Shown here: positions 1 to 58,201 of the stretch, piece after piece
Layout of the letters: each line of letters opens with the position of its first letter
How positions within the stretch are numbered: the stretch's first letter is position 1
Origin: Nitrosopumilus sp.
GTDB lineage: Archaea > Thermoproteota > Nitrososphaeria > Nitrososphaerales > Nitrosopumilaceae
NCBI GenBank assembly: GCA_003702545.1
Contig: REGK01000001.1
Location: forward strand, 1-58,201
Direction of reading: 5' to 3'
DNA length: 58,201 nucleotides
Made by a program: the position numbers and the translations under genes
The notes under the pieces: generated by a model
Seen by the model: only the letters and a program-made list of their open reading frames with translations
Databases searched by the model: none
Told to the model about the DNA's origin: nothing

Positions 1-899
1 TGCAACATTATATCCGAAGTTAGAGGTTTTGCAAAAACAACATCAAAGATTACCCACATCCATCCATCTTCTAGGGAATAATTAGCCTCAACTGATTCAA
101 AGAAGTTATTGGGGTCTACAACAGTTGTTCTTCCTTTCTCAAATGTGATGTATGTATCACTAATAGAATGGCCCACTGTACCAATACCATTAAAGTTAGT
201 ACGCAGTGTCAGATGTTCAATTTTTGTGCTGTCAATCTCATCATACAGCCTCACTTGAATTTGGATTGGCTGATTAATTACTGCAGGGAAGGTTTGAATT
301 GTTTGTGTGTTTTCAGATAACTCGTAGAACTGACCTCGTTTTTCATAGTTGCCATAATTTTCTAAATCAAGTGTATCGCTGTAAGTACTGTATGGGAAAT
401 AGTCTGCAAATGGAATTAATGCAGATACTGCTTCTTCAGAAACATCTATTGTGTAAAATCCGATTCCTTTAATTTTTGGAGATGGATGTACAGAATCAAT
501 TTCAACACTTTTGATAGTCTGGGTAGATTTTATTGGAATTGCATAAGATACATTAGATGGAGAGCTAACACCCATTGAAGTTACTTCTAGCACTCTAAAG
601 GAATAGAGCTTATCATTTGTTAGATTAGTTACAATTGCAGTAGTTAGAATACTTGTACCATCACTAAAAGTAAGCCAAGTTGAATCACCATCTAATTTGT
701 ATTGTATTATATAGTCATGTACTGGTGACTCGATGTCAGGATTAGGATTCCAACTTAGGATAATTTTTTTATCACCAGGAATTGATTGAAGGTTTATTGG
801 AGCATCTGTGTTTGTCGTAGCTAGTGTATTTTGGTTTAGGACAAGTATGGAAATTAAAAATAATGCAAGAAATGCAAAGAGAATCTTCTGTAAACTCAT
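1..899 (-). CDS. Secreted/surface protein with a fibronectin type III-like domain (partial, runs off the window start)
   Basis: Not in the ORF track. Manual translation from ATG at 899: MSLQKILFAFLALFLISILVLNQ (signal peptide), then APINLQSIPGDKKIILSWNP...YIIQYK...W...VTNLTNDKLYSFRV (FN3 pattern); frame stays open to the edge. Confidence 0.75.
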   Translation of the reverse strand, partial: MSLQKILFAFLALFLISILVLNQNTLATTNTDAPINLQSIPGDKKIILSWNPNPDIESPVHDYIIQYKLDGDSTWLTFSDGTSILTTAIVTNLTNDKLYSFRVLEVTSMGVSSPSNVSYAIPIKSTQTIKSVEIDSVHPSPKIKGIGFYTIDVSEEAVSALIPFADYFPYSTYSDTLDLENYGNYEKRGQFYELSENTQTIQTFPAVINQPIQIQVRLYDEIDSTKIEHLTLRTNFNGIGTVGHSISDTYITFEKGRTTVVDPNNFFESVEANYSLEDGWMWVIFDVVFAKPLTSDIML

Positions 900-969
900 G
901 CTAAGTCCACCACTATGTCGCAAGACATCATTTTTAAGACATATGTCAAGAATCAGATTAGAAAGTCAA

Positions 970-1248
970 ATGAGTGTAAAGATCAAATGTTCACATATTC
1001 TTGTCTCAAAGCAGAGTGAAGCACTTGCAATTATGGAGAAGTTAAAGAGTGGAGAAAAATTTGGAAAGTTGGCAAAAGAACTCTCTATTGATTCAGGCAG
1101 CGCCAAAAAAGATGGAAATCTAGGCTATTTTACAAAAGGCATGATGGTAAAGCCCTTTGAAGATGCAGCATTCAAGTTACAAGTTGGAGAGACATCAGAG
1201 CCAGTAAAATCAGAATTCGGATATCACATTATCAAAAGATTTGGATAA
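970..1248 (+). CDS. Parvulin-type peptidyl-prolyl cis-trans isomerase
   Basis: CSHILV, FGKLAKELSID, GNLGYF, MVKPFE, SEFGYHII motifs. Start moved from 808 to ATG 970 because the upstream part overlaps the divergent gene. Confidence 0.95.
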   Translation: MSVKIKCSHILVSKQSEALAIMEKLKSGEKFGKLAKELSIDSGSAKKDGNLGYFTKGMMVKPFEDAAFKLQVGETSEPVKSEFGYHIIKRFG

Positions 1249-1261
1249 TTGAGTTACAGAC

Positions 1262-1537
1262 ATGACAGTACTTTCAGAAAAAGCGATTGATGAAATTTTA
1301 GATTATTTAGAAAAATCCATTAGAAATCTTGCAAAAGACGTATTTGAGAATATGGAGATGGAAGGAGGGTTTGAAGGAACAATAAACTTTCTAGAAAACC
1401 AATTTGAAATCCGACTAGAAAATTTGCTTGTGGCAAAAAGTTCCAGTACACATCATTTAGAATCAGGGATGAAAAATAAAATTATTCAGAAAAAACAAGC
1501 AATAATTCAAGATATTACAAAACAGTATAAAAATTAG
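1262..1537 (+). CDS. Hypothetical protein
   Basis: 91-aa ORF directly after the parvulin gene, normal composition. Confidence 0.7.
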   Translation: MTVLSEKAIDEILDYLEKSIRNLAKDVFENMEMEGGFEGTINFLENQFEIRLENLLVAKSSSTHHLESGMKNKIIQKKQAIIQDITKQYKN

Positions 1538-3048
1538 ATAAATGCGTCAAGGCCGGTTTTTTTAGTAGTAACTTCCTGATTTTTTTCCAATACTTTGGTC
1601 ATTTTATCACCCATTGCTTTTGATGCAGACATTTTTCGTTTTCCAATCCAATAGTATGTTTCATCAATAGTATTTTTTGCAATTAGCACAACTAGTTTTC
1701 CAGTGTCTTTTCTTCCAGTTCTACCCCTTCTTTGAATGAATCTAACAGAACTAGGGACATTGTCATAAAAGATAACTTGGTTTACCTCAGCAATATCTAG
1801 GCCCTCTTCACCAACACGAGTTGCAATTAGAACATCAAATAGACCATCGCGGAATTTTTGAACCGTTTCAATCTGCTTTTTTTGTTTTAGACCTGTTTCA
1901 CCAGCTTTTCCAATCAAGATTCCTGCAGAAACTCCAAGTTCAGTTAACTTACTGTGAATCAAATCAACAGAGTCACGATAGCTAGTAAAAATCAAAGCTT
2001 TGCCTGGAACAGATTCTATGATATCTTTTAGTTTAGGAATCTTAGAGTGTTCAATTCCTTTGGATTGTGCCTCTTTTGCAAGTTGCACTGCACGAGTAAA
2101 GTTTGGGTCAATTTCAAAGAGTTCCTTTACTCCTGCACCTTTTTTGGCCTTTGCACGCTCACAAAATTTCAAAAAGGGAGTGATGCCATGTGCCTCCAAT
2201 ATGTTCAAAGCATAATGAATCCGAATTGCAGTAAATAGTGGTTTTGCAGAACGTCTATTCTGGTTTAAGACAAATTGTCTAATTCGTAATAAGGCAGAAA
2301 GTGATTGTTGTTGAGCTAGTTTAATACCGTTATCACGTAATGTATCATATCTTTGATCAAGTGCTATTTTCAACAATGTCTGAATCGATTTTAGTTCAGG
2401 TGGAAGTTCGACATTTATCCATTCAGTATTAGTTTCTTGGGTGTAGGGTTTGACATCGGGGCTATTTTCGGTTCTCTCTGCAACACTGGCAATTTTTAAT
2501 TTAGTTAGAATTTCAGTTGCCTTGTCTTTTTCACTTGGCAATGTTGCAGTCATTCCAACAATTCTTGCATCAGAGTTTAGAAAACGCTCTGCGATTCCAG
2601 AGTATGCATAATCTCCAACAGTTCTGTGTACTTCATCAAAAATTACTAAGTTAAATTGATTAGAAGAGACAATTCCTCTATCCAAATCATTTTTTGCAAT
2701 TTCAGGAGTGGCGCAAATTACACTGGTGTTCCAAAGTTTTGTTCTTTTTTGAATAGTATCTTCTCCAGTAATTAAAGAGATATCATCCAGTGTCAAGTTT
2801 TCTTTTAGAAATTCATAATGCTGATTTACAAGAACCCTTGTTGGTGCCAAAAACAACACGCCACCAGTACCTTTAGAAAGATATTCAGCAATGACTTGTA
2901 ATGCAATTGCAGTTTTTCCAAGACCAGTTGGCAAAACAACAATGCAATTTTCAGATATAGCTTGATTTGCAAGATTTACCTGATAATCTCGTTTTTCAAT
3001 AGAGTCTTTTTTGACATATTTTCTTTCAATAAATTCAGTCAAGTACAA
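1534..3048 (-). CDS. hef: Hef/FANCM/Mph1-like SF2 helicase without a nuclease domain
   Basis: LPTGLGKT, DEVH, TAT, EEGLDI and QRRGRTGR motifs; C-terminal PIP-like KTGLDAFI. Confidence 0.9.
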   Translation of the reverse strand: MYLTEFIERKYVKKDSIEKRDYQVNLANQAISENCIVVLPTGLGKTAIALQVIAEYLSKGTGGVLFLAPTRVLVNQHYEFLKENLTLDDISLITGEDTIQKRTKLWNTSVICATPEIAKNDLDRGIVSSNQFNLVIFDEVHRTVGDYAYSGIAERFLNSDARIVGMTATLPSEKDKATEILTKLKIASVAERTENSPDVKPYTQETNTEWINVELPPELKSIQTLLKIALDQRYDTLRDNGIKLAQQQSLSALLRIRQFVLNQNRRSAKPLFTAIRIHYALNILEAHGITPFLKFCERAKAKKGAGVKELFEIDPNFTRAVQLAKEAQSKGIEHSKIPKLKDIIESVPGKALIFTSYRDSVDLIHSKLTELGVSAGILIGKAGETGLKQKKQIETVQKFRDGLFDVLIATRVGEEGLDIAEVNQVIFYDNVPSSVRFIQRRGRTGRKDTGKLVVLIAKNTIDETYYWIGKRKMSASKAMGDKMTKVLEKNQEVTTKKTGLDAFI

Positions 3049-3213
3049 GGGAAATTTACAATTTATCGATTTTATGCTTTCGTGTAGTTGTGCATTGACA
3101 AAGATATACCATTTGATATCAAATTAACAGCAATTTGTGCCTGGAAAAAATTATTTTTCATCAAAAATTCAAAAAACAAGTCCATTTTTATCCCATTATC
3201 GCACAATCTATTC

Positions 3214-3459
3214 ATGAGCGAGAAGAATCCTAACGAAGAATATTTTCAATCATTACTTGAATCTTTGAATAAAGATCCCAATTGGAGAGTAGTTGAAGAG
3301 CAATTAGAAAAATATGAACTAATTAAAAAAGATCTCACACCAGACCAGCAAGCAATAATTTCAGAAATGGGTAGGGCAATGTTGGCATTAGCAGATTCTC
3401 AACCAAAAATCATAATTGATAAATTTCTAGAGTTGGCTCAAAATCTAAATAAAAAATGA
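3214..3459 (+). CDS. Hypothetical protein
   Basis: ORF 3088-3459; the ATG at 3214 (MSEKNPNEEY) is the more plausible start. Confidence 0.6.
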   Translation: MSEKNPNEEYFQSLLESLNKDPNWRVVEEQLEKYELIKKDLTPDQQAIISEMGRAMLALADSQPKIIIDKFLELAQNLNKK

Positions 3460-3469
3460 GAAAAGAAAA

Positions 3470-3658
3470 TTAATCTAGTCTTTTCTTTGCTTTGTTTATC
3501 ATAGCAATCTCTTCACGAAGATGCTTTTTGAGTAATCGCTCATGTGCTTTTTTATGAACACTGTAAGCTTTGTTCAAAGATTTCTTTGTCTTTGCTCGTT
3601 TTACAGCATTGTTGAATTTTTTGTGTATGGCGCTTACTTCAGCAGTATAACTTGCCAT
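3470..3658 (-). CDS. Small Lys/Arg-rich helical protein
   Basis: 62-aa strongly basic ORF with ATG start, filling the intergenic gap. Confidence 0.65.
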   Translation of the reverse strand: MASYTAEVSAIHKKFNNAVKRAKTKKSLNKAYSVHKKAHERLLKKHLREEIAMINKAKKRLD

Positions 3659-3737
3659 TAAAGAAACAGTTCAAAAGATGCTAAAGAAGTTTGTGTGAAT
3701 TCAGAGGTAAATTGATCGCAAAGATTTAGATTTTAAC

Positions 3738-4295
3738 GTGATCCATATATTGAACAGAAAAACAGAATTGTTGTTGAGTACTTTTGATAGACCAAATTGG
3801 GATGAGTATTTTATGTTGCAAGCAGAACTTGCAAAATTACGATCAAACTGTATCACAAGACAGGTAGGAGCAGTCATTGTTAGAAATCACAGGCAATTAG
3901 CAACAGGGTATAATGGTACACCGCCGGGAATCAAAAATTGTTTTGATGGAGGGTGCAAGAGATGTCAATTAAGGATGGAGGGAAAGATAGAAGCGGGAGC
4001 ATCACTTGACAGATGTCTTTGTAATCACGCAGAAGCCAATGCAATAATGCACTGTGCAATTCTAGGAATCGAAGCAGGAGTCGAAGGTGCTGTACTATAC
4101 ACAACATTTGTCCCATGCCTAGAATGCACAAAAATGGCAATTACCATAGGGATTAGAAAATTTGTCTGTCTTGACTCTTATCCAGAAACTGATTTTGAGT
4201 TGTTAAAAGAAGCAGGAGTCGAGGTTGTGCAATTAGATAAATCCAAAATTGCAAAATGGGCTCAAGAGTTAGTTAACAAATACAATTCTGGATGA
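3738..4295 (+). CDS. dCMP deaminase family protein
   Basis: RPNWDEYF, ATGYNG, HAEANA and PCLEC zinc motifs; exact start uncertain. Confidence 0.92.
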   Translation: MIHILNRKTELLLSTFDRPNWDEYFMLQAELAKLRSNCITRQVGAVIVRNHRQLATGYNGTPPGIKNCFDGGCKRCQLRMEGKIEAGASLDRCLCNHAEANAIMHCAILGIEAGVEGAVLYTTFVPCLECTKMAITIGIRKFVCLDSYPETDFELLKEAGVEVVQLDKSKIAKWAQELVNKYNSG

Positions 4296-4299
4296 TAAA

Positions 4300-6858
4300 A
4301 TGCAAGTTAATTTAGAAGAAACTGAAAAAATTGAATCAATGCCACCGTCTTTGTTGGTGTCTGCAACATATGACAATAATTCTAAATCAGCAGTTTTAAA
4401 ATTCTACGAACCCGAATCTCAAAAATTATTTTTGTGGAAAGATGAGATAGGTCACAAACCATATTGTTATTCACGATTAGCTCCAGAAGAATTAGAATTT
4501 CTTCAAGAAAGAGATGATGTCTTAGAAATCAAAACAACTCAAAGATACGATTTGATCAAAGACAAGGAAATTGACATGTCAAAAATTACAGTTGCAGATC
4601 CTCTGGCAATTGGGGGAACAACAGGAGACAAAAGCATCAGGAATGTGATTGAAACATGGGAATCAGACATCAAATATTATGAAAATTATCTATATGACAG
4701 AAAACTAGTAGTTGGAAAATATTACGAAATCATAGATGGAAAAATACAACCACATAATTTAGAAATTTCAGATGAAGTAAAAATTGCTCTAAAGAGTTTG
4801 TTGTGGGACAAAGTAGATAGCGAAAGCATGGTAGATGCTGAAGGGTTTAAAGAATTTGTTTCAGAGTGGGCAGATTTACTGAACCAACCAATTCCAAAGA
4901 TAAAGCGACTCAGTGTAGATATCGAAGTAGAGGCTGAAATTGGTAGAATTCCAGACCCGAAAATTGCTGAAAAGAAGATTACTGCCATTGGAATGAAAGG
5001 TTCTGACCAATTTGATCAAATTTTTGTGCTCAAAACAGAGGGAACCGAGCAAGGTACAAACGAGTTAGACCAAAACATCAAAGTGACATTTTATGATTTA
5101 GACAAAGAAAAAGAGATGATTCATGATGCATTTAAAATAATCAAAGAATTTCCATTTGTTGTAACATACAACGGGGATGAATTTGATTTACCATATCTCT
5201 ATAACAGAGCAGAGAGACTTGGAATCAAAAATTCTGAAAACCCATTTTACATGATGAGAGATTCTGCAACACTCAAGCAAGGCGTACATCTTGACTTGTA
5301 TAGAACATTTTCAAACAGATCATTTCAAATCTATGCCTTTAGTCAAAAATATACAAATTTTTCATTAAATGCAGTTTCAAAGGCATTACTTGGAAAAGAG
5401 AAAATAGATTACGGATTAGAATTTGACCAGCTAACACTCTATCAGACTGCAAACTATTGTTACAATGATGCCCTACTAACATACGAACTTACAAGCTTTA
5501 ACAGCGAATTGTTGATGCAATTACTAGTAATTATTTCAAGAATTGGAAGAATGCCAATTGACGATATTGCAAGAATGGGTGTATCTCAATGGATTCGTAG
5601 TCTTTTGTATTATGAACATAGAAAAAGAAATTGTCTGATTCCAAAAAGACAAGAGCTTGAAAGAAGATCAGAGGGGGTAATGTCAGATGCAGTTATCAAA
5701 GATAAAAAATACAGAGGAGGTCTAGTTGTTGAGCCAAAAGAAGGAATTCACTTTGATGTAGTTGTAATGGACTTTGCAAGTCTATATCCAAGCATCATCA
5801 AAGTCAAAAATCTATCATATGAAACCGTTAGATGTCCACATGAAGATTGCAAGAAAAATGCAGTTCCAGGAACAAACCACTGGACTTGTTCAAAGAAAAA
5901 TGGCCTAACATCTATGATTATTGGTTCGTTAAGAGATTTGAGAGTAAATTACTACAAGAGTTTATCAAAAAAAGAGACTCTGACTGATGAACAAAGACAA
6001 CAATATACAGTTGTCAGTCAAGCACTTAAGGTAATTTTAAACGCCAGTTACGGTGTAATGGGTGCCGAAATATTCCCATTGTATTTCTTACCTGCAGCAG
6101 AAGCTACAACTGCAATTGGAAGGCACACAATTTTAGAGACAATCAAAAAATGTGAAGCGACAGGAATTGAGGTTCTTTACGGGGATACTGATTCATTATT
6201 TATCAAAAACCCAACTAAAGAACAAATTCAAATGGTAATTGAGCAAGCAAAGAAAGATCATGGTGTTGATTTAGAGATTGATAAAACATACAGATACTGC
6301 GTACTAAGTAACAGAAAGAAAAACTATCTTGGAGTCACCAAAGAAGGTAAAGTAGATGTCAAAGGCCTAACAGGAAAAAAATCACACACACCACCATTTA
6401 TCAAAAAACTATTTTACGAATTACTTGAGGTGTTATCCAAAGTTCAAACAATAGAAGATTTCGAGAAAGCAAAGAAGGAGATTTCTGAAAAAATTGCAAC
6501 ATGCGGTAAAAAAGTAGAAGCAAAAGAGATACCACTTGAAGACCTGACATTCAATGTAATGCTCAGCAAAGCACCATCAGAATATACAAAAACAATTCCT
6601 CAACACATACGTGCAGCAAAACAACTTGAAACTATACGTGAAATAAAGAAAGGCGATAGGATTTCTTACATAAAAATTCTAAACAAACCAGGAGTCAAAC
6701 CTGTGGAAATGGCAAAGAAAGAAGAGATTGACTCAAAGAAATACATGGAGTTTATGGAATCAACACTTGAGCAAATCACATCCTCAATGGATTTGGACTT
6801 TGATACAATCTTAGGAAAGCCAAAACAAACAGGGCTAGACGAATTTTTCTGGAATTAG
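4300..6858 (+). CDS. polB: Family B DNA polymerase (PolB1)
   Basis: Exonuclease DIE and YNGDEFD; polymerase DFASLYPS, KVILNASYG, YGDTDS; C-terminal PIP box QTGLDEFF. Confidence 0.97.
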   Translation: MQVNLEETEKIESMPPSLLVSATYDNNSKSAVLKFYEPESQKLFLWKDEIGHKPYCYSRLAPEELEFLQERDDVLEIKTTQRYDLIKDKEIDMSKITVADPLAIGGTTGDKSIRNVIETWESDIKYYENYLYDRKLVVGKYYEIIDGKIQPHNLEISDEVKIALKSLLWDKVDSESMVDAEGFKEFVSEWADLLNQPIPKIKRLSVDIEVEAEIGRIPDPKIAEKKITAIGMKGSDQFDQIFVLKTEGTEQGTNELDQNIKVTFYDLDKEKEMIHDAFKIIKEFPFVVTYNGDEFDLPYLYNRAERLGIKNSENPFYMMRDSATLKQGVHLDLYRTFSNRSFQIYAFSQKYTNFSLNAVSKALLGKEKIDYGLEFDQLTLYQTANYCYNDALLTYELTSFNSELLMQLLVIISRIGRMPIDDIARMGVSQWIRSLLYYEHRKRNCLIPKRQELERRSEGVMSDAVIKDKKYRGGLVVEPKEGIHFDVVVMDFASLYPSIIKVKNLSYETVRCPHEDCKKNAVPGTNHWTCSKKNGLTSMIIGSLRDLRVNYYKSLSKKETLTDEQRQQYTVVSQALKVILNASYGVMGAEIFPLYFLPAAEATTAIGRHTILETIKKCEATGIEVLYGDTDSLFIKNPTKEQIQMVIEQAKKDHGVDLEIDKTYRYCVLSNRKKNYLGVTKEGKVDVKGLTGKKSHTPPFIKKLFYELLEVLSKVQTIEDFEKAKKEISEKIATCGKKVEAKEIPLEDLTFNVMLSKAPSEYTKTIPQHIRAAKQLETIREIKKGDRISYIKILNKPGVKPVEMAKKEEIDSKKYMEFMESTLEQITSSMDLDFDTILGKPKQTGLDEFFWN

Positions 6859-7148
6859 TGTTCGCAATGGAAGTTGATGGAACATTTCTAACAATTCTAG
6901 GAATATCTGCAGGAATTTTGATTCTAACTGGATGGGTGGAGCAAATCTACAAAGGCTACAAAACAAAGAGGCTAAAAGATGTTTCAAAATTCTTAATGAT
7001 ATTCATTTCTATAGGTTCGATTTTGTGGTTAATCTATGGAGTGATAGTAGAAGATGTTTTCATCATTGGAACAAATGCGGCAGGAATTACATTGATGATG
7101 ACGGTTCTAGCTATGAAGAAAATATACGATAAGAGATTAAGAAGTTAA
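6858..7148 (+). CDS. SemiSWEET/PQ-loop-like 3-TM protein
   Basis: Three hydrophobic segments; QIYKGYKTKRLKDVS, LWLIYG and IIGTN patterns. Confidence 0.8.
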   Translation: MFAMEVDGTFLTILGISAGILILTGWVEQIYKGYKTKRLKDVSKFLMIFISIGSILWLIYGVIVEDVFIIGTNAAGITLMMTVLAMKKIYDKRLRS

Positions 7149-7187
7149 ATTAAAGATTAAATACAATACAAAAAGGTTCAAAGAAAG

Positions 7188-7844
7188 ATGTTTGTAATTA
7201 ACTGTAAAAATTATGAAGAAATCTCCGGAGAAAAAATTATCAAATTTGTAAAAACAGCAGAAAAAATATCTAAAAAATTCAAAGTGAAAATTGCAATATG
7301 TCCACCTCAACATCTAATTGGGCTCACAGCAAACAGTTCAATTCCAATTTTTGCACAACATGTTGATGATGCCAAAGTAGGGAGTACAACAGGTTTTGTA
7401 ATTCCAGAATTGTTAAAAAAATCTAAAGTTAATGGATCGCTAATCAATCACAGTGAACATAGAATTTCATCAAAAGAGATCACAAAACTTGTATCAAAAC
7501 TAAAAGAATTGAAAATGATTTCAATTGTTTGTGTAAAAGATGTGGCAGAAGCAAGAAAGTACGCAAAACTAAATCCAAATTATATTGCAATAGAGCCTCC
7601 AGAACTAATTGGTTCAGGCAAGGCAGTATCAACTGAGAGGCCAGAATTAATCACAAAGGCTGCAAATGCAGTAAAAAGTGCAAATAACAGCACAAAACTT
7701 CTTTGTGGAGCAGGAATTGTCTCAGGAGAAGATGTTTCAAAGGCTATAGAATTGGGATCAAAAGGGATCCTTGTGGCAAGTGGCATAATCAAAGCAAAGA
7801 ATTGGGACAAAATAATTTCTGAATTTACCAAGGCATTGGTTTAA
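7188..7844 (+). CDS. tpiA: Triosephosphate isomerase (archaeal type)
   Basis: INCKNY, NHSEHR, AIEPPELIG, GAGI motifs. Confidence 0.96.
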   Translation: MFVINCKNYEEISGEKIIKFVKTAEKISKKFKVKIAICPPQHLIGLTANSSIPIFAQHVDDAKVGSTTGFVIPELLKKSKVNGSLINHSEHRISSKEITKLVSKLKELKMISIVCVKDVAEARKYAKLNPNYIAIEPPELIGSGKAVSTERPELITKAANAVKSANNSTKLLCGAGIVSGEDVSKAIELGSKGILVASGIIKAKNWDKIISEFTKALV

Positions 7845-7871
7845 AAAGCCAAAAAATTTACGCAATTTTGC

Positions 7872-10535
7872 ATGGCAAAAACAAAACCAGTTTATGCGTT
7901 TGAAGAAGCAGACAGTAAACAAAGAATGCTTCTAGGTGGAAAAGGTGCAGGATTAAGCGAGATGACTCGACTAAAACTCCCAGTACCTCCAGGATTTACC
8001 ATTACAACTGAGGTTTGTAACAAGTATTATGAAAACAGCAGAAAACTTCCAAAAGATGTCATGCCATCAGTGATGAAAAATATTGAAAAAATTGAAAAAA
8101 AGACAGGAAAAAAATGGAACTCTACAAAGAACCCATTACTCGTATCAGTAAGATCTGGTGCAGCAATATCAATGCCAGGAATGATGGATACAATTTTGAA
8201 TTTAGGATTAAATGAAAAAACAGTAGAAGGATTAGCAACACAAACAAAGAATCCACGTTTTGCATGGGATTCTTATCGAAGATTTATCCAATTATTTGGC
8301 AAAGTCGTGTTTGGAGTAAATGATGAAAAATTTGATCATGTGTTAGAATCTGCAAAATCTAAACAAGAAGTAAAAGATGATAGTCAACTAAATGTAGAAT
8401 CATTAAAGAAGATTGTATCAGAGTACAAGAAAATATGTGAAAAACATACGAAAAGAAAATTCCCAGATTCCCCTAACGAACAATTAGGATTGGCAATTGA
8501 GGCAGTCTTCAAAAGTTGGATGGGGGAAAGAGCAATTGTTTATCGTGAAAAAAATAACATTACAAAAGATATCGCAAATGGAACTGCAGTAAACGTTGTA
8601 ACCATGGTATTTGGTAATATGGGAGATGATAGTGCTACAGGTGTAGTATTTACAAGAAATGGGCACAATGGTAAAAAAGAGATTGAAGGAGAATACCTAA
8701 TCAACGCACAAGGCGAAGACGTTGTTGCAGGTGTCAGAACAGGAAAGAATGTAGCACTACTCAAAAAAGAGATGCCAAAATCTCACAAAGAATTATCTGA
8801 TGCATGTTCAAAATTAGAGAAACATTTCAGAGAACCACAAGACATTGAATTTACAATTGAACAAGGAAAGTTCTACTTGTTACAAACAAGAACTGCAAAG
8901 ATGAGTGCAGGTGCACTGGTAAAAACATCAGTAGACATGGTAAAAGAAAAATTAATTGATAAGAACAAAGCACTTACAAGAATTCCAGCACAACAACTAG
9001 AAGCATTACTTCACAGAACAATGGATGAATCAAAACTAAAGAACTTTAAACAATTAGCAAAAGGAATTGCAGCATCACCAGGTGCAGCAAGTGGAATTGC
9101 AGTATTTGATGTAAAAAAAGCAATTGAGTTAGGAGAAGCAGGAAAGAAAGTCATCCTAATTAGAAAAGAGACAAAACCTGAAGATGTTCCAGCATTCTTT
9201 TCATCAGAGGGAGTTTTGACAAGTTTAGGAGGAAAATCATCTCATGCAGCTATTGTGTCAAGAGGTATGGGTAAGCCATGTATTGTCGGATGTGCAGAAT
9301 TAAAGATTGATTATGATAACAACACATGTACTGCAAACGGGATAACCCTAAAAGAAGGAGAAGTTATTTCAATTAATGGAAGTGTTGGAACTGTTTTCAT
9401 TGGTGAAGTTCCAACTGTTGAACCAAAAGTAACAAAAGACTTTGAGCAGATTCTAGATTGGGCACAAAAAACCAAAACTCTAGGAATCAGAGCAAATGCA
9501 GACACTCCAGAAGCAGCAAAACTTGCAAGAAAGTTTGGAGGTCAAGGTATCGGATTGTGTAGAACAGAGAGAATGTTCAATGCAAATGACAGAATTGGCT
9601 TGTTTGTAGATATGATTATGGCTGAAAATGCCGAAAAAAGACAAAAAGTTCTAAAGAAATTGGGACAACTACAAAAAAGTGACTTTAAACAGATTCTAAA
9701 AGCTATGGAAGGCTATGAAGTTACAATTAGATTATTAGATCCACCTTTACATGAATTCTTACCAAATCCAGAAGAGTTAGCAGAAAAAATTCAGAAATTA
9801 AAAGAAAAGAATGCAACTGAAGAAATCAAAAAAGCAGAAGTGGTTCTAAAAAGAGCAAGAGAATTAGCAGAAGTAAACCCAATGATGGGCCATAGAGGGG
9901 TTAGAGTCGGAGTAACATATCCAGAAATCTATGAAATGCAAATTCGGGCAGTGTTTGAAGCATTGGTTGATTTAACAAAACAAAAAGTAAAGGCACATCC
10001 ACAAATTATGATTCCGCAAATTAGCAGTATTGCTGAATTAAATCATATTAAGAAAATTTATGATAAAATAAAGAAAGAAGTTGAAACTAAAAACAAGATG
10101 AAATTAACTATTAACTTTGGTACCATGATCGAAGTTGTAAGAGCTGCATTAACTGCAAATGAACTTGCAACCACTGCAGAATTCTTCAGTTTTGGTACAA
10201 ATGACCTTACTCAAGGTACGTTTAGTTTCAGCAGAGAGGATGTTGAAGGAAAATTCCTTCCAGAATACATGGAAAAAGAACTACTTGAGAGAAGCCCATT
10301 CCAGTCAATTGATGTCAACGGTGTTGGAAGTCTAATAAAAATTGGAATTGAACATGGTCGTGGAATAAGAAAGAATATGGAAGTAGGAATTTGCGGAGAA
10401 CATGGAGGAGATCCTGATTCAATCAAATTCTGTCACGGTGCAAAACTAAGCTACGTTAGTGCATCACCACATAGAATTCCAATTGCAATTGTTGCAGCAG
10501 CTCAGGCAGCAATTGAACAATCAAAGAAAAAATAA
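7872..10535 (+). CDS. ppdK: Pyruvate, phosphate dikinase
   Basis: LLGGKG, SVRSGA..SMPGMMDT, SHAAIVSR phospho-His, GIGLCRTE, SFGTNDLTQ, GICGEHGGDP. Confidence 0.97.
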   Translation: MAKTKPVYAFEEADSKQRMLLGGKGAGLSEMTRLKLPVPPGFTITTEVCNKYYENSRKLPKDVMPSVMKNIEKIEKKTGKKWNSTKNPLLVSVRSGAAISMPGMMDTILNLGLNEKTVEGLATQTKNPRFAWDSYRRFIQLFGKVVFGVNDEKFDHVLESAKSKQEVKDDSQLNVESLKKIVSEYKKICEKHTKRKFPDSPNEQLGLAIEAVFKSWMGERAIVYREKNNITKDIANGTAVNVVTMVFGNMGDDSATGVVFTRNGHNGKKEIEGEYLINAQGEDVVAGVRTGKNVALLKKEMPKSHKELSDACSKLEKHFREPQDIEFTIEQGKFYLLQTRTAKMSAGALVKTSVDMVKEKLIDKNKALTRIPAQQLEALLHRTMDESKLKNFKQLAKGIAASPGAASGIAVFDVKKAIELGEAGKKVILIRKETKPEDVPAFFSSEGVLTSLGGKSSHAAIVSRGMGKPCIVGCAELKIDYDNNTCTANGITLKEGEVISINGSVGTVFIGEVPTVEPKVTKDFEQILDWAQKTKTLGIRANADTPEAAKLARKFGGQGIGLCRTERMFNANDRIGLFVDMIMAENAEKRQKVLKKLGQLQKSDFKQILKAMEGYEVTIRLLDPPLHEFLPNPEELAEKIQKLKEKNATEEIKKAEVVLKRARELAEVNPMMGHRGVRVGVTYPEIYEMQIRAVFEALVDLTKQKVKAHPQIMIPQISSIAELNHIKKIYDKIKKEVETKNKMKLTINFGTMIEVVRAALTANELATTAEFFSFGTNDLTQGTFSFSREDVEGKFLPEYMEKELLERSPFQSIDVNGVGSLIKIGIEHGRGIRKNMEVGICGEHGGDPDSIKFCHGAKLSYVSASPHRIPIAIVAAAQAAIEQSKKK

Positions 10536-10577
10536 TCCAGTATCGTTTAATAGAGATTAAGTTTTACTAAATCTCAA

Positions 10578-11135
10578 ATGCTTCCAAATGTTGAATCAAT
10601 AAAGCAAATGAGGCAAAAATTAGGAATCACTCAGAAAAAACTTGCCAGTATGGCAGGAGTCAGTACATCCATGATTAACCAAATAGAATCAGGAAGAAGT
10701 CAACCAAGCTATGAAACCGCAAAAAAAATTTTTGAGAATCTATCAAACTTGGAAAGTAGATCGTCATCTCACAAAGCAGGGGACTTTTGTAGTCAAGATA
10801 TTGTAAAGATGAAACCTTCCAACACACTACATGATGCAATTAAAAAAATGCATGAATTATCAATCAGTCAAATTCCAGTGTTTGATGGAAAAGAGATAGT
10901 AGGAGTTGTATCAGAAGATGGAATCGTCAAGCATCTTGCAGATGTGGGGGAGGCAGAATTAAAAAATGCAAAGCTTGCAGATACCATGGATCCAGTTCCA
11001 CCAATAGTAGACTTTGAAACACCTGCAAATGTACTTGTGCCGTTAATCAGATATTCAAAATGTATACTTGTAACAAAAAAATCAAAGGTAATAGGGATTA
11101 TTACTGCATCAGACACATTAAAGATGATGGAATGA
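10578..11135 (+). CDS. XRE-type HTH plus CBS-domain regulator
   Basis: N-terminal HTH (LGITQKKLA...INQIESG) followed by a CBS pair (ISQIPV...VGVVS; GIITASD). Confidence 0.9.
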   Translation: MLPNVESIKQMRQKLGITQKKLASMAGVSTSMINQIESGRSQPSYETAKKIFENLSNLESRSSSHKAGDFCSQDIVKMKPSNTLHDAIKKMHELSISQIPVFDGKEIVGVVSEDGIVKHLADVGEAELKNAKLADTMDPVPPIVDFETPANVLVPLIRYSKCILVTKKSKVIGIITASDTLKMME

Positions 11136-11149
11136 TTTTTTGATAGGTA

Positions 11150-11545
11150 TCACTTTGGATGTGCACATAGTTCAGCCAAAACACCATGAAGTGATTTTGG
11201 ATGAATAAAAGTAACTTTGGTTCCAGCAGAGCCAGGTCTAATTTTTCCTAGAAATTGAACACCACATCCCTCCATTCTTTCAACTTCACCTTCAATATTG
11301 TTAGTTTCAAGTGCCATATGATGTAGTCCTTGACCTTTTTTCTCTAAGAATTTTTTAATTGGACTGTTATCATTTGTTGGTTGCATTAATTCAACACGAC
11401 CATTCTCCAAATGAATAATTGCAACTTTAACGCCTTCAGATTCTACGGTCTCAAATTCTACAGAATCAACACCTAATGCTTCTTTGTAGATTTTAGCAGA
11501 CTCTTCAACATCATTTACTGCAATTGCAATATGGTCAATCTTCAT
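11150..11545 (-). CDS. mce: Methylmalonyl-CoA epimerase
   Basis: IDHIAIAV, GLHHMA, FIHPKSLHGVLAEL; adjacent to the mutase. Confidence 0.95.
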   Translation of the reverse strand: MKIDHIAIAVNDVEESAKIYKEALGVDSVEFETVESEGVKVAIIHLENGRVELMQPTNDNSPIKKFLEKKGQGLHHMALETNNIEGEVERMEGCGVQFLGKIRPGSAGTKVTFIHPKSLHGVLAELCAHPK

Positions 11546-13144
11546 CTAAAATACCTCCTTTGGACGATACTCACCAAATACTTCACGGAATGCATTACTA
11601 ATTTCACCTGTAGTTGCAAAAGATTTTGCTGCAGAAATAATGTATGGCATCAAGTTCTCATCAGTATCAGCTGCACTTTGCATTGCAGATAATGCCTTTT
11701 CCCATTTGTTTTTGTCTCTTGATGAACGTAATTGTTTTAGTGCTTTTTTCTGTTGAATCTCGACCTTACCACCGATTCTAAGTAGTTCTGGTTGTTCTTC
11801 TTCTTCAGCATACTTGTTTACACCAACCAGAATTCTTTCTCCATCATCAGTTTCTTTCTTTAAGCGATAGGCATTTTGTCTAATCTCAGATTGGAAGAAT
11901 CCTTTCTCAATTGCTTTAACAGATCCTCCCATCTTCTGAATTTTCTTAAGATATTTCCATACACCGTCTTCGATTTGGTCAGTTAGTTCTTCAAGATAAT
12001 ATGAGCCACCAAGTGGATCGGCAGTCTTTGTTACTCCACTCTCATGGGCAACAATTTGCTGTGTTCTCAAGGCTATTTTTGCAGATTCCTGAGTTGGGAG
12101 TGCCAATGCCTCATCTCTAGAGTTTGTGTGTAATGATTGTGTACCGCCAGCAACTGCAGCCATTGTTTGGATAGCAACACGAATAATGTTGTTATCAGGT
12201 TGCTGGGCAGTCAATGACTCACCACTAGTTTGAGTATGGAATTTTAGCTGTAATGATTTTGGGTTTTTTGCATGGAACATTTCTTTGAGAATCTTGGCAT
12301 AAACTTTTCTTGCAGCTCTGAACTTTGCGACTTCTTCAAAGAATTCTATTGTACAACAGAAGAAAAATGATAAACGAGGTGCAAAGTCATCAATCTTTAG
12401 TCCTTTATCCAAACAAGTTTGAATGTATGCAATAGCATTTGCCAAAGTAAATGCAACTTCTTGTGTTGCAGTACATCCTGCTTCTCTCATGTGATATCCA
12501 GAAATGGATACAGGATACCATGAAGGAACATTTTCGGCACAATATCCAATCATATCACCAATTAATCTCATTGAAGGTTGTGGAGGATAGATGTAGGTAT
12601 TTCTTGCAATGTATTCTTTGAGAATGTCATTTTGAGTTGTTCCACGTAGATCATGGCTTTTGAATCCTTGAGATTCTCCAACTGCAATATAGTATGCAAG
12701 TAATGTTGATGCAGTTGAGTTGATTGTCATTGAAGAGCTGACCTTTCCAAGAGGAATTCCATCAAATGCAGTCATCATATCTTTAATTGAGGTAATAGAA
12801 ACTCCAACTTTGCCAACTTCACCTTCTGCTTGCGGTGCATCAGAGTCATATCCAATTTGTGTAGGAAGATCAAATGCCATAGAAAGACCAGTCTGACCTT
12901 TTTCAAGCATGAATTTGAAACGCTCGTTTGTAAGTTTGGCATCACCAAATCCAGAGTATTGTCTCATAGTCCAGAATCGATCACGGAACATTCCAGGATG
13001 AATTCCACGTGTAAATGGGTATTTACCAGAATCTTCTTTTACTCTCTTCTTTGCAGATTTTTGATAAATTCGTTTTACTGGGAAATTAGAATCAGTAAAG
13101 ACTTTTTTTTCAGGTTGTTTTGGTTTTGATTTTTTTGCTGCCAT
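11546..13144 (-). CDS. mcmA: Methylmalonyl-CoA mutase, large subunit
   Basis: YPFTRG, WTMRQYSGF, GTTQNDILKEY, SISGYHMREAG, QSLHTN. Confidence 0.96.
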   Translation of the reverse strand: MAAKKSKPKQPEKKVFTDSNFPVKRIYQKSAKKRVKEDSGKYPFTRGIHPGMFRDRFWTMRQYSGFGDAKLTNERFKFMLEKGQTGLSMAFDLPTQIGYDSDAPQAEGEVGKVGVSITSIKDMMTAFDGIPLGKVSSSMTINSTASTLLAYYIAVGESQGFKSHDLRGTTQNDILKEYIARNTYIYPPQPSMRLIGDMIGYCAENVPSWYPVSISGYHMREAGCTATQEVAFTLANAIAYIQTCLDKGLKIDDFAPRLSFFFCCTIEFFEEVAKFRAARKVYAKILKEMFHAKNPKSLQLKFHTQTSGESLTAQQPDNNIIRVAIQTMAAVAGGTQSLHTNSRDEALALPTQESAKIALRTQQIVAHESGVTKTADPLGGSYYLEELTDQIEDGVWKYLKKIQKMGGSVKAIEKGFFQSEIRQNAYRLKKETDDGERILVGVNKYAEEEEQPELLRIGGKVEIQQKKALKQLRSSRDKNKWEKALSAMQSAADTDENLMPYIISAAKSFATTGEISNAFREVFGEYRPKEVF

Positions 13145-13151
13145 AATTTTC

Positions 13152-14069
13152 TCACTTTAACATTGATTTTGTAATTTTATCTCCTGCATCAAATGGGTCT
13201 ATATCTTTTGATTGTAATTTTTTGAGATATTTTGAAAAGGTTTTATCAGAATCCAACATATCATCAATCTTTTCTCGTACGTTATTTAAAACGATATCTT
13301 TTAGCTCTGCCTCTAATCGTTCTTGATCTTTTTGTTTCTTGGATTTCTTTTTTAATGCCATCATATTTTTGAGAGTTTTGGCAAATTCTGTTATTCCAGT
13401 GTTCTTTTTTACCGAAGTCTTGAGAATTGCGGGATTTCTGTCAGAATCCCCAATAAAATCACGAACTGCATCAAATAGTTGGTTTGTTCCACTAAGATCA
13501 CTTTTGTTTACAAGATAGACATCACCAATTTCGGTAAGACCAGCTTTAATTGTTTGAATGCTATCTCCAGTGTTTGGATTAAAGACCACTACAGTAATAT
13601 CGGCAATGTTTGAGATTTCTACTTCAGTTTGCCCAGCTCCAACACTTTCAATGATAATTGGGTTAAATCCAGCATACTCTAAAACACGAATGCTATTTCG
13701 AAGGGAACGAGAAACTGCACCTGTTGCACCTCGAGATGCAATGCTGCGTATGTAAGTTCCAGAGTCAGTTGATTCAGTCATTCTAACCCTATCACCCAAA
13801 ATTGCTCCACCAGTAACATGACTAGTTGGATCTACTGCTAAAACTGCAGGTTTTGTGCCTAGTTTTTTCATTGCAACTGCAGTTTTGTTAATCAGAGAGC
13901 TTTTCCCAGCACCTGCAGGACCAGTGATTCCGATAATGATAGATGTTCCGGTATTTTTGAAAATTTTCTTTAAGAGTTTCTTTGATTCTTTTTGATCATT
14001 TTCAACTATGGTGATAGCTTTTGCAATTGCTCCACGTTTTCCTTTCTTTAAATCAACAAGCAAATCCAA
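13152..14069 (-). CDS. meaB: MeaB/ArgK GTPase chaperone of the mutase
   Basis: GITGPAGAGKS, AVDPTS, GDRVRM, ESVGAGQ, VNKSD. Confidence 0.94.
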   Translation of the reverse strand: MDLLVDLKKGKRGAIAKAITIVENDQKESKKLLKKIFKNTGTSIIIGITGPAGAGKSSLINKTAVAMKKLGTKPAVLAVDPTSHVTGGAILGDRVRMTESTDSGTYIRSIASRGATGAVSRSLRNSIRVLEYAGFNPIIIESVGAGQTEVEISNIADITVVVFNPNTGDSIQTIKAGLTEIGDVYLVNKSDLSGTNQLFDAVRDFIGDSDRNPAILKTSVKKNTGITEFAKTLKNMMALKKKSKKQKDQERLEAELKDIVLNNVREKIDDMLDSDKTFSKYLKKLQSKDIDPFDAGDKITKSMLK

Positions 14070-14112
14070 TACAAAGTATTCTTTAGAGGTGCAATAAAAT
14101 CTTGTATGTGAT

Positions 14113-14520
14113 CTAAGGTCTGGAATATATCACAGGAGCAGAAGGCTCACCCATGGGACGTATTTCTGTCTTTAATTGAACATGTCCTAGTTCAGGATGT
14201 TCAATCTCTAAAACAACTGGATGAATTTCCCAACCATATTTTGGCGTATTAGTGAATGGGACAATTTCTATAAAATGAGAGTCAGAAAATGATTTTTGAA
14301 ATGTCTCTTCCATTCCAAGAATTTCCATTACTACTGAATCAGTTTTTTCAGATTTGTCCACATATTCAATTTCCACATGTCCAGTATCATAGTATATCGC
14401 ATTTACTTGAAAGGTCTGACGAAGTTCATCTTTATCATCAGAGCCGCCTCCAGTTAACAGCACTATTGCAAGAACAGTGAATACTCCAAGAAATATTGGG
14501 GAGAGGAGTTTTCTTGCCAT
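14113..14520 (-). CDS. Membrane-anchored hypothetical protein
   Basis: N-terminal hydrophobic helix; starts 1 nt after the peptidase stop. Confidence 0.7.
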   Translation of the reverse strand: MARKLLSPIFLGVFTVLAIVLLTGGGSDDKDELRQTFQVNAIYYDTGHVEIEYVDKSEKTDSVVMEILGMEETFQKSFSDSHFIEIVPFTNTPKYGWEIHPVVLEIEHPELGHVQLKTEIRPMGEPSAPVIYSRP

Positions 14521-14521
14521 A

Positions 14522-17014
14522 TTACTTGAATTCTTTTCTCATTTGACGCAAAAACTTTGAGTGAATTCTAATTTTTTCGATTGTTTGGGCCTGAGTTCTT
14601 TCAGTTCCGGGTGTAGGATTGGATTTGAAAAATGATTTGATGTCTTTTTCCATCGAATCATCTGCAACTAGAGCAATACTGGCTACAATTCTATTAAACA
14701 GAGGATTACCGTGTCCAACTTTCTTGCTAAGTTTACCCCAATTCTTCTTGAGCCAAGGCCAAAGAATCTTCTTACCATATGGATTTGCAGCGATTCTCAT
14801 GATAGGCAACTGCATGTTTTGAGAGCGGACCTCAGATGTTTGAGAGAACTGTAATGTTTTGATGAGTAGTTTTTCATTTTGGAAACTACACATTGCCCCC
14901 AAGAATCGCAATTTCTCTTCAGTGGTTTTTGCTTTTTTGTATAATTTTACTAATTGAGAATGAGTCTTTGCATTACCAGTCCATGCGACTAGAGAAAATA
15001 CGGATTCTCGAATATCAGGATGTAATGAAGAAGGATTTTTCAAGAATTCTTTGAATTTAATTTGCGCTTGTTCAATAACACGTTCATCACCATACTTACC
15101 TAATGCAAATATTGCAAATCCTCTCATAAATGCATCAGTATGTTTATCTGTTTTTTTAGGAGTCCATCCAAGATCAGCTAAAATCTTTCTAAAGTAATTG
15201 ATTGCATAACTTCTGATTTGTTCAGTATAATCTTCAAAGAAAGTCAATGAGGCTAAAGAGTTTAGGTTGCTTGCGACATTTGTTTGTGGCAGATAAGAAT
15301 CTTCATCAAAATATGCATCAGAGAAATCCAGATAATTTTCTACATCTTCTTTTCCTGCAACACACAATGCAAACAAATCATTTTGAATTGCCCATCTATC
15401 AACATGAGTGATCTGTTTTTGATCAACTAGCATTTTTAGATCAAGTAAAATGCCATCATCGTATTTTACACGATAAAATCCAGTTCGACCAATGTTTGCT
15501 ACAAATCCGGGTCCCTTAGGAGCTTTGACAGTTAGAGATTTTTTTGTTAAGAGTTTTGTTTTGGTTTCTTTTCCTAAACCATAGGTAATTGGAACATGCC
15601 ATAGTCCCTTCTGTGTTTTTTTAGTTGGCTCCATCAAAAAGCGATTTTGTCGTAAAACCAAATCATTGTTCTTTTGAGAAATATCGATTTGAGGGAATCC
15701 AGGTTGTTTTAGCCAAGTATTGACCATGGAACTAACAGGCATTTTGGAGGCCTTGCCGATTGCATCCCATAAATCCTGACCCTTGGCATTTCCATACTTG
15801 AATGTGGAGAGATATTTCTTGAGACCTGCTCTAAAGTTTTTCTCGCCAACATAATGTTCAAGCATTCTCAAAACACATCCACCTTTATCATAAGATATAG
15901 CATCAAAGATTTCTCTAATTTCAGCAGGAGAGTTTACCTTAACATCAATAGGGTGCGTTGTTTTAAGAGCATCTAACCCCATTGCAGTATTCATTGCATC
16001 TTCAATGAATTGATCCCAGAGGTTCCATTCAGGATAAAATTTGTCAACAAACTTTGTTGCCATAAATGTTGCAAAACTTTCGTTAAGCCACAAATCATTC
16101 CACCATTTCATAGTTACAAGATTACCAAACCATTGATGTGCAATTTCGTGAGAAATTACTTCGGCAATGAATTGTTTTGTTCTAGTAGAAGATGTTTTAG
16201 GATCATAAAGTAGAATTGTTTCTCTAAATGTTATTGCACCCCAGTTCTCCATAGCCCCTGCTGCAAAGTCAGGGATTGCAATTAGATCTAATTTAGGTAA
16301 GGGATACTTTATTCCAAAATATTTTTCATAGGATGTTAGTAATTTCTTTCCTAAATCTAGAGAGTATTTTCCTTTTGATTTGTTTCCTTTTGTTGTTACA
16401 ACTCTAATCTGAACTTTACCAGTTTTACTAGTTAGGTATTCAAATTCACCAACTCCAAGATAAATCAAATAAGTAGAAACAACTGGTGTTTTCCCAAATT
16501 TGTAAAGTGTTTTGCTTTTGAGTTTCTTCTTTGATTGAACTGGCATGTTTGAGATTGCAGTGAATTTGTTTTCAGCAATAATTGAAATCTGAAATGTTGC
16601 CTTTGCCTCAGGCTCATCCCAGCACGGAAATGCACGTCTTGCGTCAGCTGCTTCAAATTGAGTGGTTGCAAGATATTTTGTTTTTCCACCTTGTTTGTAT
16701 TGGCTACGATAAAATCCTAATAATCGGTCATTAAGAATTCCTTGAAACTCTAGATGAATTGTTGCTTTTCCTTTAATTTTTTCTCCTAGTCGAATTGATA
16801 GTTGCTCTTTTTTCTCATCAGTTTTTGGGATTGATTTGATGATTTTAGATCCAGATTTGACTGTACAAGATTTTACTTTAATTTCTGCGCAGTCCATGCG
16901 GATAAGATTAGTTGATTTGTTACAAGAGACTGTAATAATTTCAGTTCCCAAGAAGACGAATTTTTTTAGATCTGGCTCAAATGTTAACTCATAATTTATG
17001 GGATTAACGTCCAC
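14522..17014 (-). CDS. M1 family aminopeptidase
   Basis: GAMENWG, HEIAH-x18-E (WLNESFA), YDKG. Confidence 0.96.
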   Translation of the reverse strand: MDVNPINYELTFEPDLKKFVFLGTEIITVSCNKSTNLIRMDCAEIKVKSCTVKSGSKIIKSIPKTDEKKEQLSIRLGEKIKGKATIHLEFQGILNDRLLGFYRSQYKQGGKTKYLATTQFEAADARRAFPCWDEPEAKATFQISIIAENKFTAISNMPVQSKKKLKSKTLYKFGKTPVVSTYLIYLGVGEFEYLTSKTGKVQIRVVTTKGNKSKGKYSLDLGKKLLTSYEKYFGIKYPLPKLDLIAIPDFAAGAMENWGAITFRETILLYDPKTSSTRTKQFIAEVISHEIAHQWFGNLVTMKWWNDLWLNESFATFMATKFVDKFYPEWNLWDQFIEDAMNTAMGLDALKTTHPIDVKVNSPAEIREIFDAISYDKGGCVLRMLEHYVGEKNFRAGLKKYLSTFKYGNAKGQDLWDAIGKASKMPVSSMVNTWLKQPGFPQIDISQKNNDLVLRQNRFLMEPTKKTQKGLWHVPITYGLGKETKTKLLTKKSLTVKAPKGPGFVANIGRTGFYRVKYDDGILLDLKMLVDQKQITHVDRWAIQNDLFALCVAGKEDVENYLDFSDAYFDEDSYLPQTNVASNLNSLASLTFFEDYTEQIRSYAINYFRKILADLGWTPKKTDKHTDAFMRGFAIFALGKYGDERVIEQAQIKFKEFLKNPSSLHPDIRESVFSLVAWTGNAKTHSQLVKLYKKAKTTEEKLRFLGAMCSFQNEKLLIKTLQFSQTSEVRSQNMQLPIMRIAANPYGKKILWPWLKKNWGKLSKKVGHGNPLFNRIVASIALVADDSMEKDIKSFFKSNPTPGTERTQAQTIEKIRIHSKFLRQMRKEFK

Positions 17015-17114
17015 GATTGAGGTGATTTTGATACTCTTTAAGTAGATTTTCTATTAAAATGCAAATCAAAAATCAAATAAAGCCTTTAAAATATACCAAA
17101 TAACGAGTAAAAAC

Positions 17115-17537
17115 ATGAAACAAAAAGCACAATCAAGAAACATCAAGATTCTAGTTGCAAAATTAGGCCTTGACGGACATGATAGAGGAGCACTTGTTTT
17201 GTGTAGAGCATTTAGAGATGCAGGAATGGAAGTAATCTATTCAGGACTTTTCGCAACTCCAGAAAGAGTAGCACAGATTGCAGAAGATGAAGATGTTGAT
17301 GCAATTGCAATGAGTCTACTTAATGGAGCACATGGAACATTATTCCCAAGAGTAGTCAAAGCCCTAAAAAAGAAAAAGATCAACGACGTCCTAGTTGTTG
17401 GCGGAGGAGTAATTCCAGAAATTGATCATAAAGATTTGATCAAAGCAGGAGTGGACAATGTATTTGGACCAGGAACACCATTACCCACAATTATTGATCA
17501 TATCAATACCGGTGTAGGTAAATTAAGAAAAATATAA
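17115..17537 (+). CDS. mcmB: Methylmalonyl-CoA mutase, cobalamin-binding small subunit
   Basis: AKLGLDGHDRG (DxHxxG), SLL, VGGGVIP, FGPGT. Confidence 0.95.
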   Translation: MKQKAQSRNIKILVAKLGLDGHDRGALVLCRAFRDAGMEVIYSGLFATPERVAQIAEDEDVDAIAMSLLNGAHGTLFPRVVKALKKKKINDVLVVGGGVIPEIDHKDLIKAGVDNVFGPGTPLPTIIDHINTGVGKLRKI

Positions 17538-17547
17538 GAAAAAAGAA

Positions 17548-18546
17548 TTATTCTGTGGAATCAGGCCACATCATTTTACGCATTTCTTTACCAACTTTTT
17601 CAATTTGGTGTTCGTCATATTGTTTCATGTATTTATCAAATGCATCTTTGCCGTTCTTCTGATATTCAGAAATCCACTCGTTGTTGAATGTGCCATCTTG
17701 AATCATGGTTAGAACTTTTTTCATGTTCTCTTTGTTTGCAGAATCCATAACCATTGGTCCACGGGTCAAACCACCATATCTTGCAGTTTCACTTACACGT
17801 CTCCACATTCCATTGATACCATATCTTTGAATCATATCTACAATGAGTTTTAGTTCATGTAAGACTTCAAAGTATGCAATTTCTGGTTGATATCCTGCTT
17901 CAACTAGAGTTTCAAATGCATTTGTTACCATAGAAGCTGCACCACCACAAAGGTCTGCTTGCTCACCAAACCAATCAGTTTCCACTTCTTCTTTGAAAGC
18001 AGTTTTAATTAATCCGGCTCTTGCACTTCCGATTGCTTTTGCAATTCCCAATGTTCTATCCCAAGCTTTTCCTGTAAAGTCTTGCTCAACTGCAACAATA
18101 GCTGGAGTTCCAAAATTATCAAGATATGTTTCTCTTACTTTGGAGCCAGGTCCTTTTGGTGCAATCATGATTAAATCAACATTGTTTGGAGCTTCAATCC
18201 ATTTCCAATAGATTGCAGCTGCATGAGAAAATGACAATGCTTTTCCTTCAGAAAGATTTGGTCCGATTTCATCTTTGTAGACTTGACCTTGAATCATATC
18301 TGGAATCAAGATGTGAATAATGTCTGCTTGTTTTGTTGCATCAGCTACTGACATTACCTTGTGACCATCAGCTTGGGCTTTTTTCCAGCTATTACCGCCT
18401 TCTTTGAGACCAATAATCACATTAAGACCAGAGTCTTTCATGTTGTTAGCCTGTGCGTCACCTTGGATTCCATAACCAATTACAGCAACGGTTTGATCTT
18501 TAATTGGATCAAGACTGATATCGGTATCTTTCCATGTTTGTGCCAT
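17548..18546 (-). CDS. ilvC: Ketol-acid reductoisomerase
   Basis: GYGIQG, APKGPG, ETDWFGEQ, AYFEVLHE, SETARYG. Confidence 0.97.
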   Translation of the reverse strand: MAQTWKDTDISLDPIKDQTVAVIGYGIQGDAQANNMKDSGLNVIIGLKEGGNSWKKAQADGHKVMSVADATKQADIIHILIPDMIQGQVYKDEIGPNLSEGKALSFSHAAAIYWKWIEAPNNVDLIMIAPKGPGSKVRETYLDNFGTPAIVAVEQDFTGKAWDRTLGIAKAIGSARAGLIKTAFKEEVETDWFGEQADLCGGAASMVTNAFETLVEAGYQPEIAYFEVLHELKLIVDMIQRYGINGMWRRVSETARYGGLTRGPMVMDSANKENMKKVLTMIQDGTFNNEWISEYQKNGKDAFDKYMKQYDEHQIEKVGKEMRKMMWPDSTE

Positions 18547-18585
18547 ATCTTTGGCAGATTCTATTGCAAATATTAACTATGAAAC

Positions 18586-18705
18586 CTAGATTTCAAGGAT
18601 TTTTTCACATGAACGACATTTTACAGTTACCTTGTCTCCGGGTAATCTAATGAATCTCTTTGACCCACATTCAGGACAAATGGGGCAAGCACGTACAGGT
18701 TCCAT
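18586..18705 (-). CDS. 39-aa CPxCG-type zinc-finger microprotein
   Basis: Manual translation MEPVRACPICPECGSKRFIRLPGDKVTVKCRSCEKILEI; TAATG coupling with the upstream nadM stop. Confidence 0.75.
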   Translation of the reverse strand: MEPVRACPICPECGSKRFIRLPGDKVTVKCRSCEKILEI

Positions 18706-19235
18706 TAGTGTTTGGTGGGATTGGTATCAGATTTAGAAATTACGGATAGTCTATGTTTTGCATCAATCTTTGTTAGAAATTCATAAACGGCATTTGGAAC
18801 AGAGTCTTTCCAGTTTTCATCAGAAATTATCATGGAGCGAATTTTAGTTGCATTGAATTGTTCTCTGTCTAGAAATTCAGGTTTTACAACAGTTATTCCC
18901 GAATCAGCTAAAAGCATGGAGACATAATCATTGCCACTATACACTTTATCAAAATGAGGCAATGCAGATTGTAGATAGGAACTCCATGTTGCAATGTTAA
19001 ACTGATTCTCAATAGAGGTGACAAAACATTTTTTCAAATCAAAGTTTGCTTCCTTTAAAGAATTATGAATCATTTCAATTCTTTCACCAGCAGTAAAAGG
19101 ATCTTTTTCTAAATAATTGAATTGAGCACTGGTAATTGCAATAATTACTTCATCGCATTGATCAAGAATTTGTTTTGCCAATTCTAAATGACCCAAATGA
19201 AAAGGCTGAAACCTCCCCATCATTAATCCGCGCAT
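18705..19235 (-). CDS. nadM: Nicotinamide-nucleotide adenylyltransferase
   Basis: GRFQPFHLGH, PFTAGER, ATKIR. Confidence 0.93.
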   Translation of the reverse strand: MRGLMMGRFQPFHLGHLELAKQILDQCDEVIIAITSAQFNYLEKDPFTAGERIEMIHNSLKEANFDLKKCFVTSIENQFNIATWSSYLQSALPHFDKVYSGNDYVSMLLADSGITVVKPEFLDREQFNATKIRSMIISDENWKDSVPNAVYEFLTKIDAKHRLSVISKSDTNPTKH

Positions 19236-19269
19236 ACAAAATGGACAAATTTGATTTTATTAAACTAGA

Positions 19270-20190
19270 CTATTTGATTTGGCCACTACCAAGTATTCGA
19301 ATTGTGGGAGATTCAGGTTTTAAGATAATTGCAATTTGTCCAGATTTGCACACAATTGGTTTTTCAAAAGCAAGTTTTAGTGGAGATATTGAAGTAAATT
19401 TTGCAGCTTTGATTTGCAGTCCAATATTTACTAAACATCCTTGATTTTCTGCAATATCACTTTTGTAAAAAGGACTTTTCTGAAAATCAATTTCAATTTC
19501 TGTTTTAATATCAACAACTCCTTCTTCACAGATGACATCTCCACGTCCAACTTCATCAGGTTTAGCACCTTTTACTGCCAAACCAACTCTTGCAGGACAT
19601 ATTGATTCTTCAACGGGGTCATCATGCATTTGAATTGATTTTATGAGCACATCAATTCCGGCAGGATAGAGTTTCAGATTGTCATATTGTTTTACTTTGC
19701 CATTAGTGACCTTTCCCAAAATTACTGTTCCAACACCCTTGACATCAAAACAGTGGTCTATGACCATTTCAGAAGAACCATCAGTCGAAATGGGTTCAAG
19801 TTTATCCATCTCTTCTTTGATTTTATCCTGATCAACTTTGACATAGTTTTCAACAACAGTACCCTTGATCATTGCATCTAGTTTTGATTCATCTACATCA
19901 AATGTATGGGATAAGATTCCTTTTTCTTTTTTTAGAGAATCAAGTGCAATGATTTGCTCCCCCGTGAATTTATCTAATTTATCCACATAAAGAATCACAT
20001 ATTCTGCAAGATTAATTGCCTGAAACAAAGGCTGTATTTTATCAGGAAATCCACTAGGCGCAACCCATGTTTTGATAATGTCAGATTCCTTTCTATCATA
20101 AAGAGTAAGATCAGTTTCAGTTCCTTTTTTACCAAATTCAGATGCAATGTCTTGTTTTCCTAAAACTACAAAGTTAACGGATTTTACCAC
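19270..20190 (-). CDS. SelB-like/EF-Tu-related protein with a degenerate G domain
   Basis: EF-Tu domain II pattern IDHCFDVKGVGTVILG...IKSIQMH...RVGLA; no canonical GxxxxGKS/T. Confidence 0.8.
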   Translation of the reverse strand: MVKSVNFVVLGKQDIASEFGKKGTETDLTLYDRKESDIIKTWVAPSGFPDKIQPLFQAINLAEYVILYVDKLDKFTGEQIIALDSLKKEKGILSHTFDVDESKLDAMIKGTVVENYVKVDQDKIKEEMDKLEPISTDGSSEMVIDHCFDVKGVGTVILGKVTNGKVKQYDNLKLYPAGIDVLIKSIQMHDDPVEESICPARVGLAVKGAKPDEVGRGDVICEEGVVDIKTEIEIDFQKSPFYKSDIAENQGCLVNIGLQIKAAKFTSISPLKLAFEKPIVCKSGQIAIILKPESPTIRILGSGQIK

Positions 20191-20234
20191 AATGAAATTT
20201 TAGAATTAGGCACTAAAAACTATACGAAATGGTT

Positions 20235-20987
20235 CTAGGGAAATGTGTTTAGGACAGCAGCATAGCTAGCAAATCTATGATTTTTTGGTTTGAGCAGTTT
20301 TTGATGATATTTTTTGATAGGTTTGCCAATTGCGCCATTAAGACCCAAAGGTCCTAAGACATACTTTTTGTCATCAGCCCAAATTAGAACTTCATCAGAT
20401 GGGGCATAGTGATTTAGAATTTTTTTATCTACAACAGTTTGAAGAAGTTTGCCATATTTTTTTGAAGATGGAACATCTTCAGTAATAGAGGCGCCAAAGA
20501 AATAGACGCTTTCTACTATTCCAGAATTTTCTTTCTTTTTACCAAGATACTCAATCGTACTAAGAATCACTTGAGAGCCTAGAGAATGCCCCATTAATCG
20601 TATCTTTGTTTTTGGGCTAGATTCTTTAAAATCTTCAATGAATTTTCCAAGATTTCTGCCGTTCTTTTTAGCGATACTTTGCCCTACAGCTAAAGCATGC
20701 TTTGCATGTTTTATCAAATGAGCACCAGTAGTGTTTGAGTCATAACTAAATCCAATAACAGGATGAGAGTATCCCAATTTACGCAGTCTATTACGTGCCA
20801 AAACTGCTTTTGCAATAGCACCAGCATTATCATTTCTCAGACCATGAATCATTATGGTTAATTCTTTAGAATCAATTAATTTTTGAAAGTCTTTTTTTGG
20901 GTAAAGATAGTAATTATTTTTCTTTAGAGTTTTACCAGTTCTTAGATCATAGTATCCCCTAGTTGAAATTCTTGGAACAGGCTTCAT
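20235..20987 (-). CDS. Alpha/beta hydrolase (DUF726/DUF900-like)
   Basis: IHG oxyanion motif, GHSLG nucleophile elbow, C-terminal His. Confidence 0.75.
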   Translation of the reverse strand: MKPVPRISTRGYYDLRTGKTLKKNNYYLYPKKDFQKLIDSKELTIMIHGLRNDNAGAIAKAVLARNRLRKLGYSHPVIGFSYDSNTTGAHLIKHAKHALAVGQSIAKKNGRNLGKFIEDFKESSPKTKIRLMGHSLGSQVILSTIEYLGKKKENSGIVESVYFFGASITEDVPSSKKYGKLLQTVVDKKILNHYAPSDEVLIWADDKKYVLGPLGLNGAIGKPIKKYHQKLLKPKNHRFASYAAVLNTFP

Positions 20988-20988
20988 T

Positions 20989-22644
20989 TTATTCTGAAGG
21001 TCCTAGTTGTTTTTTGTATTTTTCAATGTCTGCACCTTCAACTCTTGCAAATAACGGAGATGCTTCCCCAAGTGTATGACCTGAGGATACCCCTAAAACA
21101 GACATGTCATCCCATTTTTGTTGATCAACTTTACCATCTAGTGCAAGTTGAGTCCAAATATTTTGGGCAGATTTTGGAATAAATGGAAATGCTGCAATTG
21201 CCAAACTTCTAACTGCATTAGCTGAAAGATACACACAATTTGAAGTGCCCGGACCTTTCTTCCAAGGTTCTTTGTGTTGGAAATACTGGTTAAAATAAGA
21301 TGAAAACTCCATGATTTTCTTTAATGCCCTATCAAGATGGTTTTGTTCCATTAGAGACCCAACATCAGATGCAAGAGATTTGATTTTTTGTTCTGCTTCA
21401 GAATCTTTATCATCAAAATCTTCAGGGTCTGGAATTTTTCCATCAAATGCTTTTTTTGTAAATCCTAATGCGCGATTAACAAAGTTTCCAAGATTTCCAA
21501 TTAGTTCTGAATTTATTCTAGTTGTAAAATCATCCCAGTCAAAGTTCAAGTCATCCTGAGAATAGGGATTGATTGATACAAGATAGAATCTAAGATAATC
21601 TGCAGGATAGTATTCTAAGAATTGTTTTAATCCAATGTACCAATTTCTGCTCTTTGAGATTTTTTTTGCTTGAAGTGTTAAATGGCCTCTTGTCGGAATA
21701 AAATCAGGGAGTTTGTATTCACTTTGAATTCCCAATCGCATTGCAGGCAAAAATAGATAGTGATGATACACAATGTCTTTTCCAATAAAGTGATAGATAT
21801 CAGCAGAATTCCAAAATTCTTTTCCATCAATTCCCTTATCATTAAGAAATTTCAGTGCAGTAGAGATGTATGCCAAGTGGTTATCAAACCAGCCATAGAA
21901 GACTTTGTCTTTTGCACCATCAAGCGGTACTGGAACACCCCAAGTAATGTCTCGAGTAATATCCCAGTCAATTAGACCAGATTTTATCCAGTTTTGTACG
22001 TATTTTTTCACATCTTTTTGAAGATGATCATTTTCTTCTAGCCATTTGGAAAGGGGTTCTCCAAAATTTTTCAGTTTGAAAAAGTAATGAGTTGTTTTTT
22101 CTTTTGTCGGAGGTTGATTACACAAAGAGCATTTAGGATCGGTAATTTCCTCAGGAACTCTCCCGCAACTCTCACAAAGATCAGAGTATTGGTCTTCAGC
22201 CTTACAGTAAGGGCATATTCCTTTGACATACCTATCAGGTAGGAATTTTTTGTCATTATTGCAATAAAATTGAATTATTTCTTGTTCGTATATGTGGCCT
22301 GCATCATTGAGTTTTTTGAATACGTCTTGAACAAATTCAATATTTTCAGGAGAACTAGTCTTGTAAAAATAATCAAAATCAATGTCAAATGCACTAAAAT
22401 CCTCATAATCACGTTTGTTCCAATGAGCAACATATTCTGCAGGAGTCTTTCCTTCTTTTTCAGATTGAATTAGAATTGGAGTTCCAAAATCATCTGATGC
22501 ACATACGTAATAGGCCTCTACCCCATTTTGTTTAAGAAATCTAGTTGTAACGTCAGCAGGAAGATAAGTTGATGCAACGTGACCTAGGTGAATCTCACCA
22601 TTTGCATAAGGTAATGCACTAGTAATGATAGCTTTTTTGTTCAT
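20989..22644 (-). CDS. metG: Methionine--tRNA ligase
   Basis: LPYANGEIHLGH, zinc knuckles, FIGKDI, KISKS. Confidence 0.97.
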   Translation of the reverse strand: MNKKAIITSALPYANGEIHLGHVASTYLPADVTTRFLKQNGVEAYYVCASDDFGTPILIQSEKEGKTPAEYVAHWNKRDYEDFSAFDIDFDYFYKTSSPENIEFVQDVFKKLNDAGHIYEQEIIQFYCNNDKKFLPDRYVKGICPYCKAEDQYSDLCESCGRVPEEITDPKCSLCNQPPTKEKTTHYFFKLKNFGEPLSKWLEENDHLQKDVKKYVQNWIKSGLIDWDITRDITWGVPVPLDGAKDKVFYGWFDNHLAYISTALKFLNDKGIDGKEFWNSADIYHFIGKDIVYHHYLFLPAMRLGIQSEYKLPDFIPTRGHLTLQAKKISKSRNWYIGLKQFLEYYPADYLRFYLVSINPYSQDDLNFDWDDFTTRINSELIGNLGNFVNRALGFTKKAFDGKIPDPEDFDDKDSEAEQKIKSLASDVGSLMEQNHLDRALKKIMEFSSYFNQYFQHKEPWKKGPGTSNCVYLSANAVRSLAIAAFPFIPKSAQNIWTQLALDGKVDQQKWDDMSVLGVSSGHTLGEASPLFARVEGADIEKYKKQLGPSE

Positions 22645-22680
22645 CAGATATTTTCAAAGGCAGTATTGGGGTTAAGAAGT

Positions 22681-23934
22681 TTACCAGCTGTTTGCATATT
22701 TTACTTGCTCTGCAGTAAGTTTGTCAATTTTTACATCCATTGCCTTTAATGCATCAACTGCAACTTGAGTATCAATTTCTTCAGGCACATTGATGATTTT
22801 ATTTTCCATCTTGGTATGATTTTTGAGAATATACATTACAGACAGAATTTGGTTTGAGAACGATTGTGCCATTACTTCTGGAGGATGTCCTTCTGCTGCA
22901 ACCAGATTTGCTAGACGTCCTTGACCAATAAGATAGACCTTCTTTCCATTTTTGAGTACACATTCATCAAGTGCAGGTCTTACCTCTTTGACAGATTTTG
23001 ATTTCTTTAACAAAAATTCACTGTCAATTTCGACATCAAAGTGTCCAACATTTCCCATGATTGCACCATCTTTCATCTTTAGAATGTGTTCTTTTCTAAT
23101 TACACTGGTCATTCCAGTACAAGTGATAAAGATATCACCAATCTTTGTGGCTTGAGCCATTGGCATTACTTCAAAGCCATCCATGTGAGCTTCAAGTGCT
23201 TTTACAGGATCAATTTCAGTTACAATAACTTTGGAACCCATTCCATGACATCTTGCTGCTACTCCTCGTCCTACCCAACCATAACCTACAACAACAACAC
23301 GTTTTGATGCCATAAGCAAGTTCATTGCACGGAGGTAACCATCAATAGTACTTTGACCAGTACCATATCTATTATCAAACATGTGTTTTGTATATGCTTC
23401 ATTTACCAAGATTACTGGATATCGTAATTTTCCTTGATTCTCAACTGCTCTAATTCGGGTTACACCAGCAGTTGTCTCTTCAGTTGCACCCAAAATTTTC
23501 ATGTTCTTGAATCGCTTATCAAAGTGAGCCTTGACGTTCATATCTGCACCATCATCAGTAAGAATTGTTGGTTTGTGTTTGAGAACTTGATCAATACACC
23601 AATCATAGTCTTTTACAGATTGACCATGCCATGCATAGACATGAATTCCTTGGGATGCCAAAAATGCTGCAATATCATCTTGTGTTGTTAATGGATTTCC
23701 ACCACAACATGCAACAGTTGCTCCAAGTTCTTTAGCACCCATTAGTAAAACAGATGTCTCTTTTGTGATATGGAGACAAAATCCCAGGGTAACTCCTTTG
23801 AGAGGTTTTGATTTTTTTAATCGATTAATAGTATTATCTAAAATTTGCATATGAGATCTTGCCCATTCATAAGATAGTTTTCCGTCTTTGATCAGTTTTG
23901 CGCTAGATTTTACTTTGCTCACACCCTGACACAC
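22681..23934 (-). CDS. ahcY: Adenosylhomocysteinase
   Basis: DDGAD, EETTAG, FDNRYGTGQS, GHFDVEID, EGHP. Confidence 0.97.
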   Translation of the reverse strand: MCQGVSKVKSSAKLIKDGKLSYEWARSHMQILDNTINRLKKSKPLKGVTLGFCLHITKETSVLLMGAKELGATVACCGGNPLTTQDDIAAFLASQGIHVYAWHGQSVKDYDWCIDQVLKHKPTILTDDGADMNVKAHFDKRFKNMKILGATEETTAGVTRIRAVENQGKLRYPVILVNEAYTKHMFDNRYGTGQSTIDGYLRAMNLLMASKRVVVVGYGWVGRGVAARCHGMGSKVIVTEIDPVKALEAHMDGFEVMPMAQATKIGDIFITCTGMTSVIRKEHILKMKDGAIMGNVGHFDVEIDSEFLLKKSKSVKEVRPALDECVLKNGKKVYLIGQGRLANLVAAEGHPPEVMAQSFSNQILSVMYILKNHTKMENKIINVPEEIDTQVAVDALKAMDVKIDKLTAEQVKYANSW

Positions 23935-23995
23935 GTTCTTTGATATAAAATCCTATCATGCGAATCTAAATAAATGACAAAATTAACAAAAAACC

Positions 23996-24298
23996 ATGGC
24001 ATGGAAGAAGATTGCAGAGAAAGGAGACATTGATGCAGGTAAAGGCAAGGCATTTGAGATTGATGGAAAACAGATTGCAATCTTTAATCAAGATGGATAT
24101 CATGCAATAGATGACCTCTGTGTTCATCAAGACGGTTCAATTGCACCGGGCAAACTAGATGGAGACATCGTAGAGTGTCCACTCCACTTTTGGCATTATA
24201 ATATCAAGACAGGGGAATTGACAGACTATCTCAAAGATGTAAAGTTGGAAACATATCCTGTAGAGGCAAGAGATGACGGCATCTACGTAGATGTTTAG
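23996..24298 (+). CDS. Rieske [2Fe-2S] ferredoxin
   Basis: CVH...CPLH ligand pattern. Confidence 0.92.
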   Translation: MAWKKIAEKGDIDAGKGKAFEIDGKQIAIFNQDGYHAIDDLCVHQDGSIAPGKLDGDIVECPLHFWHYNIKTGELTDYLKDVKLETYPVEARDDGIYVDV

Positions 24299-24344
24299 AA
24301 ATTTTTAGGCACAATTTTTATTCTCAGTTTTTGCAAACCACTCA

Positions 24345-25136
24345 TTGAATCAAGAAATTATAGATGAGATAAAAAATCAAGATTATCCTTCCATTACAAC
24401 TACAATTGAAAATTTTCTAGAAGAACAAATGGAGAAAAATCATTCAGAAGGTCTAATTCTAGGACTAAGCGGAGGGATTGATTCAGCTGTTCTAGCATAC
24501 ATTTGCAAAAGAAAATTCCCAGACAAAACAATTGCAATAGTTATGCCAGATACTGCAATTACACCAAAAACAGAAACAGAAGATGCGTTAAAGATGGTAT
24601 CGTTAACAGGAATTCAATACAAGCTAATTGACATCAATCCAATAGTAAACGAGTATTCTATGTACTTGGAACCAAATGAGAGGGCAAAGGGAAATCTACG
24701 TGCAAGAGTTAGAACAAACATTTTGTATTATTATGCTAATGCTAAAAATTACTTGGTTCTAGGATCAAGTGACAAGAGCGAATATTTGATTGGGTATTTT
24801 ACAAAGTTTGGAGACGGTGCATCAGATATTACACCAATCATATCATTATACAAACTGCAAGTAAGAGAGATTGCAAAATATTTAGGAGTTCCAGAGAATG
24901 TGATTACAAAAAAGAGCAGTCCACACTTGTGGAAAGATCATGAAGCAGAAAACGAACTTGGAGCATCATATGAAGAAGTAGATTCCATTCTATATTGTCT
25001 ATTTGAGAAAAAGATCTCAGTTGAAGAGACTCAAAAATTGACAGGTATTGAAATTTCAACAATAGAAAAAATCCAAGAACTAAAGAAAAACAGTGAACAT
25101 AAAAGATTGCCAGCACAAAAACCAAATAGAGAATAA
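24345..25136 (+). CDS. nadE: NH3-dependent NAD+ synthetase
   Basis: GLSGGIDS, GNLRAR, GYFTKFGDG, SEHKR. Confidence 0.96.
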   Translation: MNQEIIDEIKNQDYPSITTTIENFLEEQMEKNHSEGLILGLSGGIDSAVLAYICKRKFPDKTIAIVMPDTAITPKTETEDALKMVSLTGIQYKLIDINPIVNEYSMYLEPNERAKGNLRARVRTNILYYYANAKNYLVLGSSDKSEYLIGYFTKFGDGASDITPIISLYKLQVREIAKYLGVPENVITKKSSPHLWKDHEAENELGASYEEVDSILYCLFEKKISVEETQKLTGIEISTIEKIQELKKNSEHKRLPAQKPNRE

Positions 25137-25137
25137 C

Positions 25138-26526
25138 ATGAGACTACAAGATACATTATCAAATGCTGAACAGGTATTAGATACATCAAAAAAGGTGAAA
25201 ATTTACCTTTGTGGAGTTACCGTATATGATGAATCCCATATTGGGCATGCAAGAACCATAATAGTCTTTGACGTACTAAGAAAATATCTAGAAGATAAAG
25301 GAATTGAGATTGAATTTATTCAGAATTTCACTGATGTTGATGATAAAATTATCAACAAAGCACAGACAGAAAATACTAGTGCTGAGGTAATCAGCACAAA
25401 ATACATTGAAAATTACTTTAGAGATTTTAATGGACTAAACATCAAACATGCAACAAATTATCCAAAGGCAACTGAGCATATTGTAGACATCATCAAGTTT
25501 ATTGAAAAACTAATTGAAAAAGAAATTGCATATGTCTCAAAAAATGGTGTGTATTTTGCAGTATCAAAATTTCCAGAATATGGAAAATTATCAAAAAAGA
25601 AAATTGACGAGTTAGAATCCGGAGCAAGAATTGAAGTTGATGAGTCAAAAAACAATCCTCTAGACTTTGCAGTATGGAAATTCTCGGATGTTGAACCTGT
25701 TTGGGAGAGTCCATGGGGAAAAGGAAGGCCCGGATGGCACATTGAATGTTCAGCAATGAGTACAAAATATCTTGGAGAAAATTTTGATATTCATGGAGGA
25801 GGACGAGACCTGATATTTCCTCATCATGAAAATGAGATTGCGCAATCTGAATCATTTACAGGTAATCAATTTGCAAAGATCTGGATGCATGTGGGAATGG
25901 TCACAATTGATGGAGAAAAAATGTCAAAATCTATTGGAAACATCAAATCAATCAAACATGTTTTAGAGAACTGGGGACCAAATATTATCAGGTTATTTTG
26001 TTTGTCAGGGCACTATTCAAAGCCAATTGACTATTCTGAGGAACTATTAAAAGAAAATCTAACTAAATGGCGACAAGCTGAAACCTGCTACTATGAATTA
26101 ATTCACGCAAATAGCAAAGATACCGAAAATGTAGCATCCACAGTACAAAAACTGGCCTCAGAATTTGATAATGCATTAGAAAATGACTTCAATACACATT
26201 TGGCACTATCTGCATTTTTCCAACTAATCAAAGAAACTAACAGACTAGCGGCTGAAGAAAAGTTAGGGAATGAAGATGCTAAAATAATCAAACCTGAATT
26301 TCAAAGAATGCTCAAAATCTTGGGACTAAGCATACCAGAAATGACGGATGATTTGAAACAAGATATTGACACCATGATTGAGAACAGAGAAAAATTCAGA
26401 CAGGAAAAACAATTCCAAGAAGCAGACCAAATTCGAGACAAACTCAATGAGATGAATGTGGAATTAATTGATCATAAAGGAAAAACAATCTGGATGAAAA
26501 AAGAAAACATCAAAGCCGAAAAATAA
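25138..26526 (+). CDS. cysS: Cysteine--tRNA ligase
   Basis: CGVTVYD..HIGH, GRPGWHIEC, FPHHENE, KMSKS; start set at ATG 25138. Confidence 0.97.
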   Translation: MRLQDTLSNAEQVLDTSKKVKIYLCGVTVYDESHIGHARTIIVFDVLRKYLEDKGIEIEFIQNFTDVDDKIINKAQTENTSAEVISTKYIENYFRDFNGLNIKHATNYPKATEHIVDIIKFIEKLIEKEIAYVSKNGVYFAVSKFPEYGKLSKKKIDELESGARIEVDESKNNPLDFAVWKFSDVEPVWESPWGKGRPGWHIECSAMSTKYLGENFDIHGGGRDLIFPHHENEIAQSESFTGNQFAKIWMHVGMVTIDGEKMSKSIGNIKSIKHVLENWGPNIIRLFCLSGHYSKPIDYSEELLKENLTKWRQAETCYYELIHANSKDTENVASTVQKLASEFDNALENDFNTHLALSAFFQLIKETNRLAAEEKLGNEDAKIIKPEFQRMLKILGLSIPEMTDDLKQDIDTMIENREKFRQEKQFQEADQIRDKLNEMNVELIDHKGKTIWMKKENIKAEK

Positions 26527-26538
26527 AAAAGAAAAGAA

Positions 26539-26853
26539 TCAAGGATTAACCAAAGCTAATTTTGCCCCAATTCTTTCATAGTATCCATTTTGGTCCATGG
26601 CAGGAACATAAAATGTTGCAGAAATTACATCTCCAACACCTGCACCACAATCTGTCACAACGACAGAATGACCTAAAACAGACTCACCAACACAGCCATA
26701 ATTAGTAACCGCAATGACCGATACATCTTCAGTAACTAGTGTTGGAACTATATTCCAAGGAGTCAATGTGAAAACTAGTATTACTGAAGTTGCTCCAGCC
26801 AAAATCAGCATGAATTTTAGCTGCGGTGTTTTTGTTTGTGTGGTTTGTTGCAT
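26539..26853 (-). CDS. Membrane-anchored hypothetical protein
   Basis: N-terminal TM segment, two Cys; motif-containing promoter upstream. Confidence 0.7.
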   Translation of the reverse strand: MQQTTQTKTPQLKFMLILAGATSVILVFTLTPWNIVPTLVTEDVSVIAVTNYGCVGESVLGHSVVVTDCGAGVGDVISATFYVPAMDQNGYYERIGAKLALVNP

Positions 26854-26880
26854 TTCTCCTCAATATTATTTACATTTTAC

Positions 26881-26921
26881 AAAATATAACCAAGAGTGAG
26901 TTTTGCACCCCAGTGCCAAAA
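26881..26921 (-). promoter_or_regulatory. TATA-like box plus upstream recurring motif copy (sense TTTTGGCACTGG)
   Basis: Plus strand CCAGTGCCAAAA at 26910-26921; sense TTATAT begins at 26889, gap 20 nt. Confidence 0.6.
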
Positions 26922-26922
26922 T

Positions 26923-27252
26923 TTAGATTTTGCAATCACAGCCTTTCTGTTTTAAAATTTGAATTTGTCTAGAGGGAGAATCAACAAAAATATCTTGGAT
27001 TGAATTGCCAGTTGCCTTTCTCTTATCTAGAGGGCTTTTGTGAGAATATCCCCTACGAGCCATCTCAAAAACAAGTTCTTCATGCCTAGAATAGAGAGCT
27101 TTTAGTTTTCCTTTCCAACGTATTGTCTCAGGGTGTAAAGAATATCCTTTTTTGTCTTGAGTGATTACTGCCCACATTGCATGTAGTTCTCGGTGCTCAC
27201 CTAACAAATGGTTTCTACATAATTTCTTTGGAGGAATATCCCAAATTCTCAT
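26923..27252 (-). CDS. Pyrimidine dimer DNA glycosylase / T4 endonuclease V family
   Basis: MRIWD.PPKKLCRNHLLGEHRELH...RHEELVFEMARRGYSH.SPL pattern; start set at ATG 27252. Confidence 0.85.
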   Translation of the reverse strand: MRIWDIPPKKLCRNHLLGEHRELHAMWAVITQDKKGYSLHPETIRWKGKLKALYSRHEELVFEMARRGYSHKSPLDKRKATGNSIQDIFVDSPSRQIQILKQKGCDCKI

Positions 27253-27254
27253 TT

Positions 27255-27380
27255 TTATGAATTCCAAAATTTTTTACAATTATAACACTGATTCTTGTGA
27301 ATTAGTCCATCAGAGTTTTTTCTTATTTCTATTGTTCCATAGTCATCAGAACCACAAGTAGGACATCCTTCATCTCTCAT
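27255..27380 (-). CDS. 41-aa zinc-ribbon microprotein
   Basis: Manual translation MRDEGCPTCGSDDYGTIEIRKNSDGLIHKNQCYNCKKFWNS; abuts both neighbouring genes. Confidence 0.75.
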   Translation of the reverse strand: MRDEGCPTCGSDDYGTIEIRKNSDGLIHKNQCYNCKKFWNS

Positions 27381-27821
27381 CTAAAATACACCCCTCATTC
27401 TTGCAGAATAATCATAATAAAACAAATTTTGAGGAGTGATTTCAATTGCTACTTCATTATGAGAATTTTTTTTCAGGAATTTTGATAACTCATATTCTTT
27501 TTCACCCAAGTATTTTTTCATTAAAATTTGGAGAATGTCTTTTCCAACATCATCAATGATTTTTACAGAGCCATTTCCACGTACTCCTTTGTAAGGCGGT
27601 TTATCAGATGCTATCTCAAATCCACAAACAGTGTTTTTTTTCAAATATTGAATGATTTTTGCAGACTTTTGTGTTGCACAATAAATTTTCTCATTAATTT
27701 GTACAAACCAAAGAGACAGAACGCTTGGAATACCGTCATTATTCATGTATGCAAGACGGATAGGAATTTTAGTATCAGAAATCATTTGATCATAATTTCT
27801 TTTTTCAAGTTTTTGTAACAT
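27381..27821 (-). CDS. Pyridoxamine 5'-phosphate oxidase-like flavin-binding split-barrel protein
   Basis: RLAY...GIPSVLSLWF...CATQKSAKI...YKGVRG pattern. Confidence 0.8.
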   Translation of the reverse strand: MLQKLEKRNYDQMISDTKIPIRLAYMNNDGIPSVLSLWFVQINEKIYCATQKSAKIIQYLKKNTVCGFEIASDKPPYKGVRGNGSVKIIDDVGKDILQILMKKYLGEKEYELSKFLKKNSHNEVAIEITPQNLFYYDYSARMRGVF

Positions 27822-27924
27822 TACTGTCCACCTTATTGATTACATATTTTGTATAACAGAAATCACAAGACCAATCTTCATATTTTTTACCACAAGTAAA
27901 ACAAGATGATATAATTTGACTCAT
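27805..27924 (-). CDS. 39-aa Cys4 microprotein
   Basis: MSQIISSCFTCGKKYEDWSCDFCYTKYVINKVDSNVTKT; ATG about 20 nt below a TTATATA box; overlaps the next gene start. Confidence 0.6.
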   Translation of the reverse strand: MSQIISSCFTCGKKYEDWSCDFCYTKYVINKVDSNVTKT

Positions 27925-27943
27925 AACAAGGATTGGTTTTAGA

Positions 27944-28018
27944 GTATATAATGTGAAAAAGAATTGCCACCTAGTGCTAATGTTAGCACCAGCAGCAATT
28001 ATGGCCACTAGTTAAATA
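27944..28018. promoter_or_regulatory. Divergent promoter with two TATA boxes and three motif copies
   Basis: CTAGTGCTAA 27971-27980, TTAGCACCAG 27983-27992, TGGCCACTAG 28002-28011; TATA boxes at 27945-27951 (-) and 28012-28018 (+). Confidence 0.7.
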
Positions 28019-28048
28019 GCAGATTTGGAAAAAGATCACGAACAAGAC

Positions 28049-28336
28049 ATGACAGATATAATCTGGGGAAATGGCGCAAATGTAGTATCAAACGATATTT
28101 TTGTTCTTAATGTTACACACAGAAAAAGTGGCAATAGTGGAAAATATTCAGATACTGAAAAAATCAGAATATCTGAAGCAGATATTCCAGGTCTACCACA
28201 TACAAGAGAAGATTGGAATGAAGAATCTCTGAAATCATGCGTAAATGAAGCCTTTCTGAAATGTGAAATTGAGCAAAGAGAGGATTCAGGTATTCTCTCT
28301 GCCAAAGTATCACATTCAGGAGTTGGCGGATACTAA
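28049..28336 (+). CDS. Hypothetical protein
   Basis: ORF 28025-28336; ATG 28049 fits the TATA spacing; TAATG-coupled to the next gene. Confidence 0.65.
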   Translation: MTDIIWGNGANVVSNDIFVLNVTHRKSGNSGKYSDTEKIRISEADIPGLPHTREDWNEESLKSCVNEAFLKCEIEQREDSGILSAKVSHSGVGGY

Positions 28337-29112
28337 TGTGGATGCCAAAACAAGGAAGTTGCAGTAAAATCACAAGGAGTGATTTCCAATTACTAATTCA
28401 AGGGAAGATACCTGCAATCATCATCAAAAATTTTTACAGTAAAAATCAATGTGATGAAATTTCTCAAAAAATTAACTCAATACAAAAATCAGATTTTAGC
28501 AATACAAAACTAGAACACATTGGAACATTTTTGATGGCACATGCAACAAAAAGGAAAGAATATTTTGAGAATGTAAAAAAAGACAAGAAAAAAAGACAAG
28601 AGATTTTTTCAACAGATATAGAACCCACTGTCAGGATTTTCAAGATATTTAAAAAACTATTTCCAGAATATGAGGTTTCTACAGCAAAGGAATTAAAAAA
28701 TGAATTTTCCCCATACATCATTAGAATTCATAAAAAAGGAAAATCAATTCCAATACACAAAGACAATGTGAAATATGAAGGTAGAGAATACAAACTATCA
28801 AAAATTGACAGTCAATTATCCTGTATTTTACATATCCAGGAATCAGAGAAAGGAGGAGAGTTGATAATTTATGATAAAAACTGGTCTATGGAAGATGAAA
28901 AATTCAGGAAAATAGATTTTGGATATTATCCGGAAATTATTTCAGAATCAAATTGTTGTAGAATATCAAATCTAAAAGCAGGAGATTTGGCAATAATTAA
29001 TCCAAACTATTTTCATCAAGTAACAAAAATTGAAGGAGAGGCACCAAGGATTTCTCTAGGAATGTTTATAGGAATTTTCAAGAAATATCAACAAATTGTA
29101 GGATGGGCATAA
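28336..29112 (+). CDS. 2OG-Fe(II) oxygenase superfamily protein
   Basis: HxD (IHKD), GGEL, distal His (FHQV) and R-x-S (RIS) motifs. Confidence 0.85.
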   Translation: MWMPKQGSCSKITRSDFQLLIQGKIPAIIIKNFYSKNQCDEISQKINSIQKSDFSNTKLEHIGTFLMAHATKRKEYFENVKKDKKKRQEIFSTDIEPTVRIFKIFKKLFPEYEVSTAKELKNEFSPYIIRIHKKGKSIPIHKDNVKYEGREYKLSKIDSQLSCILHIQESEKGGELIIYDKNWSMEDEKFRKIDFGYYPEIISESNCCRISNLKAGDLAIINPNYFHQVTKIEGEAPRISLGMFIGIFKKYQQIVGWA

Positions 29113-29759
29113 TGAAAAAAATTATTTTTATTGTTTTTGCACTGGCGATAATTTCAACAAACTATGCATCAGCCCACAAACTCATTAGTCATGATGACAG
29201 CCACAGAGATTTTGACTCAGCATTAGTCATTCCTGATCACAAGATTTCATGGGCAATTTATGAAAATCTAGGTGTAAATGAGGCCAAATTTTACACATTT
29301 GAGGCAAAAAAAGGAGATTCATTTTATGCAAGTATTGTAATTCCAAAAATCCAAGGATTAGAAAACTATGCACCCACACTAGTAATGGTTGGAGAAGATA
29401 ATTTTTTCAGGGATAAGGTAATTTATGAAAATGGTTTTCCAGGAAAAGAGTTCTATGAACCATTTGGCCAAGTAACATATTGGGAAAGACAAGAATTAAG
29501 AACAGAGATACCAAAAGATGGAACTTATTTCATAGTTGTTACAGATGAAAAAAACCAAAGCGGAAAATATAGTTTGGCAGTTGGAGAAATAGAGGACTTT
29601 TCAGGAGAAAACATGTTTACGTTATTACCTAAAGCATGGTTAGACACAAAATTTTTTGTAAATGATTATGTATCAATAGTAATTGCCTTTGGGATTTTTC
29701 TTGCGATGTGCAGTGTACCAGTAATTGCAATTTTCAAAAAAAGAAAAACAAAGCTTTAG
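29112..29759 (+). CDS. Exported protein with a C-terminal membrane anchor
   Basis: Signal peptide ending ASA-HK; FYEPF motif; C-terminal TM followed by a basic tail. Confidence 0.75.
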   Translation: MKKIIFIVFALAIISTNYASAHKLISHDDSHRDFDSALVIPDHKISWAIYENLGVNEAKFYTFEAKKGDSFYASIVIPKIQGLENYAPTLVMVGEDNFFRDKVIYENGFPGKEFYEPFGQVTYWERQELRTEIPKDGTYFIVVTDEKNQSGKYSLAVGEIEDFSGENMFTLLPKAWLDTKFFVNDYVSIVIAFGIFLAMCSVPVIAIFKKRKTKL

Positions 29760-29788
29760 CTAATTTTATTAAAATTCACGCATAAGAA

Positions 29789-29820
29789 AATTAGTTTGGT
29801 CTAATTAGTTTTGTCTAATT
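29789..29820. promoter_or_regulatory. Tandem imperfect palindromes AATTAG-N6-CTAATT
   Basis: aattagtttggtctaattagttttgtctaatt, about 10 nt upstream of TTTAATA at 29830. Confidence 0.55.
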
Positions 29821-29858
29821 TTCGAGTTGTTTAATAGAATTGAGAACTAAATTGGACT

Positions 29859-30140
29859 ATGAATGCATGGAATAAATTTTGGAAATGGTATGAAAATAAA
29901 ATACTTGGAAGTATAATTGTAATTGCAATTATTCAGTTCATTCAAGTTCCGCACATGGTATGGAATGCAGATATTATGCTAGAGGCAGGACTTGTTTCAA
30001 GAGTTCATCCTGTAATTGACTGGTTCTTGTATGGAGTAGACTTGATTGAGATTGTTTCAATTGTTAATGTTGGAATGATTATGTACAGCCTACTCAAGAA
30101 AAGACAATCAAAGAAGAAACTTTCTGCAAAAACAGCATAA
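29859..30140 (+). CDS. Small membrane protein
   Basis: Two hydrophobic segments and a basic tail. Confidence 0.7.
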   Translation: MNAWNKFWKWYENKILGSIIVIAIIQFIQVPHMVWNADIMLEAGLVSRVHPVIDWFLYGVDLIEIVSIVNVGMIMYSLLKKRQSKKKLSAKTA

Positions 30141-30965
30141 CTAATCTTTTGCTTCCCAGATAACACGTTGAGGAAATGGAATTTCCACTCCAGCCCTATC
30201 TAAGGCACGTTTTACAGTCGTAAGTAAGATGGGTTGAGCTTGACTCCAGTCATCTTTAGGATGCCATACCAAAACCTGGATATTTACGCTTGAATCACCC
30301 AATTCTTCAACCCTAAATTCAGGTTCTGGTACTTTCAAGACAAAAGGCATTGTGACTTCAATCTCTTTTTTTATCACAGAGATTGCATTTTCGATATCAT
30401 CTTTGTAGGATATACCAACCATAACATCTGCACGCCTTACAGTTGAAGCAGTTAAGGATCGAATATTTGAGGTAAAAAACTTCTCATTAGGGATTCGGAT
30501 AACAGTTCCATCAAATTTCCTTACACGACTAGAAAAAGTTCCAATATCTAACAAAGTTCCTGAAATAGACATGTCAGGAATCTGAATAGTATCTCCTTGT
30601 TTTGCAGGTTTTTCCAACATCAAGAAAACACCTGATATTAAATTGGAAACCACAGATTGTGTTGCAAATCCAATAACTACAGCAAATATTCCTCCGGCGA
30701 CAAGTAATCCAGACAAATCAATGCCTTGACTTGATGTGAATGCAAGAAATGAAATTATTATAATTCCAAAATAGAGTAACTTGCTGAGATTTTGTGCAGT
30801 GTCTTTAGGTAATGTGGGTGCATAGTATTTGTAAAACAACACCTTTACAACTTTGGCAATAATTAGACCAGTTGCCATAATAATTCCCCCAATCAATAAT
30901 GATAGTACAGTGAGGTTACCAACAATTTGCATCTCAGAGAGATTTTGTAAGAATTCTATAGGCAT
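30141..30965 (-). CDS. mscS: MscS mechanosensitive channel
   Basis: IGFATQSVVSNLISG, GDTI, IPNEK, AGVEIPFPQR; start set at ATG 30965. Confidence 0.93.
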   Translation of the reverse strand: MPIEFLQNLSEMQIVGNLTVLSLLIGGIIMATGLIIAKVVKVLFYKYYAPTLPKDTAQNLSKLLYFGIIIISFLAFTSSQGIDLSGLLVAGGIFAVVIGFATQSVVSNLISGVFLMLEKPAKQGDTIQIPDMSISGTLLDIGTFSSRVRKFDGTVIRIPNEKFFTSNIRSLTASTVRRADVMVGISYKDDIENAISVIKKEIEVTMPFVLKVPEPEFRVEELGDSSVNIQVLVWHPKDDWSQAQPILLTTVKRALDRAGVEIPFPQRVIWEAKD

Positions 30966-31714
30966 TATTCCAATCCCATCTCCATACTTGTGGTAATAGT
31001 AGTGTCTTCCCATGTGGGAGATTTTGTCCAATCAGTTGAAACAGGAGCTGTTTTGACATCAGCTATACTAACTACAGCTCGTTTTTTCATAGTTACTTTA
31101 ATTCCATCAATTATCGCTTTGGAATCCTCATAGTATAATGAGTTATCAGTTATGGGGAAAATTACTTTACTAACGGTCTGACCAGATGACAGAGTGTTTT
31201 CAATTACAATCTTCATTACTCCCTCAACAAAAGGAATAGAATCACTATAATCAGTAGCCAATGAAACTTCAGCATATTTACAAAGGGTTCCAGTATCAGG
31301 AGAACCATATAGTCCAAATCTTGAGTTCAAGGGATTGCAGGTAATCCAATCAAGTGAATCATGATGAGAGTCATGGATCAAAAATATACCAATTTCAATT
31401 GGGCAGTGCACAAAAATGCTAGCTGCAGAGTTTTCACTAAGATAGATTTCCTTATCAAATTTCAAGAAAACATATCCTGTTCTTCTGGCAGGATGGTTAA
31501 GTGGCCTAATAGGAGCAACTTCAATTTGAATTTGATTGGACTTTACAGGAACCATCTTTTCAACAATTTTTCCCTCAGAATCTTTTCTGAAATATGAAAA
31601 AGCATTTTCTCCAATCCTCTCAATTTTGATCTCAGTGTTTGGAAGTGAGATCTCAAGTAAATCATTTACATCATGTAAACCATATTTGGTGAAAGAATTC
31701 CCAGCATCACTCAT
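30965..31714 (-). CDS. DUF432-like protein
   Basis: PIRPLNHP, PIEIGIF, LYGSPDTGTLCKY; coupled to mscS. Confidence 0.7.
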   Translation of the reverse strand: MSDAGNSFTKYGLHDVNDLLEISLPNTEIKIERIGENAFSYFRKDSEGKIVEKMVPVKSNQIQIEVAPIRPLNHPARRTGYVFLKFDKEIYLSENSAASIFVHCPIEIGIFLIHDSHHDSLDWITCNPLNSRFGLYGSPDTGTLCKYAEVSLATDYSDSIPFVEGVMKIVIENTLSSGQTVSKVIFPITDNSLYYEDSKAIIDGIKVTMKKRAVVSIADVKTAPVSTDWTKSPTWEDTTITTSMEMGLE

Positions 31715-31814
31715 GATTCATTTTTTTACTTGAAATCTAGAATTTATGCTCTCTTATTTGAAGAGATCAAGAAATCGGTTTCAAAAAATTTCGAAAAAAT
31801 AAGAAAATTTAGCA

Positions 31815-33128
31815 TCACTCTAGGTTCAGAGGAATATTTGCACTACCAAAGTCTTCTGCAATTCTAAAGACATAGTCTTTTGAGGAATCATATTCGAATT
31901 CGGTTCCACCATATCCAATGTTTGGACCAAATAGAATGTTAAACTCTCTTGAATCACCAGGGTTTAATACAATTTGTCCACTGGTAAAGTCCATACCAGA
32001 ATATTTGAAGGCCTTTGAGCCATCCCATACATCATATGCACATATTTGGGGACTGGTGCAGTTTAATGCAACAATTTCAGAGCTTGTATTTTCAGCAAGC
32101 ATTCTGAAGGATAAAATCGCTTGACCTGTTGGAGAGATTTTAAATTCGCTTCCATCAGTATTGACTCCCTGCCAATAGTAAGTAATAGGACCTACACTGA
32201 ATTTTTGCGCAGTGGCCTTGTATTCGTATAGTTTAATAGATTTTTTGAGAGGCTTCTCACAGTCTAATCTTTCATAGGCCTTTTTGAATTCAGAGCACTT
32301 TTCAATTTCTGCTTCAATTGCAGCCAATTTTGGATCATTACTTTTCGGTTTAGAAGGTTTTTCTTCGGAGATTTCAGTCAAAGTTGTTGAAATCAATCCC
32401 ATTGACATCAAATGTTGTACACCATTAACAAATTCATTATCTGTAATGATGCCATCTGCCCACCAACCAGCGTTATTCTTTACCCAGGTTGGGACGCCTT
32501 CAGAAGATTCTGCAGAAACAGTTGTTGGAGGAACTTGGATAATTCCATCATTAATTAGAAACTCTATTCCTTTTAGGAAATCAGATTCAGATATAGAACC
32601 ATCTGCCCACCAACCAGCGTTATTCTTTACCCAGGTTGGGACGCCTTCAGAAGTGACTGGTCTAAGACTAGGATCTAGCCCATCTAAAATTTCATCCATG
32701 TTTTGTCCTGAAATTTTTACAACGGCTGCAGAAACGATATCAGAACTATCCCCTGTAGGAAGTGTAGAGTCTATGTATTTTGCATAAAGTACATCTCCAG
32801 GATTTGCAATTAATCGATTCTTTGTGCTTTCTCCAGAATCTGCAACATAAACAGTTCCCTTAAAGATTCCAGTGTAAACACCTGTTTCAACAACTTGTAT
32901 TTCTAATGCTTTTGGTGACGAATCAGACCAGACATATATCATAAACTTGTCAGCAAAATTTGGATATTCTTTTTTATTCATGTCATTATCTTTTACATAG
33001 ATTTCAGCAAAAGAATTACTAGATACAACATCTTGTTTCCAATATATTATTCCAACATTAGAAGATTCAGCATACACTAGGGGAATAGTAAAAAGCAACA
33101 GAGGTAATAGGAAAAAAAGATTTTTCAT
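31815..33128 (-). CDS. Secreted protein with two Trp-rich (VPTWVKNNAGWWADG) repeats
   Basis: Signal peptide; S-layer-like N-domain (VVETGVYTGIFKG); two repeats; C-domain paralogous to 33225-34130. Confidence 0.85.
   Translation of the reverse strand: MKNLFFLLPLLLFTIPLVYAESSNVGIIYWKQDVVSSNSFAEIYVKDNDMNKKEYPNFADKFMIYVWSDSSPKALEIQVVETGVYTGIFKGTVYVADSGESTKNRLIANPGDVLYAKYIDSTLPTGDSSDIVSAAVVKISGQNMDEILDGLDPSLRPVTSEGVPTWVKNNAGWWADGSISESDFLKGIEFLINDGIIQVPPTTVSAESSEGVPTWVKNNAGWWADGIITDNEFVNGVQHLMSMGLISTTLTEISEEKPSKPKSNDPKLAAIEAEIEKCSEFKKAYERLDCEKPLKKSIKLYEYKATAQKFSVGPITYYWQGVNTDGSEFKISPTGQAILSFRMLAENTSSEIVALNCTSPQICAYDVWDGSKAFKYSGMDFTSGQIVLNPGDSREFNILFGPNIGYGGTEFEYDSSKDYVFRIAEDFGSANIPLNLE
32389..32639. 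repeat. 251-bp direct repeat, copy 1
   Basis: Appears identical to 33805-34055 on manual comparison. Confidence 0.9.
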
Positions 33129-33150
33129 TAAATGAATTTCTGTGAATTCA

Positions 33151-33205
33151 TATTTAAAAAAAATAATTTTTGATTCCTAGTGGTAAAATTTCAATAGTGG
33201 TAAAA
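33151..33205 (-). promoter_or_regulatory. TATA box plus two motif copies
   Basis: CTAGTGGTAAAA 33177-33188 and ATAGTGGTAAAA 33194-33205; sense TTAAATA at 33157-33151. Confidence 0.7.
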
Positions 33206-33224
33206 ATGAAAAAGAAAGGAAGGG

Positions 33225-34130
33225 TTATCCCAACCCTAATGGGATGGAGAGACTTCCAAAGGGCTCACTAATTCTGAAGTGATAATCCTTGTTTGGATCA
33301 TACTCAAATGTGGTTCCACCACCCCCAATGTTTGGTCCAAAGAAAAAGTTGAAGAATCTTGGATCATTAGGTTTGAGTACCAATTGAGCACTTGTAAAGT
33401 CCATTTGGGAGTACTTGTAATCATTGCTACCGTTTGAAACATCATAATTACATACTGCAGGTCCAGTACAGTATAATGCCTCATTTTTATCACTACCTGT
33501 GTTTTCAGCTAGGAATCTAAGATAAAGCAAAGCTTGACCTGAAGAAGATATTTCAAAACTGTTTCCCTCAGTATTTAATCCAGACCAATAGTATGTAATT
33601 GGACCAACTTGATATGTTTGAGAGTTGAGTTTGTACTCATAGACTGCAATTTTATTCTCTGCTGCTTTTTCACAATTTAGTCGATCATATGCTTTGTTTA
33701 TTTCAGAACATGCCTCCAGTTCGGATTGATATCTAGATAGTTCTGAATCAGTGTTTTGTAGAGGAGTGGTTTTAACATCTTCTACGGCTTCATTTGAGGC
33801 AACAGAAATCAATCCCATTGACATCAAATGTTGTACACCATTAACAAATTCATTATCTGTAATGATGCCATCTGCCCACCAACCAGCGTTATTCTTTACC
33901 CAGGTTGGGACGCCTTCAGAAGATTCTGCAGAAACAGTTGTTGGAGGAACTTGGATAATTCCATCATTAATTAGAAACTCTATTCCTTTTAGGAAATCAG
34001 ATTCAGATATAGAACCATCTGCCCACCAACCAGCGTTATTCTTTACCCAGGTTGGAACATCAGCATATGCAAAAGACACAGTGGATGCAATTAAGAAAAT
34101 TGTGGCCATTGCAGTTAATTCAGTTTTCAT
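33225..34130 (-). CDS. Secreted protein with two Trp-rich repeats
   Basis: Signal peptide (FAYA-D), two repeats, Cys-containing C-domain paralogous to 31815-33128. Confidence 0.85.
   Translation of the reverse strand: MKTELTAMATIFLIASTVSFAYADVPTWVKNNAGWWADGSISESDFLKGIEFLINDGIIQVPPTTVSAESSEGVPTWVKNNAGWWADGIITDNEFVNGVQHLMSMGLISVASNEAVEDVKTTPLQNTDSELSRYQSELEACSEINKAYDRLNCEKAAENKIAVYEYKLNSQTYQVGPITYYWSGLNTEGNSFEISSSGQALLYLRFLAENTGSDKNEALYCTGPAVCNYDVSNGSNDYKYSQMDFTSAQLVLKPNDPRFFNFFFGPNIGGGGTTFEYDPNKDYHFRISEPFGSLSIPLGLG
33805..34055. repeat. 251-bp direct repeat, copy 2
   Basis: Appears identical to 32389-32639. Confidence 0.9.
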
Positions 34131-34152
34131 TATGGCTATTTTCGTAATATCG

Positions 34153-34251
34153 TATTTAAGCTAGTGCTAAAAATTTTTCTAGTGGTAAAAAATTATGTTT
34201 TTCGGAAAAAATCTAGTGCCAAAAGCATTTCAAGGTAATCTGCCTTATATG
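34153..34251. promoter_or_regulatory. Divergent promoter with three direct motif copies
   Basis: CTAGTGCTAAAA 34161, CTAGTGGTAAAA 34179, CTAGTGCCAAAA 34213; TATA boxes at 34153-34159 (-) and 34245-34251 (+). Confidence 0.75.
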
Positions 34252-34273
34252 CAAACCAAATTTATCTTAAAGA

Positions 34274-34801
34274 GTGAGTGAAAATCAGGAAGTTCTGAGA
34301 GGGCCTAGATTATCTGAACAAGATATCAAAGAATATGTCCTAGAAAGATTCGAAGATGTAAAACAGGGAAAAATCAAAAATCTTGTGTCATTTCAAGCTA
34401 TGAACAAATACATGATCATGGCACATAATCAAGAAGAATTAAAGATCTTAGGAAATATTGTTGCAAGTTATAAAAAAATCTCATTGTTAGACATAATATC
34501 AGAATATGAAGAACATCTAAAGATTGCACTAGAAAAACCACCAACCATAAAATCACATTCAAATGTAATAATGCATATTTTTGGATATTTTTCAAAAAAT
34601 TTCAGTCAACTAGAAAAAGAACAATTTTTCAAATTGTTAAATGATTTCAAAAAAGAAGAAATTACAATTGGAAAAATTTTATCTGAGATTAATCCAGTTA
34701 TTTATCGGTTCAATAGCACATATCTTGCAAGTCAGACATATTTTTTGCTATATTCAGATCCACGTCCAGGAAATTTGTTTCAGATGTTATCTGAAAAGTA
34801 A
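34274..34801 (+). CDS. YbgA/DUF1722 family protein
   Basis: LVSFQAMNKYMIMAH...LGNIVA...HSNVIMHIFGYFS...YLASQTYF pattern. Confidence 0.85.
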   Translation: MSENQEVLRGPRLSEQDIKEYVLERFEDVKQGKIKNLVSFQAMNKYMIMAHNQEELKILGNIVASYKKISLLDIISEYEEHLKIALEKPPTIKSHSNVIMHIFGYFSKNFSQLEKEQFFKLLNDFKKEEITIGKILSEINPVIYRFNSTYLASQTYFLLYSDPRPGNLFQMLSEK

Positions 34802-34803
34802 AG

Positions 34804-35964
34804 TTAGAAAAAGTCGGAGAGGGTTTTTTGTCTCATTAATTTTGAGATATTTCCATGAGAAAGCCATTCAGATTTACTAATACTCATTTTCTCAGATGCC
34901 AAATTCAGAGCATGATCAAAATTATCTGCAATTATAGGGGTTTGTTTCATTGCTTCTCGAATTCCCTCTCGAACCTGCCAAACGCCTACAGGTATTGCAT
35001 ATTCAGGCCGTATTTCTCTAAAAATCAAGACGCCGGATTGAATATTTTTTTCACTCAAGTATTCCAACACACCCAATTTAGCTGCAAAATAGGCTCCTGC
35101 AATAGCAGGTGGATGATCAATGCCCCTAGCATCTTCAAAATCAGAGCCAAATCCCAGAACACCATTCGAATACCAAGATTCAATCATCTCATAAATCCAT
35201 CTATGAGGAAACAAAACTACGGAAAAATGATTTCCCAAATGTTCATATGAAAAAACCTTGTGTGAATCGATTAAATCACAATCAAGTATTTCACCTAGAA
35301 GCGAGTTTGAGATAATATCATCAGTTGCAGTAATGCTCCACTTGGTTGGAACAAGTTTACGTTTTTGGCCAAGCATTCCAATACTAAAACATTTTTGAAT
35401 TTTTGAAATATCAATTCCAGAGTTGTACAAATTCATAACTGCATCTTGTGCCTTCAAATCTTTGTCATAGAAGGCCTTTTCAATTGATTTTACAGAAGAA
35501 TTTCCAGAGAATTTAGCAGATTTTATTTCTCCAACAGGACCAAAAGGGGCACTTTCACCATCTAGAGAAATATTAGAAGAAACAGATTTTTCAAAAATCA
35601 AATCAGAATCAGTAGGTTTTGATGACATTGTAACTTCTTGAAGATTTTCAATGTAACGTCCGTCTGTTTGATCAATAGATAATTTTTGAGTTCCACGAAC
35701 TAAATTCAATCTAAAGTTTATAATTTCCTCCAAAGATTTTCCTTTCCATTTTTCAGGACTATCAAGTAAGCTAGTGTCACCATGAATCGGGGGAACCATA
35801 GGACCAACAAAGACTTTTGGATAATTATACGACCCAACAAATACAGAGGGAGGACTGGTTCCACTAATTGAATCAGAGGAAAACAAATTTCCATATTTTG
35901 ATAATGTCTCATGCCATTTTGTTAAAATTGAACGACGAATATCTTGTGAATCTGAAGACATCAA
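34804..35964 (-). CDS. nreA: Nre family PCNA-interacting DNA repair protein
   Basis: SPPSVFVGSYNYPKV.VGP, RKLVPTKWSITATD, PVGVWQVRE; C-terminal PIP box QKTLSDFF. Confidence 0.9.
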   Translation of the reverse strand: MMSSDSQDIRRSILTKWHETLSKYGNLFSSDSISGTSPPSVFVGSYNYPKVFVGPMVPPIHGDTSLLDSPEKWKGKSLEEIINFRLNLVRGTQKLSIDQTDGRYIENLQEVTMSSKPTDSDLIFEKSVSSNISLDGESAPFGPVGEIKSAKFSGNSSVKSIEKAFYDKDLKAQDAVMNLYNSGIDISKIQKCFSIGMLGQKRKLVPTKWSITATDDIISNSLLGEILDCDLIDSHKVFSYEHLGNHFSVVLFPHRWIYEMIESWYSNGVLGFGSDFEDARGIDHPPAIAGAYFAAKLGVLEYLSEKNIQSGVLIFREIRPEYAIPVGVWQVREGIREAMKQTPIIADNFDHALNLASEKMSISKSEWLSHGNISKLMRQKTLSDFF

Positions 35965-36054
35965 AATTCATGTCTAATTTGTGCCTAATAACTTGACTAA
36001 TTATCGAAGTTGACGGGAGGTAAACACAAGTATTCCCACATAACTAGAATATTT

Positions 36055-36978
36055 ATGACAATAAACAGAATTGTTTCATTCTTACCAAGTGCAACAGAAT
36101 TACTATATGAATTTGGAGTTCAAGACAAGATATACGGAGTTACACATGAATGTAAATTTCCTACTGAAGCAATTTCAAAACCACAAGTAATCAATTCAGT
36201 GATAGATTCGGATAAATTATCAAGTAATGAGATCAATACACAGACATGTCAATTACTGAACGAAGGAAAAGACATTTTCATTTTAAATGAAAAAAATCTA
36301 AAGGATGCGAATCCAGATCTAATAATCTCTCAGGAGACATGTGAGGTATGTGCGGCATATACCAATCAGATCAGCAAAGCACTACAAATTCTTGATAAAA
36401 AACCAATTATTCATTCAATGGATCCACATAACGTATCAGAAATCTTAGATTCGGTAATCAAACTAGGTAAAATTTTAGAAAAAGATAGCAAAGCAAAAAT
36501 GATTTCAGATTTGTTGAAAAAAAGAATTCAGAAGATACAAAATGTGAGACATAGTAACATTCCAAAAATTCTGGCAATAGAATGGATAGATCCTTTTTTT
36601 ACAGCAGGTCATTGGGTTCCAGAAATGATAGAAATTGCAGGAGGCAAAAATATGATAAGCAATACAGGAGAGCATTCAAGACGTATGGATTTTGATGAGA
36701 TTACAGAATCAGATGCAGATATCATAATTCTCATGCCATGTGGATTTGACACAAAGCGTACAATTTCAGAATACAAGAACATATTAGAAAAAAATGACAG
36801 ATGGAACAAACTCAGAGCAGTAGAAAACAAGGCTGTTTTTGCAGTCGATGCAAATTCATTTTTTAGCAAACCCAGTATTAGAACTATTGAAGGAATAGAG
36901 ATACTTGCAAAAATAATTCACCAAGAAAAATTTGAAGAAGTTAATGTTTCAGAAAATTCTTTTGCAAGCCTTTATTGA
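36055..36978 (+). CDS. BtuF-like cobalamin/iron-siderophore substrate-binding protein
   Basis: RIVSFLPSATE, GVTHEC, QETCEVCA, EWIDPFFTAGHWVPEMI, MPCGF; start set at ATG 36055; no signal peptide visible. Confidence 0.85.
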   Translation: MTINRIVSFLPSATELLYEFGVQDKIYGVTHECKFPTEAISKPQVINSVIDSDKLSSNEINTQTCQLLNEGKDIFILNEKNLKDANPDLIISQETCEVCAAYTNQISKALQILDKKPIIHSMDPHNVSEILDSVIKLGKILEKDSKAKMISDLLKKRIQKIQNVRHSNIPKILAIEWIDPFFTAGHWVPEMIEIAGGKNMISNTGEHSRRMDFDEITESDADIIILMPCGFDTKRTISEYKNILEKNDRWNKLRAVENKAVFAVDANSFFSKPSIRTIEGIEILAKIIHQEKFEEVNVSENSFASLY

Positions 36979-36987
36979 AAAATTCAA

Positions 36988-38367
36988 TCAAATTGGTTTA
37001 CCTTTGTACTGGTAATCAATTACTTTGTGGAATAAATTATGAGATGCTACAACAGTTAATGTAACTACAAACATTCCAACAAAATTCCTTATTGTCATTA
37101 ATTCATTTGGAGTATTAGCTATCAATGAAGTTTCAAATAACACATAATAGTTATCAAATAACCAAAATGCCAAAGTAATCCAAGACAAGATACCGGCTAT
37201 CAAATAACCCAGACGAGTTTTATTGTGAATTAGTATTATTGAAAACCCAATTGCAAGATACCAAATGGTAGAACAGATTAACCATAAAGGTTCATAGACA
37301 TCAGGTCTATCATCTAACCAATAGTAACTTGAACCAATAACAGCTAATGTAAATAGAGAAACTTGAATTAATTTTTGGTTAATTTTGAATCCAGTTTTTT
37401 CTTCTCGTTGTTGCATTTGAGGAGGATTTGATTTCATTTCTTTTGTTGCAGTATCAATTGCCTCACGCACAGACTTTAGACGAATAGGAATAATTTTTGT
37501 TATGGAATTATCAGTGATGACGGCATTGTGAACCAAACTATCAATTAAAGGCCTTGCAAGAGAAGCTTGTACAGGTGTAACTAGATCAACCCAATAAGAC
37601 GACAATCTAGTAGTCAGAAATGGAATTTGAATGACGAAAAGATTTTTGTTCAGATATGCAGAATAAACACGCATTAATTCCCCATAAGTCATTTTGTCAG
37701 GACCACCAATCTCAAAAATTTTGCCCATGGTTTCAGGTTTTGAAAGAGATTTGATTAGATATTCAATAACATCATCTATTGCAATTGGTTGAGTCAGGGA
37801 CATTACCCAGGAAGGACACACCATAACACTCAATCTTTCTACAAGATAACGAAGCATGGTATAAGATCCACCTTTTGCGCCAATGATTATAGAAGCCCTA
37901 AATTCAGTTACAGGTATACTTCCAGATGCAAGAATTTCACCAACTTCCTTTCTACTGCGCATATGAGGAGATAAATCTAAACTATCATTAACCAATCCGC
38001 CTAAATAGATAATTCGTTTCACACCAGTTTCAGTTGCAGCTCTGAGAAAGTTTTGAGCTTGTATTCTTTCTCTTGCAGCAAATTTTTGCCAATCTTCTTT
38101 ATGACCCTCCATAGAATGCAATAAATAAAATGCAGTGTCAATACCAGACATTGCATTTTTCAATTCATCAAAATTGAAAACATCTGCTTTAACATATTTA
38201 GTATTTTCATTATTAGGTAATTCTTTTCTACTCAGTCCTTTTACTGTATAACCTGATGAAACAAGAGAAGAAATTAATTTTGAACCTATAAAACCAGTTG
38301 CCCCAGTAACCAAAATCGAAAAAGGTTTGTAATGAGAGGCTTTAGATTCAGAAATCAATTGTTTCAT
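36988..38367 (-). CDS. YbjT-like atypical SDR/NAD(P)-binding protein with a C-terminal membrane domain
   Basis: LVTGATGFIG, YLLHSM, IIYLGGL, SPHMRSR, RASIIIG; about four TM helices at the C-terminus. Confidence 0.85.
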   Translation of the reverse strand: MKQLISESKASHYKPFSILVTGATGFIGSKLISSLVSSGYTVKGLSRKELPNNENTKYVKADVFNFDELKNAMSGIDTAFYLLHSMEGHKEDWQKFAARERIQAQNFLRAATETGVKRIIYLGGLVNDSLDLSPHMRSRKEVGEILASGSIPVTEFRASIIIGAKGGSYTMLRYLVERLSVMVCPSWVMSLTQPIAIDDVIEYLIKSLSKPETMGKIFEIGGPDKMTYGELMRVYSAYLNKNLFVIQIPFLTTRLSSYWVDLVTPVQASLARPLIDSLVHNAVITDNSITKIIPIRLKSVREAIDTATKEMKSNPPQMQQREEKTGFKINQKLIQVSLFTLAVIGSSYYWLDDRPDVYEPLWLICSTIWYLAIGFSIILIHNKTRLGYLIAGILSWITLAFWLFDNYYVLFETSLIANTPNELMTIRNFVGMFVVTLTVVASHNLFHKVIDYQYKGKPI

Positions 38368-38574
38368 TTATGATATAGCTCCCATCAGTTCTTGCTTTTG
38401 TTTTTCTTTTTTCACTTTGATGCCTAAACCAATTGTTATGCCGCCCATGGCTAACCAAAGATAGCCCCCAGTAGTGAATGCGGAATGTAGTGACACATCA
38501 GAATATTGTGCAGTTAAAAATCCACCACCAAGACCAAGTAAGGCAATACCTGCAAAAAGAATTGTTTTGTCCAT
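38368..38574 (-). CDS. Small 2-TM membrane protein
   Basis: MDKTILFAGIALLGLGGG...; AAGGAGA upstream; abuts the SDR gene. Confidence 0.7.
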   Translation of the reverse strand: MDKTILFAGIALLGLGGGFLTAQYSDVSLHSAFTTGGYLWLAMGGITIGLGIKVKKEKQKQELMGAIS

Positions 38575-38630
38575 TAGACATATCTCCTTTCTTGATGTAT
38601 TTTGTGCATGAATAATTTTTGCTTCAATAT

Positions 38631-38778
38631 TATTTAACATGGTTCTAATTTTTCCTGCTAGTGCTAAATTATCATGTTTTGCCTACAATGTAGGAACAAA
38701 AAATCTCAAGAGTGGAGCATAAATGGCAGTTTAGCACTAGCCAAAGTAGTTAGCATTAGTTATATAATATACCACTAA
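38631..38778. promoter_or_regulatory. Divergent promoter of the regulator with four motif copies
   Basis: CTAGTGCTAAA 38658; TTAGCACTAG 38731, TTAGCATTAG 38750 and ATACCACTAA 38769 (19-bp period) straddling TTATATA at 38760. Confidence 0.75.
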
Positions 38779-38786
38779 AATTAGTC

Positions 38787-39629
38787 ATGGTCTACATACG
38801 CGCAAAGAAAGTAAAATCTGATCAATATCTCTATCTAGTGAAAAGCGTGTGGGATTCAAAAAAGAGTACATCAAAACAAGAAATCATCAAATATCTTGGA
38901 AAAGCATCTGAGGTTGTCAAAGAGGACATTCCAATAGACTATAGAAATGATGCTAAAGTACTATCAGTATTAGCATCGTACAATCCAGAAGATATCAAGA
39001 AAAGAGAGGACGTTGCAAAGAAATCAAAGCAGCAACTATACAAAAAATTAACTGAAGGAAACATTCAAGATTGTATAAAAATCTATGAAGAGCATATCAA
39101 AATTTTTAGTTCCTCAAATTTCTTTGATAAAATTCTAAAACCTACAATGCATAGAATTGGAGATGAATGGTCTAAAGGTAAAATGAGTATAGCTACAGAA
39201 CATGTTGCAAGCAATATTGCTCAAACACTTGTAAAAATAATAATGGACCAGGTATCAGCGAAAGGTAATAAGAAGAAAGTTCTCATATGTGTTCCATTAG
39301 GAGAAGAGCATCATTTGGGATGTGACGTCTTGGAGACATATCTATCAATCAAAGGATTCAAAATTTTTAATATGGGGACGTCAATCCCAACAGAATCAAT
39401 TCTTAGTTTCATTGACAACAATAAACCAGATGTAGTATTGGTGTCAATTACATTAGAAGACAATCTGTCAGCAGGCCAAAGACTAGTTAAGAAAATAAAA
39501 GATCATGTAGACATTCCAGTGTTAGTTGGAGGATACGCCCTTCAAGCAAAGAAGATTCCAAAATTTGCAGGTCAGTTAATTCCAGATTGTGGTCTTGAAG
39601 AAGTTCCTAAAATTTTAAGAAAAGTTTAA
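38787..39629 (+). CDS. Cobalamin-binding regulator with CarH/LitR-type photosensor signature and a non-MerR N-terminal domain
   Basis: Helical cap W-SKGKMSIAT-EH (W-x9-EH); Rossmann B12 domain GEEHHLG (ExHxxG), SIT, VGG; basic beta-rich N-terminus. Confidence 0.85.
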   Translation: MVYIRAKKVKSDQYLYLVKSVWDSKKSTSKQEIIKYLGKASEVVKEDIPIDYRNDAKVLSVLASYNPEDIKKREDVAKKSKQQLYKKLTEGNIQDCIKIYEEHIKIFSSSNFFDKILKPTMHRIGDEWSKGKMSIATEHVASNIAQTLVKIIMDQVSAKGNKKKVLICVPLGEEHHLGCDVLETYLSIKGFKIFNMGTSIPTESILSFIDNNKPDVVLVSITLEDNLSAGQRLVKKIKDHVDIPVLVGGYALQAKKIPKFAGQLIPDCGLEEVPKILRKV

Positions 39630-39630
39630 T

Positions 39631-40971
39631 CTAATTGCTTGTTTGCAAAAAAGATTCAATCTTGGGTTGACATAAAATCGAACTATGTGCTGCAGAGTCA
39701 GTTCCAATTCCATAGCTAACAGTAGAATCACCCACAAAAAACAAGCCTTCTATGCCTGGAATTTGATGAGGCATCTTTGATTTCCAGACCATCCCAGGTT
39801 CTTTTACCACAGATTCAACTAATTTCCAAGCCATAGGCCTCTCCCATAGCAAGGATGAGTTAAAGTCTGGATATATTGATGAAATTTCATCTTTCATGGA
39901 TTGGACAATTTGTTTTATTTTCTGAGAGTCATCTGCGACAGATGGATCTACAGGAGTACCAGCAATTATCAAGTGTTCACCAGGTGGGGAAACAGAAGAA
40001 GTGATGTTTGAAATGAAAAATATTCCCTTTGTCGTATAATGTTCCCCTACAGGAAAAACAACTTGCCTTGAATCAATTTTAGAATTTAGTGCAAAGTGAA
40101 CCTCAACTACAGCAGTTTTTTTATCTAAACGATTAATTTTTTCAATGAATTTCTTGTCAATTACACCATCATCAAACAATTGATTTAGTGCTATGTAAGC
40201 AGGATATGAAATTACAACACACGAGGTAGGAAAAAATGAATCATCCTCAGTCATAACCCCCGTGACTTTAGAATCAGAAATTACGATTTTTTTCACATGC
40301 TTATTTGTGTCAATTATCCCATTTTTCTCAAGGATGTAATCTGCCAAGACATTTGAAATTGAATCATAACCACCATCGTCCGGATAAGCAAATTCACTTG
40401 TTCCACCCTTGAACGGATTTGCACGAATTATGGTTCTTGCAAATTCACCTAATGAAATATGATCAGCAGTATCTGCAAAAGCTAACATGCACACAGCTTC
40501 AAAAAAGGCTTTTGTGTCATCGTCTAATTTTTTAGTTAATTCAGTAAGAGACTTGTCATCCCATTCTTCAGTTTTTTCAATAGAAGTAAATGCCATTGGG
40601 AGTAGCAATTTAAGTAGACTTAGTCGGCTTCTCATAGGAATTAAAGATAATCGTAGTAAATCACCCATTCCTTTTGGGTATTTATGAAATCCAGTATCAG
40701 AATGAAATGCAATATTGTCAACTTTTGCGAGTTTTAATCTAGATTCAATTCCAATACTTTTCAATACTTCAAAAATTGCAGATTTTTTGTAAAATGGCAT
40801 AATATGGAATCCGTTATCTAAAATGTGGTTTTTGTACATCAACGAGGCAGTTCTGCCTCCTAATTTGGAAGATTTTTCAAGAACTCTCACATGGTGGCCT
40901 TCCTTTGCAAGCAATGCGCCAGTGGTCAAGCCACCCACACCTGCACCTATTACGAAGATATCATCTGCCAT
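39631..40971 (-). CDS. FAD-dependent oxidoreductase, phytoene desaturase/amine oxidase superfamily
   Basis: IGAGVGGL, LEKSSKLGGR, DNGFH, GLFFVGDS. Confidence 0.85.
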   Translation of the reverse strand: MADDIFVIGAGVGGLTTGALLAKEGHHVRVLEKSSKLGGRTASLMYKNHILDNGFHIMPFYKKSAIFEVLKSIGIESRLKLAKVDNIAFHSDTGFHKYPKGMGDLLRLSLIPMRSRLSLLKLLLPMAFTSIEKTEEWDDKSLTELTKKLDDDTKAFFEAVCMLAFADTADHISLGEFARTIIRANPFKGGTSEFAYPDDGGYDSISNVLADYILEKNGIIDTNKHVKKIVISDSKVTGVMTEDDSFFPTSCVVISYPAYIALNQLFDDGVIDKKFIEKINRLDKKTAVVEVHFALNSKIDSRQVVFPVGEHYTTKGIFFISNITSSVSPPGEHLIIAGTPVDPSVADDSQKIKQIVQSMKDEISSIYPDFNSSLLWERPMAWKLVESVVKEPGMVWKSKMPHQIPGIEGLFFVGDSTVSYGIGTDSAAHSSILCQPKIESFLQTSN

Positions 40972-41396
40972 GATTTTTCAGCACATATTACAAATTCATC
41001 CATAGTCTTGCTCATTTTCTTGACAACAAAATTTTGCAAAAAAGGAAATAGTTTAAGGAAGTTATTGAAACGCAAGGTTACATCAATAGTAATCACAGTT
41101 CCATTATCTTTTTCATCATAAAATTCGATAAAAGAACTTCCTTTCAAAGGACCAGTCATAATATAAATTTCATGAATATTAGGATAAACAATGACATGTT
41201 TTGTTTTAATTTGAATTGTTATCCCTAAGAAATTTATTTTCTCATTAACAATTTTTCCATATTTGTTTTCTTCAAGCACATCAAGAGACTTGAAATAATT
41301 TGGCATAATGTTATGAAAATTCTCTACATCAGTACTAATTTGAAAAATGTGTGGTTGTGAAAGTTTTGAATATCTTTGAAGTGTAAACTGTTTCAT
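40950..41396 (-). CDS. SRPBCC/START-like (polyketide cyclase) protein
   Basis: IFQISTDVENFHNIMP...GPLKG...C-terminal helix pattern. Confidence 0.75.
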   Translation of the reverse strand: MKQFTLQRYSKLSQPHIFQISTDVENFHNIMPNYFKSLDVLEENKYGKIVNEKINFLGITIQIKTKHVIVYPNIHEIYIMTGPLKGSSFIEFYDEKDNGTVITIDVTLRFNNFLKLFPFLQNFVVKKMSKTMDEFVICAEKSWQMISS

Positions 41397-41755
41397 TGCG
41401 CAGCAACCATTCCTAAATAATTTGACAAATTTGTCTTTGTAATTTTAAAGTCAGGATAGTTATTCATGATTTGTTTTGCAAGTAATGTCATTGCCATTCT
41501 TACACCATTAGTTTTTTGAGGATCAGTGTTTGGATAAAGACGAATTGTTGTTTTGTTTTTCTTAGTAGAAATTTCAATTAGAAATTCTTGATGATTCTCA
41601 TCAACTACCACTGTTGGAAGTAACGCAGTAAAATTATCTTTGTCAACAAAAATAGTTTGAATTTTTATCAGTGATGAATTTCTTTGGAATATAGGTGAAA
41701 AATTTTCTGAGAAATTATTCAGATCAATTTTGCCATTAAATACAATATGAGGCAT
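41393..41755 (-). CDS. Hypothetical protein
   Basis: 120 aa; ATGA overlap with the SRPBCC gene; TATA box upstream. Confidence 0.75.
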   Translation of the reverse strand: MPHIVFNGKIDLNNFSENFSPIFQRNSSLIKIQTIFVDKDNFTALLPTVVVDENHQEFLIEISTKKNKTTIRLYPNTDPQKTNGVRMAMTLLAKQIMNNYPDFKITKTNLSNYLGMVAAQ

Positions 41756-41776
41756 GAATTTTTTATCGTTTTTCAG

Positions 41777-41880
41777 TATATAAAAAAACTAGAAAATTAT
41801 CATAGTGCCAACATATGATTAGATAATCCATTAATAGGCACAAATTAGCACTAGAATAATACATTTTTGAGATTAAAATA
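41777..41880. promoter_or_regulatory. Divergent promoter with two motif copies
   Basis: ATAGTGCCAA 41802-41811 (18 nt from the - strand TATA) and TTAGCACTAG 41845-41854 (18 nt from TTAAAATA at 41873). Confidence 0.7.
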
Positions 41881-41901
41881 CTACCAGAGCAAAAAAAGAT
41901 T

Positions 41902-42042
41902 ATGGGACAAACAAATGAATTAGAATCAACATATGCAGCAATTGCAGAAAGTAAAGAAAAATTATTTGAAATGTTATTAAAAAAACTATCAACGAGTAAA
42001 GATTTAGAAAGTACAATGGCAAGAGTAGTAGCTGTTTCATAG
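41902..42042 (+). CDS. 46-aa hypothetical helical protein
   Basis: MGQTNELESTYAAIAESKEKLFEMLLKKLSTSKDLESTMARVVAVS; lies at leaderless distance from a TATA box. Confidence 0.55.
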   Translation: MGQTNELESTYAAIAESKEKLFEMLLKKLSTSKDLESTMARVVAVS

Positions 42043-42046
42043 TAAA

Positions 42047-42277
42047 TTGTTTAAATTAAAACCATACAAGCCAAATATTTTAACTGCATTTGGAGTTATG
42101 TTTTTAATTTCTGCAGCTATAATTCCAATACAAAATTTGATAGTATGGGGACCTGATTATGTACATCATTTTTACACATCATCAGAAATTACATCTGAAA
42201 AAATATCTATCGGAGTAATTGTATTAGGGATTTCATTTATTATTTTAGGATACAAAAAGCAAGTACACATAGAGTGA
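42047..42277 (+). CDS. Small 2-TM membrane protein
   Basis: Two hydrophobic segments. Confidence 0.65.
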   Translation: MFKLKPYKPNILTAFGVMFLISAAIIPIQNLIVWGPDYVHHFYTSSEITSEKISIGVIVLGISFIILGYKKQVHIE

Positions 42278-42314
42278 TTAGCACTAGAAAAAATATTTTC
42301 TTCATCTTAAATAA
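42278..42314 (+). promoter_or_regulatory. Motif copy plus TATA box upstream of the TFB operon
   Basis: TTAGCACTAG 42278-42287; TTAAATAA at 42307, gap 19 nt. Confidence 0.72.
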
Positions 42315-42334
42315 TTTCAAAACATAGTCAATGC

Positions 42335-42487
42335 ATGAAACAAGAATTAATTCAAAAACAAAACAATGAATTAAAAATTAAAAATAATGAAATGAAAACT
42401 TCTATTAATTATAGCGATTCAAAAATTAATTTAAACGAGTATAATATCTCATGTGAAGACTTGAGTATTCTTTTGTGGAGAGTGTAA
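42335..42487 (+). CDS. 50-aa hypothetical protein preceding TFB
   Basis: MKQELIQKQNNELK...SCEDLSILLWRV; stops 1 nt before the tfb ATG. Confidence 0.45.
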   Translation: MKQELIQKQNNELKIKNNEMKTSINYSDSKINLNEYNISCEDLSILLWRV

Positions 42488-42488
42488 A

Positions 42489-43400
42489 ATGATTACAGAG
42501 CTAGTACATCAGAAAACATGTAAAAAAAACAGAGTTGTAACAGATATCAATACAGGTGAAATTGCATGTATGAATTGTGGTGCAGTATTATCTGAAAGAG
42601 TAGTAGATAGTAGACCTGAAAATTTAGGAATGTCTGGAGAAGAATATCAAGCAAATAGCAGAGTAGGAAGAAAAATTTCATTAAAAATGATAGATATGGG
42701 ATTGTCAACCATCATAGAATCTAAAGACAAAGATGCAACTGGAAAAGGGTTATCCAATGAAAACAAGAGGATGTTTTATCGCCTACGTATGTGGGATAGA
42801 AACAGTCGTTCTGCAAGCACCGTAAAGTCATTTCAAAAGGCATTTACCATGCTTGATGGAATTAGCGCAAAATTGGGACTTCCAGAACCAGTTATAGAGC
42901 AAACAGCATATCTATTTCGAAAAATTGCTGCAAAGAAGATCCTTGCAGGGAGATCAACTGCAGGAATACTTTGTGCTGCAATTTACATTACATGCAGAAT
43001 GACAAACATTCCCAGAACACTCCAGGATGTAGCAAACGCGGGAAATGTGAATAAGAAAAATATCCAAAGAACATACAGATTTCTTGCCAGAGAGTTAGAC
43101 ATTACACCTGAAATTTATAATCCAACAGAATTCGTTACAAGAATTGCAAAAGCTGTAGACATTTCTGAAAAAACAGAAAGGTTGGCATTTAAAATTCTAA
43201 ATTTATCAGCAAGGAAAGGAGTTTCAGAAAGCAAAAATCCAATGGCGATGGCAGCAGCTGCAACATATCTTGCATCAGTACGAAATAACGAAAAGATTTC
43301 ACAGTTAAAAATTTCCAAAGTATCTGGAATCAGTGCAGTTACAATTAGAGACAGAACAAAGGAAATTTTGACGAAGGTAGGAGGTGAGATAAATGGGTAG
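42489..43400 (+). CDS. tfb: Transcription initiation factor IIB paralog (divergent)
   Basis: TGEIACMNCG zinc ribbon, DMGLSTII, RLRMWD, PRTLQDVA, ISAVTIRDR. Confidence 0.93.
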   Translation: MITELVHQKTCKKNRVVTDINTGEIACMNCGAVLSERVVDSRPENLGMSGEEYQANSRVGRKISLKMIDMGLSTIIESKDKDATGKGLSNENKRMFYRLRMWDRNSRSASTVKSFQKAFTMLDGISAKLGLPEPVIEQTAYLFRKIAAKKILAGRSTAGILCAAIYITCRMTNIPRTLQDVANAGNVNKKNIQRTYRFLARELDITPEIYNPTEFVTRIAKAVDISEKTERLAFKILNLSARKGVSESKNPMAMAAAATYLASVRNNEKISQLKISKVSGISAVTIRDRTKEILTKVGGEING

Positions 43401-43575
43401 AACATGTAGAGGAATTTGTCAAATGCATGAAGCGGGACCAGCTCCAAATAAAATTAGATATGAGATTGGACAAAAAAGGTGTACATTCTGTGGAATATTC
43501 ATGTCAACTTGTGATACAAGGTGTATGTGCTGCAAAGCTGTACTAAGAACAAAAGCAAGGAGTAAGAAAAAGTAG
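43393..43575 (+). CDS. Small Cys-rich basic protein
   Basis: CRGIC...CTFC...CMCC; overlaps the tfb stop. Confidence 0.75.
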   Translation: MGRTCRGICQMHEAGPAPNKIRYEIGQKRCTFCGIFMSTCDTRCMCCKAVLRTKARSKKK

Positions 43576-44787
43576 TTATTTTTTTGCAGCGCTAACTAGA
43601 GATACAACATCCCTATCTCTTAGTTGGTAATCTATTGGCAATCTAAGATTATATCTCAGGTCCTTGCCATAAAGGAGCCCCTTTGTCAAGTCAGTGTGAA
43701 TTTCCTTTGCAAGATCACTAATTGTTGCACCATCTTTTAGGAGAATCAAGTCAGGCAGTATTCTTCCTTTCTTATCAGCAAGTTTTGTTTCATCAGCAAC
43801 AGGGTATATTGAATTCATTTTGAGTAGTTTGAATACTGCAACATTTATGGCAAATTGAACTCCAGTACGCATGTATTCACCCATGATTCCTTTTTTGATG
43901 AAATCCAAAGCCTTGATTTGTTTTTCATTTAGTTCATCAGATTTGAGTATCTCAAATTGTTCCGAACCTGGAGAGTATTTTATTAGTCCTTTTTGTTCAG
44001 CACGTCTCAAACTAAATTCACTGTCACCGCTAGCTGGAATTACAATAGAGTCATTGTAGCGTTCTCTTAATCTATCAAAATTCTTGTCTGCACCATCCAC
44101 ATCAATTTTGTTTGCAACAATCAAAGTAGGTTTTGAAATCTTTCTTAGATAAGACGCAAACTTTTTGCTATCAATCATATCAAAATCATCAAAGTTTTTT
44201 TCTTCAAGACCAGTTGCAACAATAGATTCTTTTACATGCAATTTGTTTACACCGATTCCGCGATAAAGATCAGTTACAGCATCAACAAACTCAGAACCAG
44301 AATTGATCAATTTGGATACTTTTTCACGATTTCCTTCAAGGATTTTATGATACCACATGATCAGTTCTTCTTCAATATCAGCAAAATCAGATATCGGATC
44401 ACCAGTTCCTACTTCAGTAATTTTTCCTGTAGAGTCTATTCCTCCCGAAGCATCAACAACGTGAAGTAATGCATCAGATTGTGCAGCAATAGAAAGGAAT
44501 TGATTTCCCAAGCCCTTGCCTTTCCAAGCATCTTTGATTAGTCCAGGAAGATCAATCAGTTCGATTGGGATGTATCTCCAGCCATCAACGCATTTTGAAT
44601 TGTTTGGATTGTCTTGTAGTTTAAATTCTGGATGAACACAAAGGGTAATTGCATTTGCAATTCCTGAAATAGGTGATTTTGTGGTAAATGGGTAAGAAGA
44701 AATTTCTTCAGAAGACAAAGTTGCAGAATTAAAGAAAGTTGTTTTACCAGTATTGGTCTTACCAATTAATCCAAGTTTGATTGGCAT
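43576..44787 (-). CDS. ychF: Obg-family YchF/OLA1-like GTPase with TGS domain
   Basis: GKTNTGKT, YPFTT, DLPG, GLGNQFL, NKID, C-terminal TGS. Confidence 0.9.
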   Translation of the reverse strand: MPIKLGLIGKTNTGKTTFFNSATLSSEEISSYPFTTKSPISGIANAITLCVHPEFKLQDNPNNSKCVDGWRYIPIELIDLPGLIKDAWKGKGLGNQFLSIAAQSDALLHVVDASGGIDSTGKITEVGTGDPISDFADIEEELIMWYHKILEGNREKVSKLINSGSEFVDAVTDLYRGIGVNKLHVKESIVATGLEEKNFDDFDMIDSKKFASYLRKISKPTLIVANKIDVDGADKNFDRLRERYNDSIVIPASGDSEFSLRRAEQKGLIKYSPGSEQFEILKSDELNEKQIKALDFIKKGIMGEYMRTGVQFAINVAVFKLLKMNSIYPVADETKLADKKGRILPDLILLKDGATISDLAKEIHTDLTKGLLYGKDLRYNLRLPIDYQLRDRDVVSLVSAAKK

Positions 44788-44821
44788 AGGTTAATTTTCA
44801 TCTGAGAATATTTATCTCTGC

Positions 44822-45187
44822 CTAGAAATTAGTATTAGATTTGTTTTTGATTTTTTCAAGTGATTGAGTTAGTTCCTTAATTGCCCACTCTACATCAGAT
44901 AAATCTTCATCAGAAAGAGATTCTGTCCATTTTTCTAAAATACTAGTTGCAATCTCTGATGAATTATACAACAAGTTCCAGTATGGATGGTGTTCTGCAG
45001 TAGTGTATGATAGTTCAGTGACATCATTTAGACCATTTTTTGCTCTAGCCAAAGAAGTGATTTTCTCCCCAAATATTTTTACAATATCATTTTCAAGATC
45101 TTTTTCAATTTTCAAAGGAACATTTTTTGTTTCATATTTTTTTGCCAGTTCAAGCAAATCATCATAAAAACTCTCAAAATCATCCAT
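44822..45187 (-). CDS. Hypothetical protein
   Basis: 121-aa ORF abutting the CoA-binding protein gene. Confidence 0.7.
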   Translation of the reverse strand: MDDFESFYDDLLELAKKYETKNVPLKIEKDLENDIVKIFGEKITSLARAKNGLNDVTELSYTTAEHHPYWNLLYNSSEIATSILEKWTESLSDEDLSDVEWAIKELTQSLEKIKNKSNTNF

Positions 45188-45188
45188 A

Positions 45189-45599
45189 CTAACACAGTCT
45201 CTGATGTTCTGCCAACATGCATCTGTTAAAGATAACCGTTATTCCTGCATCTCTGGCAAGTTTTTCAGCTTCAGTATTGTGGATTCCTTCTTGAAGCCAA
45301 ATTACTTTGGGTTTTTTCTTTATTGCCTCTTTAACAAATGGCAAGACATCATCAGAAGGTCTAAAGACATCTACAATATCAACATCATCATCAACATCAG
45401 ATACAGATTCGTAGCATTTTTTTCCTAAAATTTCATCAGTAGTAGGATTTACAGGAATGATATCAAATCCATTTTCAGATAGGTATCTAGGTACATAATG
45501 AGCAGCCTTTGAAGGGTTTTTTGACATTCCAATAACGGCCACTTTTTTCATAGACAAGATATCCTGAATTTGTTTATCACTATGATCGTCTTGATCCAT
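45189..45599 (-). CDS. CoA-binding protein (YccU-like)
   Basis: AVIGMS, PVNP, DIVDVFRPS, IWLQEGI, NRC. Confidence 0.92.
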   Translation of the reverse strand: MDQDDHSDKQIQDILSMKKVAVIGMSKNPSKAAHYVPRYLSENGFDIIPVNPTTDEILGKKCYESVSDVDDDVDIVDVFRPSDDVLPFVKEAIKKKPKVIWLQEGIHNTEAEKLARDAGITVIFNRCMLAEHQRLC

Positions 45600-45679
45600 A
45601 ACAAATCTGCAATCATCATGAATATAATTTTTGAAAAATTACGCAAAGAATTTTTTAGAGGGAATTAAAAACAAGTTCC

Positions 45680-46201
45680 ATGGAAGAAGAGTCAAAAGAT
45701 GTGATAGTTTTAGGGGCAATTAGACGAGGAGAAAAGAAATTTGATAAAATTCAAAGATCAACTCAGATAAAGCCTGATGAGCTTAATGATATTTTAGAGA
45801 AATTAGAAGAAAGAGGTTTCATTATTGTCGAAGAAAAGAAAGGCTGGCTAGGAAAGAAAATTGAATTAAAAGTTACTGAAAAAGGTTCTAACGAATTGGA
45901 TCAAAGGCTACATGAGATAAAAGAAAAATGGGATCAAATGCAATTATTATATCAAAAGGGAGACAAGAAGAAGCTTCAAGGATTCATGGATGACAACAGA
46001 TCATTTTTCCCAATGATGATGTTTTTTGGAGTCATGGATATCATGATGTTCAGTATGATGTTCAGTATGATAGGTGCTAGTATGGGAGACTATGTTCCTG
46101 CAGAAAGTATGCCAGAGGGTGCCGATGGTGCCATGGACGATGGTGGTATGGATGGTGGAGGCATGGACGATGGTGGATTTGACATCGACATTGGATTCTA
46201 G
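45680..46201 (+). CDS. Winged-HTH protein with a Met/Gly/Asp-rich tail
   Basis: LEKLEERGFI...VTEKG wHTH pattern; tail PMMMFFGVMDIMMFSMMFSM...GMDGGGMDDGG. Confidence 0.75.
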   Translation: MEEESKDVIVLGAIRRGEKKFDKIQRSTQIKPDELNDILEKLEERGFIIVEEKKGWLGKKIELKVTEKGSNELDQRLHEIKEKWDQMQLLYQKGDKKKLQGFMDDNRSFFPMMMFFGVMDIMMFSMMFSMIGASMGDYVPAESMPEGADGAMDDGGMDGGGMDDGGFDIDIGF

Positions 46202-46237
46202 ACTAAATTTTATACTTGGACTAAAAAGAAATTACAA

Positions 46238-47242
46238 TTGATTTACAACTCTTTTGACAATCCAGGACTAGTCAAAGTCTTAACATTTTTGCAAACGCAC
46301 AATACAGAATATCTTTCTGGACAAGATTTGAGTGATGTGTTAAGAATTAGCAGGGTTGCAGTGTGGAAGCATATCAAAAAAATTCAAGAGTTGGGATATA
46401 CAGTAGAATCAAAACAAAAACTAGGTTACAAATTAACAAAAAATTCTGATGCCTTACTACCCTGGGAGATTACATCAGGCTTGAAAACAAAAACAATTGG
46501 ACAACAAGCATTCTATTTTGATTCAACTGACTCTACACAAAATCAAGCACTGAAGATGGCAGAAGAGCCTGAAAATAATGGTGCAATAGTGGTAGCAGAA
46601 AAGCAAACAGGAGGTAGAGGAAGATCTGGAAGAAAATGGATATCTCCAAAAGGAGGAATATGGTTTTCTGTCATTTTACATCCAAGATTTGACATATCCG
46701 TAACAACACTATTTCCAATAGCATCAGCATTAGCACTTTCTATAGCATTAGAAAAGACATTCAAAATTTCTCCAGAATTAAAATGGCCAAATGACATTAC
46801 AATTAAAGGTAAAAAATTAGCAGGGATGTTAGTCGATGTGTCACTAGAATCAAATAAAATTGAGAATTTGGTATTAGGTGTAGGGATTAACTTTGATGTA
46901 GATACAAAAGAAATTGAAAAGAATCTCAAAAATACTCCAAATTTTTACGGCGTAACATCATTAAATGAACTAAAAACAAAAATCAGACCAGTTGAACTTG
47001 TGCAATCATTTTTGGCAGAGTTAGAAAAAATATACAAATTACTAGAGACAAAACAAACAAAAAAAATCATTTCAGAATGGACAAAAAGATCATCAACAAT
47101 TGGAAAGAATGTAAGATTAAACACGATTGATGGAGAAATCAAAGGGAAGGCAATTAGAATTGATGAAGACGGGGCTCTTGTTGTCTCAAAAAATAAAGAG
47201 ACAGACAGAGTAATAGCAGGAGATATTATCCATACAAAGTAA
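46238..47242 (+). CDS. birA: Bifunctional biotin ligase/repressor
   Basis: HTH SRVAVWKHI; DSTQ, QTGGRGRSGRKW, KWPND, KKLAG. Confidence 0.95.
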   Translation: MIYNSFDNPGLVKVLTFLQTHNTEYLSGQDLSDVLRISRVAVWKHIKKIQELGYTVESKQKLGYKLTKNSDALLPWEITSGLKTKTIGQQAFYFDSTDSTQNQALKMAEEPENNGAIVVAEKQTGGRGRSGRKWISPKGGIWFSVILHPRFDISVTTLFPIASALALSIALEKTFKISPELKWPNDITIKGKKLAGMLVDVSLESNKIENLVLGVGINFDVDTKEIEKNLKNTPNFYGVTSLNELKTKIRPVELVQSFLAELEKIYKLLETKQTKKIISEWTKRSSTIGKNVRLNTIDGEIKGKAIRIDEDGALVVSKNKETDRVIAGDIIHTK

Positions 47243-47605
47243 TTATTTTTTTGCAGATTTTGGTTTTCTTTTTGTGATAGTTCGTTTTGGTTTTGAGAGC
47301 AGTGAGGATTGTTCTTTTACGATTTCCTTTAGATCGTTTTGTATCTCAAATACAGTTGAAAGTAACTCCTCTAAAGCATCAGAATATTTTTGATATATAG
47401 CCAGGAGTTCAGTTTGCTTGAGATTTGCTTTCTGGAGATATTCATTAGATCTTATGAGATTTGCAGTTTCAACTAACTCAGGAATATCAGATATAGGCTC
47501 ACCCAATTGTGCCAAATCAGATTCTGTTTGTTGTATTTTTTTGCGTAGATCATAAATGACGTTACCTACTCCAACTTTTTCCAATATCAAAAGACATACT
47601 CCCAA
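47243..47605 (-). CDS. Coiled-coil hypothetical protein
   Basis: Heptad-like composition; start uncertain. Confidence 0.6.
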   Translation of the reverse strand: MGVCLLILEKVGVGNVIYDLRKKIQQTESDLAQLGEPISDIPELVETANLIRSNEYLQKANLKQTELLAIYQKYSDALEELLSTVFEIQNDLKEIVKEQSSLLSKPKRTITKRKPKSAKK

Positions 47606-47700
47606 TAAATTAAAGATTTTCTAGGTTGTAGAAAGAATAGAAATACTGTATGCGTACAAATTAGTAGAAAACAGAAATAAACCACAAGTTATTAGCAAAT

Positions 47701-49140
47701 ATGCAAAGTAATTTCAAAAAAGTTTCTTGTCTTTTAGCTATCATCTTACTTAGCACACAAAGTCTTGCAGGAGTTTCATTTGCTCAATCAAGTGAAGAAC
47801 CAGAAATAATGTTTAATCAAGCAATGGAGTTTTTTTCTAATGGAAATTATAATCAAGCCATAGTAATTTACGATGACATTTTAGAAATTGCACCAAACAA
47901 TATCTCGACATTAAAGATGAAAGGTATAGCCCAAAGTAATATGGGAGACCACAAAAAATCTTTAGAACAATTCTTTACAGTTTTACAACATAGACCAAAT
48001 GATGTCATTTCATTGGCAGGTATGGGTGTAGGGTTTGGTAATCTAGGAGAATATCAAGAGGCAACAACATATTTTGAAAAGGCACAAAAAGAGAGACCAA
48101 ATAGCACAGTAATACAAAACTACAAGCAATTCATAGACAAAGTAGTTTCAAAATACCCCTACATACCTACAGAAAAGCCCGATGGGTTAGAGAAACAGTA
48201 TACATCGTCTGTACCAGAGTGGGTAAAGTCAATAGCAAAATGGTGGGCATCAGATGGAATTGAGGATTCAGAATTTGTTTCAGCATTAGTATTTATGATA
48301 AATAACAAAATTATTGAGATTCCACCAGTAGAAACACATGGTGTTGGTGAAGAAAAAATTCCAGACTGGATTAAAAACAACGCAGGATGGTGGGCAGATG
48401 ACCAAATTGATGATGACGCATTTGTACAAGGAATACAGTACATGATAGAAAATGGGTTAATTGTTATCAAAGTTGAAGAGACAACACAGAAAACACAAGA
48501 AGAGTTAGACCATGAATTTTATTTATTCAAAAAATACCTTAGAGACATTTCAATTAACATATCAAAAGAGAAACGATACATAGAATATCCAAATCCTAGT
48601 CAAGACGTAATCAAAAAATTCTTGAGAGATTATGTGAAATGGAATTTTGAGGAAGAGGTAAAAAGAGCATCTTCTAATTTTCCAGATCCAACCTATGAAG
48701 TCGTTGATGACACATACATTATCTATTACAAAGTTTACATCAATGAACAACCATCAGGTCTTCCTTTAGATCATGTGAGCACATTAAGCAATTCATTTGC
48801 ATTTTGGGAAGAACAAGAATTGTCAACAAATAATCAAAAAGCAAAAATGAAATTTGAAATAACAAACACAAAGCATGAAGCAAATGTTTGGGTAACATGG
48901 GTTGTTCGCAACATAGGTGATGGTGTTTTAGGACATGCACATTTAGGAAAAGGTGTTGTAGAAGTTACATTAGGAGATTACAATTGTGACGGAAGTTTTC
49001 AATTGTATGATGTAGATAGTGTTGAAACAATTATGACACATGAGTTAGGTCATTCTATTGGTTTGAAACATGTTGATGATAAAACAAGTATAATGTATCC
49101 ATCATTCACACCATCATACGCATATTGTTTACTGAGTTAA
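47701..49140 (+). CDS. Secreted TPR + Trp-rich repeat + metzincin (matrixin-like) metalloprotease
   Basis: Signal peptide, TPR helices, two IPDWIKNNAGWWA-type repeats, HELGHSIGLKH with Met-turn SIMYP. Confidence 0.88.
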   Translation: MQSNFKKVSCLLAIILLSTQSLAGVSFAQSSEEPEIMFNQAMEFFSNGNYNQAIVIYDDILEIAPNNISTLKMKGIAQSNMGDHKKSLEQFFTVLQHRPNDVISLAGMGVGFGNLGEYQEATTYFEKAQKERPNSTVIQNYKQFIDKVVSKYPYIPTEKPDGLEKQYTSSVPEWVKSIAKWWASDGIEDSEFVSALVFMINNKIIEIPPVETHGVGEEKIPDWIKNNAGWWADDQIDDDAFVQGIQYMIENGLIVIKVEETTQKTQEELDHEFYLFKKYLRDISINISKEKRYIEYPNPSQDVIKKFLRDYVKWNFEEEVKRASSNFPDPTYEVVDDTYIIYYKVYINEQPSGLPLDHVSTLSNSFAFWEEQELSTNNQKAKMKFEITNTKHEANVWVTWVVRNIGDGVLGHAHLGKGVVEVTLGDYNCDGSFQLYDVDSVETIMTHELGHSIGLKHVDDKTSIMYPSFTPSYAYCLLS

Positions 49141-49204
49141 TTTATTGAAAAAATATCAAAGTTAGCTTAACCTACACACAAATAACCGGTAGAAATTATG
49201 TAAA

Positions 49205-50152
49205 ATGGATAATAAGGCAATTGTCAAAATTCAATTAATTATGCTTAGAAACCAAATGATCACCGGATCAAAATGTCCAGCCTGTGGCGATAAAAAAATG
49301 ATAACAGATGAAAATACTGGTGAATTATTTTGTGGAAAATGTGGATTTGTAGTATCTGATAAAATTGCAGACACAGGTGCGGAATGGCGATCTTTTTCAA
49401 ATGATGAAGGAAACAAAGCAAGAACAGGTGCAGGAACATCACTTACAATGCACGACATGGGATTGTCCACAGTAATTGGCGCAGCAAACAAAGATTCAAC
49501 AGGAAAGCCACTATCTGCAAGTGTAAAAAGTTCAATTGAAAGATTAAGAACTTGGGACAGCAGAAGTCAAGCACATTCTTCAGCAGATAGAAACCTGAGA
49601 CAAGCACTAAATGAAATGGACAAACTAAAAGATAAACTAGCATTAACTGATGCAGTTATTGAAAAAGCAGCTTACATTTACAGAAAAGCAATGGAGAAGA
49701 AACTTGTAAGAGGACGTTCAATCCAAGGCTTAGTTGCAGCATGTCTTTATGCATCTTGTAGAAACACAGAAACACCAAGAACATTAGATGATGTTGCAAA
49801 AGGAATCAACATCAGAAGAAAAGATGTTGCAAGATGTTATAGATTAATTTTCAGAGAATTAGAACTAAAAATGCCAGTAGTTGATCCTGTGAAAGGAGTT
49901 TCAAGAATTGCAAGTATTGCAGAGCTTAGTGAAAAGAGTAAACGTAAAGCAATAGCAATCCTCAATGAGGCAAAGAAGATGGGTGTGGTTGCAGGAAAAG
50001 ACCCTATGGGAATAGCTGCTGCGGCACTTTATCTTGCATGTATTAGTACAGGCGAAGTCAAATCACAAAAAGACATATCCATTGCATCAGGAGTAACTGA
50101 AGTTACAATTAGAAACAGATGTGCAGGATTAAGAAAGATAATAAACGATTAG
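49205..50152 (+). CDS. tfb: Transcription initiation factor IIB
   Basis: CPACG...CGKCG, EWRSF, HDMGLST, GVTEVTIRNR; true start probably 49241 or 49256. Confidence 0.96.
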   Translation: MDNKAIVKIQLIMLRNQMITGSKCPACGDKKMITDENTGELFCGKCGFVVSDKIADTGAEWRSFSNDEGNKARTGAGTSLTMHDMGLSTVIGAANKDSTGKPLSASVKSSIERLRTWDSRSQAHSSADRNLRQALNEMDKLKDKLALTDAVIEKAAYIYRKAMEKKLVRGRSIQGLVAACLYASCRNTETPRTLDDVAKGINIRRKDVARCYRLIFRELELKMPVVDPVKGVSRIASIAELSEKSKRKAIAILNEAKKMGVVAGKDPMGIAAAALYLACISTGEVKSQKDISIASGVTEVTIRNRCAGLRKIIND

Positions 50153-50559
50153 AAATCATTTTTAGATCTTTGAAACTCTAATTTATCCCAAGGAAATACA
50201 ACATATGCATTATTGTTTGTTTTTTTACCATACAGTAATTGTTTAGGATATTTTTTTCCACGTCTTGCAAATAGAGTAACAAAAACAAGTTTTGATGGAA
50301 CATCAACTCGTTTAATGATTTCATCAAATGTATCCCCAGTATCAAAAATGTCATCTACAAACAAAGAGTTGGAATTTATTTTCGTTTTATCTACAAAGAT
50401 TTTCTTGATATCCAATTGATCTGCAATTAGGCGTGAAGGAATCAATCCTCCTCGACTAACAGTGGTTATACTAGAGAAGGTTCTAGGTAATTTTAAAATC
50501 TGGTTTGAAAGTCTTTTTACAATTGATTCAATTTCAGACCAATCCACATCTTGAGACAA
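50149..50559 (-). CDS. Type I phosphoribosyltransferase
   Basis: SRGGLIP, VDDIFDTGDT, VFPW. Confidence 0.88.
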   Translation of the reverse strand: MSQDVDWSEIESIVKRLSNQILKLPRTFSSITTVSRGGLIPSRLIADQLDIKKIFVDKTKINSNSLFVDDIFDTGDTFDEIIKRVDVPSKLVFVTLFARRGKKYPKQLLYGKKTNNNAYVVFPWDKLEFQRSKNDF

Positions 50560-50598
50560 TATAAGAAAACCAGTCAGGGTAAAATTAAGTTGTTATGT

Positions 50599-50991
50599 TT
50601 AGAAAGTCTTCATGGGAGAATTTTTCAGAGGTTCAATAAGTTTGAGAATCTTGAATGGAATTTTTCCAAAATTGGTGTCTTTTTCACAAGAAACCAATAA
50701 CACATCATCACCAGATAGTGGAAAACTCATAACAATTACTTTGTCACGATATGACATTGAGAAATGAACAATGCCAAATTCTTTATCAAATTCATGTCTC
50801 ATTCTAACACGCAATGCTAATTCCATGAACATCATCTCATCTTGTTTTTGCGCCTCAAGGGACATCAGTCCATCTTTCATACCTCCAGCAATTAGATGAC
50901 CTCTACTGTTGATGAGCCTAGCAGAACGCATCTTTGGATCCAATTTTGTTATTTTTTTACAGAGTTTCTCAAGTTCTTCAACGTTATCCAT
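50599..50991 (-). CDS. Roadblock/profilin-like small protein (DUF6659-like)
   Basis: MRSARLINSRGHLIAGG...MRHEFDKEFG...SFP; paralog at 55496-55897. Confidence 0.7.
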   Translation of the reverse strand: MDNVEELEKLCKKITKLDPKMRSARLINSRGHLIAGGMKDGLMSLEAQKQDEMMFMELALRVRMRHEFDKEFGIVHFSMSYRDKVIVMSFPLSGDDVLLVSCEKDTNFGKIPFKILKLIEPLKNSPMKTF

Positions 50992-51044
50992 TTGTCTAAT
51001 TACGTAAACGAACTATTTATTGCGATCTGGTTCAATAGGTCTCT

Positions 51045-51623
51045 ATGCAATCAGAATCAGATAAAGACATTACAGATTACTACAAGCACCTCTCATTATT
51101 CTGGACAGATATTGTACATTTAATGTCAAGTAAACCACAAGCGTTAACATCAATTGGACCAATGAGAGCATTTGCTGCAAATTCTAAGAAAGTATCTACT
51201 GAATTAATTGAGATTAATGAAGATTTGATGGAGTTTAACAAACATCTAACAGAGTACTACAAACAACTTGCAGACACTTGGGTGGATGCACAAAAGAAAG
51301 TCAATCTAAAGGCACCTGAAATTCCCCAAGATGTTGAACAGATGGAAGCAGTAAAGAGAATCTGGATTGATATATTTGATAATGATTTTACAGAATTGTT
51401 TGACTCAGGAAAGTTTGGAGAAAATTATGGAAAACTAGTTTCAAAGGAATTAGAATTAACAAAACATTGGAACAATATTGTAAATGTAATTCTTCAATCA
51501 GTTAATCTTCCAAGTAAAGAAGAGATTGATGAGGTATACAAAGAGATTCATTCATTGAAAAAAAGAGTTGCAAAATTGGAATTAGAGTTAAAGAAGAAGG
51601 GGATGAAGAGAAATGCAAAGTGA
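51045..51623 (+). CDS. phaE: PHA synthase subunit PhaE
   Basis: WIDIFD...F...FGENYG and LPSKEEIDEVYKEIHSLKKRV; overlaps phaC. Confidence 0.88.
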   Translation: MQSESDKDITDYYKHLSLFWTDIVHLMSSKPQALTSIGPMRAFAANSKKVSTELIEINEDLMEFNKHLTEYYKQLADTWVDAQKKVNLKAPEIPQDVEQMEAVKRIWIDIFDNDFTELFDSGKFGENYGKLVSKELELTKHWNNIVNVILQSVNLPSKEEIDEVYKEIHSLKKRVAKLELELKKKGMKRNAK

Positions 51624-52677
51624 GCCAAAAGTAGATCCAAAAATCATTGAAGAGATTTTAAAATTTAGCAAAAATATAATCGAAGCTCCAAAGCTTGTAT
51701 CAGCTCCAGATGAAATTAGTTTGGAGGTCACACCACACGATATAGTTCAACAAATGGACAAAACACGTCTATTACACTACAAGCCAATTACAGAAAAACA
51801 ACACAAGACGCCGTTATTGATTTCATATGCATTGATTAACAGATTTCATATTTTAGATATACAACCTGAAAAAAGTTGGGTGAGAAACTTACTCCAACAA
51901 GGATTTGATATCTACATGCTTGATTGGGGAACACCAACTAGCATGGATAAATATCTGGATTTTGACGATTATGTAAATGGATATCTGGATACATATGTAG
52001 AATATATCAAAAATGAATCATCTACTGAAAAGATTTCATTGCAAGGGTATTGCACAGGTGCAACAATTGCTACAACATATGCATCGCTACATCCGGAAAG
52101 TGTTAAAAATTACATTGCAACTGCGCCCGTAATTGATGGTTGGAGAGACACCACAGTGATCAGTAATCTTGCAAAACACATGGATGTGGATAAAATGGTA
52201 GAGATTATCGGAAATATGCCTCCAGAATTCATGTATTATGCTTTTTCAGTTCTCAAACCATTTGAGCAAGGTATTGAAAAATATGTCAATTTTTTCAAAA
52301 ATATTGAAAACAAGAAATTTGTTGATAGTTTCCTTAGAGTTGAAAAATGGTTAGGAGACACACCACCCATCCCAGGAGAATTATTCAAACAATGGATAAA
52401 GGATATCTATCAAGATAATCTGCTTATTCAAAATAAGATGCACATTGAAGGCCAACTAGTTAATTTGAAAAATATCGATATGCCAATTTTCACACAAGTT
52501 GCAGTAGGAGACCACCTAGTATCTCCAGAATGCAGTATGCCTCTGCACTATGCCGTAGGAAGTGAAGACAAAACTTTGAGAATGTACCCCACAGGTCATG
52601 TAGGTATGATTGCTAGTTCACTATCTCAGAAGAAGGTCTTGCCTGAGCTGGGACAGTGGTTAGCTGAAAGATCATAA
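51613..52677 (+). CDS. phaC: Class III PHA synthase subunit PhaC
   Basis: YALINRFHILDIQP, LDWG, GYCTG catalytic Cys, DHLV Asp, GHVG His. Confidence 0.95.
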   Translation: MQSEPKVDPKIIEEILKFSKNIIEAPKLVSAPDEISLEVTPHDIVQQMDKTRLLHYKPITEKQHKTPLLISYALINRFHILDIQPEKSWVRNLLQQGFDIYMLDWGTPTSMDKYLDFDDYVNGYLDTYVEYIKNESSTEKISLQGYCTGATIATTYASLHPESVKNYIATAPVIDGWRDTTVISNLAKHMDVDKMVEIIGNMPPEFMYYAFSVLKPFEQGIEKYVNFFKNIENKKFVDSFLRVEKWLGDTPPIPGELFKQWIKDIYQDNLLIQNKMHIEGQLVNLKNIDMPIFTQVAVGDHLVSPECSMPLHYAVGSEDKTLRMYPTGHVGMIASSLSQKKVLPELGQWLAERS

Positions 52678-52711
52678 AAAAGATGAAAAAATTAAAAAAA
52701 TAGATTCGGCA

Positions 52712-53140
52712 CTAGTTGTTTTTTGTGGTGAATGCAGAAATCCAAGATTGTAGAATGTTTCTGTTTAACTCAGCAAATGATTTTGCATTGTCGTTAAAGG
52801 TCTTGATGTTTTGTTGTGTTGCATCAATGGTTGCAAGGGTTACTTGGTTTTGAATTGATGTAGCCTTTACGACTTCTTCTGTTGTATCTTGCATTACTTT
52901 GATTGTAGCTTCAGGAATGTTTGCTGCGATACCTGCTTTCTTTGCAAATTCTTTTTGTAGTGTTAGGGTTGAATCTGCAATGTTTTCATAAGCTTGTATG
53001 AATTCCTGTTGTACATTGGTAATTGCTTGGTGATATTGTGGTACTGATGTTCTAATACCGTTGAAGAATTTATCTACGTTTTGTTGATATACAGAAAATA
53101 GATCTTTTGGATTTGATTGTGTCTGTTCGTTCTTACTCAA
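52712..53140 (-). CDS. Putative phasin (PhaP-like)
   Basis: Gln/Thr/Ala-rich amphipathic helices; position next to phaEC. Confidence 0.6.
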   Translation of the reverse strand: MSKNEQTQSNPKDLFSVYQQNVDKFFNGIRTSVPQYHQAITNVQQEFIQAYENIADSTLTLQKEFAKKAGIAANIPEATIKVMQDTTEEVVKATSIQNQVTLATIDATQQNIKTFNDNAKSFAELNRNILQSWISAFTTKNN

Positions 53141-53562
53141 TTTTTCACCTCCCTAGCTTTTGATTTTTTTGCTATTGGAAGAACAATGACTTGAACCAAG
53201 TCACCTTCACCCAATCCAAGGGCATTACGTTCTGCCTCAGGGATTGAAATTCTACCATTACTGCTAATGGTAGTTTTGTATGCACCCCAGTTCATGAAGG
53301 AAGGAAGCATTTGTCCGATGCTAAACATGGTATCCATGCTTTTGTTTTGCATAGAGGTTATGTTTTCCATCATATTTGATTGGGCCTGTCTAGTGTTATC
53401 TGAAACTTCTTTGAGAGTATCAAGTGGGTTGAATGTTTGACTAGTTTGATTAGTCATTAAAGCACCAAAATTTTTCATAAATTCTGCTTGAGCACGTCCA
53501 CTTTTTTGAATCCAATCTTTGAACATAGAAGTTGGATCATATTGGTTTTCATTACCATTCAT
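53137..53562 (-). CDS. AbrB/MazE-domain regulator (PhaR-like)
   Basis: C-terminal ISSNGRISIPEAERNALGLGEGDLV; overlaps the putative phasin gene. Confidence 0.8.
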   Translation of the reverse strand: MNGNENQYDPTSMFKDWIQKSGRAQAEFMKNFGALMTNQTSQTFNPLDTLKEVSDNTRQAQSNMMENITSMQNKSMDTMFSIGQMLPSFMNWGAYKTTISSNGRISIPEAERNALGLGEGDLVQVIVLPIAKKSKAREVKN

Positions 53563-53598
53563 AGGTAATTATGGGAATCAGGTGGTATTTAAGTGCAC

Positions 53599-54393
53599 TT
53601 AATGGACGCCTAAGAAATCCAAGACCTTTTCAGAAAAGGTATGAGGATCCTGAACATAGGGGGTATGGCCACAACCATCCATACGAATGAAACGACAGTC
53701 CTTGAGAGATGCAATAAAATCATCAGCATGGTGAATTGGGATTACTGGATCATCACTACCCCAAATCAGCATTGTCTCGTTCAAAATGGAAGTTAATTTT
53801 TTTGTGATAATTTCAGCATTTTTCAAACCAAGAATAGTAGACATGAATGCCAGCTTTGCGTTTGGTAATCGCATTCTTTCAACAAAATTAGTTACTATTT
53901 TTTGATCAACACTTTCACCTGAACCATCCATCAATTCAAATGCATTTTTTGCATTTTGTTCATTAGGATACAATGCAGCCATGATATATGCATCAAGTGC
54001 AGGAGTGGATTGTTTCATTACACCTGAAGGAGAGACCAAAATGAGTTTTTCAACAGAATCAGGATTTGCAGCAGTAAATTCAGCAGAAATCTGTCCACCT
54101 AGAGAAGATCCAATTAGATAAGTGCGAGGAATGTTTACAGTTTCCAAGAATTGTTTGAGAAAATCTGAAAAAAAATCTACAGTGTAATCAGTAAGAGGTT
54201 TGTCACTATATCCAAATCCAATAAGATCAGGAATTACAACGTGGAATTTTTCAGCAAAAATAGGCATTACTTTTTCCCACCTTTCAGCAGATGCACCTAA
54301 ACCATGAATGAGAACTAGTGTTTTATCAGAATCACCAGATTCTAAATAACGAATCTTATGTCCATCAATTTGAAGAAATTTCTCGTGCACCAT
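53599..54393 (-). CDS. Alpha/beta hydrolase
   Basis: LIHGLG, DLIGFG, GSSLGG, WGSDD, GH triad. Confidence 0.9.
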   Translation of the reverse strand: MVHEKFLQIDGHKIRYLESGDSDKTLVLIHGLGASAERWEKVMPIFAEKFHVVIPDLIGFGYSDKPLTDYTVDFFSDFLKQFLETVNIPRTYLIGSSLGGQISAEFTAANPDSVEKLILVSPSGVMKQSTPALDAYIMAALYPNEQNAKNAFELMDGSGESVDQKIVTNFVERMRLPNAKLAFMSTILGLKNAEIITKKLTSILNETMLIWGSDDPVIPIHHADDFIASLKDCRFIRMDGCGHTPYVQDPHTFSEKVLDFLGVH

Positions 54394-54519
54394 TTTAGCG
54401 TCAATTATTATGAATAGATAAGTTTTAGTTAATTTAAGCGATCATAGGAATTTTGATTTTTTGAGAAAAATGAATCAGACTAGGAGTATCTTTTTTAGGA
54501 TGAAAAATTACGGAATTAC

Positions 54520-54951
54520 GTGATAAAGAAAAAGATCTCAAAAATTCTAGTACCGTTAGATGGTTCCAAAAACTCCCAAAGAGGCCTAGAGACTGCAATT
54601 TCACTAGCCAGGCAATGCGGAGCAACCATTACAGGAGTATTCTCAATTCATGCACCCCCACATTCAGAATTCAGAGGTGTTGGATCTGTTGAAAAGTCCC
54701 TAAACAGAGAAGTGAAAAAAATCATGGAGGAATCCAAAACTCTGGCAGCAAAAAACGGCATTGTGTTCAAAGAAAAATTGATGCGAGGAGATATTGGATA
54801 TAATATTGTCAAGCTTGCACAGGGAAAAGAAAAGTTTGACATGATAGTAATTGGCTCACGAGGAAGGAGTTCTGCAAAGGAATTGTTCTTTGGAAGCGTC
54901 TCAAACTATGTCATACACACAGCAAAGATTCCGGTCCTGATTGTAAAATAA
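54520..54951 (+). CDS. Universal stress protein
   Basis: ILVPLDGS, IVIGSRGR, FGSVSNYV, PVLIVK. Confidence 0.93.
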   Translation: MIKKKISKILVPLDGSKNSQRGLETAISLARQCGATITGVFSIHAPPHSEFRGVGSVEKSLNREVKKIMEESKTLAAKNGIVFKEKLMRGDIGYNIVKLAQGKEKFDMIVIGSRGRSSAKELFFGSVSNYVIHTAKIPVLIVK

Positions 54952-54952
54952 T

Positions 54953-55405
54953 TTAGAATCCGTTCTTTTTGAAATATTTTTGATGATATTCTTCTGCTTT
55001 GTAGAATGTAGGAGCAGGAGTAATTTCAGTAACAACGGGATCCGTGAATTTTCCAGAAGAAGCAAGTTCTGATTTTGATTTTTCTGCAATCTCTTTTTGT
55101 TTTTCATCATGATAAAAAATTGCAGAGCGGTATTGAATTCCAACATCAGGACCTTGGCGATTTAGTGTTGTAGGGTTGTGATTGTTCCAAAAGACATCTA
55201 AAAGTTCTTCATATGAAATTTCATTAGGATCATATTCTACTTCAACAGCTTCAGCATGCCCTGTTCTATCAGTACACACTTCCTCATAAGTCGGGTTTGG
55301 GAGATTACCACCAATATAACCAACTTGAGTGGATTTTACTCCCTTTGTTTTACTAAGCAAATCTTCAACATGCCAAAAACATCCTGCACCAAATGTTGCT
55401 TTCAT
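54953..55405 (-). CDS. msrA: Peptide methionine sulfoxide reductase A
   Basis: GAGCFW, TGHAE, RQGPDVG.QYRS, AEEYHQKY. Confidence 0.96.
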   Translation of the reverse strand: MKATFGAGCFWHVEDLLSKTKGVKSTQVGYIGGNLPNPTYEEVCTDRTGHAEAVEVEYDPNEISYEELLDVFWNNHNPTTLNRQGPDVGIQYRSAIFYHDEKQKEIAEKSKSELASSGKFTDPVVTEITPAPTFYKAEEYHQKYFKKNGF

Positions 55406-55495
55406 TTCAAAGATTCTAAAACATAAACAGAATTAAAACTATTTGCTAGAAATATTGAGATTTATTTTTCTAATTAAAAAGATTACAGAGTTCTT

Positions 55496-55897
55496 TTAAG
55501 TTCCAGTCATTTTTTTGGAGACATCAGTAAAAATTTCAACTACTTTTTTAGCCAAATTTTCAATGTTTGCAGTAGGTTCTGCAGAAATCAATAATAGAAT
55601 CTGAGATATAGGGAATGGGAAACTAACAAGAACCGCCTTATCTCGTCTTGCGGCCAAATAATTGATAGGTCCTAAACTTTGATCATATTCTTTTCTAATT
55701 GATGCCTTTGAGACAAATTCCAAGAACGATTGTAATCGAGTTTCATCCCCTTCATAAGGAGTTAGTCCTTCTTTGAATCCACCTGAAATCAATTGGCCAT
55801 CTTTATCAACAATTCCAGCAAATCGAATCTCTGATTCATCTAGTAATTTTTTGCATTTTTCAGCATATAGATTCAAAGTACCTTCAGCATCTGACAT
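55496..55897 (-). CDS. Roadblock/profilin-like small protein (DUF6659-like)
   Basis: IRFAGIVDKDGQLISGG...RKEYDQSLG...SFP; paralog of 50599-50991. Confidence 0.7.
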   Translation of the reverse strand: MSDAEGTLNLYAEKCKKLLDESEIRFAGIVDKDGQLISGGFKEGLTPYEGDETRLQSFLEFVSKASIRKEYDQSLGPINYLAARRDKAVLVSFPFPISQILLLISAEPTANIENLAKKVVEIFTDVSKKMTGT

Positions 55898-55999
55898 GAT
55901 AAAGTAATTAGAATATCAAAAATAAAAACCTAGTCAATGTTATTAATCAAAAAAATTCCAAATTGGTCACAGGATTGGATGAATTTTTACATGTAATTA

Positions 56000-56200
56000 A
56001 TGAGTGAAAATTAAGAAATTTCATTGTTACAGATAGGAATAGTCTTAATCATATTAGTTGTGATTTTAGGAAGTGTTGGTGCTCAGAGTATATTTGCACA
56101 TCAGCATGATTTTCGAGTTTAGACGCCTGAAGACATATTGAAATTCCGCAATTTTTTCTACGAAGAAAACAAGTGTCAGCAAAGGTCACATATGGGTTGA
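56000..56200 (+). pseudogene. Probable remnant of a secreted-protein gene
   Basis: MSEN*EISLLQIGIVLIILVVILGSVGAQSIFAHQHDFRV*TPEDILKF...: signal-peptide-like frame broken by TAA at 56012 and TAG at 56120. Confidence 0.55.
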
Positions 56201-56253
56201 TTTCTGAAAACAAAGTATTCAACCATTAGATCATATTATTGCAAAAAGAATTC

Positions 56254-57108
56254 TCATTGTATAGATTCTGGAATACATTTTAGAAGAGCATAATCGATGA
56301 TTTTTTTTTCAGATGCATCTTTCATTTTGATGATTGATTTGTAGAGGATGTTTTCAACATAGTTTGGGTATTTTTCTAAAATGGATTTTTTAAGTTGGTC
56401 TCTATTTTGAATATAGTAATCTGCCAGAGGATCATAAACATGATTTCCAATCAGTTGTTCTTCTGTAATTGAGAAGCCATTTGAATTAATGGTGTTTTTT
56501 ACATCATCAAAAGAATAGTGTTCAGATGACCAAGTAAATTTCAGCATACCTAAATCCTTGATAGAAGAATTTCCAAGAGTTACAGGAATTGCCATTACAA
56601 GTAATCCATTAGTAGTCAATACTCTTTTTGATTCAGAGATAAAATCAGAAATAGGTTTGAAGTGTTGCGCAGATTCTAATGCCAAAACACGATCTACAGA
56701 GTTATCTGCCAAAGGCAGTTTGGTTGACGAAGAATTTAGAAATTCAATCTTTTGTTTTTTGCCAAAAGAGAGTTGGGAATAATTGATGTTTACATCATAC
56801 AATGAAATTTCTGGAAATTTTTGCTGCCAAAGGTGAGATGGTGCAGATAATCCACTCCCCACATCAACCACATGTCTTGCAGACGATAGTTCAGCAAGAT
56901 CTCCAAAAACCATACACAGATTCTCTTGAGCAGGAATTGGTTCTTTATGATCATTTGTCCAGTACCCAAAATTGAGCATGGTTCCACCAGTTGCAAGTTG
57001 CATAACAGGAGATAGGGTATTGTAAAGATTCACAGTGTCTTTTTCGCTTCTACGAAATGTCCACAAAAATACATCAACAGGGTTTATCGATACCAAAAAG
57101 AAATTCAA
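56254..57108 (-). CDS. Class I SAM-dependent methyltransferase (sterol/tocopherol MT-like)
   Basis: LNFGYW, VDVGSG, LPLADNSVD, LESAQHF, RVL. Confidence 0.88.
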   Translation of the reverse strand: MNFFLVSINPVDVFLWTFRRSEKDTVNLYNTLSPVMQLATGGTMLNFGYWTNDHKEPIPAQENLCMVFGDLAELSSARHVVDVGSGLSAPSHLWQQKFPEISLYDVNINYSQLSFGKKQKIEFLNSSSTKLPLADNSVDRVLALESAQHFKPISDFISESKRVLTTNGLLVMAIPVTLGNSSIKDLGMLKFTWSSEHYSFDDVKNTINSNGFSITEEQLIGNHVYDPLADYYIQNRDQLKKSILEKYPNYVENILYKSIIKMKDASEKKIIDYALLKCIPESIQ

Positions 57109-57136
57109 AATTAATTGAACAGAGTCATATTAATTT

Positions 57137-57268
57137 CTAGGGCAATCCTTCAGATTCCTCAGCACAATGCTTGTGAACCCATTTTTCATCACTGTTTTTA
57201 GATATCTCTTTTCCTGGTTGGATTTTATCCCCACAAGAAACACATGATGTTGCAAATTTTGCTTTCAT
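57137..57268 (-). CDS. 43-aa CxxC...HxxC zinc-finger microprotein
   Basis: Manual translation MKAKFATSCVSCGDKIQPGKEISKNSDEKWVHKHCAEESEGLP. Confidence 0.75.
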   Translation of the reverse strand: MKAKFATSCVSCGDKIQPGKEISKNSDEKWVHKHCAEESEGLP

Positions 57269-57365
57269 GTATTTTAGTAATTACTGAAACATAAATCAAA
57301 TGTGTTGTAATTGGTGTTAACTAATGATTAAGATGTTTTATTAATTCGAGTTAATTAATTGCCGC

Positions 57366-57839
57366 ATGAGTAATTCAGATCCAAAAATTGTTCTTGCAAA
57401 ATGGTCAGATAGATTTTTTGCATGGCTAATTGATTTTGTTATAATTTCAGTAATTTCAACGGGAATAATTTTTGGTTTATTTGGAAATGTAGATTACGAA
57501 TTTGAAGAAAATAATTTTTGGATTAAAAATGGAGAGTACATTCCAACTAGTGTCATATTTTTTGTTTATTGGGTAATTCTAGAATACAGGACAGGTCAAA
57601 CAATTGGCAAAAAAATCCTCAATTTGAAAAGTACAAACATTTATGGAAAAAATCCAAGTTTGAAAGGGGTTTTAATTAGTAGTTTTGGAAAATCTTTTTT
57701 GTTGCCATTAGATGTCATTCTAGGATGGATTTTAACAAACAAGAAAAGGCAAAGAGTTTTCAACAAACTAGGAGATACTATTGTCGTAAAAATCAAGGAT
57801 GTTCAAGATGTCTCAGATTTCACATATCTGAAGGATTAA
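57366..57839 (+). CDS. RDD family membrane protein
   Basis: RFFAWLID, GQTIGK, RQRVF..LGDTIVV. Confidence 0.92.
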   Translation: MSNSDPKIVLAKWSDRFFAWLIDFVIISVISTGIIFGLFGNVDYEFEENNFWIKNGEYIPTSVIFFVYWVILEYRTGQTIGKKILNLKSTNIYGKNPSLKGVLISSFGKSFLLPLDVILGWILTNKKRQRVFNKLGDTIVVKIKDVQDVSDFTYLKD

Positions 57840-58201
57840 TGGAGTCAGATTTTCTTTAACCGTTACTCTGAAGATTTTACCAACAGATCTATTAGCAACC
57901 TTTGATCTGTTTTCTTGATGTCTGAAAACCAGAAAGAATGGTGGGTTGGATTACCAAAAGAACTTCAAAATGATATTGAATTAGAAGAGTAAGTATTCAA
58001 ACCATGGTCTAAAATAGTTGCAAAGCAAATAGTCGTGTATAGTTTTCACTAGAGGAATTTCAAATAATAAAAAATGCATAGCATTCGCTAAGCATGATTA
58101 AAAATGAAATCATCGTACAAGTCGTGTATATTCCACTTTGATGAATAAAATGATTCATCGCGCATAGTCTCTATGTAAGTGGCTGAACCGATGTGTTGGT
58201 C

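Follow-up and report, generated by a model that had tools for sequence, protein, structure and literature searches.

The closest known counterparts of the system described here are the B12-dependent photoreceptors of the CarH/class I LitR group (Thermus thermophilus CarH, PDB 5C8D/5C8E, and the proteins of Myxococcus xanthus and Bacillus megaterium), in which a MerR winged helix is joined to a bundle of four helices plus a Rossmann B12 module with the motifs W-x9-EH and E-x-H-x2-G-x41-S-x-T. The CarH operator consists of tandem 11-bp direct repeats lying over a core promoter element, and the cargo is photoprotective. The B12 module can also be fused to other outputs, as photocobilins and CtMerR (PDB 8J2W/8J2X, 8JBS/8JBT) show with their bilin-binding, diguanylate cyclase or MerR domains; section 12 of PMC11796333 gives HTH, DGC, BBD, GAF and MEDS outputs, and 'archae' is absent from that paper's main text. 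Bacterial LitR controls photolyase and RudS (PMC11417400). In the class II LitR regulon of Pseudomonas (phrB, litR, rudS), photolyase and DUF1722/RudS stand together under a B12-type regulator, which is bacterial and MerR-type, unlike the archaeal protein considered below.

The window analysed here, a 58,201-nucleotide stretch of a Nitrosopumilus contig, contains a 17-kb block in which a 280-aa protein is likely to be an AdoCbl-dependent light-sensing repressor that would act at TT(A/G)(G/C)CA(C/T)TAG repeats in its own and about eight other promoters. The genes named in the initial annotation of the block are all where it had placed them (the PNPOx-like assignment is below cut-off). The features are as follows.

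26539..26853, minus: 104-aa secreted or membrane protein, function unassigned
26910..26919, minus: weak operator copy before the 104-aa gene (a full copy in related RNA contigs)
26923..27252, minus: pyrimidine-dimer DNA glycosylase (PF03013)
27255..27380, minus: 41-aa Zn-ribbon-like ORF (weak Zn-ribbon matches) between the glycosylase and PNPOx-like genes
27381..27821, minus: PNPOx-like flavin-binding protein (profile matches below cut-offs)
27805..27924, minus: 39-aa ORF with CxxC...CxxC, at the start of the glycosylase operon
27971-27980 (minus), 27983-27992 and 28002-28011 (plus): back-to-back operators of a divergent promoter
28049..28336, plus: 95-aa hypothetical protein, first gene downstream of the plus-strand operator
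28336..29112, plus: 2OG-Fe(II) oxygenase (WelO5-like profile)
29103..29759, plus: 218-aa exported or membrane protein, likely co-transcribed, occurring in regulator loci
29859..31714: 93-aa gene, mscS and DUF432, outside the regulon; no operator; kept in most regulator-negative loci
31815..33128, minus: surface protein 1, carrying a signal peptide, WxKNNAGWWADG in two repeats and a conserved C-domain
33177..33203, minus: tandem operator of surface protein 1, its copies spaced by 17 bp
33225..34130, minus: surface protein 2, the most constant cargo gene
34161-34170, 34179-34188 and 34213-34222, minus: three operator copies in the gap between surface protein 2 and DUF1722
34274..34801, plus: stand-alone DUF1722 (YbgA-like) protein
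34804..36978: nre and BtuF-like binding protein, outside the regulon; no operator
36988..38367, minus: NAD(P)-binding SDR, putatively 'YbjT-like', that ends in a membrane part at the C-terminus; its family occurs in 28 of 61 regulator loci
38368..38574, minus: 68-aa membrane protein, encoded at the head of the SDR unit
38639..38667, minus: operator of the membrane ORF/SDR unit (strong distal, degenerate proximal copy)
38731..38778, plus: putative autoregulatory operator (repeats at 38731 and 38750, 19 bp apart, the latter against the TATA at 38760; pair kept in 70 of 71 held-out homologous promoters)
38769, plus: weaker third repeat of the regulator promoter, between TATA and start codon
38787..39629, plus: 280-aa regulator, beta-sheet head and CarH-type B12 module
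39631..40971, minus: FAD-dependent oxidoreductase of the amine-oxidase/desaturase superfamily
40950..41396, minus: probable SRPBCC/polyketide-cyclase-like protein (weak matches)
41393..41755, minus: 120-aa conserved hypothetical protein, also in family f2 regulator loci
41802..41811, minus: operator 18 bp before the TATA of the preceding three-gene unit
41845..41854, plus: operator upstream of two ORFs, one of 46 aa (41902-42042) and the other a membrane ORF of 76 aa (42047-42277)
42278..42287, plus: operator 19 bp before a TATA; a 50-aa ORF (42335-42487) comes next, followed by TFB
42489..43400, plus: extra TFB paralogue
43393..43575, plus: 60-aa Cys-rich ORF

The C-terminal part of the regulator is, as in CarH/LitR, a four-helix bundle with a Rossmann B12-binding module, and its signature residues are G125xxW128-x9-E138H139, G172EEH175, S220xT and G248G249. 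GxxW, W-x9-EH and GxxH are kept in 57 of 57 aligned full-length homologues, with W128, E138 and H139 invariant, and in 78 of 78 full-length sequences of a second set that overlaps the first at 8 loci; W-x9-EH is present in 39 of 45 full-length distant representatives. All four elements that SignatureFinder marks in a light-responsive CBD (GxxW, EH, GxxH, GxxxP), a signature described as validated for light response in PMC11796333, are found in the window protein. (For GxxxP, Pro is present in all 57 homologues and Gly in only 21.) The window protein has the B12-binding motif ExHx2Gx41SxV/Tx22-27GG, including the spacing of 41; among the 57, its parts occur as E/DxH (57), ExHxxG (42), SxT/V (50) and GG (56). 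An AlphaFold model (pLDDT 88.9) matches TtCarH in Foldseek with E about 1e-11 and a TM-score of about 0.62 over the query, and all 25 of the matches listed for it are B12 photoreceptors. Photocobilins and CtMerR are the best structural and profile matches of the module; the four best sequence-profile matches are headed by photocobilin chains and include no methyltransferase corrinoid protein. Identity as MetH or a methyltransferase corrinoid protein was rejected on the presence of W-x9-EH, and the neighbour families scanned around the regulator hold no methyltransferase gene. (A separate MetH-sized match of ~835 aa lies on contig C11, and the same genome encodes an AdoCbl-using mutase.) The protein is nevertheless distinct from CarH: it scores 65 bits on the CarH model NF052513, against a 400-bit cut-off, the CarH HMM spanning only aa 80-263, and none of the 57 homologues has the His after the signature Trp that serves as a cobalt ligand in the light state of TtCarH.

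The CarH signature noticed initially is thus borne out for the B12 module, while membership of the MerR family is not: the N-terminal domain (aa 1-62) is a beta-sheet head resembling the N-terminus of IS1634 transposases, with three beta strands in residues 2-39 of the model, and a MerR winged helix was rejected, there being no MerR/HTH match in 39 members. The head profile matches IS1634 transposase N-termini at 95.5% in HHalign and a DDE transposase with E 3.6e-11. IS1634 transposases have the same three-stranded beta head and the pattern M-x-[YF]-x-R ... Y-x-Y-L-V ... W/R-D ... Q-x-x-x-x-Y-L-G; the kinship ends there, since they carry a DDE domain, whereas the regulator, with no match to a DDE catalytic domain, has its head fused to the B12 module. 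The same type of head is also found on HNH, AbiEii and Fic proteins; matches to the head alone, of 50-110 aa, mostly resemble truncated regulators. Fold searches with the head found nothing clear (no Foldseek match at E<=0.001; the highest Z was 3.9), there was no match to its sequence in PDB, Pfam, NCBIfam or PHROGs, an atlas search gave only unnamed clusters, under 0.9, and a description of the function of IS1634-type heads was not found in the literature. The head has no solved homologue; the regulator would bind DNA through it, and its invariant Arg, Lys, Tyr and Trp residues and the transposase kinship fit this.

The proposed operator is a direct repeat found at nine promoters of the block, the regulator's own included, with a usual spacing of 19 bp and one copy abutting TATA. 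The proximal copy, directly upstream of TATA, occupies the position of TFB's BRE and the distal copy lies 17-20 bp further up; the consensus and the spacing differ from those of CarH, and the target, unlike that of CarH/LitR, is an archaeal BRE-TATA promoter. Nine of the 16 strict-motif matches in the genome fall within the block, which is 1.4% of it, an enrichment that is circular because the motif was derived from the block itself. A matrix made only from the regulator promoters of other genomes bears out the single shared motif that had been claimed: it gives five tandem matches genome-wide, all five in the block, and 12 intergenic sites, whereas shuffles averaged 0.06 with a maximum of 1 in 500. 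Of 71 held-out regulator promoters, 70 have the pair at a spacing of 19 bp and 68 have TATA abutting it (in-gene control, 0 of 71). TATA offsets of 332 strong intergenic sites peak at 0/+1 (45) and 17-20 (146), with a flat control, and the fixed repeat-to-TATA distance is maintained across three families of ammonia-oxidising archaea (AOA). The arrangement seen most often has a strong copy whose end lies 19-20 bp upstream of TATA, the proximal copy being degenerate. That the repeat is an ordinary BRE was rejected, since the genome's usual BRE differs from it (2 of 124 promoters, both within the block). A loose tandem pattern, which matched 207 of 251 genomes, mostly in coding repeats, was abandoned for a stricter one; tandem scanning restricted to 17-18 bp spacing misses the main 19-bp class.

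Among the cargo, the glycosylase is linked to its operator through an operon containing two small Zn-finger-like ORFs, and the only copy at DUF1722 is reverse-oriented and lies in a promoter region which that gene has in common with a surface gene. Within the genus, DUF1722 scores over cut-off in 31 of 34 regulator-positive and 0 of 24 negative genomes; the surface C-domain, for which an atlas search returned only unnamed AOA clusters, is present in 33 of 34 and 3 of 24. The 'CrtI-like' protein of the initial annotation is a flavin oxidoreductase, closest in solved structure to 3ka7 and 3nrn, both uncharacterised oxidoreductases. A role in carotenoid synthesis was rejected: the crtI model TIGR02734 matches only aa 6-55, below cut-off, and, unlike in CarH systems, no phytoene/squalene synthase (PF00494) was found in the 93.6%-complete genome. 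The SRPBCC label of its neighbour rests on Polyketide_cyc matches in 8 of 13 aligned members that are weak (E up to 0.1, best 8e-5), with the window protein below cut-off. In four metatranscriptome runs there are contigs over the regulator and the two surface genes, and also over the SDR unit, the TFB and the glycosylase unit; being contigs that lack light metadata, they give no ranking of the genes.

The block had been taken for a single 17-kb system. It is not one unit: three regulon islands are inserted among core scaffold genes (nre, BtuF-like, mscS, DUF432). There are no operator copies at mscS, DUF432 or 29859-30140. Neither nre nor the BtuF-like gene has one, as already noticed; being core genes in regulator-negative genomes (nre is in 35 of 36), they were rejected as regulon members.

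Joint occurrence of regulator, motif and cargo, the comparison originally proposed, was examined in 187 AOA genomes, 97 with the regulator and 90 without. At least two tandem sites occur in 53 of 97 regulator-positive genomes and 1 of 90 negative ones, counts that are not independent because regulator presence is phylogenetically clustered (3 changes among 29 rows of the Nre tree). A single tandem match is found in 14 of the 90 negatives (reversed control, 4 of 90). Pyrimidine-dimer glycosylase is present in 39 of 97 positive and 3 of 90 negative genomes, CPD photolyase in 29 and 2, and COG3046-type photolyase in 6 and 0; 31 of the 97 have none of these three families. Within the genus, photolyase or glycosylase is found in 27 of 34 positives and 0 of 24 negatives. 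As to whether the motif persists without the regulator, 20 regulator-negative nre loci lack the cargo, including the extra TFB at this position, and have 0-1 sites per locus, while 8 positive loci have 5-10. The exceptions are G157 (99% complete, 60 contigs), with operators before glycosylase and DUF1722, and G190, with a tandem site and photolyase; no regulator was found in either. Operators are also found at distant clusters: photolyase units (L062, L064, L069), glycosylase genes (L072, L074, L075, L076) and a divergent flavodoxin-photolyase/RudS pair (L117), the pairing of the Pseudomonas regulon. Sites at threshold are missing at the photolyase genes of L061 and L067 (genus g10), L065 and L066 (family f3) and L068 (whose upstream region ends at a contig edge), and near the COG3046 gene in L114-L116. 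The regulator occurs in three AOA families, and the system is probably not confined to surface marine clades.

This joint presence and absence of regulator, repeat and cargo supports the sensor-operator-effector arrangement suggested at the outset, so far as genome comparison can; since relatives lacking the regulator mostly lack box and cargo, the regulator is likely to switch UV-repair and stress genes by light. In darkness, an oligomer loaded with AdoCbl would set two beta-sheet heads on the two repeats and block TFB; light would cleave the Co-C bond, the oligomer would fall apart, and leaderless transcripts would be produced from the operator promoters. The genes induced would serve dimer repair, through the glycosylase in this genome and photolyases in its relatives, or encode DUF1722/RudS, redox enzymes, surface proteins, the extra TFB or the regulator.

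In archaea, activators have their binding sites just upstream of the BRE. At many promoters it is the distal copy that is strong, which counts against the repressor sign, and that geometry would also suit the same regulator as an activator, or as a factor with both effects, that recruits TFB while bound at the distal repeat. We consider this unlikely: the regulator's own promoter retains a strong BRE-position copy in 68 of 71 held-out loci, that of the window has the third copy between TATA and start, and characterised CarH proteins are described as repressing in the dark (PMC8156234). It is also rather improbable that the protein senses the cobalamin pool (AdoCbl supply, oxidation, NO adducts) instead of light, at the head of a general oxidative/nitrosative stress regulon. 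The largely redox-enzyme and surface-protein cargo, the third of regulator-positive genomes without dimer-repair genes, the spread over three families and the NO-cobalamin interplay reported for stressed AOA (PMC7490402) would suit such a sensor; retention of GxxW, EH, GxxH and the Pro of GxxxP from the light-response signature in 57 of 57 homologues does not, nor does the near restriction of light-requiring photolyases, several with operator, to regulator-positive genomes, and no cobalamin synthesis gene was recognised behind the genome's 19 site-plus-TATA matches.

Because its proximal copy occupies the BRE position and a TFB paralogue is often adjacent to the regulator (53 of 79 loci, counting any TFB), the repeat might be read by some other factor, as a variant BRE for the extra TFB for example, with the B12 protein merely one of the regulated genes. 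The BRE is single, however, and the repeat tandem at a fixed 19 bp; many repeat-bearing regulator loci, including all five in f2, have no TFB nearby; and the invariant residues and transposase kinship of the head suit DNA binding by the B12 protein, all of which makes this explanation very improbable. A co-inherited island in which the repeat is a transposon-end remnant devoid of regulatory role would agree with the transposase-related head and the clustered presence of the regulator; the occurrence of cargo at three separate core-gene junctions and in distant clusters, and the constancy of the repeat-to-TATA distance across three families, have already largely refuted it.

AOA occur in abundance, synthesise cobalamin and are inhibited by light (PMC4303638), and photolyases mark their surface populations (PMC4839502, PMC13591554). 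Neither a named light sensor or regulator for AOA nor an account of an archaeal B12 light-response regulon of this kind was found in the literature. AOA produce AdoCbl. On balance we favour the view that the light-sensing repressor belongs to a transcription system of the AOA's own, a B12 photoreceptor on a domesticated IS1634 head, which gates TFB at a conserved operator with 19-bp spacing, came from the ancestor of three families and in many lineages disappeared entire, as one module. The system would be the first archaeal B12 photoreceptor regulon, with a new class of DNA-binding domain. The head is likely to be such a new domain, and the system might provide a green-light switch for archaeal promoters. 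The extra TFB may serve daylight reprogramming of transcription, and the regulator may be a marker for light-exposed AOA ecotypes. Now that a possible sensor, an exactly defined operator and a list of genes are at hand, light acclimation in AOA becomes directly testable in cultured strains with a homologue, such as Nitrosopumilus cobalaminigenes, Ca. N. koreensis AR1 and Ca. Nitrosopumilus sp. SW.

The regulator (280 aa; window 38787-39629, + strand) carries a B12-binding_2 and a B12-binding domain at residues ~80-260. The CarH signature that the initial annotation read in it is borne out: W128, E138, H139 and H175 are present in the window protein and invariant in all 57 aligned homologues, an alignment that excludes L038 and L053 (no full N-terminus call), L040 (no ORF call) and L012 (a divergent paralogue lacking the signature). 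All matches listed for the structure model (pLDDT 88.9) are to photocobilin, TtCarH and CtMerR structures. The regulator is of the CarH kind, yet it is not a CarH family member. In the head, residues 2-39 are modelled as three beta strands and not as the MerR helix-turn-helix, with 10 Lys/Arg to 3 Asp/Glu; 'MerR family, light-induced transcriptional regulator', the name that automatic JGI annotation gives to some homologues, does not fit this head. Full-text searching, which mostly does not cover subscription journals, gave in its result listings no description of a CarH-like regulator or operator in ammonia-oxidising archaea (AOA); the 1561-sequence network of PMC11796333 may include AOA proteins. 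A divergent second paralogue (L012 in genome G115; also G211, G221, G233 and G234) keeps the head and has lost the Trp and EH, and with them, probably, light sensing. Its neighbourhood in L012 includes a photolyase, a MEDS protein and a winged-helix gene; together with the regulator it resembles the CarA/CarH split.

Fold and sequence searches matched the head to no solved fold. Its profile, run against a 201-genome sample of the phylum, matched an IS1634 transposase and a Fic protein (E 1e-4 per genome); in a ranking of the 1402 ORFs of its own genome, three of the nine N-termini annotated as IS1634 come ahead of every other ORF, and it aligns with the IS1634 N-terminus profile at 95.5% probability. 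A 50%-cluster library yields 1001 matches (E<=0.001), and 30 lower-ranked ones, when scanned, comprise one DDE transposase (E 3.6e-11), three HNH proteins, one AbiEii, 13 B12 fusions and 12 proteins without family. The IS1634, Fic, HNH, AbiEii and B12-fusion matches show the head to be a mobile domain that was captured by the B12 module and likely binds nucleic acid. Since Fic, HNH and AbiEii proteins and others with no annotation (L112:1434-2321, P0336, P0342, P0378, P0364 and ~12 proteins of 160-185 aa) carry it too, it is an undescribed mobile domain. Three distant fusions of head and B12 module, P0325, P0343 and P0367, are of unlike composition, two lack W-x9-EH, and they may come from outside AOA.

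The operator was seen as a 10-mer, TT(A/G)(G/C)CA(C/T)TAG, in intergenic DNA of the block. Since circularity was to be avoided, its matrix was trained solely on regulator promoters, at 57 loci of other genomes. In the window's own genome (1.22 Mb, 93.6% complete; the window is its contig C78) this independent matrix finds five tandem sites, all inside the block; intergenic sites in the block number 12, against 0.06 in shuffles. Site and TATA box stand at typical offsets in nine same-strand promoters of the block (11 of the 19 genome-wide matches; control offsets give 6 and 5), and in six of these nine the start codon follows the TATA by 27-31 bases, which fits the expectation for leaderless transcripts. 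For 332 strong intergenic sites (60 loci and the window), a TATA-like box lies at offset 0/+1 in 45 and at 17-20 in 146, the control being flat. The held-out set is 71 regulator promoters (80 further loci, less 8 overlapping the training set and one with no start found): the pair is spaced at exactly 19 bp in 70 and abutted by a TATA in 68, against 0/71 for in-gene controls. Operator sequence occupies the BRE position in two of the genome's 124 TATA promoters, both within the block. Genome G000 also has sites that stand singly, 19 bp from a TATA (C60:19692, C35:34129, C69:5163 and C69:11651); three of the four have no clear gene of >=40 aa downstream and may serve a small RNA or a short ORF.

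The ORFs named in the initial annotation were found in the window, and the close homologues that carry names come from Nitrosopumilus. Four small ORFs complete the gene units of the block:

In the operon of the pyrimidine-dimer glycosylase: Cys-rich ORFs of 39 aa and 41 aa
After the two operators preceding the extra TFB: ORFs of 46 aa and 50 aa

The 50-aa ORF (42335-42487), which stops immediately 5' of the extra TFB gene, is a possible leader peptide. A second TFB (49205-50152) has no operator and is retained in regulator-negative genomes. A segment of 254 nt is identical between the two surface genes (32389-32642 and 33805-34058), which suggests recent duplication or gene conversion in a cell-surface repeat region.

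Among 251 genomes of the class, with the regulator called when full or near-full (best E<=1e-27), it is present in 97 of 187 of the order, a count that takes in a frameshifted copy and a genome whose sole copy is the divergent paralogue, and in 0 of 64 others. It occurs in three families, for which the protein tree (a quick method, with long branches flagged) needs just two changes, the minimum; this fits inheritance with losses. In family f2 (L056-L060) a glycosylase, DUF6789 and an M50 peptidase fusion lie upstream of the regulator and an operator-bearing pyridine-nucleotide oxidoreductase downstream. In L226 (G032) the regulator carries a frameshift, operators persist and DUF1722 was not found; the regulon there is possibly in decay.

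Regulator, motif and cargo do co-occur across genomes, the check that the initial annotation had proposed. The strict tandem pattern is found at least once in 83/97 positive and 14/90 negative genomes, the negatives being the independent side of the comparison because positive genomes had supplied the pattern; at two or more matches, a threshold reaching past the regulator's own promoter, the counts are 53/97 and 1/90, the lone negative being a simple repeat. Within the genus, positive and negative genomes compare as 25/34 to 0/24 for two or more sites, 27/34 to 0/24 for photolyase, glycosylase or COG3046 photolyase, 31 to 0 for DUF1722 over the cut-off and 33 to 3 for the surface C-domain (the three being two fragments and one full copy without operator), all counts inflated by kinship, as 29 Nre rows need just three changes. 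Photolyase and glycosylase are near-exclusive alternatives (both in 2/71 genomes). What did not stand is the 17-kb block as one unit: in 20 of the genus's 24 negative genomes the surroundings of nre were read, and they usually run cysS, 93-aa gene, mscS, DUF432, nre, BtuF-like gene and ychF with no cargo between, so that the block consists of three islands, set into three junctions, that come and go together.

Operators also precede photolyase or glycosylase units that lie far away from the regulator or on a separate contig (L062, L063, L064, L069, L072, L074, L075, L076 and L080); such units have no operator at threshold in L061, L065, L066, L067, L068 and L077, and L073 has no glycosylase call. 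A back-to-back pair in L117, with a flavodoxin-like gene and a COG3046 photolyase on one side and TudS-DUF1722 (RudS) on the other, is predicted to drive both units; three other COG3046 loci examined have no operator. Two positions in the genome of the window, C53:26946 and C69:11401, fit the geometry, and their homologues in L076 and L117 carry a site. L126 (G177:C84) has operator-like repeats in a run, 18-19 bp apart, before a glycosylase unit (four overlapping tandem matches). Persistence of the motif without the regulator, which the initial annotation held to speak against its proposal, is seen in G157 and G190, two fragmented genomes that keep operators with no regulator found and count against the model. 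The comparative evidence as a whole supports the regulon of regulator, operator and cargo well, and we regard it as very probable.

How it works can be modelled by analogy on CarH (PMC8156234). In the dark, an AdoCbl-bound oligomer would sit on the two repeats, whose 19-bp period, close to two turns of the helix, would bring the two heads onto roughly the same side of the DNA. The bases upstream of the TATA that the proximal repeat covers are those that TFB reads (the BRE position), so that the oligomer would block initiation; photolysis would release it. As photolysis is irreversible, autoregulation would then replenish the pool of sensor. A methylmalonyl-CoA mutase, an enzyme that uses AdoCbl (PMC4303638), is encoded in the window's genome. 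The operator-bound regulator may instead activate transcription, or it may sense cobalamin chemistry and not light. We nevertheless think it likely that the regulator is a light-released repressor.

Follow-up and report, generated by a model that had tools for sequence, protein, structure and literature searches.

The closest described systems are the adenosylcobalamin (AdoCbl) photoreceptors CarH and class I LitR of Thermus thermophilus (CarH, PDB 5C8D/5C8E), Bacillus megaterium and Myxococcus xanthus. Every AdoCbl CarH studied acts as a dark repressor, as an AdoCbl-dependent tetramer with one head per direct repeat, on an operator of three to four tandem 11-bp direct repeats lying over the promoter, and leaves the DNA in the light. 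For Streptomyces LitR, the part of PMC11519972 used here draws a model of dark repression combined with light activation, and states that the biochemistry is unknown. On the archaeal side, the sections of PMC5937170 and PMC2241852 on which we rely describe activators, such as TFB-RF1 of Pyrococcus and GvpE of haloarchaea, whose sites lie upstream of weak BREs at a conserved distance, next to a good TATA box and with separate sites for divergent promoters, whereas repressors bind within or downstream of these elements.

The window analysed here, by which we mean the whole stretch of 58,201 nucleotides, comes from Nitrosopumilus sp. Ammonia-oxidising archaea rank among the most abundant microbes of the sea; they produce cobalamin, and light inhibits them. 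In the literature open to our search, most subscription papers lying outside it, we found neither a description of a light-sensing regulator in these organisms nor a published account of the regulator and DNA box presented below.

A candidate B12-binding regulator

The candidate regulator and its head are encoded as follows.
38787..39629, + strand: candidate regulator, 280 aa, PF02607 and PF02310; beta-sheet head and CarH-type B12 module
38787..38984, + strand: predicted DNA-binding head, residues 1-66

By alignment, the protein carries the signatures GDEW, W-x9-EH, GEEH (GEEHHLG), GTSIP, SIT and GG. The W-x9-EH of the four-helix bundle, which CarH shares together with ExHxxG, is present as W128, E138 and H139; in 40 diverse homologues E138 and H139 are invariant and W128 is nearly so. 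The ExHxxG...SxT...GG B12 motif and the GxxW, EH, GxxH, GxxxP signature are also found, as are the light-response signatures given in PMC11796333, all four of them; the photoreceptor signatures show almost no variation. The best folds for the model of the regulator (pLDDT 83.5) are photocobilin and CarH, and its best profile matches are CarH and related photoreceptors. An AdoCbl-dependent mutase gene lies elsewhere in the window, at 11573-13096.

Unlike that of CarH and LitR, the head is not a MerR winged helix: this domain is absent from the model of residues 1-66 (pLDDT 91), which consists of three beta-strands followed by a helix. No Pfam family matches the head, and the fold search returned at best an unrelated ribosomal chain (Z 5.0, rmsd 2.9, 60 aligned) and nothing below E 0.001 with Foldseek. 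Over residues 1-42, the head aligns with the N-terminus of a 526-aa DDE transposase (PF01609; HHalign probability 98%, E 8e-14), of a group that we take to be IS1634; beyond this common segment, the regulator is a B12 fusion that lacks the catalytic domain. As the head has neither a Pfam match nor a clear solved relative, its predicted DNA binding rests on the transposase link and on co-occurrence with the box. An Atlas feature search for the head gave unnamed clusters (best 0.83), a lead only. The predicted complex of the regulator with TBP and the TFB paralogue scored 0.00, which gives no answer either way.

The ten-base box and its promoters

An earlier note on this DNA had described a non-palindromic motif ending in CACTAG, set at a fixed distance upstream of TATA in ten promoters, and had proposed it as an activator site. 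Its consensus is better written TTRSCACTAK, position 10 being G or T; a hidden palindromic left arm of the box was looked for and not found. All 16 positions that had been listed hold the box, nine exactly, six with one mismatch and one (38769) with two. Counting the gap from the box to the first T of TTAWAW in sequence-called TATA boxes, the ten sense gaps are borne out (20, 19, 19, 19, 19, 20, 19, 18, 18 and 19 nt), but the inverted copy of the DUF1722 promoter, which had been placed 20 nt from TATA, lies at 22 by the same convention. In the following list, site 1 is the upstream copy and site 2 a second copy next to TATA.

26910..26919, - strand: one-mismatch site 1, gap 20, of 26539-26853; its site 2 has decayed, though most orthologues have one
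27971..27980, - strand: single site 1, gap 19, for a 39-codon CxxC...CxxC ORF from 27924 and a flavin-binding-type gene, 27381-27821
27983..27992, + strand: site 1, gap 19; unit starting at 28049, with a 2OG-Fe(II) oxygenase next, 28336-29112
28002..28011, + strand: site 2, over the BRE of the 28049 promoter
33177..33186, - strand: single site 1, gap 19, T-rich BRE, for 31815-33128
33194-33203: further one-mismatch copy near the 33177 site
34161..34170, - strand: site 2, exact, +18, over the BRE of the 34130 promoter
34179..34188, - strand: site 1, gap 19, for a 301-aa secreted-type protein, 33225-34130
34213..34222, - strand: inverted site of the DUF1722 promoter, gap 22, TATA at 34245
34274..34801, + strand: DUF1722 gene
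38639-38648: degenerate site 2 in the promoter of the 38658 site
38658..38667, - strand: site 1, gap 20, first T of TATA at 38637, for a small membrane gene and an NAD-dependent epimerase (36988-38367)
38731..38740, + strand: site 1 of the regulator's own promoter, gap 19, TATA at 38760
38750..38759, + strand: site 2 of the regulator promoter, one mismatch, abutting TATA and over the BRE, conserved in orthologues
38769..38778, + strand: third copy, two mismatches, between TATA and the regulator ATG
41802..41811, - strand: single site 1, gap 18, for a three-gene unit, 41755-39631, whose last gene is a flavin oxidoreductase (PF01593)
41845..41854, + strand: single site 1, gap 18, for a small ORF from 41902
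42278..42287, + strand: single site 1, gap 19, pyrimidine-rich BRE, for the ORF 42335-42487 with the TFB paralogue behind it
42489..43400, + strand: regulon-specific TFB paralogue, its last helix-turn-helix altered (ISAVTIRDR for VTEVTIRNR)

The copy at 38769 is unconserved in orthologues and probably arose by chance. Among the Nitrosopumilus initiation factors, six TFBs and two TBPs were seen. The TATA calls in the window fit the genome-wide pattern, in which TTAWAW is most frequent 28-29 nt ahead of ATG, with 30 of 707 genes at each of these two distances and about 3 at others.

The clustering of the box is not a matter of chance, since 14 of the 16 exact copies in the whole 1.22-Mb assembly are intergenic, intergenic DNA making up 10% of bases, and nine of them fall within 26910-42287, where 0.09 is expected from the rate in the rest of the genome. 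The check set out beforehand, whether the motif is as common in the rest of the genome or in coding DNA, was run, and it is not. Housekeeping promoters are essentially box-free, as had been noticed: among 128 promoters called without use of the motif, four carry a box at gap 17-21, and all four belong to this region. A relaxed genome scan gave 16 sense units at gap 18-20, ten in the window and six elsewhere.

Contigs from four marine metatranscriptome runs, which carry no level, strand or start, lie over 27-30 of the 30 bins of 25500-44000; a three-hairpin element has no contig in the same four runs. Contig ends of these runs lie near 26854-26863, 38575 and 38801-38811, from which no start can be read.

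Two positions of the box relative to TATA

The geometry was determined on 256 exact copies (248 of them intergenic) in 32 loci centred on, and chosen around, the regulator. TTAWA follows at a gap of 18, 19 or 20 in 13, 115 and 23 copies, that is in 151 of the 256 at 18-20 nt, and a second peak stands at gap 0/1 (6/19 copies, other gaps having 1.4 each); no peak of the box was found downstream of TATA. Site 1 sits outside the TFB/TBP zone. Site 2 spans -10..-1 and covers the BRE, the position of a repressor, and had been overlooked as a class: the copies at 28002, 34161 and 38750 are not additional activator sites but a conserved weaker second copy, 18-19 nt downstream of the first and abutting TATA.

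The sense orientation reported for the ten units is correct, but it is not obligatory, inverted boxes occurring at gap 22. The inverted DUF1722 copy keeps this gap in 23 of the 27 genomes with a called TATA (SD 0.4), its distance to the next copy ranging over 18-43 nt (SD 6.0). A sense copy at gap 19 takes its place in the DUF1722 promoter of G235, and the 29106 family makes the same switch between sense gap 19 and inverted gap 22. By simple arithmetic, the near-palindromic core TRSCA occupies the same five base pairs, -28..-24, in the two arrangements.

An AA in the BRE (-7..-3) is present in 7 of 66 single-copy promoters (3/24 families) and in 3 of 27 inverted ones, versus 14/21 tRNA promoters, 61/124 background promoters and 328/829 random intergenic TATA-like hexamers, so that the background BRE signal itself is weak (49% vs 40% random). 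The tRNA promoters were called by a TATA-profile method (21/30), an earlier anchoring having yielded only 8. In the control window -17..-13 of the single-copy promoters AA occurs in 47/66, without depletion. Five photolyase-operon promoters (L057, L058, L059, L063 and L065), outside the BRE test set, have an A-rich BRE. The poor BRE at box promoters could reflect another TFB instead.

The two features of archaeal activation are found together, namely a site upstream of the BRE at conserved distance (gap 18-20 sense, 22 inverted) and a good TATA with a weak BRE, the five photolyase-operon promoters being exceptions to the latter. The proteins TFB-RF1 and GvpE are unrelated to the regulator and without a B12 module, and the TFB-RF1 site is a palindrome immediately upstream of the BRE, whereas the box ends 12-13 nt upstream and its second copy is on the BRE. 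Divergent promoters having a site each is a further shared feature. Because of the fixed gap, the position kept when inverted, the BRE-poor promoters with a strong TATA and the lack of copies downstream of TATA, we regard the upstream copy as a probable activator site; given that the regulator reads the box, activation from site 1 is reasonably likely, its sign being deduced from this geometry. The earlier proposal is supported for the upstream copy, but not for 28002, 34161 and 38750.

Site 2, at two mismatches or fewer, occurs in 93 of 164 promoters (0.6% in shuffles); its distribution is bimodal and gene-specific, and 66 of the 164, including all those of the TFB paralogue, have no trace of it. 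In the 34130 family, 17 of 40 promoters have it perfect. At the promoter of the regulator gene, it is perfect in 8/67 versus 53/67 for site 1, which is within one mismatch in 56/67 of these start-anchored promoters. No genuine case of site 2 without site 1 was found: 16 of 45 exact copies before a loose TATA-like hexamer lack an upstream copy, and none counts as a lone site 2, because by eye 12 are themselves site 1 and four are inverted DUF1722 sites. Repression through site 2 is the likely prediction.

A plain CarH-like dark repressor would need no activation at all: an AdoCbl oligomer anchored on site 1 would cover the BRE and TATA with its other heads, through specific contacts at site 2 and, at promoters that lack site 2, through non-specific ones, until light removes it. 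The behaviour of the studied CarH proteins and the 93 promoters with a covered BRE favour this reading, a symmetric oligomer would tolerate inversion, and the regulon's own TFB, with its different recognition helix, could read poor BREs. It is nevertheless unlikely, considering the 66 promoters devoid of site 2, the fact that site 2 never stands alone, the lack of copies on TATA or downstream of it, where repression would cost least, and a TATA spacing kept to about 1 nt even on inversion.

The TFB helix-turn-helix reads the BRE bases, where site 2 lies. Activation from both copies, in which a site-2 protomer would replace the TFB-BRE contact or work with the altered TFB paralogue, and two-copy promoters would be the strongest with no repression, is for this reason improbable, even though site 2 is fixed 0-1 nt from TATA and often perfect in the 34130 family. 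GvpE, in the portion of its literature considered here, does use two 8-nt portions at fixed spacing, but its site lies upstream of the BRE. Furthermore, site 2 is kept imperfect at the regulator's own promoter, and the TFB paralogue was not found (best 43-45% identity) in four of five distant genomes having box and regulator.

Target genes, co-occurrence and the proposed circuit

Photolyase is present in 13/23 regulator-positive and 0/11 regulator-negative genomes, and 9 of 16 photolyase loci in relatives stand behind a single-copy box promoter. In G000 itself (93.6% complete) no photolyase was found, and the box is absent from its pyrimidine-dimer glycosylase promoter. DUF1722, above the family cut-off, is found in 19/19 regulator-positive and 0/15 regulator-negative genomes; bacterial DUF1722 genes lie in light-responsive operons (PMC11417400). 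Photolyase and DUF1722 targets, a non-palindromic direct-repeat site and a site at its own promoter are shared with CarH/LitR. The differences are the one or two 10-bp copies with an 18-19-nt period, the invariant copy placed upstream of the promoter and not over it, the many single-copy promoters and the archaeal TBP/TFB machinery. With Streptomyces LitR-LitS, as modelled in the part of PMC11519972 used here, the system has in common an alternative initiation factor as target, a TFB taking the place of the sigma factor, and differs in lacking the MerR head.

Since photolyases of relatives are driven from single-copy promoters, light probably still means "on", and the predicted response, target genes switched on by light, has our good confidence. 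The suggestion that the logic is opposite to that of CarH thus probably does not extend to the output; what remains of it is a predicted activation, its sign read from geometry, added to dark repression.

It is also rather improbable that the input or sign differs, the dark AdoCbl form activating and light switching off, or the protein reporting cobalamin supply or oxidative state. The head occurs in 91/251 genomes of the order and is not confined to the marine family, many boxed targets have no known function, and the mutase gene (11573-13096) implies that AdoCbl status matters to the cell; however, photolyase and DUF1722/TudS genes make sense as targets only for light-on, the photoreceptor signatures hardly vary, and none of the boxed promoters listed belongs to a gene for cobalamin synthesis or uptake.

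The box and the regulator travel together. Units of box, 17-21 nt and TTAWA number 2-15 (median 9) in 23 genomes with the orthologue versus 0-2 in 11 without, the compared genomes being kin; a second draw gave 5-12 in 13 versus 0-2 in 8. The contrast shrinks in other genera of the family, to 0-10 (median 3) in 24 with the regulator versus 0-3 (median 1) in 10 without. Only box plus TATA separates the groups, the plain 10-mer count per genome being a poor separator. The regulator's own promoter has the identical box and spacing in two other families, and across three families box and head hardly change. In five regulator-less genomes the flavin oxidoreductase was found in 0/5, the 26853 family in 1/5, and the TFB paralogue at best at 43%. 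Among genomes with no regulator detected, G210 (complete) retains a perfect sense box at gap 19 and G021 a box site beside thiC. The promoter of the three-hairpin RNA, with a box at one mismatch or fewer in 10/16 regulator-positive genomes (partly chosen for it) and 3/7 negative ones, does not discriminate. TTRSCACTAK is very probably the operator of the B12-binding protein 38787-39629. That another protein (the TFB paralogue or an unlinked factor) reads the box, the B12 protein being merely one target, is very improbable: leftover boxes in G210, G148, G177 and G021 and the predicted nature of the head's DNA binding speak for it, but counts drop to 0-2 wherever the gene is missing within the genus, box and head persist together over three families, and the TFB paralogue does not track the box.

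The model we tentatively prefer combines a light-state activator at the upstream copy with a dark-state repressor at two-copy promoters. The beta-sheet head would read the box, one head per copy, and the protein would sense light through AdoCbl. In the dark, the AdoCbl-bound oligomer would bridge sites 1 and 2 cooperatively and deny TFB access to the BRE (at the regulator gene, 34130, 28049 and others), and would not activate single-copy promoters. Light would cleave AdoCbl, the oligomer would fall apart and the weak site 2 be freed, while the strong site 1 would stay or become occupied by a smaller species, an occupancy that departs from the studied CarH proteins. This species would aid the loading of TFB or TBP on a promoter with a good TATA and a poor BRE, and the dedicated TFB paralogue, as one of the targets, may widen the response. 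This suggests that sun-protection genes would go on in light by helping weak promoters to fire, and not only by release.

In its full form, which we put forward more tentatively still, this would be the first circuit of ammonia-oxidising archaea to control transcription by light. A cobalamin photoreceptor, its beta-sheet head of transposase origin, would flip from dark repressor (at two copies, blocking the BRE) to light activator (from a single copy, in either orientation, 2.5 turns upstream of TATA), recruit the initiation machinery to BRE-less promoters and turn on photolyase, DUF1722 and a dedicated TFB. The box, its candidate reader and the target list make the light response of these archaea directly testable in cultured strains, and provide a sequence marker for light-adapted lineages, photolyase and DUF1722 going along with the regulator. 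If true, a B12 photoreceptor that activates through TBP/TFB loading, with position and not orientation fixed, would extend a family known as repressors, and would provide a small green-light activator for archaeal genetics.

The box and its position relative to TATA

The window is contig C78 of the source assembly (1.22 Mb, 93.6% complete), and the named homologues of its proteins are from Nitrosopumilus. Between 26.5 and 43.4 kb it encodes a 2OG-Fe(II) oxygenase, a DUF1722 protein, Nre, an NAD-dependent epimerase, a flavin oxidoreductase and the following:

26923-27267, pyrimidine-dimer glycosylase
31815-33128 and 33225-34130, two secreted-type paralogues
38787-39629 (+), B12-binding protein and putative regulator, below simply the regulator
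42335-42487, 50-codon ORF
42489-43400 (+), TFB paralogue

All 16 copies of the 10-nt box reported in the earlier note as TT[A/G][G/C]CACTAG (better written TTRSCACTAK) were recovered (nine exact, six with one mismatch, one with two), and its ten sense gaps, counted from the box to the first T of TATA, were reproduced as given; the inverted copy of the DUF1722 promoter, placed there at 20 nt, lies at 22 nt. The whole assembly holds 16 exact copies, 14 of them intergenic, and nine fall within one 15.4-kb stretch where 0.09 are expected. The earlier note saw no good copies in housekeeping promoters; among 128 promoters called blind to the motif a box at gap 17-21 precedes four, all within this region. 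The TATA boxes used for the gaps agree with the genome-wide TTAWAW peak at 28-29 nt 5' of ATG (30 and 30 of 707 genes). The glycosylase has no box in the source genome; its orthologues in genomes G003 and G026 are preceded by one.

The 32 regulator-centred loci that were compared span 619 kb and contain 256 exact copies, of which 248 are intergenic. TTAWA lies at gaps of 18, 19 and 20 for 13, 115 and 23 copies and at gaps of 0 and 1 for 6 and 19, other gaps having 1.4 each; these loci show no peak either one turn further out or for a TATA lying upstream of the box. A peak of TATA on the opposite strand revealed a third promoter class, in which the box is inverted. In the case of DUF1722, TATA could be called in 27 genomes, and in 23 of these the inverted box stands at gap 22 (30 hits; SD 0.4), the distance from this box to the neighbouring copy varying from 18 to 43 nt. 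In genome G235 a sense box at gap 19 replaces it, and both forms occur in promoters of the family labelled 29106. With gap 19 for a sense box and gap 22 for an inverted one, the near-palindromic core TRSCA falls on identical base pairs, at -28 to -24 relative to the first T. The conserved feature is the position of the box relative to TATA, not its orientation.

Two promoter classes and a poor BRE

A weaker copy (site 2) situated 18-19 nt downstream of the first (site 1) adjoins TATA and overlies the BRE. Among 164 promoters from 51 loci, 93 have a site 2 with no more than two mismatches (shuffles 0.6%); in 5 it has three, and in the other 66 at least four. Which class a promoter belongs to depends on the gene: the regulator promoters are double in 37 of 38 cases, those of the TFB paralogue in 0 of 14. 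When anchored on the start codon, 67 regulator promoters display a perfect site 1 in 53 cases and a perfect site 2 in 8, both sites being absent from 11, among them operon-internal genes and paralogues. Exact copies that precede a loose TATA-like hexamer number 45: another copy lies upstream of 29 of them, and the remaining 16 were judged by eye to be site 1 or inverted; therefore none of the 45 is a site 2 without site 1, and site 2 was not encountered by itself. Of the two-copy targets, the 301-aa protein 33225-34130 is the most constant across the family; it shares a doubled PTWVKNNAGWWA segment with its paralogue 31815-33128, and neither belongs to a Pfam family.

The dinucleotide AA is present at -7 to -3 in 14 of 21 tRNA promoters (21 of 30 could be anchored) and in 61 of 124 background promoters; for random intergenic hexamers the figure is 328 of 829. 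It is rarer at box promoters, with 7 of 66 single-copy ones (3 of 24 families) and 3 of 27 of the inverted class, and is not depleted in an upstream control window of the same promoters; five photolyase-operon promoters run counter to this pattern with an A-rich BRE. Three features are shared with the targets of TFB-RF1, which likewise combine a good TATA with a weak BRE and have their site at a fixed distance, and any change of spacing abolishes activation by GvpE (PMC5937170, PMC2241852). The poor BRE could reflect the use of another TFB. The clade of the regulon TFB is marked by a changed last helix (ISAVTIRDR, versus VTEVTIRNR or VSDVTIRNR in the five other TFBs of the genome) and may read a different BRE. 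C/T-rich runs directly precede TATA in many TFB-paralogue and DUF1722 promoters. The ORF 42335-42487 belongs to a cysteine-bearing family of about 61 aa which lies behind a box in 8 genomes and, in roughly one genome out of three, just ahead of the TFB gene; its cysteine motif looks decayed in the window.

The putative regulator and the probable direction of the response

Two motifs of CarH, W-x9-EH and ExHxxG, are present in the regulator, together with all four of the signatures defined in PMC11796333. In structure as in profile, it matches photocobilin, a Chloracidobacterium B12 domain and CarH best, methionine synthase ranking behind. Its first 66 residues, the head, are predicted to form three strands and a helix (pLDDT 91) and are not of the MerR type; Pfam and fold searches yielded no family and no clear solved relative, and residues 1-42 match the N-terminus of a DDE transposase. 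Among 251 genomes of the order, the head was detected in 91. Elsewhere (proteins P0221-P0270) it is standalone or fused to HNH, AbiEii or unnamed domains, which suggests a mobile and as yet unnamed module for DNA binding. Named full-length forms come from Ca. Nitrosocaldus and Ca. Thermoplasmatota. Several genomes have, close to photolyase, a paralogue of 35-37% identity (L039:10402-11265; locus L025) that lacks W-x9-EH and the box, an arrangement which resembles the CarA/CarH pairing.

Photolyase was found in 13 of 23 regulator-positive genomes, in one paralogue-only genome and in none of 11 negative ones; at 9 of the 16 loci inspected, it is driven by a single-copy promoter, either directly or with a unit of two genes. 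It was not found in the source assembly, at 93.6% completeness. DUF1722 exceeds the cut-off in all 19 positive genomes and in none of the 15 negative ones, and one boxed gene (G010) encodes a TudS-DUF1722 fusion; in bacteria, such genes occur within light-responsive operons (PMC11417400). Because photolyase and DUF1722 are targets or linked to the regulator, the output of the regulon would most likely be light-on.

The model we tentatively favour combines dark repression at two-copy promoters with light activation from site 1. CarH, as summarized in PMC8156234, forms in the dark an AdoCbl tetramer with one head per direct repeat, and light converts it to monomers or dimers. By analogy, in the dark a regulator oligomer would bridge sites 1 and 2 and block TFB; in the light, the weak site 2 would be freed and the species on the strong site 1 would aid TFB or TBP loading. 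A symmetric or flexibly tethered species would tolerate inversion of the box. A schematic of Streptomyces LitR in PMC11519972 likewise joins dark repression to light activation, in a manner that this source calls biochemically unknown. Plain dark repression, the behaviour of CarH itself, is rather unlikely. Activation at both copies, including the one which overlies the BRE, appears improbable, and a different input or sign, set beside the CarH signatures and the photolyase targets, marginally more so.

The probable reader of the box and its distribution

Units of a box followed at 17-21 nt by TTAWA number 2-15 (median 9) in the 23 genomes that have an orthologue (at least 65% identity to the regulator in this first draw) and 0-2 in 11 without, as well as in four with divergent forms only. 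In a second draw, 13 positive genomes have 5-12, 8 negative ones 0-2, and a single genome whose gene is split has 4. For the family's other genera the numbers are 0-10 (median 3, n=24) with the regulator versus 0-3 (median 1, n=10) without; the genomes compared are kin, and for that reason no P value is attached to these counts. In two other families, the regulator's own promoter carries the same box at the same spacing. The split gene (G118:C1:1500195-1500391, two frames, complete genome) may mark a regulon that has begun to decay, or be due to a sequencing error.

Boxes also occur in some genomes without a detected regulator: in G210 (before the 29106 family), at 3 of 7 promoters of a three-hairpin RNA and in G021, beside thiC. 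Recent loss of the regulator may explain these leftovers. It is very improbable that another protein reads the box. The TFB paralogue was rejected as reader, its best identity being 43-45% in four of five distant box-bearing genomes and 50% in the fifth. The box on the strand opposite thiC in the source assembly (C60:19683-19692, gap 20) is nearly letter-identical in G021 and may be conserved for another reason.

The RNA element, outside the window (L169:1720-1880; source contig C69, about 5220-5380), is a non-coding stretch downstream of a box, 19 nt and TATA. Its three hairpins have an identical internal loop, with compensatory changes at 12 of 33 predicted pairs (11 genomes), and no Rfam match. 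The pattern occurs in 31 of 48 genomes, regulator present or absent, often also as dispersed single copies, and its membership of the regulon is doubtful.

In the literature searched, which left most subscription journals outside, no published description of this regulator and box was found. With no MerR head and a different operator, the protein is not a member of CarH; it is likely a CarH-type sensor working on the geometry of an archaeal activator.

Follow-up and report, generated by a model that had tools for sequence, protein, structure and literature searches.

A candidate light-released, vitamin B12-dependent gene switch with a beta-sheet head in Nitrosopumilus

Light inhibits ammonia-oxidising archaea, and more work on the underlying biochemistry is said to be needed (PMC9797979, available text). 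A window of 58,201 nt, the whole stretch of DNA analysed here from a Nitrosopumilus sp. genome (GCA_003702545.1, contig REGK01000001.1), holds the gene for a protein, P0001, that had been put forward as a CarH-type adenosylcobalamin (AdoCbl) photosensor on an N-terminal domain of another kind. The questions that this locus raises are whether P0001 is a light sensor, what its N-terminal head might bind, and which genes it could control. Judged by its sequence, P0001 is likely to be a gene switch that light releases, with no counterpart so far reported from these light-sensitive organisms in the literature searched. The description of the host as an ammonia oxidiser relies on the Nitrosopumilus names borne by the closest homologues; a search for amoA in the source assembly, which is 93.6 % complete, gave no match.

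Both B12 domains of P0001 score above the Pfam cut-off (B12-binding_2 for residues 82-152 and B12-binding for 164-251), and Pfam gives no match to the N-terminus. The W-x9-EH spacing pointed out in the original prediction is exact (W128-x9-E138-H139; W codon 39168-39170, E138-H139 codons 39198-39203), as is the ExHxxG element, which reads E173-E-H175-H-L-G178 within the motif E173-x-H175-x2-G178-x41-S220-x-T222-x25-G248-G249. The contrast drawn there with a DxHxxG protein also holds, the mutase small subunit encoded at 17115 reading G-L-D-G-H-D-R-G. Wx9EH and the ExH motif are described as marks of CarH-type domains (PMC9304148, PMC8156234, available text). In the accessible text of PMC11796333, the signature of light-responsive cobalamin-binding domains (SignatureFinder) consists of GxxW, EH, GxxH and GxxxP. 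All four motifs are present in P0001, including G125-x2-W128 and G197-x3-P201, and the complete set is found in 30 of 65 homologues, GxxxP being the variable element (31/65). Since W128 and the EH pair are each kept in 59, and H175 in 64, of the 65 distinct full-length homologues, the motifs in P0001 are not due to chance.

The assignment of the module to the CarH type is supported by the ranking of relatives as well as by the motifs. With a family profile, photocobilins, CtMerR and T. thermophilus CarH (TtCarH) ranked above MetH, and a Foldseek search with the predicted model (pLDDT 89.6), a check that had been proposed with the prediction, likewise placed photoreceptors over MetH, with TtCarH at an E value of about 1e-11. 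The best profile and fold matches of the module are the photocobilins SasPcob and AbDPcob (8J2W/8J2X/8J2Y) and CtMerR (8JBS/8JBT), the partner domains of which are biliverdin-binding, diguanylate cyclase or MerR, in contrast to the head of P0001, which none of them has. In NCBIfam, the best match is the CarH model NF052513, with 65 bits over residues 80-263 only, where the cut-off is 400; the MtbC, MtaC and MetH models all fall far below their cut-offs. On these comparisons the B12 module is closer to CarH and the photocobilins than to MetH. It is extremely improbable that P0001 belongs with the MtbC/MetH corrinoid proteins as a carrier of methyl groups, even though JGI names such as 'methanogenic corrinoid protein MtbC1' suggest it and a single-sequence phmmer search with P0001 returned MetH first: Wx9EH is absent in MetH (PMC8156234, available text), a glutamate and not an aspartate precedes the His, photoreceptors lead both the profile and the fold searches, and no methyltransferase partner recurs in the neighbourhoods.

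AdoCbl should be available to such a sensor, because the host encodes both adenosyltransferase families and methylmalonyl-CoA mutase. Unlike CarH, P0001 does not keep the Arg/Asp dimer pair; the TtCarH residues that we take to make up this pair align with E174 and S199, so that the salt bridge (Arg-Asp or Glu/Asp-Arg) is lost. The His that commonly, though not universally, follows the Trp in CarH is replaced by S129, and His occupies this position in none of the 65 homologues, most of which have Ala. The TtCarH variant H132A cannot monomerise, and CtMerR and the photocobilins are light-responsive without that His or a bis-His ligand (PMC11796333, available text).

The head had been read as a basic, three-stranded beta sheet rather than a helix-turn-helix, and the AlphaFold2 model agrees, with predicted strands at residues 2-9, 12-23 and 28-39 followed by a helix at 56-65 (pLDDT about 90). 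Residues 1-40 contain 10 K/R and 3 D/E. Ten of the 14 invariant non-start positions in the 65-sequence alignment fall within residues 1-52, and the invariant head residues (K7, Y14, Y16, V18, W22, Q31, Y36, L37, G38 and P49) are retained from the source genome through to Thermoplasmatota homologues. No MerR match was obtained with Pfam among 36 heads, and RxWERRY is absent from the P0001 sequence. Searches with the head alone gave no Pfam family, no PDB sequence match, and ESM Atlas matches at 0.80 only. Likewise, in the structural search that had been suggested for the head, its model had no Foldseek match at E 0.001, and the best Z score (4.7) was to ribosomal proteins. There was no significant match to a solved DNA-binding domain; the solved beta-sheet folds of this kind include AP2, integrase arm-binding, MBD and WRKY. 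These negative results are no evidence for a new fold.

A resemblance to the N-terminus of IS1634-family transposases had been pointed out, and it is real at the level of profiles. With a profile of residues 1-56, the N-termini of two complete IS1634 transposases were matched at E values of 1.3e-10 and 1.9e-9; the two proteins themselves score 215 and 214 bits with NF033559 (cut-off 100). Alignment of the head with IS1634 N-termini by hhalign gave a probability of 98.4 and an E value of 4e-15 over 40 columns, values that are partly circular as the transposases had been fetched with the same profile. Seven IS1634-type transposases share K7, Y14, Y16, V18, W22, Q31, Y36, L37 and G38 with the head, and residues 1-40 are homologous to their N-terminal beta-sheet segment. 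Unlike these transposases, P0001 has no DDE domain and no transposase family match in Pfam or NCBIfam, and its head is single-copy in the source genome.

The head may have been recruited from a transposase, but its relatives extend beyond transposases. Run against 1.84 billion representatives, the head profile had 777 matches at E 0.001; among the best 150 of these, from which the composition was taken, 57 match the remainder of the regulator family and many others are fragment-like. Pfam scans of 55 of the best 150 identified two DDE transposases, four HNH nucleases and one AbiEii protein, and the head also occurs on proteins of 160-185 aa without a Pfam match (P0217, P0236, P0239, P0244, P0246, P0250, P0251, P0259, P0261, P0267 and P0269). 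Because HNH nucleases, an AbiEii-family protein and these short proteins carry the head too, a transposase origin cannot be claimed; the head is, by its sequence relatives, a mobile module. The literature searched gave no role for it within IS1634 transposases. DNA binding by the head is predicted from its charge, the company it keeps and the conserved box described below. Apart from these, P0203, a protein of 102 aa, has two heads and falls in a cluster with Woesearchaeota entries.

The conserved box, TTRSCACTAG, lies about 18-21 nt before TATA, often with a second copy 18-19 nt after the first that overlaps the BRE position. The region 38720-38790, which had been singled out for DNA-binding assays, contains such a pair (38731-38759): the sequence upstream of the regulator gene reads TTAGCACTAG-N9-TTAGCATTAG followed directly by TTATATAA, with the ATG 27 nt past the start of TATA. 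Exact matches to the box number nine in the window, where 0.17 would be expected, and nine promoters of the window have it 18-20 nt before TATA. As a loose pattern gave many matches in repeats, a stricter one was taken for counts. Across the source genome, TATA lies 18-21 nt from the box at 14 sites, nine of them between 27980 and 42278, and other offsets have 0-2 sites. In 64 other upstream regions, 36 box pairs were found, all 19 nt apart. Among 302 half-sites over 72 loci, the TATA core follows at 19-20 nt in 162 cases and at 0-1 nt in 60, and the upstream control is flat, never exceeding five per offset. The same box and geometry recur at 80 distant metagenome loci that stood outside matrix building, where 52 TATA cores lie at 19-21 nt among 123 half-sites.

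The second copy is strongest at the regulator's own promoter, and 107 of 163 BRE-side copies outscore shuffled spacers. Boxes with no recognisable second copy still have TATA at 18-21 nt in 48 of 115 cases (controls 1-5). A reversed box is seen as well, at a constant distance of 22-23 nt from TATA (18 of 43 reverse entries, not many of which are independent). No palindrome extending the box was found, a sigma-70 promoter scan stayed at chance level, and no BRE signal was seen in a general promoter set of 24 members. The pattern is uneven between families: in family f9, box-plus-TATA is found in 0 of 11 genomes, yet a box pair with a variant TATA precedes the gene at four of six loci, and one locus of family f4 has no box before the gene. 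RNA contigs from four marine runs cover the regulator gene closely, beginning at 38801-38811 in three of them, and on the divergent side they end at 38574-38590; being contigs, they do not map transcript starts, and levels or light regulation cannot be read from them.

Coordinates of the regulator gene, its domains and the boxed units in the window, with one B12 protein for comparison
Feature	Coordinates	Strand	Basis
Regulator gene P0001, 280 aa: predicted beta-sheet head, linker, CarH-type cobalamin-binding module	38787..39629	+	open ORF, Pfam, AlphaFold2
N-terminal head, residues 1-65: predicted three-stranded sheet (1-40) and helix 56-65, putative DNA-binding	38787..38981	+	AlphaFold2, profiles
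Four-helix cap PF02607, residues 82-152	39030..39242	+	Pfam
Rossmann B12-binding domain PF02310, residues 164-251	39276..39539	+	Pfam
Own promoter: box TTAGCACTAG 38731-38740, second box TTAGCATTAG 38750-38759, TATA 38760-38767	38731..38767	+	sequence
Divergent promoter: box 38658-38667, degenerate second box, TATA	38630..38667	-	box, Pfam
Box pair (18 nt period) and TATA before secreted 301-aa protein 33225-34130	34153..34188	-	box search
Reversed box 34213-34222, 22 nt before TATA (34245) of DUF1722/YbgA (34274-34801)	34213..34252	+	box, Pfam
Single box and TATA before secreted 437-aa protein 31815-33128	33151..33186	-	box search
Box 27971-27980 and TATA, then glycosylase unit	26539..27980	-	box, Pfam; operon inferred from tight spacing
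Box pair 27983-28011 and TATA: 95-aa ORF (28049-28336), WelO5-like (28336-29112), 218-aa ORF	27983..29759	+	box, Pfam
Box 41802-41811 and TATA: 120-aa ORF, SRPBCC-like, FAD oxidoreductase	39631..41811	-	box, Pfam
Box 41845-41854 and TATA: 46-aa ORF (41902-42042), 76-aa ORF	41845..42277	+	box
Box 42278-42287 and TATA: 50-aa ORF (42335-42487), TFB paralogue (42489-43400)	42278..43400	+	box, Pfam
For comparison, outside system: DxHxxG B12-binding subunit encoded near methylmalonyl-CoA mutase gene	17115..17537	+	motif

The boxed units of the window carry genes for DNA repair, oxidoreductases and secreted proteins. The divergent promoter precedes a 68-aa membrane protein (38368-38574) and then an SDR/epimerase (36988-38367). 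The glycosylase unit runs from a 39-aa Cys-rich ORF (27805-27924) through a PNPOx-like protein (27381-27821), a 41-aa Cys-rich ORF and the pyrimidine-dimer DNA glycosylase (26923-27267) to a 104-aa ORF. Next to the regulator, an SRPBCC-like protein (40950-41396, a weak Pfam match) is encoded with an FAD amine-oxidase/desaturase-like oxidoreductase (39631-40971). The secreted 301-aa type is the commonest boxed gene class (38 of 145 promoters).

The two secreted proteins of the window are paralogues with repeated WVKNNAGWWADG segments and have no Pfam match. Four ORFs of 39-50 aa (27805-27924, 27255-27380, 41902-42042 and 42335-42487), two of which have CxxC pairs, are likely to be unannotated microproteins; three of them start 27-29 nt after a boxed TATA. 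An NreA DNA-repair gene (34804-35964) and a gene for a periplasmic binding protein with a weak BtuF match (36010-36978) are both in the island, and neither has its own box-plus-TATA. On other contigs of the source genome, box-plus-TATA sites are found at G000:C53:26946 and C69:11651, and the gene at the former (213 aa) has a boxed homologue that adjoins a photolyase in another genome, G113.

Comparisons between genomes show that box and gene travel together. In the family of the source genome, 68 of the 90 genomes that carry the gene have the box pair, against 7 of the 111 that lack it; outside this family, box-plus-TATA is found in 32 of 46 with and 5 of 147 without, and within family f15 in 27 of 31 and 2 of 25, respectively. 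Relatedness of the genomes, and boxes that neighbour the gene, inflate all of these counts. Unlinked boxes are seen before photolyase units in two genomes that have the gene on another contig. Photolyase was found in 27 of 201 genomes; the gene accompanies it in 25 of these, within 10 kb in 17; no match to it was found in the source genome, and 65 of the 90 gene carriers are without one. A same-strand box within 1.5 kb upstream was present for only 5 of the 11 photolyases examined. Across genera, the genes of this set turn up together again in varying order, a TFB paralogue being present in 18 of 52 neighbourhoods. In relatives the neighbours include UvdE, Pyr_excise, TspO and TudS-DUF1722, of which UvdE and TspO are at distant loci and TudS-DUF1722 at one close locus; in Pseudomonas, TudS-DUF1722 and photolyase sit in LitR-repressed operons (PMC11417400, available text). 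Among the boxed gene classes listed, none was recognised as a gene for cobalamin synthesis.

With a probability of roughly 0.5, P0001 is an AdoCbl-dependent repressor that acts on TTRSCACTAG boxes and is released by light. AdoCbl would lie between the cap and the Rossmann domain, with H175 as the lower ligand and W128, E138 and H139 over the adenosyl group. The bound form would oligomerise, one head anchoring on the strong upstream box and another on the BRE-side copy, and in the dark would cover the TFB site beside TATA. Photolysis of the Co-C bond would then rearrange the oligomer, this site would be let go with the BRE freed, and the regulator gene, the UV glycosylase, DUF1722, the oxidoreductases, the two secreted proteins and the TFB paralogue would be transcribed, mostly from near-leaderless starts. 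An oligomer anchored upstream, with TFB blocked in the dark, is favoured because the second copy covers the place of the BRE and is at its strongest before the regulator gene itself. Repression is favoured because second copies better than shuffled spacers, together with the reversed box, fit steric blocking. Counting against this reading are the fixed TATA spacing of boxes without a second copy, S129 in place of His, the residues E174 and S199 at the dimer positions, the presence of GxxxP in fewer than half of the homologues, the missing photolyase match in the source genome and in most gene carriers, the photolyases examined that have no box upstream, and a head with no significant match to a solved DNA-binding domain.

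It is somewhat unlikely that P0001 is instead a light-switched activator, or switches from repressor to activator, staying on the upstream box and recruiting TFB/TBP to weak-BRE promoters after photolysis, while the second copy merely damps its own and the strongest promoters. This reading is kept in play because the boxes without a second copy hold their exact spacing, and a lone site upstream of BRE/TATA is the usual position of archaeal activators (PMC4158304, PMC5817253, available text). A TFB paralogue within a boxed unit is in keeping with it and, as no homologue has His after the Trp, light may not dismantle the oligomer at all. Activation is harder to square with an asymmetric box that also occurs reversed at a fixed distance, although few of these cases are independent (10 of 13 at 22 nt are orthologous DUF1722 promoters), and with the box-like sequence retained in most BRE-side copies. 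Tentatively, P0001 may even be a B12 photoreceptor that acts directly on the archaeal TBP/TFB machinery by way of an as yet undescribed DNA-binding module, a beta sheet that transposases share, turning from repressor to activator in light while it stays on the upstream box, and governing a light-stress regulon with its own TFB paralogue in five families of the order and perhaps in Thermoplasmatota.

The same DNA-binding regulator could respond to cobalamin supply or form, or to oxidative damage to the cofactor, rather than to light. Its gene extends to lineages in which amoA was not matched (0 of 2 genomes tested in family f14, about 80 % complete), most carriers are without photolyase, the gene for the weakly BtuF-like binding protein is nearby, and the commonest boxed gene encodes a secreted protein without an assigned function. 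Such a signal is nonetheless unlikely, given that the boxed classes hold no recognised cobalamin synthesis gene, the binding-protein gene has no box-plus-TATA, and the recurrent neighbours are UV-specific (photolyase, UvdE, pyrimidine-dimer glycosylase and TudS-DUF1722). The box might also be read by something else, for instance the TFB paralogue or a regulator encoded elsewhere, leaving P0001 as a member of the regulon or acting via protein contacts. The recurrence of the TFB paralogue in neighbourhoods, the indirect evidence for DNA binding by the head, some carriers with no box upstream of the gene itself, and the f4 locus would fit this. It is quite improbable: the copy with the best conservation is 19-20 nt away from TATA, on the far side of the BRE, which is the element that TFB reads, the box comes and goes with the gene among the genomes of family f15, and the head residues are invariant up to the Thermoplasmatota homologues. 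Taking the readings together, P0001 is probably a B12-dependent, light-responsive regulator of the boxed genes.

Compared with CarH/LitR (T. thermophilus CarH, PDB 5C8D/5C8E, and Myxococcus and Bacillus homologues), P0001 is alike in its four-helix cap with Wx9EH and Rossmann ExHx2Gx41SxTx25GG, its length of about 280 aa with an N-terminal output domain, a predicted direct-repeat operator that overlaps the core promoter, and neighbours such as photolyase and TudS-DUF1722. It would work like CarH. In contrast, CarH has a MerR winged helix with RxWERRY where P0001 has a predicted beta-sheet head, and the CarH operator consists of 11-bp nnnnTnnACAn tandem repeats, not a 10-bp box with a period of 18-19 bp; furthermore, the boxed promoters are of the archaeal TATA/BRE type. 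By sequence, P0001 is not a member of CarH, from which it departs in head, operator and family model. Sulfolobus UV-inducible promoters with ANTTTC, including that of tfb3, likewise have a fixed upstream element before stress genes with a TFB paralogue; their motif differs, and the available text of PMC5817253 names no B12 sensor.

In the proposed photoreceptor architecture, what is new would be the head, the operator and the archaeal setting, and not the fusion as such. CarH-type B12 domains are already in print on other outputs (HTH, DGC, BBD, GAF and MEDS; PMC11796333, available text), non-MerR ones among them, and novelty is therefore confined to these three aspects, the sensor half being ordinary. 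The suggested optogenetic use is speculative, because the His after the Trp of T. thermophilus CarH is absent in all 65 homologues. No published description of a P0001-type protein was found in the literature searched, a scope with few subscription papers; it may stand among the 1561 signature proteins of the NDEx network. The available text of PMC7554672 mentions TFB expansion and photolyase and not a protein of this type. For ammonia-oxidising archaea, the locus supplies a named candidate light sensor together with an operator predicted precisely and a small set of candidate targets, and with these, light sensing by these archaea becomes testable. If true, the proposal would explain what a 40-residue module does that is so far unannotated and stands at the front of IS1634 transposases and HNH nucleases, and would add a CarH-type sensor with a different operator logic.

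The gene is present in 90 of 201 genomes of its own family and in 85 of 251 genomes of the order, spread over five families. A single-protein search of a draw from the phylum found nothing outside the family, whereas the profile found the gene in 46 of 193 genomes in the order's other families. Atlas clusters of the homologues are 99-100 % archaeal, mostly Nitrososphaerota. The same architecture is seen in a protein named from a Thermoplasmatota archaeon, the one locus of which has a weak reversed box only (8.5 bits) and a sensor kinase neighbour, and is a lead only.

A clade of six homologues (L013:5902-6765, L014, L015, L031, L058 and L060), for which alone a quick-version tree was used, has kept the head and lost the Trp and EH, one member being also without H175. 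This clade, present in some relatives, and not P0001, recalls CarA of Myxococcus, a B12-independent paralogue. The intact gene is also present in five of the six hosts. These paralogues adjoin a MEDS-domain protein and a winged-helix gene, and have a different, partly palindromic upstream motif, ACTCACC..GGTG. Small stand-alone ORFs that match the four-helix cap only lie directly 3' of the paralogue at L058:4797-5102 and L031:7712-8047, and are possibly its partner or antagonist. The gene is truncated or split in genomes G078 (L061:8067-8330) and G068 (L050:8180-8683), the former retaining boxes. In family f14 (L198-L201), genomes of 0.8-1.0 Mb carry the gene with an inverted box pair upstream, 23 and 4 nt from TATA. 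At four loci of family f9 (L192, L193, L196 and L197), the gene lies just 3' of an ORF of 142-147 aa that by eye resembles a pyrimidine-dimer glycosylase.
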